From Chiloscyllium plagiosum (taxonomy: Eukaryota): 64,000 nucleotides of DNA. The translations under genes and the position numbers were made by a program. The notes under the pieces are model-generated. The model worked only from the letters and a program-made list of their open reading frames with translations, had not been told where the DNA came from and did no database searches. The stretch spans positions 5,791,488-5,855,487 of the forward strand of contig NC_057753.1 in NCBI RefSeq assembly GCF_004010195.1. The letters are read 5' to 3'. Each line of letters opens with the position of its first letter. Positions within the stretch are counted from its first letter, which is position 1. Below, one piece after another: positions 1-64,000 of this stretch.

Positions 1-1150
1 AAGAGTCATACCAAGCGAGATGGTGGAGAAGAGCATCTCGATCCGTTCAAAAGGAAATGGGGAGGAGAGAAGCTCAGAATTCTCCTTCTAGGGTGCTAAG
101 AAGATTAACAAGCCTAGAGACCTGTGGATGGCATCAGAGCGAGGACATGCCTTTCAAATTTGATCTTTTTTTGAGGGTATGTCCAGGTGTGTACACGAAG
201 GTAGTGGAATTGATGTGCTTTATATGGATTACATCAAAGCTTTTGACAATGTCCCACATCGTTAACTTATCAAGAAGGCCAATGCACATGGGATACAAGT
301 CAATTTGATCAAGTGGTTCAAAATTGGCTCATATGCAGGAGATTAGTCGAGAAGGTTGGGTCACACGATTTCCAAAGAGTGCTAGCTGATTGGATTCAAA
401 CTTTCCTCGATTGTAGGACTCAGAGCGTGATGGTTGAGGATTGTTTCTTGGACTGGAGGCCTGTGACTATTGTTGTGTCAAAGGGGTAGGTGCTGAGATC
501 TTTGAATTCGTTATTTACATAAATGATCTGGATGTGAATGTACAAGACATGGTCAGTAAGTTTACAGATGATACAAAATGAGGATGCATTGTTGATAATG
601 AGGAAGGCTATTAAAAATTAGAGGACCTTGGTCAGATGGGGAAGTGGGCTGAGGATTGGCAAACGGAATTCAGAACAGAGAAATGTGATGTGCTGCACTT
701 TGGAAAGTCAGACCAAGTTAGAACTAGTACAGAAAATGGTAAGTTCCTGAGGAGTAAGAGAAAGTGAGGGCTGAAGGTGCAGGAGGTCAGAGTCAAAAGG
801 CGTGGTGCTTGAATAGCACAGCTAGTCAGGCAGCATCTGAGGAGCAGGAGAGTCAACGTTTTGAGAATAAGCATTCCTGATGAAGAGCTGATGTTCGAAA
901 CGTCGACTGTCCTGCTCCTCGGATGCTGCCTGACCGGCTGTGCTTTTCCAGCGCCATAGTTCCTGAGGAGTGTTGTCGAACTGAGGAGAACATGTACATT
1001 GTTCGGAGAAAACGGCTTCACGGGAAACAAAGCGGTGAAAAGGGATTGAGCGTGCTGGCCTTCATCGTTCAAGGCGTTGAGTAAAGGAAATGGAACATTG
1101 TGTTACAGTTGTCTCAGTTATTTGTGAGGTGGTACTTAGAGTATGTTATC
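1..1150 (+). mobile_element. Old degraded CR1-type LINE fragments (RT region) in the unit 1 intron
   Basis: CR1 ORF2-like DNA (ggattcaaa..., tttacagatgatacaaaa, gatgtgctgcactttgga); paralogous to ~16450-17700. Confidence 0.75.
756..957 (+). mobile_element. Penelope-derived palindromic short element with minimal hammerhead core (877-904)
   Basis: 14-bp TSD agttcctgaggagt (742-755 / 958-971); inverted arms; CTGATGA-a-GAGC-tgat-GTTC-GAAA-CGTC. Confidence 0.75.
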
Positions 1151-1457
1151 CATGTTATACAAAAGACATTGTTAGACCTAAATATGTTACAAGAATGTAC
1201 ACTCTTAATTCAGAGAAAATGAAATCATCAAATTGAATGAATTATAGATGCGTTAAGACATTGAAAGCATTTTAAAAAACATTCCAAACACAAACACATC
1301 AGCCACATGAAGTAAATCTACTCACGAAGTGGGATAATACATCACATGAAACAGGGCAAAGGGTAAAGACTCTTTGTAGATGGATGACTGTTAAAGTGGG
1401 AGAGTAGATACAGCTAACCAATGATTCCCGCAGCGAGTAACTAACTACAATAATTAC

Positions 1458-1527
1458 CTGGAAGGCCAATAGCTGCAAGGACGGGGTAGTAAATGGTGAA
1501 GACCAGCCCACTTGGCATTCCATGCAT
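1458..1527 (-). CDS. GPR139-like: GPR139-like GPCR unit 1, coding exon 1; exon 2 lies beyond the left edge of the window
   Basis: Identical 70-nt exon to 18009-18078, with ATG and G|GTAATT donor. Confidence 0.85.
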
Positions 1528-1578
1528 TTCTAAGCGAAGGTCTGACCATATCCAACACAATATTGAAAACCTGGTAAA

Positions 1579-1640
1579 TTTATACAAGGTTTCAGGCTCC
1601 AGGGAGCTAATTAAACTGTTTTGTTTCTACAGAAGCCAAT
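1579..1640 (-). promoter_or_regulatory. Putative proximal promoter of unit 1: TATAAA (1584-1579), O/E-like CTCCAGGGA (1597-1605), homeodomain TAATTA (1608-1613), CCAAT (1636-1640)
   Basis: Motifs read directly; spacing to the ATG is conserved in paralogs. Function is inferred. Confidence 0.55.
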
Positions 1641-2699
1641 TTACTGTAAGGAAAGAGGTGGCTCAGCTTAGATATAATATAATTTTATCTTTTTTTATAG
1701 AATCCGAGAAGTTACTTAAAAAATGTACGGCATAATCCAGCTTGTACTTCTTCTCTTTGGAAAAAGAAACTAGCTGCTTCGATACAAGTCCCAGACCAAA
1801 TCAATCAGATTAAAGATTGACTTCTTGAAAAATGCAAGCAAGTTCAAGTAGACTGCTCTCAGAGAGTGTTTCTCACTTTTTGTGAGAATAATTTAGGCAC
1901 TTAGAGAAGCACTGAGGGTGACAAGGGCGCAGAATGCATTCTGGCTGGGGATTTCAGTGTTTGACATAAAGAGTGGCTCAGCAGCAGCATTGGGTTGGGT
2001 CCGAATGTCTATGAAACCAAGACTAGTTTGTGGCTGGTGGGGAGTGAACCAATCACAGTGAAATACATATTCGACCTCATCCTTGCCAGCTGCATTTTTC
2101 ATGACAGCATCAATAAGAGTGACCACCTCCGAATCCTTGAGAAGGCAAGGTAGTGCCTTCACATTGAGAATGCTTTCCATGGTGTTGTGCAATACCTTCA
2201 CCGGACGAAATGGGACAAGATTTGAACAGATTCAGCAACTCAATTCTGGGCACCAGGAGTCGCTGCGAGCATTAATACTTCAGAATGGCACTCCAGCACA
2301 ATCATCATCACACGTCATGTACCCCAATCAATCATCGCAATTAAGTCCAAATCAATGGAGAGGGCAGGAGGGCATTCCAGGAACAGCGCCAAAAATATAT
2401 GACAATGAGGTGTCTCCTTGGTTAAACTACCAAATAGGACATGTTGGTCAACATGGACCAGTTTGGGACAAAGGGCCTTTTCCTGTGCTGTGACTCTATA
2501 AGTACATGATCAGTTGTACATGAAAGCAGCATTAGCAGCAAGTGATAGTCAGAGCGAAACAAGCCGACACCCAATAATCTAAACTCTGCCATTTCATTCA
2601 CCTCTGGAGGAATGGAGGCAGTGTTGTGTCCTTACTTATAAGTAGCATCAACGTGGGATGACAAGGACGGATTGTTGGTGATCACCACTTCTCAGAACT

Positions 2700-3780
2700 C
2701 GACCGTGTCCACCCCAGCACTATTGATGTATATAGCGCCTTTCCCCCCAAAGGCTTTCATCTTGCAGACATTGAGGGACCAATTGGTATTTTTACACCAA
2801 ATAAGTACTCTGTATCTTACCTGTATTCTTTCTCGTCTTTGCTGAGTTTTTTCTTATAATGGTGCTATCATCAGCTATCATGTAGATGGGGCTTGAAGAG
2901 AATGTGCTCGCACAGTCATTAGTATAGAGGCAGCGTAGCAAATGGATGAGCTCGCAGCCTTGTAGAGCAGTGATGTTGAAGATTATTGTTCAGGATGTGT
3001 AGGTGCCCATTCCCACGGATTGCTGTCTGTGGTCAGGAAGTCAAGGGTCCAGTTTTAGAGGGCGGAATAGAGGTCTCAAAGTCTGGAGATTAGTTTCGTT
3101 GGAATTATGCCATTGACGGTGGACATTTAAGTCAATAGGTGGGAGCCTGAGTTAGTTACCCTTTCAGCAGTCACTGGGAATACTGAAGAAGGTTTCTGTG
3201 GCACTGGGATGATGGCGATGTTCTTGAAGCAGGTGGAGGCTTCAATTCCTAATAAGGAGAGTTTAGTAATGTCAGCAAATATGCCCTTCAGCTGGTATGC
3301 ACAGGATCTGAATGCATGGCCAGAGACTCCACCGGAGCCCATCGCTTTAGTTGGGTTCACTCTCAAAAAAAGCCTCTCTGTGTCTGCTGCGGGAATTGGT
3401 GGAAGAGGCATGTCGAAGTCTGTGGGGGGAGGGAACATCATTTGAATGACCTACTGAGCATAAAATGCGTTTGGCGCATGAGGCAGGGATGTGTTTTTGT
3501 CTGATATTCTGTTCCATTCTGCTCTGTAGCTCATTTCGTCACACACGCCTCCCCACAGATGGTAGGAGTCCATGCAGTTAGTTTGGGTCACTAATGTAGT
3601 CCGGTATTGCCACTTGGCATTTCTAATGGCCTGACAGAGGGCATATCTGGATTTCCTATGAAAGGTCAGGATCATCACATTTGAACACCTCACAACCAGA
3701 CTTCAGGAGGGGAGGGATCTCCCAGTTCATCCATTGTGTCCACTTGAGCAACATACAGGTTAACGTCTTTGGCACTCAAC
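2700..3780 (-). mobile_element. Rex1/Babar-like LINE RT fragment
   Basis: Peptides RKSRYALCQAIRNAK and RSCAYQLKGIFADI..LSL...TCFKNIAIIPVPQK are typical of Rex1-clade RT; disrupted. Confidence 0.75.
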
Positions 3781-3789
3781 CTTTTCCAC

Positions 3790-5990
3790 ACTTGTTAATG
3801 CCAAAGAATGATGTTCAGGAAAGACAAACTACGTCGAGACATTTAATGAGTTTAAGGGAGTGGGTAACGGTCTGGCAGATGTAATTACAAAGTCGGTAAA
3901 GGGGAGAGTGCCCGCTTTGGAAACAAAAATAGTACGTCAGAATATTATTTAAATAGTGAAAGGTTGCAGCATGCTGTTGTTCAGGGTGACTTGGGACTGG
4001 TTGTACATGAATTGCTAAACGTTGATTTGCGGGTGCAACAAGTAATTGGGAAGGCAAACGGGATATTGTCTTTCATTGATAGAGGGATTGAATTTAAGAG
4101 CAGGGAGGCTCCGCTGCAATTGCACAAGGTGATGGTGTGGCCACACCTGGTATTTTGTGCGCATTTCTTGGGTTCCATACTTGAGGAAAAATATAATGAC
4201 TTTGGAGGCGGTGCAGAGGAGGTTCTCCAGGTTTATTTCAGAGTTACCCTTTGAGGAGAGCATTTTGTATCAGTATTTACTGTGGAAAAGGACATGGAAC
4301 ATATAGAATCTCAGGCAATATGTGGTTACATCTTGAAAAATGTCCATATTTCAGAGGAGGAACTGCTGGATATCTTGAAACGCATGAAAGTGGATACATC
4401 ACCACGACCTGATCATGTGTAACCCTAGAACTCTGTGGGAAGCTCGAGAACTGATTGCTGGGCCTGTTACTGAGATATTTGTATCATTAATAGTTCTCAG
4501 CTGAGGCACTGGAAGACTGGAGGTTGGTTAATTTGGTGCCACTGTTTAAGAAAGGTGGTAAGGACAAGCCAGGGAACCATAGACCAGCGAGCCTGACGTC
4601 AGTGGAGGGCAAGCTGTTGGTGGGAATCCTGAGGGACAAGATGTACATGTATTTGGAAAGGCAAGGACTAATTAGAATAGTCAAGATGCTTTTGTGCGTG
4701 GGAAATCATGTCTCACAAACCTGATTGAGTTTTTTGAAGGATCTTGATCAGATGAGCCAATGGGCTGAGAAGTGGCAGATGGAGTTTTATTTAGATAAAT
4801 TTGAGGTGCTGCATTTTGGGAAAGCAAATCTTAGCAGGACTTATATGGTAAGGTCCTAGGGAGTGTTGTTGAATAAACAGACCTTGGAGTGCAGGTTCAT
4901 AGCGCCTTGAAAGTGAAGTCGCAGGTAGATAGGATAGTGAAGAAGGCGATTGGTATGCTTTCCTTTATCGGTCAGAGGATTGAATACAAAGTTGGGATGT
5001 CATGTTGCGGCTGTCTAGGACATTGGTGAGGCCACTTAAGGAATATTGCTTGCATTCTGTTCTCCCTCCTATCGGAACGATGTTGTGAAACTTGAAAAGG
5101 TTCAGTACATATTTACAAGTATGTTGCCAGGGTTGCAGAATTTGAGGTATAGTGAGAAGTTGAATACGCTGGGACTGTTTCCCTTGGAGTGTCGGAGGCT
5201 GAGGGGTAACATTGTAGAGGTTTACAAAATCATGAGGGGCATGGATTGGATAAATTGAACTGGAGGGCAGAGGTTTAGGGTGAGAGGGAATAAGTATAAA
5301 AGAAACCCAAAGACCAATCTTTTCACACAGAGGGTGGTACGTGTATGGAATGAGCTGCCAGAGGAAGTGGTGGAGGCTGGTACAATTGCAACATTTAAAA
5401 GGCATTTTGTGAGGCAGAAAGAGTTTGGGGGATATGGGCCAGGTGCTGACAAGTGGGACCAGATTGGTTTGGGATATCCGTCAGCATGGACGAGTTGGAT
5501 CGAAGGGTCTATTTCCGTGTTGTATATCTCTACGACTCTATTACTCTATTCCTTTGTGAAAGGTTCAGCCGCCTGGGACTGTACTCGCTAAAATTTGGAA
5601 GACTGAGAGGGGACATTAGAGATAAATATAAATGATGAAATGGATAGATAAGATAAAGGCCGACAAACTGTTTCCCTGCTGGGTGAGACTAGGACTAGGG
5701 AACATGGACTCAAGATTAGGAGAGTAGATTTAAGGCAGAAATGAGGAAGAACAGCGTCTCCCAGAACGTAGTGAATCTGTGGAATTTTGTGCCCAAGGAA
5801 GTCGTAGAGGCAGCTTCATTAAATATATTCAAGGCAGAGTTGGATGGGATTTTCATGGTAGGGGAATTAAAGGTTATGGGGCTAATGCAGGCAGCAGGAG
5901 CTGAGATGATGTGTAGATCAGCCATGATCTTAATGAATAGCAGAGGAGGCTCAATGGGCCAAATGGCTTACTGCTGTTGTGATTACTATG
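3790..5990 (+). mobile_element. Nested CR1 LINEs: younger internally deleted CR1 (~4261-5549) inside an older CR1 3' fragment
   Basis: Peptides NLVPLFKKGGKDKPGNHRPASLTSV and FTQRVVRVWNELPEEVV; 3' tail ctctacgactcta; imperfect TSD cctttgagga/cctttgtgaa. Confidence 0.85.
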
Positions 5991-6513
5991 ATACTATCAA
6001 AGTCTGTAAATGTTTTGCATATTCAGTTACGTTGGTTTCTGAATTCTTGAATATGGAGAATCTACCAATTCCAAACAGTTCTATAGAAACTGATCCATCG
6101 CCTCAGATCAGCACTCTACCACTTGCTATACTGGGTGCTTATAAGGCAGAAGGAGGAACACAGCATTGTATTCTGATTTTCAGAAGTACCGAGGAGATAT
6201 GGCGTGGTGGGATCCTTGACTGTGTACCGTGGTTGTTCCGATGATTCTGTAAATACAGTGAATGTGGCTGTCCTCATGATCAAAATCAACTCACCATTTA
6301 GTTCACTGAAGAACTCCCGATGGTTTTAAAATCTTATCATTTGCAAACTGAACTCATTGGAAAAAATACTTGCATTCATGTGTTTAGCAAGGCAGTGTCT
6401 CAGGGTAACATTGCCGTTGGTACAATAAAGTCCAATGTGTCTGCTCTTGACTTGAACAAATGATGAGCTGCAACGTTTATCATGATACAGAACTTGAGAG
6501 AAATGTAAAACAA

Positions 6514-7378
6514 CGTTATCATCCCACATGGTGCTAACACTGAGCAGATCAGATCCCAGAGTGAAATCTTACTTTTGTCGGCAAGGGATATCCCGGTTCG
6601 ATCACGGTTTCCATTTGAGGAACATGTGGATTAACTTAAATGGCACGCAGTCTTTTTCACACTTGATAAGTACATCTGTAACTGGAGTGGCATGGTTATT
6701 TGCGTCAGCCAATGTGTTCTTGAATATGTGCCAGTCTCCCAATTCCATGATAACAAGTTTTATTTTTGAAATTTTACTGTGTCAGAGTTTCAGTACAATT
6801 ATTCCCAAAATTAAACAACCTTGTTGACAATTAATAAGCAACAAATAGCAAAGATTATTCATTTCCCCATAAATATCATTTGCAACCCTTCAACCCGAAT
6901 GAAGTATCACTGCTATTTCGCTTTGAGATGTCTTTCTGAAACAATTAGCCAAACCTTTACCAGATGCTGTTCTTCCTTTATCTTCGAAGAAAGCAGGCCA
7001 GATCACAAACTCCTCACATTCCAATGTCTGGCATTTGAGAACGAGTCTGACTTTCCAGTTCTGATAATCTGAATTTAAATTCAGTTCCAGCAGCTTATAA
7101 ATTGCCTTCACAGACCAGAGACTCACAGCAAAGAAAGAAAACCTGCCCTGTTCCTAATATGAAACATTTCTTCTGAATCGAACCTGTTCTTCCCTTGTGG
7201 CTGTGTCTCATTGTAAGGTTGCAGACGTTCACATTTATGAACGGATCATCAAGTATTCGCTTCTGTACCTTCCTCGTGACTTGACCTAAATTACACAGTC
7301 CCCTGAAATCGACGTCTTCAGCGAAATGGTCCAAAAGAATTTCCCGCCTCCTGTTATGTTATGTAGAGCATCATAACA
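6514..7378. mobile_element. Candidate solo LTR
   Basis: Ends (c)GTTATCAT...ATCATAACA form short inverted termini like TGTTATGA...TCATAACA; AATAAA on the minus strand near 6760; no clear TSD. Confidence 0.35.
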
Positions 7379-8553
7379 CATTGTTCTATTGCGATCAGAC
7401 CCGAAAGGCACAAATCACTGGCCACTTTTCTCCACAGTCTGCATGGTTGTTGGAAGATTTCTGTTCTCAGGCAGTCATGAATTGGCTGACTATTACTCGA
7501 CAATGTCGACTGATGCCAACGTTTATAACATAGGATGCAGTTTGAACGTCGAATATGTTTAGGAAAAAATGGGAAACCCTATGTGTGTGTGCGCATGTTG
7601 TGTCCGTGTGTGTGTATATCCATATATTATATATAATCCCTAACTGCAATGCGATCACACAGTAACTCGAGAAATATAGACTCAATCATTGAAAATATTT
7701 TATACGGACTTAGAACTCTGTACGTAGTGCTTCCAATTCAAATCTGTAAATTTCTGATTGGCTGTTTAAATGTTACACAGAGGAACACGAAATAATATCA
7801 GCTAAATCATAATCAATATTGTCTATTGCCCATGAGTAAGAGAATGTTTTGTGATGAATTACACTCAGATGTCGATAGTGGCCACAAATATTCTGATGAT
7901 TATATCTAACTTGGCCTTACAATCATCTGAATGTTCTTCACTTAAATTCTGACATGTTGGGATGGGAGTCAATTCGGAGTTGCCACAAGTGAAAGCCAGC
8001 TGCCGTGATTCGCAAAATCTGCAGCATTGACCTCGCAACAATAGAATGTAGAATGGCAAATGGAATTTCCTGAACTCATTAATGTCTGTCGAGACGTCCT
8101 GCTTCCCGCTGCAATGGTTCATATGAGTTCATATGGGAAAATAAATGTGGCGAGTTCTGACGTAGAATCAAAAGGCAGTTGAAGACGATGTAGGACTTCT
8201 TTCAAGCCGAAAGAGCAGCAAGGATTCTTAATCGAAAAGGGAAGTGAGTGCAGAGCTTTTCAGTAACTCCCACACCCGATGAATAAATACACATTTAAAC
8301 GTACAAACTAATCAATATTTATATATACATATATATACATAATTCCATCCATCAATTAATCCATCATTTGATTTTTTCAGACTGATCAACGTCCGATTAC
8401 AAATCCTGAAATGTGGGGTGGGGCGGGGATACAATGTCCTCTGTTCATTCTTTGGGTGAAGATTTAAACCGAGTGCACTTGTAATATATACGCCATGGTC
8501 AGTAGGTGAACATGCTGGACAATAATGTACAGCTCGCGAGGATTTGACTATCT

Positions 8554-9464
8554 TCAGATTTTGAACGATTGATTCAATAGTCTCAGCGGATATTTCAGCC
8601 CATTCCTTAACTCGACTCTGATTTTCCTTTGGGTCCCAGCATAAATGAATGGATTGATACAGGAAGTCAAGAAGACAAGCATGAATCCGGTTTCTTCAAG
8701 AAGGAATGATTCTTCACTTAAATCGGATCCTGAGAAGTAAGCAACCTTCGCAACTCGGACATAGATAATCGTTATTACAAATAACAAATAGAACAGGATA
8801 AAAGTGCCGGAGATGGTGAAAAGTAAAACAATTGATTTTCTTCGCTTTTCCATTTCGGGATCACTATGATTCATCCTGTTGTTGTGGCCCCGCAGTCTCC
8901 TGCGGGCTCTGTTAGCCAATACAATGTGTCTGACGGTCAGAATATTCAGCAGTAAAATCAGAATAAAGGGGAGACAAGGGTTTACAATGGGCCGCATCCA
9001 GTCATAAACAGTCCAAGCTGGTGAAGTGTAAAATATTAATCTTACACTGCAAAACCAAGGTATGCTGTTAACTATGTACATGGGTTCGTATACAAAATAT
9101 GCAAAGGCATTTTTTAAACAGGTCAGTGCAGATACAATTCTGATCACACGCACTGCCACCTTCTCTGTGCAATATTTTGTTTTTAGATTCTGGCAACAAA
9201 TAGCCACAAATCTATCAAAGGTGAAAGCCACTGTGAACCAGGCAGAGCTATCAATAGCTGCATAATTAAAGGCCAAGCGAAGGCTGCATACTGGGGTGAT
9301 AAACAGGAAGCTGTATGGGAAGTATATCCCAGCAATCCGGTTTAATATTACAGCAGTGAATATGAGCATAAGATCCGTTATTGCCATGGACACCAGGTAG
9401 TACGTAATACATGGAGAGAGACCGCATCTCCTTTGGCACAGGATGACAATCACTGCCAGATTAG
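8554..9464 (-). CDS. GPR139-like: GPR139/GPR142-like class A GPCR, unit 2, coding exon 2 (TM1 C-terminal half to stop); spliced product 326 aa, apparently intact
   Basis: Open frame with hydrophobic TM segments and motifs PANLAVIVIL, MAITDL, TFDRFVAIC, NPCLPF and SCINPFIY. Acceptor ...ctattccAG at 9466-9465 is phase 1 and matches exon 1 at 18078-18009 (70+911=981 nt). Confidence 0.93.
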
Positions 9465-9619
9465 CTGGAATAGACACAGCAAGACAGACAGTCAGTCTGA
9501 CATACAGAATGTATGTGTGTGACACTGTGTGAATCTAAAAGTTACATTTTGTCTCCAAATGGAATCATACATTTTAATGATGCTGTCTATTTTTGTGATG
9601 TGATCTTGATTTTTACAGC

Positions 9620-12600
9620 AGTGAAATTAATGGAAGTCTGTAGTGAGTAGAGTAGTGAAAGTGAGTAGAGTGTGTTCTTTCTTCATTATATGGTTTTTGA
9701 GATATATCTCTTGATTAAACTTAAAACATAAGCCGTACTTATTAATCTAACCTGGGACAGTGTTTTATTGAGAAATAAGTCAGTGTTATTTTCTGGGTCT
9801 GGAGATTGTGAAGGAGAGAAAATGACCTTTAGTAGAGTAATATGCGCTGCTTGACAGATTTGGGAGTTTAAACAGAGTTCAAGGGTTACTGTGGATTACA
9901 TCTGCCATAAATGTTGTTGGTTATGAATCTTATCTGATCGAATGGATCGGTTGGAGAGACACTTAGAAGCGATGAGGAATTTGCAACAGCAACAGTATGT
10001 GTTGGATGGCAGTTACAGGAAGGGAGGAAAGTCACAGCTACAGTCACATAGATGGGTTAACTCCAGGAAAGGTAAGAGAGATAGGCAGCTTGTGAAGGAG
10101 TCTCCTGTGCTATACGCATTTAAACCAGGTATTCTATTTTGGAAAATGTAGGGAATGATGGATTCTCAGTGGAACATAGCACGAACAGTCAAGTGTCTAG
10201 TATTGAGACAGGCTCTACTGCAACGAGGGGTACGTCCGGTTCCAAGAGATCAATTGTGTTAGGGGATTCTCTAGTCCGAGGTATACACAGACGTTTCTGT
10301 GGCCAGCAGCGAGAAAGCAGAATGGTGTGCTGTTTCCCTGGTGCCAGGATCAAGGATGTCTCAGAGAGGGCGCAGAATGTTCTCACGGGAGAGAGAGGTC
10401 ATTGTCCACATTGGAACCAACAATATAGGAAGGGAAAAGGTTGAGATTCTGAAGGGTTATTGCACATAGTTTGGCAGGAATTTAATAAGGAGGTTCTCAA
10501 GAGTAGTAATATCTGGATTACTCCCGGTGCTACGAGCAAGTGAGGGCGGAAATAAGAGGAAGCGCAGATGGATGCATGGCTGAGGAGCTGGTGTATGGGA
10601 GAAGGCTTCCCGTTTTTGGGTCATTGGAATCTCTTTTAGGGTTGAAGTGACCTGTACAAGAAGGACGGATTGCACCTAAATTGGCAGGGGACCTTATCCT
10701 GGCAGGGAGATTTACAAGAACTGCTCAGGAGGATTTAAACTAGTAAGGAGGAGGGAGGGTGGGACCCGGGTGGGACCCAGGGAGTTAGTGAGGAAACTGA
10801 TCAATCTGGGACTGGTACAGTTGAGAACAGAAGAGTGTCAAGCAGTCAGAGCAAGCAGGGACAAGGTCGGAGGAATAAATTAAACTGCATTTATTTCAAT
10901 GCAAGGGGCCTAACAGGGAAGGCACATGAACTCAGGGCGTGGTTAGGAACATGGGATTGGGATATCACAGCAATTACAGAAACATGGCTCAGGGATGGGC
11001 AGGACTGGCAGCTTAATGTTCCATGAAAGAAATGTTACAGGAAGGACAGAAAGGGAGGCGAGAGTGACGAGCAAGTCGCGTTTTTGATAAAGGACAGCAT
11101 TACGGCTGTGATGAAAAGGATACATCAGATCTAAAAGTTGAAGTTCTAAATTCGAGAAAGGCAAATTTTGACGGCATTAGGCAAGAACTTTCAAAAGCTG
11201 ATTGGGGACAGATGTTCATAGGTAAAGGGATAGCTGGAAAATGCAAAACCTTCAGGAATAAGTTAACGAGAATCCAGAGAAAGTATATTGCTATTCGGGT
11301 TAAAGGAAAGGCTGGTTGTATGGGGAATACTGGATGACGAAAGAAATGGAGTGTTTGGTTAAGAAAAAGAAGGAAGCATATAAGGCTTGCACAGGATAGA
11401 TTGAGTAAACCTTAGAAGACTATAAAGGCAGTTTAAGTATACATAAGAGGGAAATCAGAAGGGCAAAAAGGGGACATGAGATAGCTTTGGAAAATAGAAT
11501 TAAGGAGCACCCAAAGGGTTTTTACAAATGCATTAAGGACAAAAGGGTAACTAGGGAGTGAGTAAGGCACCTCAAAGATCAGCAAGGCGGCCTTTGTGTG
11601 GAGCCGCAGAAAATGGGGGACATACTAAACGAATATTTACTGTGGAAAAGGATATGGAAGATATAGAATGTAGGGAAATAGATGGTGACACATTGCAAAT
11701 GTCCATATTACAGAGGAGGAAGTGCTCGATGTCCTGAATCCCATGAAGGTGGATAAATCCCCAGGACCTGATCAGGTGTACCCTAGAATTCTGTGGGAAG
11801 CGAGAGAAGAGATTGCTGGGCCACTTGCCAAGGTATTTGTACCATCGATTGTCACAGGTGAGATGTCGGAAGACTGGAGGTTGGCTAATGTGGTGCCACT
11901 GTTTAAGAAGGGTGGTAAGGACAAGCCAGACAACTATAGACCAGTGAGCCTGACGTCAGTGGTGGGCAAGTTGTTGAAGGAAATCCTAACGGGCAGGATG
12001 TACGTACATTTGGAAAGGCAAGGACTGATTGGAGATAGTCATCATGGATTTGGACGTGTGAAATCATGTCTCACAAACCTGACTGAGTTTTTTTGAAGAA
12101 GTAACAAAGAGGATCGATGAGGGCAGAGAGGTAGATATGATCTACATGGACTTCAGTAAGGCGTTCGACAATGTTCCCCATGGGAGACTGGTTAGCAAGG
12201 TTAGATCTCACAGAATAGAGAGATAACTAGCCATTGGACACAGAACTGGCTCAAATGTAGAAGACAGAAGTTGATGGTGGAGGGTTGTCTTTTCAGACTG
12301 GAGGCCTGTGTCCAGTGGAGTGCCACACGGATTGGTGCTGGGTCCACTACCTTTTGTCATTTACATATATGATTTGGATGCGAGCATGAGAGATGCGATT
12401 AGTAAGTTTGCAGATGACTCCAAAATTGGAGGTGTAGTGGACAGCGAAGAGGGTTACCTCAGATTTCAACAGGATCTTGACCAGATGGTCCAAAGGGCTG
12501 AGTAGTGGCAGATGGTGTTTAATTCAGATGAATGCGAGGTTCTGCAATTTGGGAAAATAAATCTTAGCAGCACTTATACACTTAATGCTAAGGTCTGAGG

Positions 12601-13305
12601 GAGTGCTGCTGAATAAAGAGACCGTGGAGTGTAGGTTCATAGCTCATTGAAAGTGGAGTAGCAGATAGATAGTATACTGAAGAAGGCGTTTGGTCAGAAT
12701 ATTGAGTACAGAAGTGGTAGGTTATGTTGCAGCTGTACATGACATTGGTTAGGCCTCTGTTGGAGTATTGCATGCAATTCTGGTCTCCTTCCTATTGGAA
12801 AGCTGTAGTGAAACTTGAAAGGGCTCAGAAAAGATTTACAAGGATGTTGGAGAATTTGAGTTATAGAGAGAGGCTGATCACACTGGGGCTGTTTCCCTGG
12901 AGTGTCGGACATGGAGGGATGACCTCATAGAGGTTTACAAAGTCATGAGGAGCATAGATAGGGTAAATAGACAAAGTCTTTTCCCTGGGGTCGCGGAGTC
13001 CAGAACTAGAGGGCATAGGTTTAGGGTGAAAGGGGAAAGATATAAAGAGAGCTAAGGGGCAACGTTTTCACACAGACGGTCGTATGTGTCGGGAATGAGC
13101 TGCCAGAGGAAGTGGTAGAGGCTGTTACAATTGCAACATTTAAAAGGCATTTGCAAGGGTATATGAATAGGAAGGGTTTGGAGGGATATGGGCCGGGTGC
13201 TGGCAGGTGAGACTAGATTGGGTTGGGATATCTGGTCGGCATGGACTGGTTGGACCGAAGGGTCTGTCTCCATGCTGTGCATCTCTATGACGCTGTGAGT
13301 CTATA
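9620..13305 (+). mobile_element. Near-full-length defective CR1 (HER1-like) LINE in the unit 2 intron: ORF1 with SGNH/GDSL esterase motif, ORF2 APE endonuclease and RT
   Basis: IVLGDSLVRG...VCCFPGARIKDV; CIYFNARGL...AITETWL; KSPGPDQVYPRIL, YRPVSLTSVVGK, SKFADD; tail ctctatgac. Stops, frameshifts and an internal deletion near 11120. Confidence 0.92.
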
Positions 13306-14057
13306 ATGTGTGTCAAAGACAATTGAACCGACAAATAACATATATTGGAAGACAAAGAAAAAAATTGTATACTCATTGAAAGTAACACAAACCCAAATAC
13401 AGAAGAAACTATCAGATCACATCACTTAATTGATGAAAATGCTAACGTGGTTTTATATCTAAACTTTAAGGATGGAGACAAACAAACTCATGGACAATGT
13501 CTCAGTGGTGATTAAATGTGGCTGCTTGCAATGATTTGCTGTGAAATTGTTCACTCTGGGCAACTTTGGCGTCCAATTTACTCAACAATACTGTGGGTTT
13601 CCCTTCAGGTGTTTCAATTTACTCCCACAGTCCAAGGATGTGCAGGAGAATTGGATTGGCCATGCTAAATTGCCTGTATTGTCCAGGAATATGCAGTGGA
13701 TGTGAATTACCCTTTATTAATGTAGAGTTACAGGAATTGCTACGGATGAGCCTGGGTCTTTGCATATCTATTGGGTAAGTGGCTTCTTTCCACACGCTGT
13801 GGATTGTCTCACTCTGTGAATATGTTCAACCAGAATGAAGTGAATAGCGAATACATTTGTCCAAGTACATCGGCATTGGGAAACTAAGGAGATACTGAGA
13901 TTTTCTCCTAAATACTTGAGATTTTTGGTGTCAATCTGGAAATTGGACTTGACCGATGTTGCAGTCTAATTTGGATATCTCGATTTCTCCGATGTAACGC
14001 TTCCTTGGTTGGGCATTGGGTGGAACAAATAACTGATCAATGTCATTCTGTTACGAC

Positions 14058-14360
14058 TAGATTCCCTATAAGGGTGTGGAAACAGGCCCATCGGCCTAAC
14101 AGGTCCACACCGACCCTCCAAACAGCAACCCACTCATACCCATTCCCCTACATTTACCAGTCACTAATGCAGCTAACACTACGTGCAATTTATCATGGCC
14201 AAGTAACTAACCTGCACATATTTGGTCTGTGGGTGGAAACCCATGCAGACACGGGGAGAATGTGCAAACTCCACACAGACAGTTGCCCGAGACAGGAATT
14301 GAACCCAGGTCCCTGGCGCTGCGAGGCATCAGTGCTAACCACTGAGCCACCATGCCGCCC
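14058..14360 (-). mobile_element. HE1-type tRNA-derived SINE
   Basis: Minus strand reads ggcggcatggtggctcagtggttagcactg (A box)...gggttcaattcc (B box)...tgtggagtttgcacattctccccgtgtctg. Confidence 0.9.
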
Positions 14361-15404
14361 CAGAATAATTAAAACAGAAAACATGCACGTGGTACAATCA
14401 GGTGTGATACATCTTTAATGCAGAGAAACTGTAGAAGATATGAACGATGTGAAATAATGTCCAATTCAAGGACGAGAAGGAAATCTCAATTCAGCAGTAA
14501 GAAATTCAGAATATTCAGTGATAGAGCATGTGAAAGAGGAGAGAGCGGTTGAAATAGTGACTATTAGTGACAGAGGACAGAAATATTGTGTTGTGAGGTC
14601 TGGCCAAACACATACCAGTCATTATAAGGTGTTGTTCAGATTACTCATGTATCTATTAATCTTTCAAGGCTTAATGATGCTCCTTCAACGAATTCATCTC
14701 TAAACTCATTGTGATAGCTACGATTAACATGAAAGATGACATTTAGTCTCTTCACCTACATTATGAATGTACATTGCGTGGTCCACAAAGAAATGCAGTG
14801 AGACCCAAACATGGAACTTCTGGTCAATGAGAAAACTACTACTGACAATGGTTCAAGTCACGTCAGATGGAGAGAATTTTCTTGTTTCAGCCAAATGGGT
14901 CACTGACTAATTTGATATTTACTGTGACAGCGTCGAAGTCAATGCTGTGATAGATCTACATTTATAACGTGATATCATTATAAGAATTCGCTTATTGTGA
15001 AGTCATAGACTCGCTAACATTAAGGGTATTTAAATGGGCATTGGATAATCAAACGGATGAAAATGCAATAGTGTGGGTTAGATGGCCTTCAGATTGGTTG
15101 CACAGGTCGGTCGAGCACCGAGGGCCAAAGGCCCTGTACCACGTTGCATTGTTCTATATTCAATGCGACAATGAAAATACACCATGGGTCCACATCAGCA
15201 TGCTCATTACAGTACAGTCATTTGCCACATGGACTGTGCGAAAAATACAGCAGTCCTTCATTTACAAAGAAGTAATAATTTGATAGGCACGTTTAATTAC
15301 AATACTGGCATCATTTGCAACACAGCTTTAAACGTGTATGAGAATTTTTCTTCAGGAATATTGCCAATGCCACAATGGAACTGGGTTTACATCAAAATAG
15401 TTTA

Positions 15405-15558
15405 AGGTAAACACAATGACTGCAGATGCTGGAAATCAGATTCTGGATCAATGGTGCTGGAAGAGCACAGCAGTTCAGGCAGGATCCGAGGAGTTTTTTT
15501 GCTGAAGCTCCTCGGATGCTGCCTGAACTGCTTGCTCTTCCAGCACCATTGATCCAGA
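15405..15558. mobile_element. Palindromic Penelope-derived short element, ribozyme loop deleted
   Basis: 14-bp TSD atcaaaatagttta (15391-15404 / 15559-15572); ~55-bp inverted arms; empty site in the paralogous intron at ~22800. Confidence 0.8.
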
Positions 15559-15689
15559 ATCAAAATAGTTTAGCCTAATTCAACAGGAGGAGGGGCCACA
15601 GACTGTAAGCAGAATAAGGGCGTCGCATTGTATGGGAAACAACCAAATCAATGAGAGTGCAACGATATCAGTTTTCATTGGCTAAGGCA

Positions 15690-17700
15690 TGGCTGGTTGG
15701 CTTTTACTGTAATTCTCAAGGAATCACAGAGAAACAGATGAAATAAATTCATGAAAGTCTGAGATTGTAACTATCCTAACGACGTGGTTGAGGGACGGGC
15801 AGGGTTGATAACCTAACATTCCAGGATATTGAATCTCCAGGCGACATACAAGAAAGTAAAAGAGGAGGAGGTTTTGCAGTACTATTTAAGTAGTCAATTC
15901 CTGCAATAGCGAGAGATGATATCTTGCAGAGTGCATTGTGGATTTCTGGATACAGCATAGGAATTAAAAAGGAAGTAAAAAGAGTCATCTGCATTGTGAC
16001 CTGTTTATTATAGACTTCCAGTTTGTCAGCAGGAAACCGAGGAGCCCAATGCACGGAGGTGTGTAAAAATAAAACCAAAAGGGGCACTGATTTCATCGTT
16101 TCCATCGTTAACTGCTGTAGACACAGTGTTAAGGAATTGGATGGAGTGGATTTCTTGACATGTGTCGTCAAGAAGTTTCAGAGCAATCTGCACAGAGTGC
16201 AAAATGGACAAAGTTGGTTTGGAACCTTTTCTGGGGAATGAAGCCGGGCAGCTAATGCAGGTGGTAATGTGGGAGTGGTGGGTGCTCGCATTTTCATGAC
16301 AGCGATCGGAGCATGGTAAAAATTAAGCTTCTTCAGGACAAAAACAGACAGTTAGGTTTTAAAAACGGAAGTTTTGGAATGGGAGGGAAAAGCGCTTAGT
16401 TAAATAAGGAAGGGTCTGTCCAAGCTAGACGGAGGAGAAAAACATTTGGACGGTTCAAAAGGAAATGGGTAGGATAGAAGCCCAACATTCTCGTTCTACG
16501 GTGGTAACAAGACTAACAAGCCAGGAGACCTGTGAATGAACTGTGGGTGCTTCCATCATCAGAGAGGTCATGCCTTTCAAATTTTATAGATTTTTTGTGG
16601 ATATGACCAGGTGTGTACATGAGGATAGTGCAGTGAATACATTTGATATGGAGTATAACAAAGCTTTCGACAATTTCCACATTGATGACTTACCAAAAAA
16701 GCCTAAGCACATGGGATACAAGGGAATTTGATCAAGTGGATTCAAAATTGGTTCATTTCCAGGAGACTAGTCCAGAAGGTTAGATCACATGCAATCCAAG
16801 GAGAGAGAGATGATTGGATTCAAAGTTGGCTCGATAGTAGGGCGCAGCGAGAATGGTTGTGGACTTCAGGCCTGTGACTAATGTTGTGTAAAAGGGGTGG
16901 GTGCTGAGCTCTTTGATATTTGTTATTTCCATAAATGATATCTATCTAATGCAGTAGGCATGATCAGTAAGATTGCAGATAAAACAAAATTAGGAGGTAT
17001 TGTTGATAGCGAGGAAGGTCATTAAATTTTACAGACGGATCTTGGTCAGATGGGGAAGTGGGAAGGCGATTAGCAAATGGAATTTAGTACAGAGAAATGT
17101 GAGGTGTTGCACTCTGGAAAGTCAAACCACGGCAGAACTTGTACAGAAACCGGTCAGTTCCTGAGTCGAAGGAGAAAGTGAGTACTGCAGATGCTGCAGA
17201 TCCGAATCAAAAGGTGTGGTACTTGAATAGCACAGCTGGTCAGGCAGCATCCGAGGAGCAGGAGAGTCAACGTTTTGAGAATATGCATTCCTGATGACGA
17301 GCTGATGCTCGAAACGTCGACTGTCCTGCACCTCGGATGCTGCCTGACTGGCTGTGCTTTTCCTGTACTACAGACCCTGCCGAGTGTTGTCGAACTGAGG
17401 AGTACATGTACATTGTTCGGAGAAAACGGCTTCAAAGGAAACAGAGTGGTGAAAAAGGATTTAACCTGCTGGCCTTCATCAGTCAAGGCTGTGCTTTCCC
17501 AGTACTACAGACCCTGACGAGTGTTGTCGAACTGAGGAGTACATGTACATTGTTCGGAGAAAACGGCTTCAAAGGAAACAGAGTGGTGAAAAAGGATTTA
17601 ACCTGCTGGCCTTCATCAGTCAAGGCAATGAGTAAAGGAAATGGAACATTATGGTACAGTTGTCTCAGTCATTTGTGAGGTGGTACTGAGAGTATGTTAT
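15690..17700 (+). mobile_element. Old degraded CR1 LINE in the unit 2 intron, containing a hammerhead-bearing hairpin element (~17170-17365)
   Basis: Homologous to 22930-25480 and 1-1150; CTGATGA-c-GAGC-tgat-GCTC-GAAA-CGTC at 17291-17318. Confidence 0.75.
17350..17623 (+). repeat. 137-bp direct tandem duplication (2 units)
   Basis: 17350-17486 repeated at 17487-17623 with few mismatches; ggc microhomology at the junctions. Confidence 0.9.
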
Positions 17701-18008
17701 CCATGTTATACAAAAGACATTGTTAGACCTAAATATGTTACAAGAATGTACACTCTTAATTCAGAGAAAATGAAATCATCAAATTGAATGAATTATAGAT
17801 GCGTTAAGACATTGAAGGTATTTTAAAAAACATTCCAAACACAAACACATCAGCCAAATGAAGTAAATCTACTCACGAAGTGGGATAATACATCACATGG
17901 AACAGGACAAAGGGTAAAGACTCTTAGAAAATGGATGACTGTTAAAATGGGAGAATAGATACAGCTAACCAATGATTCCCGCAGCGAGTAACTAACTACA
18001 ATAATTAC

Positions 18009-18078
18009 CTGGAAGGCCAATAGCTGCAAGGACGGGGTAGTAAATGGTGAAGACCAGCCCACTTGGCATTCCATGCAT
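18009..18078 (-). CDS. GPR139-like: GPR139-like GPCR unit 2, coding exon 1 (MHGMPSGLVFTIYYPVLAAIGLP + 1 nt)
   Basis: ATG at 18078, 70 nt, donor G|GTAATT. Joins in frame to 9464 to give YYPVLAAIGLPANLAVIVIL, similar to GPR139 TM1 (YY..LL.LGLPAN). Nearest upstream exon 1. Confidence 0.88.
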
Positions 18079-18129
18079 TTCTAAGCGAAGGTCTGACCAT
18101 GTCCAACACAATATTGAAAACCTGGTAAA

Positions 18130-18191
18130 TTTATACAAGGTTTCAGGCTCCAGGGAGCTAATTAAACTGTTTTGTTTCTACAGAAGCCAAT
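18130..18191 (-). promoter_or_regulatory. Putative proximal promoter of unit 2 (TATA + O/E-like + TAATTA + CCAAT)
   Basis: Same module as 1579-1640 at offset 16551. Confidence 0.55.
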
Positions 18192-19249
18192 TTACTGTAA
18201 GGAAAGAGGTGGCTCAGCTTAGATATAATATAATTTTATCTTCTTTCATAGAATCCGAGAAGTTGCTTAAAAAATGTACGGCATAATCCAGCTTGTACTT
18301 CTTCTCTTTGGAAAAAGAAACTAGCTGCTTCGATACAAGTCCCAGACCAAATCAATCAGATTAAAGATTGACTTCTTGAAAAATGCAAGCAAGTTCAAGT
18401 AGACTGCTCTCAGAGAGTGTTTCTCACTTTTTGTGAGAATAATTTAGGCACTTAGAGAAGCACTGAGGGTGACAAGGGCGCAGAATGCATTCTGGCTGGG
18501 GATTTCAGTGTTTGACATAAAGAGTGGCTCAGCAGCAGCATTGGGTTGGGTCCGAATGTCTATGAAACCAAGACTAGTTTGTGGCTGGTGGGGAGTGAAC
18601 CAATCACAGTGAAATACATATTCGACCTCATCCCTGCCAGCTGCATTTTTCATGACAGCATCAATAAGAGTGACCACCTCCGAATCCTTGAGAAGGCAAG
18701 GTAGTGCCTTCACATTGAGAATGCTTTCCATGGTGTTGTGCAATACCTTCACCGGACGAAATGGGACAAGATTTGAACAGATTCAGCAACTCAATTCTGG
18801 GCACCAGGAGTCGCTGCGAGCATTAATACTTCAGAATGGCACTCCAGCACAATCATCATCACACGTCATGTACCCCAATCAATCATCGCAATTAAGTCCA
18901 AATCAATGGAGAGGGCAGGAGGGCATTCCAGGAGCAGCGCCAAAAATATATGACAATGAGGTGTCTCCTTGGTTAAACTACCAAATAGGCCATGTTGGTC
19001 AACATGGACCAGTTTGGGACAAAGGGCCTTTTCCTGTGCTGTGACTCTATAAGTACATGATCAGTTGTACATGAAAGCAGCATTAGCAGCAAGTGATAGT
19101 CAGAGCGAAACAAGCCGACACCCAATAATCTAAACTCTGCCATTTCATTCACCTCTGGAGGAATGGAGGCAGTGTTGTGTCCTTACTTATAAGTAGCATC
19201 AACGTGGGATGACAAGGACGGATTGTTGGTGATCATCACTTCTCAGAAC

Positions 19250-20500
19250 TCGACCGTGTCCACCCCAGCACTATTGAAGTATATAGCGCCTTGCCCCCCA
19301 AAGGCTTTCATCTTGCAGACATTGAGGGACCAATTGGTATTTTTACACCACATAAGCACTCTATGTCTTACCTGTATTCTTTCTCGTCTTTGCTGAGTTC
19401 TTGCTTATAATGGTGCTATCATCAGTTATCATGTCGATGGGGCTTGAAGAGAATGTGCTCACACAGTCATTAGTATAGAGGCAGCGTAGCAAAGGGATGA
19501 GCTCGCAGCCTTGTGGAGTAGTGATGTTGAAGACTATTGTTCAGGATGTGTAGGTGCCCATTCCCACTGATTGCTGTCTGTGGTCAGGAAGTCAAGGGTC
19601 CAGTTTTAGAGGGCGGAATAGAGGTCTCAAAGCCTGGAGATTAGTTTCGTTCGAATTATGCGATTGACGGTGGACATTTAAGTCAATAGGTGGGAGCCTG
19701 AGTTAGTTACCATTTTTATTCAGGAATGAGTGCAGTTCCAGGTAGATGGCATCTGTCAGGTGGATCTGTTATCATGGTAGGTGACTTGCAAGGGATCAAT
19801 GTAGGCTGGGAGGCTAGGGTTGATGTAAGCCTTGACTAGCCTCTTGTAGCACTTTGTAATAATGGAGGTCAGCGGCACTGGGCTGCAGTCACTGGGAATA
19901 CTGAAGAAGGTTTCTGTGGCACTGGGATAATGGCGATGTTCTTGAAGCAGGTGGAGTCTTCAATTCCTAATAAGGAGAGGTTAGTAATGTCAGCAAATAT
20001 GCCCTACAGCTGGAAAGCACAGGATCTGAATGCATGGCCAGAGACTCCACCTGGGGCCATCGCTTTAGTTGGGTTCACTCTCAAAAACGCATCTCTGTGT
20101 CTGCTGCGGGGACTGGTGGAAGAGGTATGTCGAAGTCTGTGGGGGGAGGGAACATCATTTGAATGACCTACTGAGCATAAAATGCGTTTGGCGCATGAGG
20201 CAGGGATGTGTTTTTGTCTGATATTCTGTTCCATTCTGCTCTGTAGCTCATTTGGTCACACACGCCTCCCCACAGATGGTAGGAGTCCATGCAGTTAGTT
20301 TGGGTCACTAATGTAGTCCGATATTGCCACTTGGCATTTCTAATGGCCTGACAGAGGCCATATCTGGATTTCCTATAAAAGGTCAGGATCATCACATTTG
20401 AACACCTCACAACCAGACTTCAGGAGGGAAGGGATCTCCCAGATCATCCATTGTGTCCACTTGAGCAACATACAGGTTAACGTCTTTGGCACTTAACCTT
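19250..20500 (-). mobile_element. Rex1/Babar-like LINE RT fragment (duplicated copy)
   Basis: Paralog of 2700-3780, retaining ~167 bp that is deleted in the other copy. Confidence 0.75.
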
Positions 20501-21638
20501 TTCCACACTTGTTAATGCCAAAGAATGATGTTCAGGAAAGACAAACTACGTGGAGAGATTTAATGAGTTGAAGGGAGTGGGTAACGGTCTGGCAGATGTA
20601 ATTAAAAAGTCGGTAAATGGGAGAGTGCCCGCTTTGGAAACAAAAATAGTAGGTCAGAATATTATTTAAATAGTGAAAGGTTGCAGCATGCTGTTGTTCA
20701 GAGTGACTTGGGAGTGGTTGTACATGAATTGCTAACAGTTGATTTGCGGGTGCAACAAGTAATTGGGAAGGCAAACGGGATATTGGCTTTCATTGATAGA
20801 GGGATTGAATTTAAGAGCAGGGAGGCTCTGCTGCAATTGCACAAGGTGATGGTGTGGCCACACCTGGTGTTTTGTGCGCATTTCTTGGGTTCCTTACTTG
20901 AGGAAAAATATAATGACTTTGGAGGCGGTGCAGAGGAGGTTCTCCAGCTTTATTGCAGAGTTACCCTTTGAGGAGAGCATTTTGTATCAGAATTTACTGT
21001 CAAAAAGGACATGGAACATACAGAATCTCGGGCAATAGGTGGTTACGTCTTGGAAAATGTCCATATTTCAGAGGAGGATCTGCTGGATATCTTGAAACGC
21101 ATGAAAGTGGATACATCACCACGTCCTGATCATGTGTAACCCTAGAACTCTGTGGGAAGCTAGAGAAGTGATTGCTGGGCCTGTTACTGAGATATTTGTA
21201 TCATTAATAGTTCTCAGCTGAGGCACTGGAAGACTGGATGTTGGCTAATATGGTGCCACTGTTTAAGAAAGGTGGTAGGGATAAGCCAGGGAACCGTAGA
21301 CCAGCGAGCCTGACGTCAGTGGAGGGCAAGCTGTTGGAGGGAATCCTGAGGGACAAGATGTACATGTATTTGGAAAGGCAAGGACTAATTAGAGTAGTCA
21401 AGATGCTTTTGTGCGTGGGAAATCATGTCTCACAAACTTGATTGAGTTTTTTGAAGGATCTTGATCAGATGAGCCAATGGGCTGAGAAGTGGCAGATGGA
21501 GTTTTATTTAGATAAATTTGAGGTGCTGCATTTTGGGAAAGCAAATCTTAGCAGGACTTCTATGGTAAGGTCCTAGGGAGTGTTGTTGAATAAACAGACC
21601 TTAGAGTGCAGGTTTATAGCTCCTTGAAAGTGAAGTCG

Positions 21639-22138
21639 NNNNNNNNNNNNNNNNNNNNNNNNNNNNNNNNNNNNNNNNNNNNNNNNNNNNNNNNNNNNNN
21701 NNNNNNNNNNNNNNNNNNNNNNNNNNNNNNNNNNNNNNNNNNNNNNNNNNNNNNNNNNNNNNNNNNNNNNNNNNNNNNNNNNNNNNNNNNNNNNNNNNNN
21801 NNNNNNNNNNNNNNNNNNNNNNNNNNNNNNNNNNNNNNNNNNNNNNNNNNNNNNNNNNNNNNNNNNNNNNNNNNNNNNNNNNNNNNNNNNNNNNNNNNNN
21901 NNNNNNNNNNNNNNNNNNNNNNNNNNNNNNNNNNNNNNNNNNNNNNNNNNNNNNNNNNNNNNNNNNNNNNNNNNNNNNNNNNNNNNNNNNNNNNNNNNNN
22001 NNNNNNNNNNNNNNNNNNNNNNNNNNNNNNNNNNNNNNNNNNNNNNNNNNNNNNNNNNNNNNNNNNNNNNNNNNNNNNNNNNNNNNNNNNNNNNNNNNNN
22101 NNNNNNNNNNNNNNNNNNNNNNNNNNNNNNNNNNNNNN
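21639..22138. other. Assembly gap (500 N)
   Basis: Run of N. Confidence 0.99.
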
Positions 22139-22322
22139 AGGCTGCATACTGGGGTGATAAACAGGAAGCTGAATGGGAAATAAATCCCAGCAATCCGGTT
22201 TAATATTACAGCCGTGACTATGAGCATGAGATCCGTTATTGCCATGGACAGCAGGTAATAGGTAATACATGCAGAGAGACCACAGCTTCGTCGACACAGG
22301 ATGACAATCACTGCCAGATTAG
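22139..22322 (-). CDS. GPR139-like: GPR139-like GPCR unit 3, exon 2 (5' part; remainder lost in assembly gap)
   Basis: Acceptor ...gtatttcAG at 22324-22323. Translates ANLAVIVILCRRSCGLSACITYYLLSMAITDLMLIVTAVILNRIAGIYFPFSFLFITPVCS, a close paralog of unit 2, with no stop before the Ns. Confidence 0.88.
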
Positions 22323-22929
22323 CTGAAATACAGAGCGGAAGAGAGCCAGATGGACTGGCATACAGAATTTATGTGATAGAGGCATTGTGAATAGTCAAAT
22401 TACTTATTCAACTCGAAAGGAAATCAGCAGCTTTAATGACACATCTCTACATTTCAGTGAAATGTTCTTGTTCTCAATGATTCAATCAATGACAATGTTG
22501 ACATTTATTGTGCCACCATGTAATCCAATACTGTAATAAATCCACGTTTATACCTGGCATCATTGTAAAAATTGACCCATAGTGACTATAGAAATAACAC
22601 CATGAACCTACATCGGCATGCTAATTACGGTATAGTTAGTCTCCTCATAAACTGTGCAAGAAACACAGCAGCTCTTCAAGTACACGGAAATAATCATTCA
22701 GTAAGGCACTTTTCGTAGCAGCTCTGACACATTTGCATTTTTAAACGTGTGTGAGAATTCATCAACAGGAAAATTGCCTAATCCACAATGGAACTGGATT
22801 TACATCATAACAGATTAGCCCACATTGGCAGGAGGTGTCGGCACAGACCGTTAGCAGAATAAGGGCACTGCATCACCCAGTAAAATAATCAATTCATGGA
22901 GTGTGCAGCTTTATTAATTTTCAACGGGG

Positions 22930-25480
22930 TAAGGCGTGGCTGGACGGCCTTTACTTTAATTCCAACTGTAAAACGCATGAGCTAAAGGCATGAAATTGTG
23001 ATATAATATCTATCCCAATACTCTGGTTGTGGGAGGGGGAGGGTTGCTTGCTCAACATTCCAGGATGTGGAAGCTCCAGGCTAGACAGAGGAGGGGGTAA
23101 AAGAGGAAATGGTATTACATTATTAGTTAAGGAAATAACTACTGCAAGAGGGAGAGGTGATATCTTGGAGCGAGTATTGAATGACGCCTTCTGGATACAG
23201 CATAGGAATAAACAAAAGGAGCAGCCACTTTGTTAGATGTTTACTATAGACCTCCAGAGAGTCATCGGGAAATTGAGGAGCGGATTTGTACCCAATACGC
23301 GGAGGTGTGCAAACAAAATGGCTGGTGATTTCAACTTTCCCGGCATGTACTGAAGTAGACATGGTGTTATGGGCTTGGACGGACTGGATTTCTTGAAATG
23401 TATACACAAGAACCTTTAGACCAATATGTAAAGAGTTAAACAAGGGATGGATGCACTTGACCTAATTCTGGGGAATGAAGCTGGACAGGCAGTTGAGGTG
23501 ATAATTGGGATACTTGTTCAGGATAGCGATCAAAGCATGGTCCAATTTAAGCTTCTACTAGAAAAAAAAGACACGTTGCAACAAAATCTTTTTGAATTGG
23601 AGAGAAGAGCTGAGTTAATAAGACGGCATCTGACCAAGGTCGGTACAGGAAATAAACAAAATAGCAGTAGGACCATTCATAAAGGAAATGGGAGGATACA
23701 AGCCAAACATGTTCCCTCAAGGGTGATCCGAAGATTAACAAGCCCAAAGAACTCTGGATGACCAAAGATATTCAGAATACAATGCGAAGGAAGAGAGAGC
23801 TTTTTTTTTATCAGGTACACGAGGACAAAATCAATAAAAAATGCAGAGTGGAGCTTGAGAAAGCAATGAGGAAAGCAAAAACGGAATATGACAAGGCTCT
23901 GGTTGGTAAAAATAGGGCAAGTCTCAAAATCGTCAATAAGTATGTCAATGGGAAGAGGATAACCAAGAATAGAATAGGGCCCAGTAGGGAACAAGGGGGC
24001 AATCTGTGTGTGGGGCCAGAGGAAAACTGGTAGAGCTTTGAACTAATGTTGTATGTGAATATTCACCTGAGAGAATGGGGATGGAGCTATGGAACCCAAG
24101 GAGAGAGAGTGCGAGGTTCTTGGAGTTATTTAAAGTGTTTACGGGCTTAAAAGTGAACAAATAACTAGGTCCAGATGAATTGTGTTACAGATTGTTGTGG
24201 GAGGCAAGGGAAGCGTTGCAGAGGCACTGACCTGAATTTTGTACTTCCAATATGTGCCCGGAGGTGGGGGTGCCAGAGGACCAGAGAACAGCTAATGTGG
24301 ATCCAATACTTAAAAAGGGTTGTAAAGAAACGTCAGTGGACTACAGGCCAGTGATCTCATGTCAGTGGTAGAGAAAATATTAGAGAAAATTCTGACTAAG
24401 AATGTTTATCCCTACTTGGAGATACAAATGCTGCTCGAGAATAGACAGTCATGCCTATCAAATTTTATCGACTGTTTGAGGAGATGACCAGGTCGTGCAT
24501 CTGATGTAGTCCGTATGGATTACAACAAAGCTTTTGACAAAATTGGTTCAGTTGTAGGAAATAGAGGGTGGTAACTGGAAGCCAGTGTCTACTGGCATAT
24601 CACAGGGGTCTGTGCTCAGTTCACTACTATTTGTCATTTATAGGTGACGTATGGGTGACATACAGTTTGGTCAGATGGTTAACAGTGAGGTTGAGTGTCT
24701 GAGGCTACAAGAGGCGAGGCATTTTGGAAAGAGTAATTTGACAAGGGAGTACTCAATTAACAGCGTGACTCTAGGAAATTCAGTTGAACAAAGGAACCCT
24801 GACATGTTTGCCCATAAATCTCTGAAGGTAGAAGGGCATGTTGGGTAGAATGATGACAACAGCAGATGGGACATATGCCTTTATCAATCGGGCAATAGGT
24901 TATATGAGCAGGCCAATCATGCTGGAGTTGCATGGAACATTGGCGAGATCACAGCAAGAGTACGGTGTGCACTGCTGGTAGCCACATTACAGGATGGATG
25001 CGATTGTACTGGAGGGGGTTGTGGGAGGGGGCAGAGCAGATTCAGCAGGATGCAGCCTGGGATGGAAAATTGAAGTTCAGAAGACAGATGGATCGGCTTG
25101 GATTGATTTTCTTGGAGCTGAGAAAACCGAGGAGCGGTCTGAGAATGTGCAGAATTAAAGGGTGTATGGACAGAATGGATAAGAAAGCAGCTGTTCCTTT
25201 TAGCTCAAGGGTCATTCACTAGGGGACACAGGTTTAAGGTGACCTGTAGAAGGTTTTGAGAGAGTGTGACGAATAACTATTTCTGTATGGTGACGTTCTG
25301 GAATTCACTGGGCGGGTGGATACAGGAGAGTTACCTCACATTCTTTAACACGTCCCCAGATGAGCACTAGACACGTCCTAACATTCAAGGCTGTGGGCCA
25401 AGTTCTGGCAAATGGGATCAGGTTGAAAGTCAGGTGATTCTCACCTGTGGAAGGGCCTGTTATGGCCGCATGATGCTATG
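22930..25480 (+). mobile_element. Old degraded CR1 LINE ORF2 in the unit 3 intron
   Basis: LDLILGNEAGQ, KYVNGKRITKNRIGP and RT 3' remnants. Confidence 0.8.
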
Positions 25481-26014
25481 ACACAACGATAATAGCTGAA
25501 TAAATTCACCCACTATAACAAGGTCAATAAGGCAACAGAAATGCTCTGCAGAAACAAAACAAAACATTATGCGAATTCACTCGTACTTACAGTGCCAATA
25601 CTGCAATAAAACCGCATTTATATCGTGAGGTGGCAGTAAATCGACAAATAATATAAATTAAACGTTTGAAGGAATTAAATGGAGGCAACAGAAGACGGCA
25701 TTTCGACATTAAACAGGGAATATCTCCCACATAATGAGAAGAAGCTGTGTTCATAAAGGGAAAGAATATATTACACGAATATATGTCGTTAGTTCAAACG
25801 GAATGACCTTATAACCTTTATAGAGGTGTTAAGACAGAGAAAGCATAAAAAAGATTCATCCGAAGAAAAACACCCCAGTCAAATGAAGTAAATACACTGT
25901 GGAAGCGGAACAATGCATCACATGAAATGGAACAAAGAGTATAGACATTCTGAAGATGCACAACGGTTAAAGTGGGAGAATAGATACAGCTAACCAATGA
26001 TTCCCACAAATTAC

Positions 26015-26084
26015 CTGGAAGGCCAATAGCTGCAAGGACGGGATAGTAAATGGCAAATACCAGCCCTCTTGGTATTCCATGCAT
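26015..26084 (-). CDS. GPR139-like: GPR139-like GPCR unit 3, coding exon 1 (MHGIPRGLVFAIYYPVLAAIGLP + 1 nt)
   Basis: 70 nt, ATG at 26084, donor G|GTAATT, in phase with acceptor at 22322. Confidence 0.88.
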
Positions 26085-26135
26085 TTCTAAGAGAAACTCT
26101 GACCATATCCAATACAACATTGAAAACCTGTCAAA

Positions 26136-26197
26136 TTTATACAAGGTTTCAACCTCCAGGGAGCTAATTAAACTGTTTTGTTTCTACAGTAACCAAT
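26136..26197 (-). promoter_or_regulatory. Putative proximal promoter of unit 3 (TATA + O/E-like + TAATTA + CCAAT)
   Basis: tttata 26136-26141, ctccaggga 26154-26162, taatta 26165-26170; same distances from the ATG as units 1 and 2. Confidence 0.55.
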
Positions 26198-27237
26198 TTA
26201 CTGTAAGGAAAAATGTGGCATCAACTGTTGCTCAGCTGGGCCTTCTGTTTTGATCAAATACAGTTTTGTTTTGCTTTTCCCACGCAATCAGAGATGTCTC
26301 TAAACTAAAATGCACAGCATAATCCAGGTTATATTTCTTCGCTTTTCTTAAAAACAAAAGCTGATTGTTTCCACACTGGAGCCAGACCAAATCAATGGGA
26401 TTCGCCACTGACTCCAGTGAGAAACGCACGTTTTTCTTGAACAACGCAAGAAAGTTCTATCACACTGCTCTCAGAGAGTGTGACCACCAATCAGGCACAA
26501 TATGTTTCGAAATCCCTGTGAGATTAACTCAGACAACTGACTTTATTCTCATCCCGGATAGATGAGCATGTTAATGTACATATTCTTCATTGTAGAAGGC
26601 ATAAGTCTTCAGCTCTTATCAACGTGTTCAGGTCAGTGTCGTTATATTCAGTATTGGGGAGGGTCGTAGTTCACTGGGAACCTCTGCAGTCCAATGCAGT
26701 TACATTTAGTGTCAATATGTCCCGGCCAGTTTGTGTGAATTTAGTCCATTGCAGTAGTTACACACTATGTCAGTTTAATATAGCTCCATTTACAATACAG
26801 CGGATTCACTCCAGCTCCATCTCATCGGTCATGAAATTGCCGACTTTAGCACGCTTACAATCACAACACAAAGCCCAAAATATACTTTTTGCTTCTCGGC
26901 AAACAACCATATAGAAAACAATTAATTGTTGTCAAGACATTGAACAATGGTCTCAAGTACAACAGATGAATGACGAGAGTAAGGAGCTATTATGGACAGT
27001 TTGATGGGATGCGCCGAGCACGTGTGTGAAGAGAAGCTGATTTAATCTAATTTCCAGCACACAGTGCCAAATTTTTAACTGAGCTAATTTTTTTTAAATT
27101 TTCCACTCGGCAGTACACAGTCCTTGCATTGGCAAGTTCGTCCTGGTACCTCTTGTTGGCAGCAAACTGCTCTGGTGGTCCCAGCATGACATTCCTGAGA
27201 GCTGGTGCAGATTTAATTCCAAATAAGCAACATGGAG

Positions 27238-27606
27238 ATTAGATCAGATTCCCTGCAGTATGGAAACAGGCTCTTCAACCCAATAAGTCCACACCGACCC
27301 TCCGAAGAGCAACCCATCTAGACCGACTCCACATTTACCCCTGACTCATGCACCTAACACTATGGTTAATAGGAACTAATACCTAACACTATGGGCAATA
27401 GCGCCTAACACTCTGGGCAATTTAGCATGGCCAATTCACCCTGACCTGCACATCTTTGGATTGTGGTAGGAAACCGGAGCACCTGGAAGAAGTCCACGCA
27501 GACACGATGAGAATATGCAAACTCCACACAGACATTCTCCCGAGGCTGGATTTGAACCCGGGTCCCTGGCGCAGTGAGGCAGCAGTGCTAACCACTGAGC
27601 CACTCG
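27238..27606 (-). mobile_element. HE1-type SINE with internal triplication of a cctaacacta/ct-tggg-like motif
   Basis: ggctcagtggttagcactgctgcctc...gggttcaaatcc on the minus strand; repeats at ~27350-27420. Confidence 0.88.
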
Positions 27607-27800
27607 AGATGATGTGCGGCGAATAAATTAACTCCCTCACATGGACACCTTGTCCCAATGCTGAAACATAAGGAGCCTGAAAGGACTAGAGTAGATCTAT
27701 TCCACATGGCTACATTCAAGAGTGTGAATTATCATTTGTAGCAGTGGTCAATGGACCGAGGGTTGGCAGATGGAGTTTAATTTAGAAAAATGTGACTTAC

Positions 27801-28604
27801 TGTTGCAGTGCGGCGATTGAACCTTTCTGCCAATTAAGCAGAAAGCTCACCTCCCCTCATAATATGTTAAAACTGTGTGAGTGAAAGAAGATTGCTGATT
27901 TCCACTGCATAAATAAAAAGCAACAACTTATCTATTTAACCCTAAAAGGCAACACTGAGCAAAATTATTAACAAACCGAACACTCGTTCCAAAACTAACC
28001 ACTAGCCCTCTGCTGAACACAATTCAATTAATATGTTGTTCCAATAAAACAGTTAGAAAACTTTACACTAATTAAATTTCTCAACTTTCAAGCAGCCTCT
28101 ATGTTGTCTTCCTCTGGTGTTCCCTCTGGTCTTCTGACGCCGCCGTCTCATCCCTGGGTCATCTTCCTACTTTTTTATTGCTTTTACGAGAAAAGGCACC
28201 TTTTGAGAGATAATGCCTTCGGAGATTTCTTTGAGAGCAAGATGTTTATTTCTTTGGATGGCATTTGCTCTCCAGATCTACAGCAGTTCCTCTGACCAGT
28301 TTTCAAAATGCCCGCTTTTTTTATATACCCTCAACATGGTTCCCTCTCATTGGTCCGACATTGTCAATACCATACATTCAAACTCAACTGGGGTTTGGTA
28401 CCCGGGGGCATAATCTAAATGGATTGGTTAAACTTGAATCGTTGTATAAACTCAGGAATCCATTTAACAGCCAATTGTCACATATATTTATTTCGCAACA
28501 TCTCATCTCTTAGCTGTACTGTATACTGGTAGATGTAGCTGTACGTTAAAATCAGAAAACACTTGCTATCTTAAAGTGACCATCGCTCTTTCGACTTCAT
28601 AGCA
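27801..28604 (-). mobile_element. Candidate solo LTR inserted in a CR1 fragment
   Basis: TG...CA termini, flanks cttac/cttag, TATATAAAAA on the minus strand near 28320; CR1 sequence resumes on both sides. Confidence 0.5.
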
Positions 28605-29360
28605 CTTAGTGGTAAGGTTCTGAGGAGTGTTGCTGAGCAATGAGACCTTGGAGTTCAGGTTCATACTTCATTGAAAGTAGCGTCACAGGTAGATAGGATG
28701 GTGAAAAAGGCGTTCGGCATACTTTCCTTTATTGGTCAGAGTATTGAGTACAGGTGTTGGGAGGTCATGTTGCGGCTGTACAGTGTTGCGGCTGTACAGG
28801 ACATTGGTTAGGCCACTGTTGGAATATTGCATGCAGTTCTGGTCTCCCTGCTTTAAGAAGGATGTTGTGAAACTTGAAAGAGGTCAGAAAAGATTTACAA
28901 GGATGTTGCCAAGGTTGGGGGTTTGAGCTCTAGGGAGAGGTTGAATAGGCTAGGGATGTTTTCCCTGGAGGGTCAGAGGCTGAGCGGTGCCCTTACAGAG
29001 GTTTATAAAGTCAGAGGGGCATGGATAGGGTAAATAGACAAAGTCTTTTCCCTGGATGGGGGGAGTCCAGAACTAGAGGGAATAGGTGTAGGGTGAGAGG
29101 GCAAAGAATAAAAAGGGACCTACGTGGCAACGTTTTCACACAGAGGGTGGTGCGTGTATGGAATGAGCTGCCAGAGGAAGTAGTGCCGGCTGGTACAATT
29201 ACAATACTGAAAAGGCACCTGGATGGGTATATTAATGAGAAGGGTTTAGAGGGTTGTGGGCCGAATGCTGGAAATGGGACTCGATTAATTTAGGATACCG
29301 AGTCAGCATGGACGAGTTGGACTGAAGGGTGTTTCCATGTATACAACTCTATGATTCTAG
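28605..29360 (+). mobile_element. CR1 LINE 3' fragment
   Basis: LYRTLVRPLLEYCMQFWSP, FTQRVVRVWNELPEEVV; tail ctctatgattcta. Confidence 0.88.
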
Positions 29361-29369
29361 TGACATTGT

Positions 29370-29500
29370 TATAATAATAACAAAAACACTAATAAGAAGG
29401 TTATTGATAATATTGATAATAATTGATATTAATATTGATAATAAAACAATAACAACAGCAGCAGTATTACCAGAAATAATAGGAGTACTAGCAATAACAA
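29370..29500. repeat. Degenerate (AAT)n-like low-complexity tract
   Basis: ataataataac...attgataatattgataataattgat. Confidence 0.6.
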
Positions 29501-29774
29501 GATAGCACTCGTGCCTGGCTCATCGCCTGCTGATTTTAATTCCACAGTGGCTTCCACGAATCTGGACAAAAGTGTTGTGAGTGTGCAGAGAGTAAAGAAA
29601 AAAAAGACAAGAGAATTCGAAGTTAACAGGACCGATTTCAAAATTAGTATTTAGCTTTCAATCTATATTCTTTAACTGACACATCAGGGAAGATTTGAAA
29701 GCAACTGCACGTTGGAAGTGAGAATTCATGGGACTTGGACAATGTAAGGCATAGTTCATACTGTCCTATTCCTA

Positions 29775-30380
29775 AAGCTGCAACTTTAACCAATAGGTGA
29801 TATGGATATTTCACCTTATTCTTTAACTCAGATCTGAGTTTGCCTGTACAAATGAATGATTGATGCAAACACTCAATAATTGAAGTATATATCCACTTTG
29901 TTGGAGGACAAGTGTGGAATTCCTGAAATCAAAAACAGTAGAATAAAAGACATTGGCAATTTACAATATAAGTAATCTGTATAGGCTGTAACAAAGGTAA
30001 CAGGGTGAATCTTCCCGAGATGAGGAAGAGAAAAACAATAGAATTAACCTGTTTCTTCATTTCTGGGTCCCTCTGGTTCTCCAAGTTGGTTTGTGCCCGG
30101 AGTCTTTTCTGGGCTATATTGGCCACTAGAATGTGTCTGACAATCAGGACATTGAACAGTAAAATCAGAATGAAAGGTAGAAGAGGGGTTAAAATAGACC
30201 AAATTCAGGATCTAGACTAGAGTGGTGCTGGAACAGCACAGCAGGTCAGGCAGCATCTGAGGAGCAGGAGGTATGTACAGTCATATATACAGTCCATGCA
30301 GGTAATGTGTAATATGTTTGTGCATTGACAAATATTGTTGATTACATACATTGGTTCACACAAAAAATGCATATGTATCA
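29775..30380 (-). pseudogene. GPR139-like unit 4, degraded exon 2 remnant (ECL2 to C-terminus)
   Basis: Broken-frame homology to unit 2: EPMYVINN, PAWTVY, KRLRAQTNLENQRDPEMKK, SIVFLFLISG, KLRSELKNKVKYPYHLL. Has frameshifts and a repeat fragment inserted at about 30203-30270. The TM1-TM4 part was not found. Confidence 0.82.
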
Positions 30381-30413
30381 ACCAAGTATCAAAAGCTCAA
30401 TCCAAATTAATAT

Positions 30414-30875
30414 TGTTATGGACCAGACTAATATATATAATATTGTTATTGTCCAGATCATACCCCATCAAAATATATTAAGAAGGTTGCCGAGACCCCA
30501 AATTTTTCCGAGTTTTAAAGGCAAGTGTAAGGTGTGTTACAGATGCAATTCCACTGGTCAAACTACCAGGCTTGATGCAAAACACATTAATTCTTGCACT
30601 ATAGTTAAAATGCAGACCAAGGAAAGATGAATTGGAATAACAGCACTGTTAGAAAACTACAGGCGCAATTTTCCAATCCAGGATGAAAAAACATCTAGAG
30701 AAATCTCTGAGAGAGATAACTCAAGCATTTTGCTGTAGAAGGAAGAGATGTACAGAAGCTTCCAACCCCCAACAGCGACTGAAACTTAAACTGTGATAAG
30801 AGTTCTCTGGGAGCTTGACGCCACCCCTTCGTGCTGCTTCTATTGTTTTAACTTTAACAAACAAAAAGTTGTTCA
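30414..30875. mobile_element. Probable LTR fragment
   Basis: Begins TGTTATG directly where GPCR pseudogene homology ends; other end not resolved. Confidence 0.35.
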
Positions 30876-31100
30876 AAGTTTGTGAGAAATTTGTAGCTCG
30901 GGTGCTCGTTGCTGTGGTTCTGTTCACCGAGCTGGAAGTTATTGTTGCAAACGTTTCGTCCCCTGTCTAGGTGACATCCTCAGTGCTTGGGAGCCTCCTG
31001 TGAAGCGCTTCTGTGGTGTTTCCTCCGGCATATACCGGCCACTACAGCGGACAGCTGAAACTGACAACCGGAAGCGGCAGGGACAGGCCACTATAAATGA
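30876..31100 (-). mobile_element. Second Penelope-like terminal-repeat fragment with a hammerhead motif (30947-30986)
   Basis: Minus strand GCA-CTGAGGA-t-GTCACC-tagaca-GGGGAC-GAAA-CGTT-TGC. Confidence 0.7.
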
Positions 31101-31329
31101 TGAGAAGAAAATAGCTTAATCTATTGCAAATAATGTAGATGAAATGTTGATGTAAAAGCATCGATTATTACATTTTTGTACTCTGTTTGGAATAACAAGC
31201 AGAGAGACCTGACCTTCCTGAGAAGTGGGTGAGGTTGTATAATCAGTTCCAGGATTGCTGTCTGAAGTGGGGAAGGTTGAAATGACAGGAGGACGCGGCC
31301 CCACTTCCTGTTGGAAGTCAGGATCATTT

Positions 31330-34300
31330 CCAGTGTCTGTGCTGACTGCTGCATGCAGGAGATGGGTTCAGCTGCCGCTCCTGATTTCCTGCATGGAGCA
31401 CCAGATTCTGTGGACGGACTCAGGATAGAGCATCCACAAGGATGAAAATGTCATGCATAGCACGTTTAGCGAGCTAGTCACAACACTAGTAAAGACTACA
31501 GGGAAACGTTGGGTAGCCGTCAGGAAGACGAGCAGTCCAGGAGGCCACTGTGGTCATTCCCCTCTTAATGACTTCCGACTGCGCATCCTCCCCCTTGAGA
31601 GCATTCTGCAGCCACTCTGAGATATCCTGGACCCTGGCACCTGGGAGGCAACACACCATCCTTATTCCCATTTGAGGGCACAGAATCTCCTGTCTGTCCC
31701 TCACCCCCTAACTATTGAGTCTCGTATCACTAAGGTCCTGTTTATCTTTTCCCTTTTCCACTGTGCCCCAGAATTATTCGTAATGCCACTGAAATGGCTA
31801 CTACTGCTTTCCCTGATCGGTCATTCTAACCTAATCTCCCCTCCACGGGGGGATCCCTGCATTCTTACTTTCCTGATGGTCATGTGAGTACTCTCTGAGT
31901 GCACCTTCGGTGTGACCACCTCACTAAAACTCCTATCAATGAAAAACTCAGCATCTCGGATGATCCTGAGAGCATCTAGTTCCAGCGCCCTCAGACGGCC
32001 TCCCAGGAACTGCAGCTGGGCGCTCTTCCCACACGATGGACGATGGAAGTCTCCCCTGAGCTCCCACATCCAGCAGGCTGTGGGAGTGTGACTGCCCTAA
32101 CTCCCATCTCAACTGCTGTAACACTAAGACGGCAAGTTAAAGGGACTTTAACTGAGTTTAGCGCGACTTTACCTCTATCCCATGGAGAAGGGAGATGAGG
32201 GACTTCCTCGGGCCTTGTACAAAATCCTTACATCTGCTTTAGTCACAGGAGAGGGCCAGCGAACTCGATTAGAAACAACATTGTCCATTTGTGTCAGATT
32301 GGCAGCAGAGATAATCTGGGAAGTAACAGGTCAATAGCCTTCTGTCAGTGGTATGCAAATCATTGGAGAAGATTCTCACGGATAGGATTTATTCAAATTT
32401 GGGAAAACATGGGCTTATTGGCGATAGTAGCATGGCGTTGAATAGGGAAGTTCATGTCTCACAGAGTTGATTGAGTCTTTTGAGGAAGGGACGACGACGA
32501 ATGTTGGGGCTGAGTGGTAGTTCTTATCAATATGGATTTTAGCAAGGCTTTAGAACAAGGTCACTTGTGTCAGGTTGGTGCACAAGGCGAAGTCACATGG
32601 GCCCAGCAGAAAGCTGATAAGATGGATACAGAACTGGCTTCGTCATGGAAGACAGAAAGTAGCAATGCAAGCGTGGATTTTTTTTAAATTGGATTCTGTG
32701 GCCAGTGGCGTTTCACAGAGATCAGATCTGAGAGTCTGTCATATCCATAAATGATCCGGAGGAGAACGTAGGTGGCCTGATTAGCAAAGTTGCAGACAAC
32801 ACTAGGGGGAGCTGCAAATAATGAAGATGACTGAGGATCCAGCAGGATAGACTGGAGACATGGACAGAGAAATGGCAGATGGAGTTTAATCTGGACAAAT
32901 GTGAGGTGATGCATTTTGGAACGTCTAATACGGAGTGGGGGGGGGGGGGGGGGGGAGGGGGGAGTGGAGTACACAGTAAATGGCAGAATCCTTAATAGCA
33001 TCAACATACAAAGGGGTCAAGGCATACAGGCCCACAGTTTCCTGAAGGTGGCAAGACAAGTGAACAAAGTGGTCAAGAAGGTAAATGGCATGCTTGCCCT
33101 TCATCGATTGGGACATAGAGTTCAAAAATTGGCAAGTCATGTTGCAGTTGCATAAAACTTTAGATTGTCCAATTGGGATCATCACACTGCCAGAAGGATG
33201 TAGAGGTTTTGGTGAGTGCAGAATCAGCAATGCCTCCTGCAGCCAGCATTCCCTGTGAGGAGAGTATTCACTCCCAAGGCTCTGCCCAGGACCATAGGAA
33301 CCTACAGAAGGCTGTGTGCACAGCCAGACCATCACGGAAGCCAGCCTTCCATCCATGGTCTCCATTTAGAAAGCTGATAAGATGGATACAGAACTGGCTT
33401 CGTTATAGGTGACAGAAAGTGGCAATGCAAGCATGGATTTTTAAAAATTGGAATCTGTGGGCAGTGGTGTTTCACAGAGATCAGATCTGAGAGTCTGTCA
33501 TATCCATAAATGATCCGGAGGAGAATGTAGGTGGCCTGATTACTAAAGTTGCAGACAACACAAAGATTGAGAGAGCTGCAAATAGTGAAGAGGATTGTGA
33601 TAGTGAAAGGCTGCCAACGTCATCAAAGACCCATCAAACCTTGGTAATGCTCTCCTATAACTTCTTCAGTCAGGCAGAAGAGACAAAAGCTTTGACACAT
33701 TCACCAACAGATGCAGGGACAGTTTCTTTCCTTACGTTATTCAACTGACGAATGGTCTCTCTAACTTCAATTAATGCTGATCTTACCAATGTTAATCTTG
33801 CTTCGTGCATGCTCTGTGTGATGTAACTTGTGTGTCTCTGTCCAAGCTTTTCACCCTATGATCCCTATTTCCTTGCTCTCGATGAACTGGACCACTCATA
33901 AACAAAGCTTTTCACTGTACTTAGGTACACAAAAAATAAATCAAATCAAAATCAAATCTGACTCATATCAGATTGGACACATTTAGCTTATTTTCACTTG
34001 AATGTCAATGGTCCACTGCTGTTTGTCATTTTCACAAATGACTTGGAACAGGCGTAGAAGGATGGGTTTGTAAATTTGCAGATGACAATAAGATCGGTAG
34101 AGTTGTGGATAGTGCCAAAGGATGTTGTAGGTTACAAAGGGACATAGAAAAAACACAGAACTGGGCTGAGAGGTGGCAAATGGAGTTTAATGTGGATACG
34201 TGTGAGGTGTTTCACTTTGCAAGGAGTAACAGGAATGCAGAGTACTGGGCTAATGATAAGATTCCTGGTAGTGTCGATGAGCAGAGAGATATCGGTGTCC

Positions 34301-35195
34301 ATATACATGGATCCTTGAAAGATGCCATCCAGGTTGATAGGGCTGTTAAGAAGGCATACAGTGTGTTAGCATTTATTGGTAGAGGGACCGAATTTTGGAA
34401 CCATGAGGTCAAACTGCAGCTGTACAGAACTGGTGCAGCCACACTTTGAGTATTGCGTAAGGTTCTGGTCACTGGATTACAAGAAGGATATGGAAGTGTC
34501 AGCAAGGGTTCAGAGGAGATTTACGAAAATGTTGCCTGGTAGGGAGGAAACGTCCTATGAGGAAAGCCTGCAGAACTTCCGTTAGACTGAAGAAGCTGAG
34601 AGGTGATTTAATTGAGACTTATGAGATAATCAGAGGGTTAGATGGGGTGGACAGTGAGAGCCTTTTTTCTCGACGTCGATGGTTAACATGAGGGGATAGA
34701 TATAGGACGGATATCAGAGATGGTTTCTTTACTCAGAGAGTAGTAGGGGCGTGGAACACACTGAATGCAACCTTAGTAGACACGCCAACTTTAAGGGCAT
34801 TTAAACTGTCATTAGATAGACATATGGACGAGAATGGAATAATGTAGGTTAGATGGGCTTCAGATTGGTTCCACAGATCAGTGCAACATCGAGGGCCAAA
34901 GAGCTTGCATTGCGCTGCATTGTTCTATGTTGAAGGGTGACCTGATACATGGTTGCAAAATTATGAGAGACAAAAATGTCTCCAAGAAAAGACATTTTTG
35001 GAGTCTTTTTCCTAGGTTAGAAATACCAATTACTAGGAGTCATAGGTTTAGGTAAAAGGGGGTAAGTACAAAGGAATTAGAGAAGCACGCTTTCTTTCAC
35101 AGAAGATGGCAAGTGCCTGGAGTGTGCTGCCAGAGGAGGTGGAGGTGAATACAATAGAATGTTTAAGAGGCATCTTGATCAATAGATGAATAGGC
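31330..35195. mobile_element. Patchwork of CR1 ORF1/ORF2 fragments and a Rex1-like 3' end (33210-33367, 33600-33960), with a ~220-bp duplication (32609-32830 / 33368-33595)
   Basis: MVCCLPGARVQDISE (CR1 ORF1, minus strand); WAERWQMEFNVDTCEVFHF; SAQDHRNLQKAVCTA; tail aataaatcaaatcaaaatcaaatc. Confidence 0.75.
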
Positions 35196-35440
35196 ATGAA
35201 GTTTGCACATTCACCTCGTCTATGCATGGGTTTCCTCCAGGTGCTCTGGTTTCCTCCCACAGTCCAAAGTGAATCGGCCATGCTACATTGTCCATCGTGT
35301 TCAGGGATGTATAGATCAGACGCATTAGTCAGGGGTAAATGTAGAGCAATAGGGTAGGGGAATAGGTCTGTGTGGGATAGTTTGCAGAGGGTTGGACTTG
35401 TTGGGCCAAATGGCCTGTTTCCACAGTGTAGGGATTCAGT
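35195..35440 (+). mobile_element. 5'-truncated HE1-type SINE
   Basis: gaagtttgcacattc...ggtttcctcccacagtccaaag...ggcctgtttccacagtgtagggattc. Confidence 0.8.
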
Positions 35441-35797
35441 AATGTTTCAGCTGTTTGAAATCAGGACCAAATACTACAATTGCGACAGTCCTGGACACTG
35501 CTGACTGTTTGTAACAGAACCAAATCTCGCAATTTAGGATCATTAACCAATCAGAACAGATTACCTGTGCTCACACTGACCTACAGACTGACAGCAGTGC
35601 TCTGGGATTTAGTGGCAAACACTTCCACATGTATGCACCGATAATATTGTGATAACTCGTCCACTGTAACAGCAACAATAACACATTGTAATCGACCGAG
35701 CAGTTTGATAATGGTGAGAGGATTCACCAGAGGGACTGTTTTAAAATAACAACAGAACTATGTTTGCACTGTTTCTTTTGTTAGTATTTTGCCATCA

Positions 35798-36387
35798 ACG
35801 GTCGAGGAGTGTGGGGCTGGAAAAGCACAGCGGGTCAGGCAGCATCCCAGGAACAGGAGAGTCGACATTTCGGGCATAAGCCCTTCATCAGGAATGAGGC
35901 TTGTGGGCCAAGGAGACTGAGAGATAAATGGGAGGGGTATGGGGCTGGGAAGGAGGGGAGGGGGAAGATAGCTAGGAATGTGACAGGTCGATGAATGTAA
36001 TGGAGAAGATGACAGGTTGGAAAAGAGGGTGGAGCGGATAGATTGGAAAGGTGATGGACAGATCAAGAGGGTGTTGCAGAGTAGGAGGCTTGGGACTGGG
36101 ATAAGTTTGGGTGGATGGGGAAACTGGTGAAATTCACATTGATCCAGTGGGGTTGTAGGGTTCCAAGTCGGAAGATGAGGCGTTCTTCCTCCAGGCGTCG
36201 AGTGGTTAGGGTTTGGCGATGGAGGAGGCCGAGGAGCTGCATGTCCTTGGGTGGAGTGTTCAGCCACAGGGCGATGGAGTTGGTTGGTTGGTGGGGGTGT
36301 CCCAGAGATATTCTCTGAAATGATCTGCAAGCTGGCACCCTGTCTCCCTGACATAGAGGAGATCACACCGGGTGCAACGGATGAAGG
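35798..36387 (-). mobile_element. Penelope-like retroelement 3' end: GIY-YIG C-terminus, pyrimidine-rich UTR and hammerhead core (35864-35891)
   Basis: MQLLGLLHRQTLTTRRLEEERLIFRLGTLQPHWINVNF resembles the end of a PLE GIY-YIG domain; 8-bp TSD tgccatca (35790-35797 / 36388-36395). Confidence 0.8.
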
Positions 36388-36654
36388 TGCCATCAGCAAC
36401 ATATTCAAGAACTCACTAGAGTTGTCTGCAAAATTGTACGAACATGATAATTCATCTTGTGTCAAAGCTGACAAGGTATATATGTAATATGAAGGAATAA
36501 ATGAAGGCAATGGGAAATGAGAAGATATAATGGATGCAAAACAATAATATTTACTGATATGTTACTTCAGTCAATGGACAAAAGCATGGTATCCAGCATA
36601 CAAACCATAGGCAGTTCTTACTTGTACAAGGTTATATTTACCTATATTTGCCTC

Positions 36655-37460
36655 GGGGGGCAAGTTAACCGAATGGACTCACATTTCACTTCAGAAGGAA
36701 GACTTCAGATGGTAGATTCTCCCCATCATGTGTTGGGGGTAGCTGCCTTAAACTTTAGTGCATCCCTCAGCACAGAGTCCTGCACCTCAGAATGTGCCAG
36801 CCTGCAACACTCAGTCGAGGACTACCCCTAGGTCAGGAAGACCAACAGGTTTCGGGCAGACCCTGGAGCGCCTTTCACTGAGTTGGTGGCCCTCCAGGTG
36901 CAGTTGACCTTTGTCTCGGTATGCATCTCAGGGAACAGACTGGATAGGAGAAGGGTCCCGTGTCATGGAGCTGCTCGGGACGAACCTCGACTCAAACCGC
37001 TGCATCTTCCTCCAGCCTGCTTCTGCAAAGGAGATGGGTGATAGTCTCACCGTCAGCCGCAGCCACTTCAAGGGTGACGTGTGGTGGAGCAGGCAGACCG
37101 AGCATACAAGGAGGATATCACAGATAGTGCACTTCTCACTACCAGGCAAGCGATGTTTTGGTGCTGGTCGAAAAGTTCTGGTGATGAGGCATTCTGCCAA
37201 ATGACATTGACAGCCCGCTGAGGGAGCAAACTGACAGGATCCACCCCACTCCTATCCCCACTGGGTCTTGAGGACCACTACGTGCTGACCATCTCTTGAT
37301 GAACCTCTTTGAAAATTTCCCCACAAGGGACGGGTGACATAGTACGGTCCAACTCCTTGCAGCGTTCCGCGACAGGAAAGCCAGTCCCATCCTTTGCAGC
37401 ACAGAGGACAGGTCAAACCACAGTAAAAAGTGACACTTGGTGTTTGGAAGAGAGAGTGGC
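36655..37460 (-). mobile_element. Tx1-like (L1 clade) LINE ORF2 C-terminal fragment
   Basis: NTKCHFLLWFDLSSVLQRMGLAFLSRNAARSWTV and FAEAGWRKMQRFESRFVPSSSMTRD resemble Tx1-type post-RT/zf-RVT regions. Confidence 0.65.
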
Positions 37461-37719
37461 AAGATGGCAGTGGTGACCTGGTCTACAACTGCCTGAGTAC
37501 ACAATACCTGCCCGACCTCCCTCCTATACCTATCTCCCCTCCCCTTCTCATACTTCACTTGACCTCTCCTGCTCACACAGCTCCAGGAACCAAGGCATGG
37601 GCACTGCTTAACCCGTCTCCTGGGTGCCTTCGATCTCAGTCTTCTAAAGCTCGGAACGGGGACCAGCAGGGACTGCACAGCCCTCAAGCCCCTGATTTTC
37701 ATTCCACTCGCCTACAAAC

Positions 37720-38295
37720 AGGCTAGTTTTCTTGTAACCCTCCCAATCATTTTATAACAAAGAACCCCAGTCCAGTGTTTGTAAAGTACCGCCAGCCCAC
37801 CGATAACATAAACCCTCAGCCCTGTGTTTATATAGCATCCATCCCAGTTTTCACACAACCGCCCGACCTAGTGTCTACTCAACCACCCTGTCTGGTGTTA
37901 ATATAAGCCGCCCAGTGCCGTGATTCTACAATACCTGCCAGTGTAATTTTCTAACACTCCCAGCAACAGTGTTTATATAATGCTGCCACAGTCATTTTAT
38001 AACAACCTCCCCCAGCAGCATTGATATAACATTGCTCCAGTAATTTTATAACTGCTCCAAATGTCAGTGTTTATGATATTCACATCCCCAAGTAATTTTA
38101 TAACAAATACCAAAACCAGTATTTACATAAAACCCGAAATAATGTTATAACAATCCTACCAGTCCACTGTGTATATAACATAAACCCCCAGTAATTTCAT
38201 TACAACCCTCCCAAAACAGTCGATATATAACACAGCCCCCAGTAATTTTACAATGAACAATTCCAGTCCAGTGTTTATATAAACACTCGCCAGAA
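37720..38295. repeat. Degenerate satellite array, left part
   Basis: Recurrent ccagtgtttatataac / cagtaattttataac subunits. Confidence 0.8.
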
Positions 38296-40432
38296 TTTTT
38301 TAATAGATATTTTTATTAGAAATTTAACATTTTTACAAGTTTACAAAAATAAACAAAACTCTCAAGTACAAACATTGATATACAATTAAATCTTAAATAT
38401 ACAATAGCCAAAATTTAACAAAAGAAAAAATGCCTTATCCTTTCCAGTAAATGCACAAAGTTAGCCTTGTATAACTGACCAAATACTGGGGTAATAAAAA
38501 TGCCTAAATATAAGAAACCCTCCAGGGACCANNNNNNNNNNNNNNNNNNNNNNNNNNNNNNNNNNNNNNNNNNNNNNNNNNNNNNNNNNNNNNNNNNNNN
38601 NNNNNNNNNNNNNNNNNNNNNNNNNNNNNNNNNNNNNNNNNNNNNNNNNNNNNNNNNNNNNNNNNNNNNNNNNNNNNNNNNNNNNNNNNNNNNNNNNNNN
38701 NNNNNNNNNNNNNNNNNNNNNNNNNNNNNNNNNNNNNNNNNNNNNNNNNNNNNNNNNNNNNNNNNNNNNNNNNNNNNNNNNNNNNNNNNNNNNNNNNNNN
38801 NNNNNNNNNNNNNNNNNNNNNNNNNNNNNNNNNNNNNNNNNNNNNNNNNNNNNNNNNNNNNNNNNNNNNNNNNNNNNNNNNNNNNNNNNNNNNNNNNNNN
38901 NNNNNNNNNNNNNNNNNNNNNNNNNNNNNNNNNNNNNNNNNNNNNNNNNNNNNNNNNNNNNNNNNNNNNNNNNNNNNNNNNNNNNNNNNNNNNNNNNNNN
39001 NNNNNNNNNNNNNNNNNNNNNNNNNNNNNNNNNNNNNNNNNNNNNNNNNNNNNNNNNNNNNNNNNNNNNNNNNNNNNNNNNNNNNNNNNNNNNNNNNNNN
39101 NNNNNNNNNNNNNNNNNNNNNNNNNNNNNNNNNNNNNNNNNNNNNNNNNNNNNNNNNNNNNNNNNNNNNNNNNNNNNNNNNNNNNNNNNNNNNNNNNNNN
39201 NNNNNNNNNNNNNNNNNNNNNNNNNNNATCTTCTGGATCCTTTCCTATTTTAAGGATAAGAGAGATATTTGCCTCTTTCAGTGAAGGCGGGAGACAGCCC
39301 TGACTATATGCATAGTTATACATGTCCATAAGTGGACCAGCCAATATTTCTGTAAATTCTTTATAGAATTCAGCTTGAAAACCATCTGGGCCAGGTTTCT
39401 TACCGCTCTGAAGTTGCCTGATTGCGTCAAGTATTTCTTGGACTGTTAGGGGAGCATTTAGGACCGATACCTGTTCCGGAGTTAGGCCCGGAAAGGTCAA
39501 ATTTTTAAAAAATGATTGCATACTCCTAGTCCTGTCTTCACAATCCTGCGATTTATATAAATCAGAATAAAATTTTCTCAGGATTGCATTAATCTTTTTA
39601 TGATCATGAGTCAAAATACCCGTACTTTCCTTGATAGACGTGATAGTTTGAGGGGCCTTTATTTTCTTTGCAAGAAATGCTAAGTATCTACCTGGTTTGT
39701 CGCCAAATTCATATAACCTTTGTTTTGCAAATAATATTTCCCTCGTAGCCGCTTGGGTAAGCGTAGTGTTTAGAGCTGTCCTAAGGGCCGTAATCCTTTG
39801 CAATTTAATAATGGAAGGTCTATCAGCGTATGCTGTTTCAGCTGCTTTTAAGCGAGCTTCGAGCAGACGCTGTTGTTCTCCCTTTAATTTTTTCTGGGTC
39901 GCTGAGTAGGAGATGATCAAACCTCACGTGTAAGTTTTGATGGTCTCCCACATTATTGATGGGTCGCTAGCCGTGCCTGAATTAATTTCGAAAAAATTTT
40001 AAATTCGCGAGAGAAGTACTTTACAAATTTACTATCTTTCATCAGGAAGGGGTCCATACGCCAATGCCGAGGAGATGTCCCATTGTTCCTCGCCTTGATT
40101 TCCATATATACAGCAGCGTGATCGGAAATTGCTATACTACCTATTTTACAGGATGATATGGAATTTTAAAAAATCGAGAGGACAAAACACATATCAATTC
40201 TGCTATGACATTTATGTGGTTTGGAGTAAAAAGAAAACTCTCTGCCCTGTGGATGAAGACATCTCCATACATCTACTAATCCTAACTCTTTATTCAGATC
40301 CACCAATTGTCTCGATCTGGGAGATACTCCTGCAGTACTCTTGGGAATCCTATCTACTTCCGGATCCATAATACAATTAAAGTGTCCCCCTATAATTGTA
40401 TGACTGGCACCAAAAGTCATCAATTTTGAAAA
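38296..40432 (-). mobile_element. L1-type LINE fragment (endonuclease C-terminus, linker, RT start, YLGI region, A-rich 3' end), spanning a 696-N gap (38532-39227)
   Basis: IIGGHFNC, DVWRCLHP..FSFYS..SRID, GKKPGPDGFQAEFYK, ANISLILK.GKDP, FLYLGIFIT; 3' aataaaaatatctattaaaaaa on the minus strand. Confidence 0.88.
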
Positions 40433-40544
40433 TTTTGAAATTAAATAATACAAAATAACAAGGGAAAACAACCCCGCTCCTAGAGACAGAGGTAAAATAG
40501 AATAAGGTAACCACCTCCCCCCCACCAACATTAACTAAACGCCC

Positions 40545-41219
40545 AACCAGCGCATTATTGTAAAACACACAACCCCCATAGTAATTTTATAACAGCCTCC
40601 CAGCCCAGTGTTTATATAACACACACCCCCACAGTAATTTTATAACAGCCTCCTAGCCCAGTGTTTATATAACACCACTCCCACAGTGATTTTATAACAG
40701 CCTCCTAGCCCAGTGTTTATATAACACCACTCCCACAGTGATTTTATAACAGCTCCCCCAGCCCAGTGTTGATGTCACACACACCCCCACAGTAATTTTA
40801 TACCAGCCCACCAGCCCAGTGTTAATATAACATACACACACAGTAATGTTATAACTTGCAACCCAACCCAGTGTTTATATAACACACAACCCCACAGTAA
40901 TTTTATAACAGCTACCCCAGCCCAGTGTTTATACAACACACATCCCAATCGTAATTGTATGACAGCCCCCCAACCTAGTGTTCATATAAAATACACACAC
41001 ACAGTAATTTTGTAACAGCACCCAGGCCAGTGTTTATGTAACACACATTCCCACTGTAATTTTATAACAGCACCCCCAGCCCAGTGTTTATGTAACACAC
41101 ATTCCCACTGTAATTTTATACCACACACCCCATTCCAGTGTTTATATAACACACACACCCCAGCCCAGTGTTTATATAACACACACCCATCCCAGTGTTT
41201 ATATAACACACACCACCCC
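40545..41219. repeat. ~60-bp satellite array (two related ~30-bp subunits), running into a gap
   Basis: (cccagtgtttatataacacacacccccacagtaattttataacagcctc...)n, about 11 units. Confidence 0.92.
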
Positions 41220-41719
41220 NNNNNNNNNNNNNNNNNNNNNNNNNNNNNNNNNNNNNNNNNNNNNNNNNNNNNNNNNNNNNNNNNNNNNNNNNNNNNNNNN
41301 NNNNNNNNNNNNNNNNNNNNNNNNNNNNNNNNNNNNNNNNNNNNNNNNNNNNNNNNNNNNNNNNNNNNNNNNNNNNNNNNNNNNNNNNNNNNNNNNNNNN
41401 NNNNNNNNNNNNNNNNNNNNNNNNNNNNNNNNNNNNNNNNNNNNNNNNNNNNNNNNNNNNNNNNNNNNNNNNNNNNNNNNNNNNNNNNNNNNNNNNNNNN
41501 NNNNNNNNNNNNNNNNNNNNNNNNNNNNNNNNNNNNNNNNNNNNNNNNNNNNNNNNNNNNNNNNNNNNNNNNNNNNNNNNNNNNNNNNNNNNNNNNNNNN
41601 NNNNNNNNNNNNNNNNNNNNNNNNNNNNNNNNNNNNNNNNNNNNNNNNNNNNNNNNNNNNNNNNNNNNNNNNNNNNNNNNNNNNNNNNNNNNNNNNNNNN
41701 NNNNNNNNNNNNNNNNNNN
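41220..41719. other. Assembly gap (500 N)
   Basis: Run of N. Confidence 0.99.
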
Positions 41720-42416
41720 TAGTCGAGAAATTTAAACAACTGGTGTTGGCCTTCAGTTCGTCTATAGCATATCAGCATTGTTGTTTCCCCATTAAACTGA
41801 GGAACATCGAATTTAATAGCACACACTGAATTAACAACAGTTAGTAGAGCTGGGAAACACAAAAAAAGAAACGAGATGTGCACAATGATGAGCATGTGGA
41901 AATTTTGTAGAAACGTCAATTAGATACGACATTAACGATTACACTTAAGATTATTCATGTGCACTGAGAGTGCCAAGCACATGATAGGAAGAAACTTCGG
42001 CTTGATCGCAATATTAAGTTTCAAACATTTCAAAAATCTTAGTTATGTAATGGATAAAAAAACACAATATTAGTAGAAAGTGGTGCATATGAATTTGCAT
42101 GGTTTAAGATATCACCAACAAAAGCAAAGATACACGTTTAAGAAGGAATTGCAATCATAATGGCATTAAGTAATGGTGGTAAATAGAATAAATCTTTCAT
42201 CTTAAATCTCAAAATTAATGCTCCAAATGTGTCTAAGATCATGACATAAATGGCGAGTAGTCATTTCAAATAAAAAGAATGGTGAAGGAACTAATAGGAA
42301 CAGGCTTCCTATTAAAGCAGGCAATAAATACTGGCACGCTGGCGAATGCAGTTTTACTAAGTGAGAGATGTTGCAAAACTGAAACAAAAGACCCATAAAC
42401 GTTAATTAAGTTTTAC

Positions 42417-42486
42417 CTGAAACACCAACAATTGCAATAACTGGATAGTAAATGGCAAACACCAGACCTGTTGGCAATCCGTGCAT
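42417..42486 (-). pseudogene. GPR139-like exon 1 (MHGLPTGLVFAIYYPVIAIVGVS + 1 nt), probably of pseudogenised unit 4
   Basis: 70 nt, ATG at 42486, donor G|GTAAAA. The exon itself is intact. The nearest visible downstream exon 2 is the degraded one at ~29.8-30.4 kb, but gaps intervene. Confidence 0.75.
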
Positions 42487-42532
42487 TTCTCATGTGCCTT
42501 TCACGTGGTTTCTGCACTAGTTTAAGGTAAAG

Positions 42533-42590
42533 CCATAAATATACTTACCGCCAGGCTCCAGGGATTTCTTTCAGATTAATGAGATTATGT
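42533..42590 (-). promoter_or_regulatory. Putative proximal promoter of unit 4 (TATA-like + O/E-like + TAATGA)
   Basis: caggctccaggga at 42552-42564 begins 66 nt from the ATG as in the other copies, although the flanks are strongly diverged. taatgag at 42577-42583. Confidence 0.5.
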
Positions 42591-42913
42591 GAAGCAAAGA
42601 GTTTCTTCACAGCTGCTGCAAGTCTCGAGTGTATGTTGTGTGTTTTGCTTTTTTTTTCAATTGCAGTGAAACCTTTCTATGTTGAAACTGTTGAATTACA
42701 GTTACATTTTATTATAGAGGCAAAGGAAAAACTAAAATAAATGCCTGTAAAATACAGCGTTGGATGGAAAGCAATCATGTGTTCAGGTTCGTTAGTTTTT
42801 TTTTAAACTGACACAATGGAAAATAATAATCTGAGATAATCTAACAAGAAGGGAATCTCAACCAAGTGAAGGTTATTCTGTGCCTGTGCTTGTAAGTCAC
42901 TCATACAATGGGG

Positions 42914-43009
42914 AGAAAGTGAGGTCTGCAGATGCTGGAGATCAGAGATGGAAATGTGTTGCTGGAAATGTGTTTTGACCTGCTGCGCTTTTCCAGCAAC
43001 ACATTTCCA
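42914..43009. mobile_element. Internally deleted palindromic Penelope-derived element
   Basis: 15-bp TSD actcatacaatgggg (42899-42913 / 43010-43024); arms ggaaatgtgttgctggaaa / tttccagcaacacatttcc. Confidence 0.8.
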
Positions 43010-44359
43010 ACTCATACAATGGGGTCAAGTATCACTGAAATTGTAAATTAACTTTGATGCAATAGCTCATGTATTGGAAGTCAATATCACCATTCTATAT
43101 CACTAATTCTGCATCAGCACGATTCACAACGATTCCTTCTAATCTAGAGTTGCCCAGATCTATGCTGCTATTTTCAATACTTGTCATGATCATTGTGAAA
43201 TATGGTACATCATCGTAGAAGGATTGAGTTAAGGATTATTTTCGAAATGAACATGTGCTGGCCAATATCATTGCATTCTGTTTGGACAAGTGAGAGTCCA
43301 GCGTGATTATATTGAGTGTAAACTAATCCAGTTAAGCAGGACTTTCTTGATATATAGAGAATCTGATCAGATCTGTTAGGTTTAGTAGTACAGTTGTAAA
43401 ATCTTTGGGTTTGTAATCCGAATTCCCAGGCTAATATTCAGAGGTAATGTGTCAGAGTAATTGGTGAAAATTAAATTGTGTAAAAACCTGAAATAAAATT
43501 TGCGACAGATGGTGACCATGTATCCACTATCTAGTTTTAAAGCAACTAACATATTTGATCAATGACATTTACGAAATATGATGCAAATATTGAGCCTTGA
43601 TTAGACTTCGGATCCGAGAATGTGATTCACTCCACAGTGTTCTTTCAGCAATAATAAATGTTAAAGATGCCCACAGTTCATGATTGAACAATAAAAATAA
43701 AAGACATGACTGGAGACAAGTTCATCGCAGCAACTTTGCAAACATTCCCCGACATTGTTACTTCTTGGAGGATATCTAAAAGCAGACATGTTCAGTTAGT
43801 AAGTTTTATGAAAGAGCGATAGATCCACATACTCGTTAGATTCTTCTGGAAATTTCTTCAGTGAGCGGTTAGTTTCACAGTGAACAGATGCATTATAAAA
43901 ATTGTGAAATTGTCCAATTTATCACCGTATAGATAGGGGGCCCAAAACAGTTCACGATGTTTGTACTTAATACTGATAAGTCCAGATACGCCCCACGTGG
44001 TTACGTTCAACATGGACAGAGTTGGATCTGCATGTTTTGGACTCACCCATGTTTGAGAGTAACATAAAATTGTTGCCTGTGGTTTTATTGGACACAAAAA
44101 TGGCTGAAGAGAATGGTTAGTTACAAACATCTGTCTATAGATTTGGAATCATAACCTTCATACTCTTGGGGACTAGGTAAATGTCCCATAGAATTTAGTA
44201 CAAGGAGAAAAAAATATGGATACTGAGAAGTTTTGCATACAGTAAGCTTGGATAGAAGACTTTTAGCAATTTATTTTATAGTTTGTTATTAAATAGGGAA
44301 GAGAAGAGGAAAGCTCAACGCAAATTACTTAAGACCCTTCGGGCAATTGTATTTGCATA

Positions 44360-44445
44360 TACACCTGCACATGTTAACAGACACACATAAACACATACAC
44401 ACAGACAAGACAGACACACAAACGTGCATGCACACACACATACAA
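44360..44445. repeat. Imperfect (CA)n microsatellite
   Basis: acacacataaacacatacacacagac...cacacacaca. Confidence 0.6.
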
Positions 44446-44449
44446 ACAA

Positions 44450-47280
44450 CGAAAATTACAGTACAGAAACAGGCCCTTTGGCACTCTTAGCCTGCGCCAG
44501 TCCAGATCCTCTACCGAAACCTGTCGTTATTGTCTCAGGCATATCTCTCTGCTCCCTGCCCATTCAAGTATCTGTCTAGATGTATCTTCAATTATGCTAT
44601 CGTGCTCATTTTACCACCTACGCTGGAACCACGTTCCAGGGACTCACCACCCTCTGTGTAAAGAACACATATTTGTCTTAAACTTTTCCCCTCTCACTTT
44701 GAACTCGTGACCCCAAGTAATTGAGACTTCCCCGCTGGGAAAAATAAAACGTCTTGTTATCCATCCTGTCTATACCCCTCATGATTTTCTAGAACTCAAC
44801 CGGACAAGCGCTCAACCTCCTTCTTTCTCATGAAAATAATCCCAATCTACTCAACCATTCTTCATGGACGGTGCTCTCCATACCTGACAACAACCTGGTG
44901 AACTTCCTCTACACTACCTCCAAAGCATCCACGTTCCTTTAGTAATGTGGAAACCAGAACTGTATTCAGTATTCCAAATGTGGCCGTTACAAAGTATTAT
45001 ACAATTGCAACATGACCGGCCAACACTTGTACTGAAAACCCAGTCCAATGAAGGAAAGAATGCTGTATGCCTTCTTGACCACTCTATTGACCTGCGTTGC
45101 CACCTTCAGGATACAATGGACCTGAACACCCAGATGTATCTGTACATCAATTTTCCGCAGGACTTCCCCATTTACCGTGTAGTTTGCTCTTGCATTGGCT
45201 CTTCCAAAGTGCATCACCTCGCACTTGCGTGCACAGAACTTTACCTACAATTTCTCTGGCCATCTCCCCAGTCTGTCTATATTGTGTTGTAATCTCGTAC
45301 ATTCTTTTCATTATCTGCTACTCCACCAATCCAAATATCATCTGCAAACCTGCTAATCAGGGCACCTATACCTTGATCCAGATCATGTATGCATATCACA
45401 AACAACAATGGTCCCAGCACGGATCCCTGTGGAGCACCACTGGTTATAGTTCTCCATTTTGAGGAACTCCATTCCAATACTCCTCTCTGTCTCCTGGTGC
45501 CCAGTAAGTTATTTAATAATTTAGCTAGTACAACCTGGATGGCATGCATCTTCACTTTCTCCATCAACCCAGTTTGGGAATATTATCAAACACTTGACTG
45601 AAGTCTATGTAAATGTCATCTACAACCCTTCCCTCATTAATCAACGCTGTCACTTCCACAAAGAATTCTATTACGTTTGTAAGACAAGACCTTCTCTATA
45701 CAAACTCATGTTGCCTATCACTGATACCCCAACTTATTCCAAAAGGGAACACATCCTATTCCTCTGCATCTTCTCCAGCAGCTTCTTGACTACTGATGCC
45801 ACGCTCATTGATCTATAATTATCTGGATTATCCCTGCTAATATTCTTAAAATAGTGAACAACGTTAGCAATTCTCCAGTCCTCTGGGGACCTCACCCGTG
45901 CTTGAGGATGCTGCAAAGATATTTGTTAAGGCCCCAGATATTGCCTCTCTCTCTCCTCTCAGTAACTTGGGTTAAGTCCCATCCGGGTCTGGAGATTTGC
46001 CCACCTTCATCCCTTTTAGAATACCCAACTGTTCATCCCTCCTTATGCCGACTTCGCCCGGGGTAATCAAACATCTATACCGAGCCTCAACATCCACCAT
46101 GTCCCTCTCATCGCTGAATACAAATGTAATGTACTCATTAAGAATCTCACCCATTTTATGTGACTTCACACATGACTTTCCTCCCTTGTCCTTGAGAGGG
46201 CCAATCCTGTCTCTCGTTACCCTCTTGCTCCTTACATATAAATAAAAGCCTTTGGCATTTTCCTTAAAGCAGTTTGCTAAAAAATATTTCAGAACTCATT
46301 TTCACCTCTTAATTTTTCATTTTACATTGGTCCTACATTCCCAATATTCTACCAAACCGTCTGTGACCACATTGTGGCGATTCCATTCCAATGCAGTTGA
46401 GAGTCGGGAGCACAATGATAAAGGTTTAAAATAAAAAAAGTTACTTGACCAGAGTCAGTGTTAGTCATTAAGCAGAGTGCTTCATGTATACGTGTAAAAA
46501 TGAAGCACAAAAATATAATTGGGTCCTTCGCGCCTTCTCTCCATTCAATACATCATGGTTGATCTGATTTTAAACTTAACTCTACATTCATGTATATCCC
46601 CGATAATTTTTCATTCCGTTCATAATTTAGAATCTATCTTCCTCTGCAAAAATGAAACTTTCCTCATTTATGCTTTAAATGAGTTCAACTGATTTTTAAA
46701 CTATTAACCCTGGTTCCAGATGCCGATGCAAGATGAAGCATCCATTCCAAATGGACTGCGTCAAGCCCCCTCAGTATCTTATATATTTCTATTAGGATTT
46801 TCAGATTCTTTGAAACTCCAGAGGACACAGACCTCGCCTGCCTAGCCTTTCCTCATAGGGTAAACCTCGTATAAATTGTGTCCAAAACATTACCATCGTT
46901 CCACAAATACAGTGAACAGTAGTGCACACAGAACTCCAGATGCTGTCTCACGAAAGTCTTTTGCAACTGAAGCTTAATCTCCCAACTGTTCTGTTCAATT
47001 CGCCTCACAATAGAATAGAACACTGTATAAACTTTCCTGATTACTTGCTCTTCGTGCATACTAAACATTTTTGATTCATACAATAGGACAATCAGATCTC
47101 TCTGCATCCAAGAGCTCTGAAATCTTTCACCATTTCGATAATATGCTTCTTCTTTGTTTCGTTATGGCATAATGGACAATTTCACAATTTCTTATACTGT
47201 ACTCCTTTTGCCTGATATTTGTCCACTCACTTAAACTAGCTACGACATTTTATAGATTCATTAATTCCTTTCCACACTCC
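44450..47280 (-). mobile_element. CR1 LINE ORF2 fragments (two elements)
   Basis: SGAPQGSVLGPLLFVICIHDLD..ISRFADD, EDWRIANVV, KVGKSPDPDG, LQKTFVRQHLEFCV. Confidence 0.85.
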
Positions 47281-48633
47281 AAAAATGCGGATATGATCTG
47301 TGACGAGTTTCGATGTGGGCAGCAGAGTTTTGGATGGCTTCGTGTTGAGGAAAAGTTGAACTTCCGCTTCCACTTCAGAACTGATTATCTGCGAGTTCCG
47401 CATTGTGTTCTTCCAAACTCAAATATTGACCTTTCATAAAATGTCATCAGAAATTCTTTACTCAGTCCTCTAGGTTTGATCGAACCAGGACTTTATACTC
47501 TGGATCAAACGTTTTAGGTCCTTTCAAAAGCAGCTGCTTCAACAACTGTGTGTCAAGGGAAACAAGATTGTAGCTATTAGATGGAAAAGAAAAGAAGGTA
47601 GGCTTTTTACACTCTGTTCACGTTTAATGTAACCATGCATTTCATGAATTTTCTGAAATTTAGGTGGCTAGGTTTGATAATGACTTCGCCCATTGTTCGA
47701 ATCAGAGGAAATTTTGTATTTCTTTCTCCATTGACATAAACTGTCTATATGTCTTTCCTGGGGTTGTATGGCCTCTACAAACATACTTTACTATCTCTGA
47801 TGTAGCAAAATGAAAGTTCCCAGCCATGTCGGAGTCCTTTCAGTCTAAGAATTTAAATCTTTTTTTTTAAATGCAGAGACCATCGACATTATCGTGGTCT
47901 GACAATTGTAATTCCAACCTTACAAACAACATGGAAGAATACTTCCCAGCTCACTGTTTCTGTTACTAGCCATTCGTTTACACATGCCAATATATGACCT
48001 CTTGCACAATGAACCACTCTTAATTGCAGTAAAATTTGTTTTTAAAATACCTTTTTAAATGCCTGCTGTAAATGTCAGGCACAGCACAACCACCATTTCC
48101 CTTAATCCAAAGCACATTATTCCATCATGAACTCTTTGTGAACATTTGTAGGTTTATTAAAAGCGATCTCGTTTACTAAAATTCATGTTGACTCTGTCTG
48201 ATGGCCTTAAATTTTAACAAGTGTCCGAGTATAAATTCTTTATCCATAGCTTCTAACGTTATCACTATGATAGATGCTAATTTGATAGGCATGAATTTTA
48301 CTACTGCTTGTCTTGATGCATTTTCTTAAATAAACGAGATGGATTTCCTGTTTCCAGTCGAATGGAACCGAACTCGTATCTAAAGACTTTAGGAAAATTA
48401 AAACCAATGCATTAAATTTGCATATCGCAATGCCAATATGATTATGGGAATTCTCCTTTCTGTTCGTGTATGAACAGCACTGAATAAAGCCAGAGACGCC
48501 AATTCAATTTATCCATTTAAAAACAGTTTCCTCCACACCTCTAGTTTTGCTACTTCTAATATTGTACTAATATTTTTGTCTCGCAGACTGAGAAGTGATA
48601 TCTAGTGTTGATATAAAATGTATTGTGTAAATA

Positions 48634-48842
48634 GGAGAAAGTGAGGACTGCAGATGCTGGAGATCAGAGCTGAAATGTGTTGCTGGAAAAGCGCAGCAGG
48701 TCAGGCAGCATCCAAGGGGCAGGAGAATCGACGTTTCGGGGATTATTCCTGAAGAAGGGCTCATGCCCGAAACGTCGATTCTCCTGCTCCTTGGATGCTG
48801 CCTGACCTGCTGCGCTTTTCCAGCAACACATTTTCAGCTTAA
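48634..48842 (+). mobile_element. Well-preserved palindromic Penelope-derived element with hammerhead core (48749-48776)
   Basis: 9-bp TSD gtgtaaata (48625-48633 / 48843-48851); ~73-bp inverted arms; CTGAAGA-a-GGGC-tcat-GCCC-GAAA-CGTC. Confidence 0.85.
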
Positions 48843-48851
48843 GTGTAAATA

Positions 48852-51800
48852 ACCTATCTCTGATATCTCCACTATATCTTCCTCCAATGAGACTAAACCT
48901 ATCCTCCCTGGTGATACAAATTTCTGCCATGGGAAACAAAGTGCCTAGCTATCCAATTTGTCGATGTCTCTCATCATCCTTTGCACCTCTACTACGTCAC
49001 CTGTCATCTTTCTTCGCTCCAGAAAAGCCCTAGATGCCTCAACCTTTCTTCGTGTGACATGCCCTCTAGCCGAGGCAGCATTTTGATAAATCTACTCTGC
49101 ACCATTTCTGAAGCTTCCAATTTTTTATATATAATGAGGCGACCAGAATCGATCACAGTGTTCAAGTGCGGTCTAAACAGGATTCTGTAGAGTTGCAGCG
49201 TTACCTCGCACCACTGAAATTCAATCCCCTTGTTAATGAAAGCCAACAGAACTTTTGAACAAACATATCAACTTGTTTGGTAACTTGGAGGTTTCGATTG
49301 ACCTGGGTCACAAATCCCCCCATTCTTTCATACTGCCAAGAATCCTGCCTTTCGTCCTCTCTTCTGCACTCAAATTCGACCTTCCAAAGTGAATCACTTC
49401 ACACCTTCCAAGGTTGACCGCCATCTGCCACGTGTCAGCTCTGTTCTGCATCCTGTCAATGTGCCACTGCAAACTACAGCAACCCTTCATAGTATACACA
49501 ACTCCACAATCCTGCGTATCAACAGCGAACTTAATAACCCTACCTCCCACATCCTCATCTCAGTCATTTAGAGAAAAAAAAAATCACAAAGAGCAGAGGT
49601 ACCAGAAAAGATCCCTGTGGAACTCCATAGCTCACCAAGCTCCAGGCTGAATATTATCCATCTACCACCACCTTCTTCAATGTGATAGAAAATTCTGTAA
49701 CCAGAAAGACGGATTTCCCTACATCCCATGCCACCTTACTTTCGGAATGAGCCTACAATGGGGGACCTTATCAAAAATGTACACCACATCCACTGCCCCA
49801 CCTTCATCAACGTGTTTGGTGACTTCAGCATGAAATTCATAAGCATTGTAACACATGGCCTGCTATCAAAGCTATGCTGGCTACCTCTAATCATCCTGTA
49901 GTTTTCCATGTAATCATTAATCCTGTCTCTCTGAATCTCCTCAAATTCGTTGCCACTGGAGTAGCGCCAGATGATTGGAGAGTGTCAAATGCCATTCCCT
50001 TGTTCAAGAAAGGGAATAGAGATAATTCTGGGAATTACAGTCCAGTCAGTCTTAAGTCTGACATGTGAGGAAAGGATAGATAGAATGGGTTTGTACTCGC
50101 TGGAAATGAGAAAACTGCCGGCGTGAAGCGACATAAAAGACGTTTTTGGGACTGGACAAGCCAGATGTGGGTAGAACGTTCCCAATGTTGGGGAAGTTCA
50201 GAACCTGGGATCTCAGTCTAACGAAAAGGTTGAAGCCATTCTGGAATGAGATGAGGAACCATTTCTACGCTCAGTGAATTGTGAACCTATGGAATTCTCT
50301 CCCGCAGAACGTTGTTTTAGTCACTTCATTACATATATTCAAGAGAGAGGTGGACATGGCCCTTGCTGGGAGACGGAAAAAGGGTATGGTGAGAAAGCTG
50401 AGACAGAATGATCAGCCACGATCATATTGAATGATGGTACAGGCTCAAAGGGAAGATTAGACGATTCCTTAACCTATTTGCTCTAGTTATAAGTTTCTAA
50501 ACGTGTTCAGCTGCACCTCTCGATTAAACACATGGAGCAGATGGACTCATTATGGAACATCCATGATGCTGAGTACGTCTCAGATAACGTGTTCAGCGAG
50601 CTGGCCTTATGATGATTCAGAGCTGCACAGGCAAAAGAAAAATGTTGGGTGATCATTAGAAAGACAGGTGAACAAGGGTAGGTAGTTCAAGAGTTATCAG
50701 TGACAATACCGGTCTCAACTAGAGTCATAGTAATCGACAGCACACAGACGGGCACTTTGGCCCAAACTGGCACATGCCAACCAAAGTGTCCATCCACGCT
50801 TACTCCTTTACCCTTCCTTCTAATTATTTCATATTCATGCATTTGCCAAAATGCCTTTTAAATGTTGTAAATAGACCCCCATCAACCACTTTCACCGAGA
50901 CATCGTTCCATATGTGTAATACACTCTGTGTAAAACGTTTTCACTCAGGTTTCCTTCTATTGTATCCCCTCTAAACTTATACTGATGCCCTTTACTCCTC
51001 TATTCCCCAACCCTGGGACAAAGACTGAGTCCATTCACCCTATCCTTGCCTCTTAGGGTAAACTTATGCACCACTATAAGTTTACCCTTCAGTTTCGTTT
51101 GCTCTGAAGAACAAAGGTCCTCGCTTTCGAACCTTTCCCTATAACTCAGGCAATTGAATATAGGCAACATCCTTGTCAATTTCTTCTGCACTTTTTCCAG
51201 TTTAACATCATCCTTTCTATCACAAGGTGACCAAACTGAACACAATACTCCAAGTGCAGTCTCACCAACGTCCTGCATAACTGCAACTTAACTTTTCAAC
51301 TTCTATACTCATTGCCATGACTGATGAAGTCCATTGTGCATAAAACCCTTTTTCACTGCCCTGTCTAACTGTCAGTTCACTTTCAGAGATTGTGAACTTG
51401 AACTGCAGAATCATTCTGTTCCTCGACACTCCTTACAGCCCTAACATTCACCAGAAAGTTGCCTCATCGATTTGAATTTTCAAAATGCAACAGCTCACAC
51501 TTAACACCCTCTGTTAAACAGCATTTGTCATTTCTCATCTCACTTCCTCAGATGACAGAGATCTTGCTGCAAGAATATATTTCTGATAATCTTTCTCACT
51601 CTTCACGATACTACCTATATACGTGTCATCTGCAAACATACTAATTATGCCGTTTTCTTTTTCACCCACATCATTGATATTGATAACAAAAAGCAATGGG
51701 CCGAGCACTGATGCCTGAGTCACTCTATCAGTCACAGGCCTTTCGTTTGACAAGCATGCTTCCACTATTACCCACTGCTTTTTACTCTCAAGTTAACTGT

Positions 51801-53060
51801 GCATCCAGTTTGCCACGTCCCTCTGGAATCGATGCTATCTCACCTTTCACAACAACCTTCCATGTGGAACCTCATCAAAGCCCTGACTGAAATCCAGATA
51901 GACTACGCCCACTGGCCTGCCCTCGTCAACCTTCCTGGTCATTTCATCAAAAAGCTCTAGCAAATTTGTTTGCCGTAATCTCCCATGCACAAAGCCATGC
52001 TTACTGCTACTAATCAATGCTGAAGAAGCTTCCTCATTTCCCCTCCCCCCACCTTATCTCAGTCCCAACCCACGGACTCAGCACCGCCTTCTTGAACTGC
52101 AAATCTTCTTCCCGACCTCTCCGCCCCCATCCTCTCTATCACCCTCACCTTAACCTCCTTCCACCTATCGCATTCCCAACGCCCCTCCTCCCCACCGTTT
52201 ATCATAGCCTGCTTGGCACACCCTCCTCATTCCTGAAGAAGGGCTTATGCCCGAAATGTCGATTCTCCTGCTCCTTGGATGCTGCCTGACCTGCTGCGCT
52301 TTTCTAGCAGCACATGTTTCAGCTCTGATCTCCAGCATCTGCAGTCCACTTTCTCCCTGATCCTAATCAAAGCCTGTCTTTCCAAATGCATTTATGTCTT
52401 ATCTGAGAATCTACTCAAGTTCCCAGGTTTTATTCTGCAGCCCTTCTTGAATAATGGCACAACGTTTGCTAACCTCAAGTCTTCCGAGATCTCACCTGTG
52501 TCTATCAATGATGCAAAAATATCAGCCAGGTCCCCCACAATTTCTTCTCCAGCCTCTTGCAGTGTTTCTGGTTATATCTGGTCAGGTGCAGGAGATTTAC
52601 CCACCTCCATACACTCGAATACATCCTCTTCCTCCACTATTGTGGTACTGACTGTCCCCAATATATCACCACCACGTTCCCCATGTTCACAAGCCTTCAT
52701 GTCACTCTCTATTGTAAACAAAGAGGAGAAATAGTCATTATAAACTTCACCCATCACCTGCTGTTGTTCCATACATGTCTACTTTGATCCTTGAGGGCTC
52801 TTATCCCTTCTCTAGTTGTTCTTTTTCCTTTAATATAATTAAACAGACTCGTTGGATTCACCCGAAACTTCACAGTCAAGACCATCCCGTGACCCTTTTT
52901 GCCCTCCTTCAGCAAACGCCTATATTCCCTGTACCGCTCTAGGGTGTCCCTTGATCCCAGGTGCATGCACCTAAGCCACGCTTCCTTCAATTTTCTAGTC
53001 AAAGCCTCATTATCTCTTGCCTTTCAGGGTTGCCTATTCGTGTCAACCTTACAGCCCGGC
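48852..53060. mobile_element. Multiple CR1 fragments (minus 48852-49940, plus 49940-50500, minus 50720-53060)
   Basis: LQLYRILFRPHL, DWRVSNAIPLFKKGNRDNSGNYSPVSL, SVLGPLLFVININD..SMFADD, GKSPAPDQI. Confidence 0.82.
52018..52358 (+). mobile_element. Penelope-like 3' UTR/terminal repeat with hammerhead core (52233-52260), inserted in CR1
   Basis: Pyrimidine-rich tract then CTGAAGA-a-GGGC-ttat-GCCC-GAAA-TGTC; imperfect TSD ctgctactaatcaa/ctgatcctaatcaa. Confidence 0.78.
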
Positions 53061-53099
53061 AGAAACATATAGCTCTCAAACCCTAGCTAGATATAGCAT

Positions 53100-56000
53100 G
53101 ATGGATACAGTTGAGGGCAGGGATGGGGGTGGGTGGGTGGTGCATTACGCATTCTCAGGGGTATGGTGATATGGCCAACTTTGTGGCAGCAAATTGCGTC
53201 TGCCGTACAGTAGGGCAGGAAAAATATTGAGAGTTCTCTATTGGTAGGGGATTACATTTTGACGGTAATTGACAACCGGTTTTGTGGCAGGAGGTTCAGA
53301 GATGTCTCAGAGCAGATATCAGTTATTCAGAAGAGCGAATGTTAACAGCCATCTTTATGCTGCTATCAATGAAGTGGGTAAAGGAATAAATCAAGTCATG
53401 CAGACGAAACTAAGAATGTTAGGTAGAAGATTAAAGAGGAAGACGACTAAAGCTGTGATCTACTGAATGCTTCCAGCGCCTTGTGCTACTGAGCATAGAT
53501 ATGGGAAAAGAAATCAGGTGAACACGTGACGATAGGGATGGTACAGAAGGGAAGGATTTAGAGTCCTGGATCAATTGGATGGCTTCGGATGTATGTGGGA
53601 ACAGTTATAGATGAACAGGATTTGGTCTGATACCCCAGCTGTGAGGTTTGCTCGTGTTGGTTTGAAGGTTTACAACCAAATTGGCAGTGAGATTTGGCCA
53701 AGAGTTTGTGCAAATTAGGGAGCACGCTCCGATTAGATAAGGAAGAAATATTAGGATTGTCAAGTAGGTGGAGAATAAATGGCTAAGATACGAATATGAG
53801 GATGTTCAGAAACCTAAACTGCATCTGTCTTACGGCAAGGATCTTGAGTGGTGAGGCTGAAAATATTAGAGCATTTATCGGTAGGTGGGGCAGTCACTTA
53901 GACTTGTTTGTGGGAAGACAAGGTAGGGAGCAAAACATTGCAGGTTATGGGAGATTGACGCGAGATGTGGTTGGGCAGGAAGGCAGGTGGGAACAGTTCT
54001 GCAGCGATAGTTTCCTTCTTCAATGATGCAATGATGGGGAATATCATAGAAGTGGCATTAAATGATCACATCTGGATAGAGCTTAGAAATAATCAAGAGA
54101 TGATTAATTTGCCAGGATTGTAGTACAGGCCTCCCGACAGTCACAGAGCAGCAGGGGTTCAGATTTACAGACACATCACAAAAACTGAGAGAGAAACAGA
54201 ATTACAGTTGTAGGGGATTTCACCACTGCTACTACGAACTGGGATCACCTTGGTGTGAAAGAATTAGACAAAATGTTTAACTCAATGAATTTTTTTCTAC
54301 CAGTACTAGAGACGGGAAGAACGAGAGGTGATTGGTGATGACAATGTCAGTCAAGTAGTTGAAGTTTCAGTTGGCGAACATTTTGTTGACAATGACCATA
54401 ACTTTGTAGTTTTCAAAATTATCAGAGAAAAGGATATGGACAATACAGAAAATAAGTCTTGAAATTTGGAGAAGTACAATTTCAATATCATCAGATATGG
54501 TGAACATAGTGTGGGAGCAGTTATTTCAAAGAAGTCTACGTTTGGAAATTGCAAATTTTTCAAAATTAGTATAGTCAGAATTTAAGCAAACATGTGACTT
54601 TGGAAGTGAAAGACATGGACAGAAAGCTCAAGGCGACATAAGTGTCAAAGGATACCGACTGTTTGATGAAAAAATTGAAAGTAACAAATATCTGGTACAT
54701 TAAATTAAACACAGGCGAACCCTTTGGGAGTATAGAGAGTGTAACTAGTGGCTGAGTAGAAATGAAAAAAAAATTGGGAGGGCAGAGATTGGCCACGAAT
54801 TATCTCTGGTAGTTATTTTAAGGAAATCCCTAAGTATTTTCACCGGAATGTTAAGAGTAAGTGGATTATCAAGGAATAAAGTTGGGACCTATTATAGACC
54901 AAGATACGGCTGCATGTGCTTAGAACCACTGGTCATGGTTGTGGTCTTCAACGAATACTTCTTATCTGTATTCACAGAGGACAAGGACCTTGTATTACTG
55001 AATATAATTTGGCATGGTGATTTCCAGAACATGCTAAGATTAATAAAGGAAAATTAGCGGATGCTTTAGCCTTCATAATAGCACACAAATACCCATTATC
55101 TTAAGAAATCTATATCAGGTCTCTATGGCAAGAAAGGAAACTGCTGTGACACTGGGAGAGATATCAAAATTATTCGCTAGCCACAAGTGCAGTGCAACGT
55201 GACTGAAAGATAACTAATCTAAATCTATTCTATCTTGTTTTCTTTGGTCAGAAATAGTAGCATGCATAGTACATATAATTACATACCAGTTAATCTGACG
55301 TCAGTGGTAAAGACTAAATGGAGAACAAAAGCAACAAAGATCTGTAGATACTGGAAGTGACCCTTGTTTTGAGGTGAAGCGTTAACTCTGCTTTATCTCC
55401 GCAGATGCCTACAGACCTCCTGAGCTTTCCGGTATTTTTTGTTTTCGGTTTGGTGTCAGGAATTTATTGGTGAAACGTTTGAGGAGCAGAATGCATCAAG
55501 CCTTAGAAAAGCAGGGAGTGATCAGAAATCTCCCCTGCCCTTACTCAAGTTCCACAAATCAGGTCTTGTCATCACATGGACTGCTAATATATACAGCCCT
55601 TTGCCAGCCACTCATGATCCCATTAGCAACTATTCATTCTCCCAGGTTGACAGTTACTCACGTCTCTATCTGTGCAACCGTTCTTCACTCTCTGGATTCC
55701 ATCTCCACTATGGTTGACTTCTTCCTGCAGCCTCTCTTTCTTATGTATGGAAACCAGCTCCTAGCTATCATCAGATCAAAAAAGGACCACTGGAGACAAA
55801 ACGTTAACTCTTCTTTCTCTGCACACAGTGTCTGACCTACTCATTCCAGCAATTTCTGATTTTGATTTTAATGATCAACGGAAGTCGGCATGGATTTGTC
55901 AAGAGAGTGTCTTGTCTGACTAATTTAATTGACTTTATTTTTAGAAAAGTTGACTGCATATATTGATGAGAATGTGGTTTTGCGTGGACTTCAGTAAAGC

Positions 56001-56870
56001 ATTTGGCAATGTCCCATACGAAAGGCTCGTCCAAAAGAATCGAGCCCAAACCAAGTCGACAAACTGGTTTTAAAGTTGACTTTTGCATAGAAGGCAACGG
56101 GTGTTGGTGGAGTTTTTTTGTGTGACTGGAAGCCTGTAATCTCTGGTGTAAGACTGGTTCAGTGCAGGAACTCATCTTGTTTGTAATGTAAAATAACGAC
56201 TTAAAAATGAATGTGGAAATTATAATCAGGAAGTTTTCAGATGACATGAAAATCGGTGGTACAGTTGATGATAAGGTAGTTGGTCTGAGGCAATAATCTG
56301 TTATTAATCAGCTCGTAAACTGGACAGGGAAACCAGTTAGAATTGAATGCTGTTTACAGTTCTTATCGTCATGCTGTTCGAAGGATTTGATTATACTGGA
56401 GAGAGTGGAAAGGAGATTCATCAGGATATTGCCTTCAATGAAACGTTTCAGCATGAAGAAAAACTGCAATAACTGTGTGTGTGCAGGATGCTGAGCGGGA
56501 GGGGCAGTGTTTGATTAATAGATAAAAAAAGTTATAAGAGACGTAGACAGATAGATCGTGGGAATGTATTCCCTATGACTGCTAGTCTAAGTCTATTAGT
56601 TCAAGGCGAGGACAAGACGTTTTAGTGGAAATATGAATAACAGAAAGGTCGCACGACGGCTCCACAAATATGGCATGAGTTGGATACGATGATGGTGGAG
56701 TCAAGTGCCCTCGCAACATTTCAGAATCATCTGAATGAGCATTTGGAATGCCAGGCCATAATCAGCTGTGGACCAAATGCAGGTAAATGGGATTAATCTT
56801 GTTTGTTTTTTATTGGTCGCCAGACAGGTACGAAGGGCGTGATTCTGTGTTGCTTGATTCTAATGACTTT
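53100..56870 (+). mobile_element. Ancient, heavily degraded long CR1-type LINE with nested old Penelope-derived fragments (~55325-55455, 55520-55865)
   Basis: ORF1-like LGRRLKRKTTKAVI, LNCICLTAR, tacaggcctccc, aagttttcagatgacatgaaaatcggtgg and 3' UTR remnants in colinear order. Confidence 0.65.
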
Positions 56871-59800
56871 ATAATTTTGAATCTCTTGTATACCGGAAGG
56901 AGCACCGAATCCTGTGTACTTATGATATTGAAAAAAGATGTTATTGGCGCCATATTGCAAGTTACTATCCAGCTCTCAGTTTCTTGCGGGCAACAATAAT
57001 AATATTGTTTGTCGCAGAATTTATCCAACTTCTAATTTTAATATAACAAATATAACCATCACTCACCTATTAATGAAGGAACCCCGCTCTTTTCCATACC
57101 TCCACCTCCTTGTTTGTAAAAATCCAAAATAAAATGATATCCCTTCGGGAGTGTAGCAGCAAATGTCCAGTCACAAAAGAATGTGTAACTGTAAGTCTCA
57201 CTGAAAGACAAAATACAGTTGACATGCACAGAGAAATATATTATATTAGACGAAACATATGTAATGAGAAAGTGGTATAGATTTGTGAGTATTTAATATA
57301 CAGAGAAAAATAACGGAAAATAGCAAGTTAAATCTCAACTGGCTCGGTTTGGAAACCATTCCGTCGATGGTAGGAGTGGATGATCACTCCCCCTGTGGCT
57401 GTCTTGGAGCTTCAGCAGCCATTAGAAACAAATGTGGGGACTTAGAAACATAATCTGCTTGTGTCCGACTGTAGAACGACCACTTGAGTCTTTCCCTACA
57501 CATAGCACAATTTGACATGTCGCTACAGGAATGAATGTGTGAAGGGTCAGCATATTGCAAGAGTGGTTAAAATCATTGCAGTTGAATATTAGATCTACAC
57601 TGTTGGTGTAATGTGGTTCCCAACTTGGGTGGAGCATATAAAACTGTGCTGCAATTGAAAAGGGCGATATGCTTCCAATGCAACAAACTTTGAGCGGATT
57701 TATTAGTTTTGTGGAACTCTTATATAACTTCCTAAACTTGGAGTATTAGGCCAAGTGACAATAATTCGACAACTGGAAGGAATGACTGAATTCCTTTCTG
57801 CACTAGATAGGCCTCTGAGTGGTATCGCCACATTCACGTTCTTTCAGTCTCTTTGCTGCTACGGAGGGTTGCATGAGATTTCTCGTGCACATTCAACTGC
57901 TGAATGTTCATGAACTCATAGCGTGTCAGAGAATCTCAATGTCCACTTCCCATATTGGAATACAACCTGTCCTCCATGTACCATCTGTACAAATATGGCG
58001 ACAAAGTGATATTTACCTCGAAAATAAGGGACCAAAAGGATCATTTATCAGCCACTTGACTCCACTACCTTATCACTACAACATACTCCAACTCTTCTTT
58101 ACTATTCAAAACTGTTTCCTTATTCTACAATGCTAATCGATCCGGTAATGTTAGAAAGTAACACTTTTAGTGTGGTAAAATACAATTGATTCTATTGGAT
58201 CTCGGATAGATTTGTAAGTATGTTGAACTCCCAGCTGCCCTCAATGCACCTGATGCCATATGTAGAAGCTTTGAATCTATGACTTAGTCCTCTTTTAACT
58301 TGGTGATCCTATTACATGATGAGTCAGCAAATGGGAAATGTAGTTCAAGACTGTATTTTAATATGGAATCCAAACTTATAGATTTCTTAACATCTTATTG
58401 ATGTCGACAAAATTATTAACTTGTGGCCCAGAAGCAAGAAGTATTGATATTGAAATAATAATTATCCAGGTCTCACTTCTGAGTGGGTTACTTCTTGATC
58501 AAGTAACGTGCAGTGTTATTTCTTCCATCGTCTGATGTTTAGGTCCAAGGGAAGTCGCCTGACTTAAACATGAATAACACTATTCGCAAATCTTGTTATT
58601 CAGTTGTTGTCCAGGCGACTGAGCAGGTTAACGAGATGTCTTGGGTGTGAGGAAGCCCCACCGAAGTTATGGTTTCTGCCATGTTTCAAAGACAGCTGGC
58701 TTCATTTTCAAAGGACTAATTTCTGAGCGAGGAGTAGTGACATTTTTCTCCCTCAGGAGCATTTTGGTAGTATTTACAATAAAATAAGAAAGGCCAACAT
58801 AGAGACCATGAAGTATCTAATCTGCTTCCTCTAAACGTCTCACTGCAGATCTGAGTGAAGATAAATGAGGGGAAGCTTTCTACTATGTTGCCTGCTGTAG
58901 ACAATATGAACAAGCAACCTTAGACAAAAGTAAAGGCGAAGCAGCTACCACAGGTCGTGGGCAGTCATCATGTTGGCTGTCAGAAGCATGTTCGTCTCTC
59001 TGTTCAGAGTATTGGTCAATTAGAGGTCACTGATGTGCATCCATCGTCGATTGATCACATGCATGAACCGTGAGCGGCTATCTTTCAACAAACTCAACAT
59101 CAGTGCGAGGACCAATGAAATGAATTTACATGCAGGGATCATAGCTCATGAAGAAAATAAAGGATAAAAAAAGAGACAATACGCCATGTGTACAAAACTG
59201 ATGATGGGTAGGAAGTGGGATAAATGAATGCAGAGTGGGCAACTGCCTTTGGAGAGCAAGACCAGGAATCCTGGGGAGGGGAATGGGCAATTGTTGAGAT
59301 GAAGAAACCCTCCACGAATTGAACAATAGAATTTTCACATTTGGAGACATGTCAAAGTCCATGTCATGATCTATCAATGGAAATTTTGCCATCTCAACAG
59401 TCTCAACCAATCACACAGGTAATCAGCAAGATTAACAAGAAGACTGAATTTTGCAAAGGTGTAAAAACTCAAACATTAAGGAGCATCTTCATAATAGTTT
59501 ACACCCTCCATTTACGAAGATGCAAACCTGCGACCACAGAGGCGCATCAAATTCATGACGAATGTGACATGACACAGCGAGATGCAAAAACTCTGACCAT
59601 GGCATTGATAGTTATGATCATTGACGTTCAAAAGAGAATGTGAGAGAATAGACATATTCCATTTCGGACTGAGGCTGTGGCTTTGGTATAATCCCAAATA
59701 TAGTACGTGATGGAACTGTGCATGAAGTTTCATTGCTCAGGAATTGCGTGAATATTTGACAAAGCTCCAAGTTGAAACGCATAGATTAAGGGGGCTAGAG

Positions 59801-60196
59801 GCTAACCCAGGTTATTGGTGGAACCAGGATGATGTTCACAGAAGAACAATGGGCATGCATCATGTTTTCTGACTTTGCGAGCTTTGTGAACAAACCACAG
59901 CAGCACAGCTTGTGCCTGCATGACCGTTCACTTACTGATTACAAACAAAAAGCAACTGGAGGGTTTTGAATATCATCAGGCCTGAACCTATACAGTTGCA
60001 AATTTATTCGCTGCTGTTTCTCTTTGCAAAATGGCGTTGTAAATTAATGAATGAAGCATGCGTACATATTTCACAAATGTTCAAACACGAATGAACTTTC
60101 AGTTTGAGGGCATGGGTGACAAGACATGTAGAAGGCATGTGTGGGCGACATGCAACATCCATGTTTCATTTAATATTCTCAATGGGTTGGAGATTT

Positions 60197-61103
60197 TTAC
60201 AACTTAGCAAAAAATCTCAAAGGATATTGCAAACCATTCTTCAACTCATCTCTCAATTTACTCTGTGTTCCAGCATAGATAAAGGGATTGATGCAGAAAT
60301 TCAGAAACTGAAGCATAAACCCCGTTTTTTTCCAGGATAAAGGATGAGGACCCGTAATCAGAACGTGAATAATAAGCAACCTTTGCAATTCTTGAATACA
60401 GTACTGTTATAAAAAGTACTGAATACAGCAAGGTAAAATTATGTGAAATGCCAAAAGGTAAGGTGATGGATTTTTTTTCCGCTTCTCCATCTCTGGGTCA
60501 CTCTGATTCTCTGCATTAGTCTGAGTCCAGAGTCTTTTACGGGCTCTGTTGGCTGCCAGAATAAGTCTTACAATCAGAACGTTGCACAGTGCTTTCAGAA
60601 TGAATGGGAGAGAGGGAGTTAAAATAGACCGCCTCAAATCATACGCAATCCGTGTTGTTGTTGTACTAAATAGTTGTTCAACAACGCAGAAACACGGTAC
60701 TTTATCAATTATATTGAAAGGTTCAAATATAAAATACAAGAACACATTTCTTTTAGACAGTTCAGTTTGCAAACACTCCCGATAGCCCACGTTGCAATCT
60801 TCTCCGTACAGTATCTATTTTTCAGCTTCTGGGAACAATTGGCCACAAATCAATCAAACGTGAAAGCAACTGTTAACCAGGCAGAACTATCTATGAGAGC
60901 ATAAATTAGGACTACACAGAGGCGGCAAATTGGTGTGATGGATAGGAAAGTGAATGGTAGATAAATACCAGAAATTTGATTTATAATGACAGTGACAATG
61001 ATGACTAATAGATCTGCAAGCGCCATGGACACGACGTCATAAATGATACATCCAGACAGACCACATCTTCTTCGGTAAAAGATCACTACCACTGCCAAGT
61101 TTG
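60197..61103 (-). pseudogene. GPR139-like unit 5, full-length but disabled exon 2; exon 1 lies beyond the right edge
   Basis: Acceptor ...tggtacAG at 61105-61104, then ANLAVVVIFYRRRCGLSGC...SSAWLTVAFTFD* (TGA at 60852-60850 in place of the DRF Arg). Further frameshifts follow. Ends CINPFIYAGTQSKLRDELKNGLQYPLRFFAKL*. Confidence 0.9.
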
Positions 61104-61294
61104 CTGTACCAGAAAGAATAAAGCGAGGAAATAGTGAGAAAAATGTCGCAGAGCTGGAGAGCACGAAAATAATTCAAACAACATTCTGCATGAATTCAGT
61201 ACACCTGCGACCTATTTTTGAGTTGGAAAACTGTTTCACACTTGTTTTATGAGTCTCTGTTAACCTTAACACAATCATGACATATTAGAAATTT

Positions 61295-63168
61295 TGGAAA
61301 TTTTGGAAAACATTAAAATTGATAAGTCTTCAGGGCCAGACCAGACTTTATCCTAGGCTGCTCCTGGATACGAGAAAGGAGGTCGCTAAGCTGCTGGCGA
61401 TATTTGCCTCCTCACTCTCCACAGGTATCGGGCTGGAGGATTGGAAGGAAGCGAATGTTGTTCCTCTGTTCAAGAAGGGTAATAGGAAAATCCCTGGCAA
61501 TTACAAACCAGTCAGTCTTACGTCTCTGGTCAGCAAAGATTTGGAAAGAATTCTGAGGGATAGGATTTATGACTATTTGGCAACGCGTAGTGCGATGTAA
61601 GGCCGTCAGCATGGCTTTGTCAGGGGCAGGTCATGCCTCACAAATCTATTTGAGTTCTTTGAGGAGGTGTCAAGACAGGTAGATGACAGTCGAGCAGTGG
61701 ATGTTGTGTATATGGACTTCAGAAAGGCATTTGATAGGGTTCCCCATGGTAGGCTCATTCATAAAGTCAGGAAGCATGGGATACAGGGAGATTTCGCTAT
61801 CTGGATTCAGATTTGGTTGGCTGACAGAAGGCAGAGAGTGGTTGTAGATGGAAAGTATTATGCCTGTAGGACAGTGTTGAGGGGTCCCGCAGGTTTGTGT
61901 TCTTGGGCCTCTGCTCTTTGTAGTTTTTATAAAGGACTTGGATGAGGAGGTTGAGGGGTGGGTTAGTAAATTTGCAGATGACACAAAGGTTGGAGGTGTC
62001 GGTGATAGTATAGAGGGCTACTGCAGGCTGCAGCACGACATAGATAGGATGCAGAATTGGGCTGAGAAATGGCAGATGGCGTTCAACCTGGATGCGTTGG
62101 CACATTGATTAGTACTGCTGCTTCACAGCGCCAGAGACCCGGGTTCAATTCCCGCCTCAGGCAACTGTCTGTGTGGAGTTTGCACATTCTCCCCGTGTCT
62201 GTGTGGGTTTGCTCCGGTTTCCTCCCACAGTCCAAAAATGTACAGGTTAGGTGAATTGGCCATACTAAATTACCTGTAGTGTTAGGTGAAGGGGAAACGT
62301 AGTGGAATGGGTCTGGTTGAGTTGCACTTCAGCCGGTCACTGTGGACTTGTTGGGCCGAAGGGCCTGTTTCCACACTATAAGTAATCTAACCTAAATGCG
62401 AAGTGATGCATTTTGGAAGGTTGAACTGGATGCTGAATACAGGATTAAGGACCGGATTATTGGCAGTGTGGAGGAGCAGAGGGATCTGGGTGTGCAAGTG
62501 CATAGATCCCTCAAAGTTGCCACCCAAGTGGATAGGGTTGTTAAGAAAGCATATGGTGTTTTGGCTTTCACTAACAGGGAGATCGAGGTTAAGAGCTGCG
62601 AGGTTTTGCTGCAGCTCTACTAGTCCCAGGTGAGACCACACTTGGAATATTGTGTCCAGTTCTGGTCGCCCTATTTTCGGAAAGATACAGAGAGTGCAAA
62701 GAAGGTTTACCAGGATGCAGCCTAAACTTGCCTTATGAAGAAAGGTTGATAAAGCTTGGACTTTTCTCTCTGGAGAGAAGGAGGAAGAGAGGAGACCTCA
62801 CCAAGATATACAAGATAATGAGAGGAATAGATGGAGTCTATAGCCAGAGACTTTTCCCCAGGGCAGGATTGACTCGTACGATAAGTCATAGTTTGATGTT
62901 ATTAGGAGGAAGGTGTAAAGGAATCGTCAGAGGTAGGTTCTTTATACAGAGAGTTGTGAATGCGTGGAATACGTTGCCAGCTGTAGTGGTGGAAGCGAAG
63001 TCATTGGGGACGTTTAAGCGACTGCTGGACATGCACATGTATAACAGTGAGTTGTGGGGTGCATAGGTTAAGTTACTATATTTTACATTATGATTAAATC
63101 TCGGCACAACATCGTGGACCAAAGGGCCTGTTCTGTGCTGTACTTTTCTATGTTTTATGTTCTATGTT
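61295..63168 (+). mobile_element. 5'-truncated CR1 LINE (RT and 3' UTR) in the unit 5 intron
   Basis: EDWKEANVVPLFKKG, DVVYMDFRKAFDRVPH, tttgcagatgac, FIQRVVNAWNTLP; tail ttctatgttttatgttctatgtt. Confidence 0.92.
62097..62388 (+). mobile_element. HE1-type SINE nested in CR1
   Basis: gggttcaattccc B box and HE1 core; TSD aacctggatgcg/aacctaaatgcg (62085-62096 / 62389-62400). Confidence 0.88.
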
Positions 63169-63377
63169 ACGCCGAAGACAAAGGAGTAATCAATTGTACA
63201 TTAATGTTAACTAGAGAGAATGGTGTTACAGACACATTGTAATAAGCACACAAATAATCTGGATAAATCATATGTATGCAAAAAATGACATATGCTCGAA
63301 ACAACGGCACATGAGGTCTTTTGAGATCAGTAATTGTATCATGAAAGTTAGTGGACAGTTGTACAAATGATTTAAAT

Positions 63378-63550
63378 AAAACAAGGAATTGCAGATGCTG
63401 ACGATGTGAATCACACAAAATCAAACATTGCTGAAGAGGCTTAGCAGGTCTGGCAGCAGCTGAGATGAGAAGACAGAGTTGATGTTTTTTTCTCCATAGA
63501 TGTTGCCAGACCTGCGGAGTTTCTCTAGCAATTTTTGGTTTTGTACATTT
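63378..63550. mobile_element. Older palindromic element of the same Penelope-derived class, without a ribozyme core
   Basis: gcaggtctggcagcagct ... agatgttgccagacctgc inverted arms. Confidence 0.6.
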
Positions 63551-64000
63551 CATACAGATAATCCTTTGGTTAAATGTTTTGAAGAATTGAGCACATTCTG
63601 ACAGAACTTAGTGTAAGGCAATTCATAAGGTACGTAATGTAACACTCAAGATTTTCTTCATTCTATTTATTGCCTCAATAAACACCTACAACCACCATAT
63701 CGAACTGAAACACTGAAACTCCGCAGATAAAGAGTGCTTGTTCATAGTCATAATTACACACATCACGTCATTTGACTCTTCAGTTTTGCCAGTTCATGCC
63801 AAACACAATCCCAGACTAAACTAGTCCCACCTAACTGCTCCTGGCCAATGCCCCTCCAAACCTTTCGTATTTTAATATCTTTCCAAACGTCACTTAAACA
63901 TTGTAATTGTACCCACATCCAACACATCTTCGGGAAGGTCATTCTCCACGCGAAAAACCATTTATGCGAAAAGAAAAATCGCCTCTTTTGTCTTTTTAAA

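What the first reader, a model, noticed from the sequence alone, without database searches (positions are those of the whole stretch)
1458..61103. Tandem birth-and-death cluster of GPR139-like GPCRs: a candidate unrecognised chemosensory receptor family in a cartilaginous fish
Seen: five same-strand units in 64 kb, sharing a 70-nt exon 1 and phase-1 intron. One is intact, one is gapped, two are pseudogenes and one is partial; the array runs off both window edges. Known: mammalian GPR139 and GPR142 are single-copy receptors activated by aromatic amino acids. Sharks have few classical ORs, and tandem clustering with rapid pseudogenisation typifies chemosensory and immune receptor families. Inference: this is a lineage-expanded family that may serve as amino-acid or peptide chemoreceptors, not a GPR139 ortholog.
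Basis: partly seen in the sequence, partly recalled or inferred. Interest (0 to 1): 0.8.

Follow-up and report, generated by a model that had tools for sequence, protein, structure and literature searches.

The report
Thousand-gene hidden shark receptor family
These five receptor genes are a small slice of a family with well over a thousand copies in this shark genome, mislabelled as GPR139 in databases, and their smell-gene-like control sequences suggest a likely but untested extra set of chemical sensors in animals thought to have very few.

Summary
The five minus-strand, two-exon class A GPCR units are real: one intact (326 aa), two broken, two interrupted by assembly gaps. [quoted passage not shown] Independent exon-1 and exon-2 motifs match 1,594 and 1,867 places in this genome (controls 0 and 6), pseudogenes and possible haplotype duplicates included. 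Homologues occur in many sharks and rays. It is not GPR139: single-copy GPR139 and a likely GPR142 lie elsewhere, share about 20% identity, and a joint clade is rejected (p-AU 0.0013). It groups with a salamander gene and low-copy fish and coelacanth orphans, likely Rinne's GPR210 clade. The window's subfamily keeps a homeodomain + O/E-like + TATA promoter, as odorant-receptor genes do. Another subfamily (at least 567 copies) is under strong positive selection at 13 extracellular sites; the window's subfamily is not. No expression data were obtained. Best reading: an undescribed chemosensory repertoire (about 0.55); immune sensing is the main rival. Ten literature searches found no description. 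This scan reported the same family on other windows and genomes before.

The parts
60200..61103 (-). Unit A exon 2, pseudogene (premature TGA in TM3, several frameshifts); its exon 1 and promoter lie about 1.7 kb beyond the right window edge
   Evidence: 3' end approximate
42417..42486 (-). Unit B exon 1 (70 nt, phase-1 donor); O/E-like site at 42564-42556, no TATAAA
29791..30369 (-). Unit B exon 2 remnant: TM4 end to helix 8 only, frameshifted, with a short repeat fragment inserted at about 30295-30221
26136..26170 (-). Unit C promoter: homeodomain-type site, O/E-like site, TATA box
26015..26084 (-). Unit C exon 1 (70 nt)
22139..22322 (-). Unit C exon 2, open until the 500-N gap (22138-21639); status undetermined
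18130..18164 (-). Unit D promoter: homeodomain-type site, 2 nt, O/E-like site (18156-18148), TATA box (18135-18130), 57 nt before the ATG
18009..18078 (-). Unit D exon 1 (70 nt)
8554..9464 (-). Unit D exon 2, intact; spliced product 326 aa, Pfam 7tm_1
1579..1613 (-). Unit E promoter (same architecture as unit D)
1458..1527 (-). Unit E exon 1, identical to unit D exon 1; exon 2 not assembled (gap, then the next exon 1)

Best explanation
The window is part of a family of over a thousand two-exon rhodopsin-type receptor genes in sharks and rays that likely serves as a chemosensory repertoire, predicted to be expressed sparsely in olfactory or other sensory neurons and to detect water-borne peptides or charged small molecules. 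Shown: the size, the shared gene structure, the separate origin from GPR139/GPR142, the conserved promoter, and pocket-rim positive selection in one subfamily. Inferred: unequal crossing-over makes tandem copies; a homeodomain factor and an O/E (EBF) factor switch them on in sensory neurons; a fixed intracellular face feeds one G-protein pathway while the outer pocket diversifies. Untested: tissue, one-receptor-per-cell expression, ligand, G protein.
For: Size: exon-2 motifs 1,108 (control 0) and 1,867 (control 6); exon-1 motif 1,594 (control 0). All 20 strict-motif loci fetched were family members. Intact exon 2: 8 of 20 sampled C7/C8 loci (2 gapped, 10 broken) and 58 of 72 TM7-motif loci listed on C44 (13 broken, 1 not examined). 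Purifying selection overall: omega 0.26 in 26 window-type genes. Promoter: adjacent homeodomain + O/E-like sites in 10 of 21 short-N-terminus promoters at -160 to -60, 0 in all 13 further upstream bins, shuffle mean 0.004; O/E-like 9-mer in 15 of the 17 loci whose retrieval match excluded it; exact composite 53 vs 15 control genome-wide, 19 on C44; not seen in 260 nt before the one single-copy relative checked. O/E, homeodomain and TATA sites are enriched in mouse OR promoters (PMC3247239, passages); adjacent Lhx2/Ebf sites mark OR enhancers (PMC5608512, passages). C8 subfamily (567 motif matches): M2a vs M1a 2dL 500, omega2 8.7, 13 of 13 selected sites extracellular; dN 0.171 outside vs 0.029 elsewhere, dS 0.168 vs 0.113; Y3.33, D3.37, H5.42, W6.48, E7.36 invariant in 31 of 31.
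Against: No expression evidence at all. The window's own subfamily shows no positive selection (2dL 1.5, p 0.48; dN/dS 0.28 outside vs 0.20 elsewhere), nor does a third subfamily by region (0.29 vs 0.29). The strict composite was absent from the 25-27 scorable long-N-terminus promoters, so the promoter signal and the selection signal come from different subfamilies. The promoter pattern and the region limits were set after seeing the sequences; the O/E consensus is recalled. EBF factors also act in B cells and other neurons (recalled). Nearly all catshark olfactory neurons are TRPC2/Go microvillous cells that fit V2R use (PMC10116579, passages). No GPCR was among the top 50 genes of a catshark brain-and-olfactory library (PMC11979771, passage), and shark OR genes are expressed in spleen, testis and stomach, so receptor type alone does not give the tissue. 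An omega of 8.7 fits immune arms races as well as smell.
Confidence: 0.55

Rival explanations
1. An innate-immune sensor repertoire: leukocyte or epithelial receptors for microbial or damage peptides, working like formyl-peptide or MRGPR receptors.
For: Very strong pocket-rim positive selection and about half broken copies in the C8 subfamily; nearest folds are peptide and chemoattractant receptors, on a low-confidence model; EBF is a B-cell factor (recalled); two catshark OR genes are spleen-specific.
Against: Homeodomain site beside the O/E-like site plus TATA matches OR promoters rather than lymphocyte genes (the lymphocyte side is recalled); the window's subfamily evolves slowly.
Confidence: 0.22
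2. Mixed use: subfamilies split between tasks, for example short-N-terminus genes (this window) in sensory neurons and the fast long-N-terminus genes in immunity or reproduction (pheromone, kin or gamete recognition); or internal peptide and metabolite sensing in gut and brain.
For: Promoters, N-termini and selection differ sharply between subfamilies; the wider clade holds neuropeptide receptors (PMC8514136, passages).
Against: An endocrine ligand does not need hundreds of receptors; no expression data.
Confidence: 0.15
3. Mostly neutral copy accumulation or assembly inflation: duplicated segments and uncollapsed haplotypes of a modest family.
For: Many C8-type hits are on small unplaced contigs; units D and E flanks are 96-97% identical; 10 of 20 sampled C7/C8 copies are broken.
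Against: The 31 C8-type genes are at most 97.6% identical, mean 91.7%; omega 0.25 outside the pocket; 58 of 72 C44 copies are open; 1,439 homologues at 90% clustering, best 120 listed nearly all from ten shark genera.
Confidence: 0.08

Closest known systems
GPR210A/GPR210B orphans of coelacanth, gar and fishes (Rinne et al. 2019, PMC6504862)
   Same: Non-mammalian orphans placed beside GPR139/GPR142. Coelacanth, silverside and anchovy proteins, and two shark genes orthologous to them, are the next branches outside the family; a salamander gene is its sister (100/99).
   Different: Described as low-copy subtypes with no shark data ('shark' 0 occurrences); here one branch has over a thousand copies. 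The match of my coelacanth protein to their Ensembl ids was not checked.
GPR139 and GPR142
   Same: Class A, same phase-1 intron acceptor before the TM1 Asn; aromatic residue at 3.33; source of the automatic database name.
   Different: Each has its own single gene in this genome (C21; C24, 56% to GPR139, taken as GPR142); about 20% identity; joint clade rejected; pocket residues differ.
Vertebrate chemoreceptor families OR, TAAR, V1R/ORA, V2R/OlfC
   Same: Huge clustered birth-and-death family, compact coding region, short N-terminus in this subfamily, homeodomain + O/E + TATA promoter, variable pocket.
   Different: No sequence membership: only Pfam 7tm_1; separate ancestry; olfactory expression not shown.
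Lineage-specific class A GPCR expansions of invertebrates (PMC11886862) and FPR/MRGPR families (recalled)
   Same: Peptide-receptor-like ancestors expanded into sensor repertoires with variable loops; atlas neighbours carry the Srw chemoreceptor domain in part of their members.
   Different: Independent expansion in a jawed vertebrate; no orthology tested.

Membership tests
Class A (rhodopsin) GPCR | 7tm_1 domain, N1.50, D2.50, DR3.50, C3.25-ECL2 Cys, P5.50, NPxxY | tested here: met
   Pfam E 5e-21; motifs invariant in 26 of 26 window-type genes; C138 invariant in 50 of 50
GPR139 (ortholog) | Reciprocal best match and one clade with GPR139 | tested here: not met
   True GPR139 is a single gene on C21; 20% identity; p-AU 5e-7 for family+GPR139, 0.0013 with GPR142 and salamander added
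GPR139 (ortholog) | Trp/Phe site F3x33, H5x43, W6x48, N7x38 (PMC5430874 abstract) | tested here: not met
   Intact window gene has Y, R, Y, F; the C8 subfamily has Y, H, W, F; positions mapped from the HMMER alignment
GPR139/142-related superclade | Shared phase-1 intron at the end of the first TM1 turn | tested here: met
   Same acceptor before the TM1 Asn in GPR139, GPR142, both single-copy relatives and most family loci
GPR210 clade (Rinne 2019) | Groups with the coelacanth, gar and fish orphans named GPR210A/B | tested here: inconclusive
   Groups with coelacanth and teleost orphans at 98/98 and 96/95, but the paper's own accessions were not available to align
OR / TAAR / V1R / V2R | Family-specific sequence profiles | tested here: not met
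   Only 7tm_1 among 24,736 Pfam models
Olfactory receptor family (functional sense) | Large clustered repertoire with pseudogenes | tested here: met
Olfactory receptor family (functional sense) | Homeodomain + O/E promoter | tested here: met
   Met in the window's subfamily; strict form not found in long-N-terminus subfamilies
Olfactory receptor family (functional sense) | Sparse, near-monogenic expression in sensory neurons | not testable with these tools
   No RNA holder listed; single-cell runs of unknown tissue gave no usable signal
Olfactory receptor family (functional sense) | Activation by external chemicals | not testable with these tools
   Needs a ligand assay

The most novel reading that the evidence does not exclude
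Sharks and rays smell mainly with a fifth, independently evolved receptor family of about a thousand genes derived from a peptide-receptor-like orphan, regulated by the same homeodomain/O-E logic as mammalian odorant receptors. The view that they have only a few dozen olfactory receptors would then be an artefact of searching four known families.
Probability: 0.4. Interest if true: 0.92.

Novelty: new variant of a known kind. Interest (0 to 1): 0.78.

Why it matters
Published counts give the catshark 34 V2R genes and 4-9 genes in each other olfactory family (PMC10116579), and cartilaginous fishes are called poor in GPCRs (PMC8455134). A family with 1,600-1,900 loci in one shark, near the elephant's 1,948 OR genes (PMC11979771), contradicts the second statement whatever its function. 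It makes the puzzle of a large shark nose with few receptors directly testable with existing RNA-seq. If it is immune instead, it would be a very large germline GPCR sensor repertoire in a vertebrate.

Tried and rejected
Expression: no RNA holder listed. Laying reads on exon 2 and its flanks: two contig sets look genomic (they cover intron and repeats), one single-cell run (2% read) gave 27 mostly partial reads, another none; no evidence either way, and splicing could not be tested across the whole intron. Summed contig depths were not used as copy number. A 1,396-nt 'joint' matches a neighbouring paralog, not an intron. Structure: AlphaFold model weak (pLDDT 59); the fold search gave only generic peptide and chemokine receptors. 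Rfam: nothing. The catshark sensory paper's supplement, which holds tissue expression, could not be read and may bear on expression. Literature: ten searches; none listed a paper describing this expansion; finds inside PMC11979771, PMC8455134, PMC10620051, PMC11886862 and preprint 10.64898/2026.08.31.747588 gave no mention. Subscription papers are not covered. Rejected: GPR139 orthology; retro-copying (introns and promoters retained); fused database models with zinc-finger, channel or integrin domains, taken as likely gene-model artefacts (not checked on DNA). First exons of GPR139 and GPR142 were not found within 10 kb.
Full report
Observation. The window holds four 70-nt coding first exons and four second exons of a class A GPCR, all on the minus strand. 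Unit D is intact: 18078-18009 spliced to 9464-8554 gives 326 aa, Pfam 7tm_1 only. Unit A (61103 down) has a stop in TM3 and frameshifts; its first exon lies about 1.7 kb right of the window. Unit B keeps a clean first exon but only the 3' half of exon 2, broken. Unit C runs into a 500-N gap after 184 nt of exon 2. Unit E is a first exon identical to D's, followed outside the window by a 1,175-N gap and another first exon. The flanks of D and E are 96-97% identical over about 4 kb: a recent tandem duplication, or a duplicated haplotype.

Family size. The window is G000:C44:5791488-5855487. The intact exon 2 gave 129 of 129 scored matches at 60% identity or more, out of 8,099 candidates. Two other subfamily queries gave 130 and 129 further, largely different loci. 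Exact motif counts: ten TM3 codons 1,108 (control 0); relaxed TM3 1,867 (control 6); exon 1 1,594 (control 0); one subfamily's ICL1 motif 567; the window-type TM7 motif 160. Of 20 strict-motif loci that I picked from the first 100 listed (C7 and C8 only), all were family members: 8 intact, 2 gapped, 10 broken. Of 72 TM7-motif loci listed on C44, 58 have an open exon 2, 13 are broken, 1 was not examined (overlap counted by hand; motif-bearing copies lean intact). So several hundred to over a thousand intact second exons are likely. Unplaced contigs may add haplotype duplicates, and some frameshifts may be assembly errors.

Range and origin. A protein search found 1,439 homologues; the 120 listed are nearly all shark models automatically named 'probable GPR139' or similar. 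Twenty of 150 profile hits were looked up: sharks, four rays, salamanders, coelacanth, two teleosts, amphioxus, and four without a shown organism. One of these (A0A4W3GUW7) falls inside the expansion; I recall that prefix as a chimaera, unverified. A GPR139 motif matched one place, on C21; its best relative, on C24 at 56%, is taken as GPR142. Both share the family's intron acceptor position but only about 20% identity. In two trees (51 and 22 rows, LG+G4, one outgroup; two loci were missed in the first) the chondrichthyan genes form one clade, sister to a salamander gene, then two low-copy fish/shark lineages, then amphioxus, with GPR139+GPR142 outside. A clade of family, salamander, GPR139 and GPR142 is rejected (p-AU 0.0013). 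Rinne et al. 2019 (PMC6504862, passages) named such fish and coelacanth orphans GPR210A/B and had no sharks. GPR139/142 are related to invertebrate MIP, FMRFamide and proctolin receptors (PMC8514136, passages).

Selection. I wrote GY94 site models; the one-ratio likelihoods match IQ-TREE to 0.1. In 31 C8-type genes (28 of the 30 best hits to one query, two dropped for a gap or no acceptor, plus three sampled loci) M2a beats M1a by 2dL 500, with 5% of sites at omega 8.7. All 13 sites with posterior over 0.95 are in ECL1, ECL2 and the tops of TM6 and TM7 (99 of 293 columns; Fisher p 4e-7; limits set after seeing the sites). dN rises six-fold there, dS 1.5-fold, so gene conversion may contribute but is unlikely to explain all. 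The deep pocket (Y3.33, D3.37, H5.42, W6.48, E7.36) is invariant: a fixed anchor with a variable rim, as expected for peptide-like ligands (inference). In 26 window-type genes omega is 0.26 with no selected class (p 0.48), and 19 genes of a third subfamily show no regional contrast. The intact window gene has Y, R, Y, F at GPR139's four Trp/Phe-site positions (PMC5430874, abstract), so an aromatic-amino-acid ligand does not carry over. The conserved Arg5.42 and Asp3.37 could hold a carboxylate and an amine (inference).

Promoter. Earlier notes of this scan suggested smell-gene-like promoters; I tested this. Units C, D and E have a TAATT-type site, 2 nt, an O/E-like 9-mer and a TATA box 57 nt before the ATG. 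Of 60 first-exon loci fetched, 55 could be anchored; among 21 non-redundant short-N-terminus loci the composite is in 10, the O/E-like site in 16, TATA in 14, against 0 composites in 13 upstream bins, and the motifs are conserved at 70-90% inside flanks at 30-60%. Genome-wide the exact composite occurs 53 times against 15 in the control, 19 on C44. The long-N-terminus loci lack the strict form, though weaker similar elements are visible. O/E, homeodomain and TATA sites mark mouse OR promoters (PMC3247239, passages) and adjacent Lhx2/Ebf sites mark OR enhancers (PMC5608512, passages). The O/E consensus itself is recalled.

What is missing. No expression or ligand evidence. Catshark olfactory neurons are nearly all TRPC2/Go microvillous cells and the V2R co-receptor is expressed at 'moderate frequency' (PMC10116579, passages and sections 8 and 13), which neither requires nor excludes another family. 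Shark OR genes are expressed outside the nose (PMC11979771, passages and section 13).

Verdict. The family is real, very large, under selection, separate from GPR139, and undescribed in ten searches of the open library. A chemosensory role is the best-supported reading at about 0.55, immune sensing next. This window adds an intact, slowly evolving member with a clear promoter. The scan has reported the family from other windows of this and other genomes; those notes are not independent support.

Noticed in passing
L139, L141, L147, L149, L151, L155 (exon 1 of long-N-terminus subfamilies, C5/C7/C8): Exon 1 carries a variable number of 42-nt tandem repeats coding a 14-residue unit, some with N-glycosylation sequons, giving length-variable N-termini.
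   Followed up: partly
G000:C8 (107.6 Mb): The fast-evolving subfamily is scattered along the contig every few hundred kb on both strands rather than in tight tandem arrays; 80 strict-motif matches in the first 48 Mb.
   Followed up: no
G000:C26:36.60 Mb (L098) and C98156 (L087): Two conserved shark orphans orthologous to coelacanth and teleost genes, likely GPR210A/B, with no mammalian hit seen.
   Followed up: partly
window 40564-41214 and 37943-38286: 54-bp minisatellite (12 copies) running into a gap, with a degenerate second copy; they flank an L1-like ORF2 relic at 39923-38418.
   Followed up: no
window 11-4921 vs 16420-21638: Near-identical blocks (96-97%) 16.5 kb apart, each next to an assembly gap: recent duplication or duplicated haplotype.
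   Followed up: partly
window, many places (e.g. 4274-5549, 11634-13304, 61289-63063): Decayed CR1/L2-type LINE reverse-transcriptase fragments and short palindromic repeats fill introns and spacers (class recalled).
   Followed up: no
P0047, P0189, P0200: Database models fuse a family member to zinc-finger, sodium-channel or integrin domains, probably mis-joined neighbours; hints that C2H2 zinc-finger genes lie beside some clusters.
   Followed up: no

Follow-up and report, generated by a model that had tools for sequence, protein, structure and literature searches.

The closest described relatives of the element reported here come from mouse olfaction. Monahan et al. (2017) reported adjacent Lhx2 and Ebf sites (the composite) in 35 of 63 Greek Islands, an enrichment relative to odorant receptor (OR) promoters; by the same account, a 2-bp insertion in the composite impairs fusion-probe binding, and Greek-Island composites tolerate degenerate Ebf halves that retain the pyrimidine/purine pattern (PMC5608512). 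A 17-position degenerate pattern has been given for the composite, together with its reported depletion from mouse OR promoters (PMC11643329), and mutating the composite is reported to cripple the J element (PMC7804114). In mouse the composite is also described at elements outside the olfactory clusters (PMC5608512, PMC11643329). OR promoters, with their homeodomain, O/E, and TBP motifs, have been reviewed alongside the Greek Islands (PMC12547500). For sharks, the catshark account describes few genes of the OR, TAAR, and V1R families, a dominance of V2Rs, and no ciliated olfactory sensory neurons (OSNs) (PMC10116579), and the top 50 genes given for a catshark brain and olfactory library include no GPCR, V2Rs being absent as well (PMC11979771). 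Our literature search, with most subscription papers beyond its reach, returned no paper describing the receptor family treated here or its promoter.

The window is the whole 64,000-nucleotide stretch of Chiloscyllium plagiosum DNA that was analyzed. Its minus strand contains four copies of exon 1 from a tandem gene family, with ATGs at 1527, 18078, 26084, and 42486 (Table 1). Exon 1 of each unit comprises 70 coding nt (23 codons) with a GT donor. Upstream of units 1 to 3, counted on the minus strand relative to the ATG, lie a homeodomain site TAATTA at -86 to -81, an O/E site TCCCTGGAG at -78 to -70, and TATAAA at -57 to -52. All coordinates in the preliminary description of this DNA were correct, including that of a 13-mer whose start is 66 nt away from the ATG in each of the four units, and the single offset that it gave for TATAAA in units 1 to 3 was confirmed at the position above. 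Its claim of a module in all four copies held for units 1 to 3 and was too strong for unit 4, in which the O/E site keeps its offset but TAAT is 6 nt farther from it, TATATTTA stands in for TATAAA, and exon 2 is decayed; the unit 4 module has 2 mismatches to the published composite pattern, and its upstream sequence is 43 to 47% alike those of units 1 to 3. Positions 936 to 3164 and 17487 to 19715 form a 97% duplicate (units 1 and 2), and in the 120 nt upstream these two units are 99% identical to each other and 90 to 91% identical to unit 3. Because their upstream regions are 90 to 99% alike, units 1 to 3 count as one observation, and the four window copies on their own prove little. A search of the 7.5 kb adjoining the window on its left, which include a gap of 1175 N, did not find exon 2 of unit 1.

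Several further features of the window were recorded. In units 1 to 3, an out-of-frame ATG lies 22 nt before the start codon (1547-1549, 18098-18100, and 26104-26106, minus strand) and falls about 5 nt past the predicted transcription start. Much of the intergenic DNA consists of CR1-like LINE fragments. The unit 2 intron carries a 137-nt tandem duplication within a SINE-like repeat (17350-17626), and a 26/54-nt tandem array (40564-41219) sits beside an assembly gap; a diverged array related to it lies at a distance of 2.5 kb (about 37817-38286).

Table 1. Positions of promoter and coding features of the receptor family in the window
Feature	Position	Strand	Remarks
Unit 1 homeodomain site TAATTA	1608..1613	-	at -86..-81; family column conservation 0.66 (65 paralogs)
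Unit 1 O/E (EBF-type) site	1596..1605	-	2 bases past homeodomain site; half-site conservation 0.76-0.78
Unit 1 17-nt homeodomain-O/E composite	1597-1613	-	0 mismatches to published composite pattern
Unit 1 TATA box	1579..1584	-	21 bp beyond O/E site start
Unit 1 predicted transcription start	~1551-1557		predicted from textbook TATA spacing
Unit 1 coding exon 1	1458..1527	-	23 codons (70 nt), followed by a GT donor
Unit 2 module (homeodomain + O/E + TATA)	18130..18164	-	
Unit 2 coding exon 1	18009..18078	-	
Unit 2 exon 2	8554..9464	-	spliced to exon 1, encodes an intact class-A 7TM protein of 326 aa
Unit 3 module (homeodomain + O/E + TATA)	26136..26170	-	
Unit 3 coding exon 1	26015..26084	-	
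Unit 3 exon 2, 5' part	22139..22322	-	remainder enters assembly gap 21639-22138
Unit 4 altered module	42536..42583	-	TAAT sites 6+ nt farther upstream; O/E 42555-42564
Unit 4 TATA-like TATATTTA	42536-42543	-	replaces TATAAA at -57
Unit 4 coding exon 1	42417..42486	-	
Decayed exon 2 remnant	29782..30378	-	stops, frame breaks, 5' part absent; probable partner of unit 4 exon 1
Fifth exon 2	60194..61104	-	in-frame stops and frameshift; exon 1 absent from window

Across the family, promoters were drawn from 130 of 150 exon-1 matches and from further loci; 123 were unique, 121 of these had 1 kb of upstream sequence, and removal of pairs more than 70% alike left a non-redundant set of 65. Ten loci without a Y-x-P core were left out. 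Median pairwise identity over the 200 nt upstream was 0.52, compared with 0.44 for shuffled sequence. EM run without priors recovered TAATTATCTCCCTGGAGCC (TAATTR-NN-TCCCYRGAG) in 60 of the 65 promoters, with a log-likelihood of 524 for proximal sequence versus 57 for shuffled and 157 for far-upstream sequence. Column identity over the 65 promoters reached 0.66 in the homeodomain site, 0.78 in TCCC, 0.76 in GAG, and 0.75 in TATA, with 0.37 in the spacer and 0.52 at the middle two positions of the O/E site; for comparison, the region upstream had 0.31, the 5' UTR 0.38, the intron 0.33, and fourfold sites of exon 1 had 0.54, with flanks as a whole at 0.31 to 0.46. The EBF consensus has fixed half sites and a free center, and the shape of the constraint seen here (CCC and G-G half sites fixed, center and spacer free) looks like that of an EBF site. 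The second O/E half is GAG in most copies, and the palindrome is never perfect.

Homeodomain and O/E sites stood at one spacing in 31 pairs (the next commonest spacing had 5 pairs), and O/E and TATA at 21 bp in 18 of 24 counted pairs. An O/E-TATA pair at 19 to 24 bp was present in 20 of the 65 promoters and in 0 of 260 far windows; the strict composite occurred in 23 of 65 proximal regions and in none of the other 50-nt bins to -1000, nor on the opposite strand. TAYAAW at -100 to -51 lay on the sense strand in 33 of 65 promoters and on the antisense strand in 5: the TATA element is conserved, oriented, and fixed in place, as expected of a core promoter. The fixed distance to the ATG that had been claimed earlier holds for the 13-mer of the window and is only rough family-wide, with EM sites at -82 to -86 in 44 of 60 cases, a range of -68 to -109, and positions near -170 in three genes whose exon 1 is longer. 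The fixed property of the module is its internal spacing. Two structural variants were seen: a subfamily (L177 to L179, on C49 and C89511) in which exon 1 is longer, at about 57 codons, and about 170 nt separate the module from the ATG, and a locus (L038/L039, C48:8.534 Mb) with two exon-1 copies whose promoters lie 495 nt apart.

Genome-wide, where small contigs may duplicate others in the counts, the homeodomain + O/E + TATA pattern had 48 matches compared with 12 for its reversed control: 41 lay before a family exon 1 (three of them in the subfamily with a longer exon 1), 2 were cut by a contig end, and 5 were unrelated. The strict 18-mer composite had 18 matches, 17 of them at the family, versus 0 for the reversed control. 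Both patterns were derived from the family and therefore show confinement, not independent discovery. The module is conserved, rigid, under selection, and nearly confined to an expanded shark orphan 7TM family. The sole strict 18-mer that is not beside a family exon 1 (L220, G000:C36:30411679) could be a chance occurrence or an enhancer-type site.

The positional enrichment in paralogs that the preliminary description anticipated was borne out in the main clade and in part beyond it. In a distant clade of 30 loci (L229 to L258), of which one filter left 19 as non-redundant, these 19 promoters showed no enrichment of the composite score as a whole (p = 0.17), yet a degenerate O/E-TATA pair at 21 to 22 bp was found in 6 of 15, compared with 0 of 60 far windows. 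In this clade the O/E half has often become YCACTNGAG, which makes a poor EBF site. A forkhead-like TGTTTGTT lies upstream of the module, at about -200 to -100, in about half of these promoters, and an element of this type has a weak consensus at about -128 to -120 in the main clade. Of three further divergent promoters examined, two had no clear module, and the third (L271, on contig C25, another chromosome) carries both the full composite and TATA, spaced as in the main clade. For two of five divergent genes a search over 6 kb did not find exon 1, five flanks of 1.6 kb likewise contained none, and a second divergent exon-1 query had no genome match. A single-copy, two-exon gene (L265-L266/L259, G000:C26:36.60 Mb) is 64% identical to the coelacanth "probable GPR139", whose orthologue it is, and has relatives in teleosts; within 300 nt of the ATG of this outgroup gene, which may have an upstream exon, there is neither a composite nor an O/E-TATA pair. 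This single-copy lineage is a conserved orphan receptor lineage distinct from the expanded family. In the horn shark, gene model P0106 reads through the promoter, with LIISLE...YK at the exact composite and TATA offsets; it alone fitted among the horn-shark and other protein models that were searched for promoter read-through. At the protein level, and short of proof, it is compatible with conservation of the module in another order.

The 326-aa protein of unit 2 matched only Pfam 7tm_1. It has 2025 relatives in the database, and of the 120 best, 119 bear shark names, mostly "probable GPR139"; the closest are from C. plagiosum (83%) and Rhincodon typus (82%). Matches at 62 to 83% identity spread over seven shark genera, rays, skates, and chimaera have members that are more distant, and relatives at 98 to 194 bits (20 of 150 matches looked up) belong to salamanders, coelacanth, teleosts, and a caecilian. 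Against a 30-sequence family profile, the single-copy salamander, coelacanth, and teleost relatives scored 161 to 194 bits, TRHR 55, human GPR139 47.7, and chemokine receptors about 36. The nearest solved relatives are peptide/amino-acid receptors, namely TRHR, GPR139, and PRLHR (48 to 55 bits for TRHR and GPR139), and the likeness to chemokine receptors and GPR15 is weak. Orthology to GPR139 was rejected: human GPR139 scores under TRHR, its similarity being neither strong nor best, and "probable GPR139" is no more than an automatic label of the shark, ray, and chimaera models. In a sequence tree built without true GPR139, and serving for orientation only, the cartilaginous-fish sequences were grouped with low support (83/53) next to salamander. 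Membership in the ORs was likewise rejected, since 0 of 30 sequences match 7tm_4, OR signature motifs occur in 0 of 120, and an intron splits the coding region.

The exon-1 search of the genome gave at least 150 scored matches of 347 candidates, and the exon-2 search at least 150, all with E < 5e-42, of 5552 candidates; by hand count, 128 of the best 150 exon-2 matches lie in a stop-free frame of 295 or more codons. The family has at least 150 copies, mostly intact, versus about 40 full-length class-C matches in the V2R cluster on C13. Among 120 database members, with pocket positions assigned via conserved motifs, 20 pocket-facing positions were more variable than the other TM positions (1.43 versus 0.68 bits, p = 3e-6). 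A variable pocket is expected of a sensor repertoire, and the family combines it with large size and clustering.

Promoters of V2R (OlfC) genes, which encode class C receptors, share the ingredients of the orphan-family module and differ in grammar. Eight V2R first exons of the same genome had TATA at -51 to -60 in 6 of 8 and mostly an O/E-like site and TAATTR, so these promoters, judged by such positions, are apparently compact too. The composite was absent from all 8 V2R promoters examined, in which about 100 to 150 nt separate O/E from TATA and about 50 nt separate it from the homeodomain site. Within the C13 cluster (L193, L196, L198, L203, L201, and L205), an O/E-like palindrome is conserved at about -150 or -207. 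No RNA run was listed as containing exon 2 of unit 2. Four sequencing runs were aligned, at 85% likeness, to a close paralog of the window genes (L187). Runs X1 and X2 cover introns and flanks, i.e., they behave as DNA. Run X5 (single-cell RNA, tissue not given), of which 2% was read, placed 2188 reads there, 2185 of them partial and mostly on a SINE, with no read at exon 1 or the 3' end; run X6 had no reads.

Set against the published composite pattern, units 1 to 3 match at 17 of 17 positions, in register, L271 likewise has no mismatch, and among the 65 anchored sites 39 deviate at no more than 1 position, mismatches being concentrated at the spacer base (45 of 65 shark sites). The pattern is loose, with 1 exact match per kb in the window; of 65 proximal windows, 18 contain an exact match, versus a background of 5 to 11% (p = 1e-4). 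The preliminary description had likened the module to OR promoters and enhancers alike: the enhancer half of this likeness is the closer one, through the Greek-Island composite, and the promoter half is weakened by the depletion of the composite from mouse OR promoters. We propose that the module is probably an Lhx2/Emx2- and Ebf-driven promoter of an unrecognized shark olfactory receptor family that is larger than V2R. In this mechanism, Lhx2 (or Emx2) and Ebf would co-bind the composite in OSNs, TBP would bind 21 bp (two helical turns) downstream of the O/E site, and transcription would start about 27 nt before the ATG, so that there would be no upstream non-coding exon. Each tandem copy would have taken its own enhancer-grade site along when duplicating, whereby the family could expand yet remain expressible in sensory neurons, and the receptors would detect water-borne ligands. 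By analogy with mouse and with known shark receptors, some observations would count against an olfactory role: the composite is depleted from mouse promoters, the 8 promoters of V2Rs, the family known to be olfactory in sharks, are without it, sharks have no ciliated OSNs, the cell type in which the composite was defined, and no GPCR (nor any V2R) is among the top 50 genes of the catshark library.

Ebf and TAAT-binding factors co-occur in many neurons, and the motif evidence would also serve a real homeodomain and Ebf promoter acting in other sensory or secretory cells (trigeminal or dorsal-root neurons, solitary chemosensory cells, taste buds, ampullae of Lorenzini, or gut endocrine cells), the family then being an analogue of mammalian MRGPRs and not a set of odorant receptors. 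We consider this rather unlikely, although the peptide/amino-acid receptors among the nearest solved relatives and the lack of the composite in V2R promoters fit it. We know of no equivalent composite from other sensory neurons. Ebf genes are reported to act widely in sensory neurons (amphioxus, ascidian, nematode; PMC7776563), and MAS1 and its relatives are reported absent from cartilaginous fishes, which would leave such a niche open (PMC8455134); the register and spacing, however, match an element that was defined in olfactory neurons and in which a 2-bp insertion impairs binding (PMC5608512). The family might also consist of immune receptors, its O/E site being read by Ebf1 in B-lineage cells, and the weak likeness to chemokine receptors and GPR15 would suit this. 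EBF1 is a B-cell factor, and B-cell elements typically carry E-box, Pax5, Runx, or Ets sites, whereas the fixed partner here is a TAATTR homeodomain site, and the chemokine receptors score below TRHR and GPR139. Birth-and-death clusters with variable pockets do suit immune sensing as well, for which the FPRs offer a precedent (PMC12547500), and we regard an immune role as improbable overall.

Two other explanations concern the motif itself. Its conservation could be a by-product of shared descent, of gene conversion, or of splicing signals that belong to an untranslated exon, the true promoter lying far upstream, as might be thought from the recent duplication of units 1 to 3, from an acceptor-like pyrimidine tract and AG at -117 in these units, and from CAG-GTATAA and an AG just ahead of the ATG in many copies (GTAAGT past O/E in unit 4). 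Passive shared descent is largely refuted by the low upstream identity, set against which the motif columns reach 0.76 to 0.78, and sites with identical spacing occur on many contigs. The splice-signal reading was rejected: only 57% of copies retain the G before TATAAA, and 69%/62% retain the AG at -4/-3, whereas the true donor GT is kept in 100%, and the AG at -118/-117 is not the family consensus. We regard a by-product of any of these kinds as quite improbable. Very improbable, in our view, is a functional promoter in which CCC-NN-GAG is bound by a non-Ebf factor, such as a zinc-finger protein, the likeness to mouse being convergence. It would explain why the second half is GAG in most copies without a perfect palindrome, and why the distant clade drifts to a poor EBF site; Greek-Island composites, however, also tolerate degenerate Ebf halves, and over 11 bases the shark O/E half has a single difference from the OMP Olf/Ebf EMSA probe (PMC5608512). 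The identification of the site as O/E, proposed earlier from its consensus, withstood comparison with both the base-by-base constraint and this probe.

An olfactory promoter driven by Lhx2/Emx2 and Ebf accordingly remains our preferred reading of the module. A broader claim, that sharks smell mainly via a hundreds-strong, peptide-receptor-like GPCR family several-fold larger than V2R, with the composite as each gene's promoter, we hold with little more than even confidence. With at least 150 receptors, most of them intact, and a word of olfactory enhancers in its promoters, the family is a concrete candidate for the missing repertoire. If the reading is right, the Lhx2/Ebf composite would date to the jawed-vertebrate ancestor, predating the split between cartilaginous and bony fishes, and would have been captured by an expanding receptor lineage; it would be a natural case of an enhancer motif serving as a core-promoter element, and a per-gene promoter solution to receptor choice in place of the shared enhancer hubs of mammals.

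The likeness to the Greek-Island composite lies in a TAAT-type site followed by a pyrimidine/purine O/E site at short, fixed spacing, in the same order and register, and the stereotyped adjacency that marks the mouse composite is found in the shark element. Its position differs: the mouse composite belongs to about 60 intergenic enhancers, whereas the shark element lies in every gene's proximal promoter, 70 to 86 nt before the ATG, in a single orientation and 21 bp before TATA. Because it is neither intergenic nor off-promoter, the shark element is not a Greek Island and resembles the core motif of one. The spacer base is a purine in the Greek-Island composite and mostly T in the shark, and the Greek-Island setting is one of OR genes and ciliated OSNs, whereas the shark genes are not ORs and belong to a lineage without ciliated OSNs. 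With mammalian OR proximal promoters the module has in common its three classes of motif and their place close to where clustered 7TM genes begin. In OR genes the first exons are usually untranslated and no intron interrupts the coding region; in the shark family, by contrast, exon 1 is coding and the module lies 50 to 90 nt from the ATG. Mammalian OR promoter sites are described as dispersed (PMC5608512, PMC12547500), whereas the shark sites are juxtaposed. On the olfactory reading, the shark family would resemble the TAARs and FPRs, non-OR class-A receptors secondarily recruited to olfaction (PMC12547500), in having come under the regulation of olfactory neurons and multiplied within a single lineage. 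The parent clade of the shark family is a different, peptide-receptor-like one, and its own role in olfaction is a putative one. Adenosine A2c is another receptor family secondarily recruited to olfaction, and the same two differences set the shark family apart from it as from the TAARs and FPRs.
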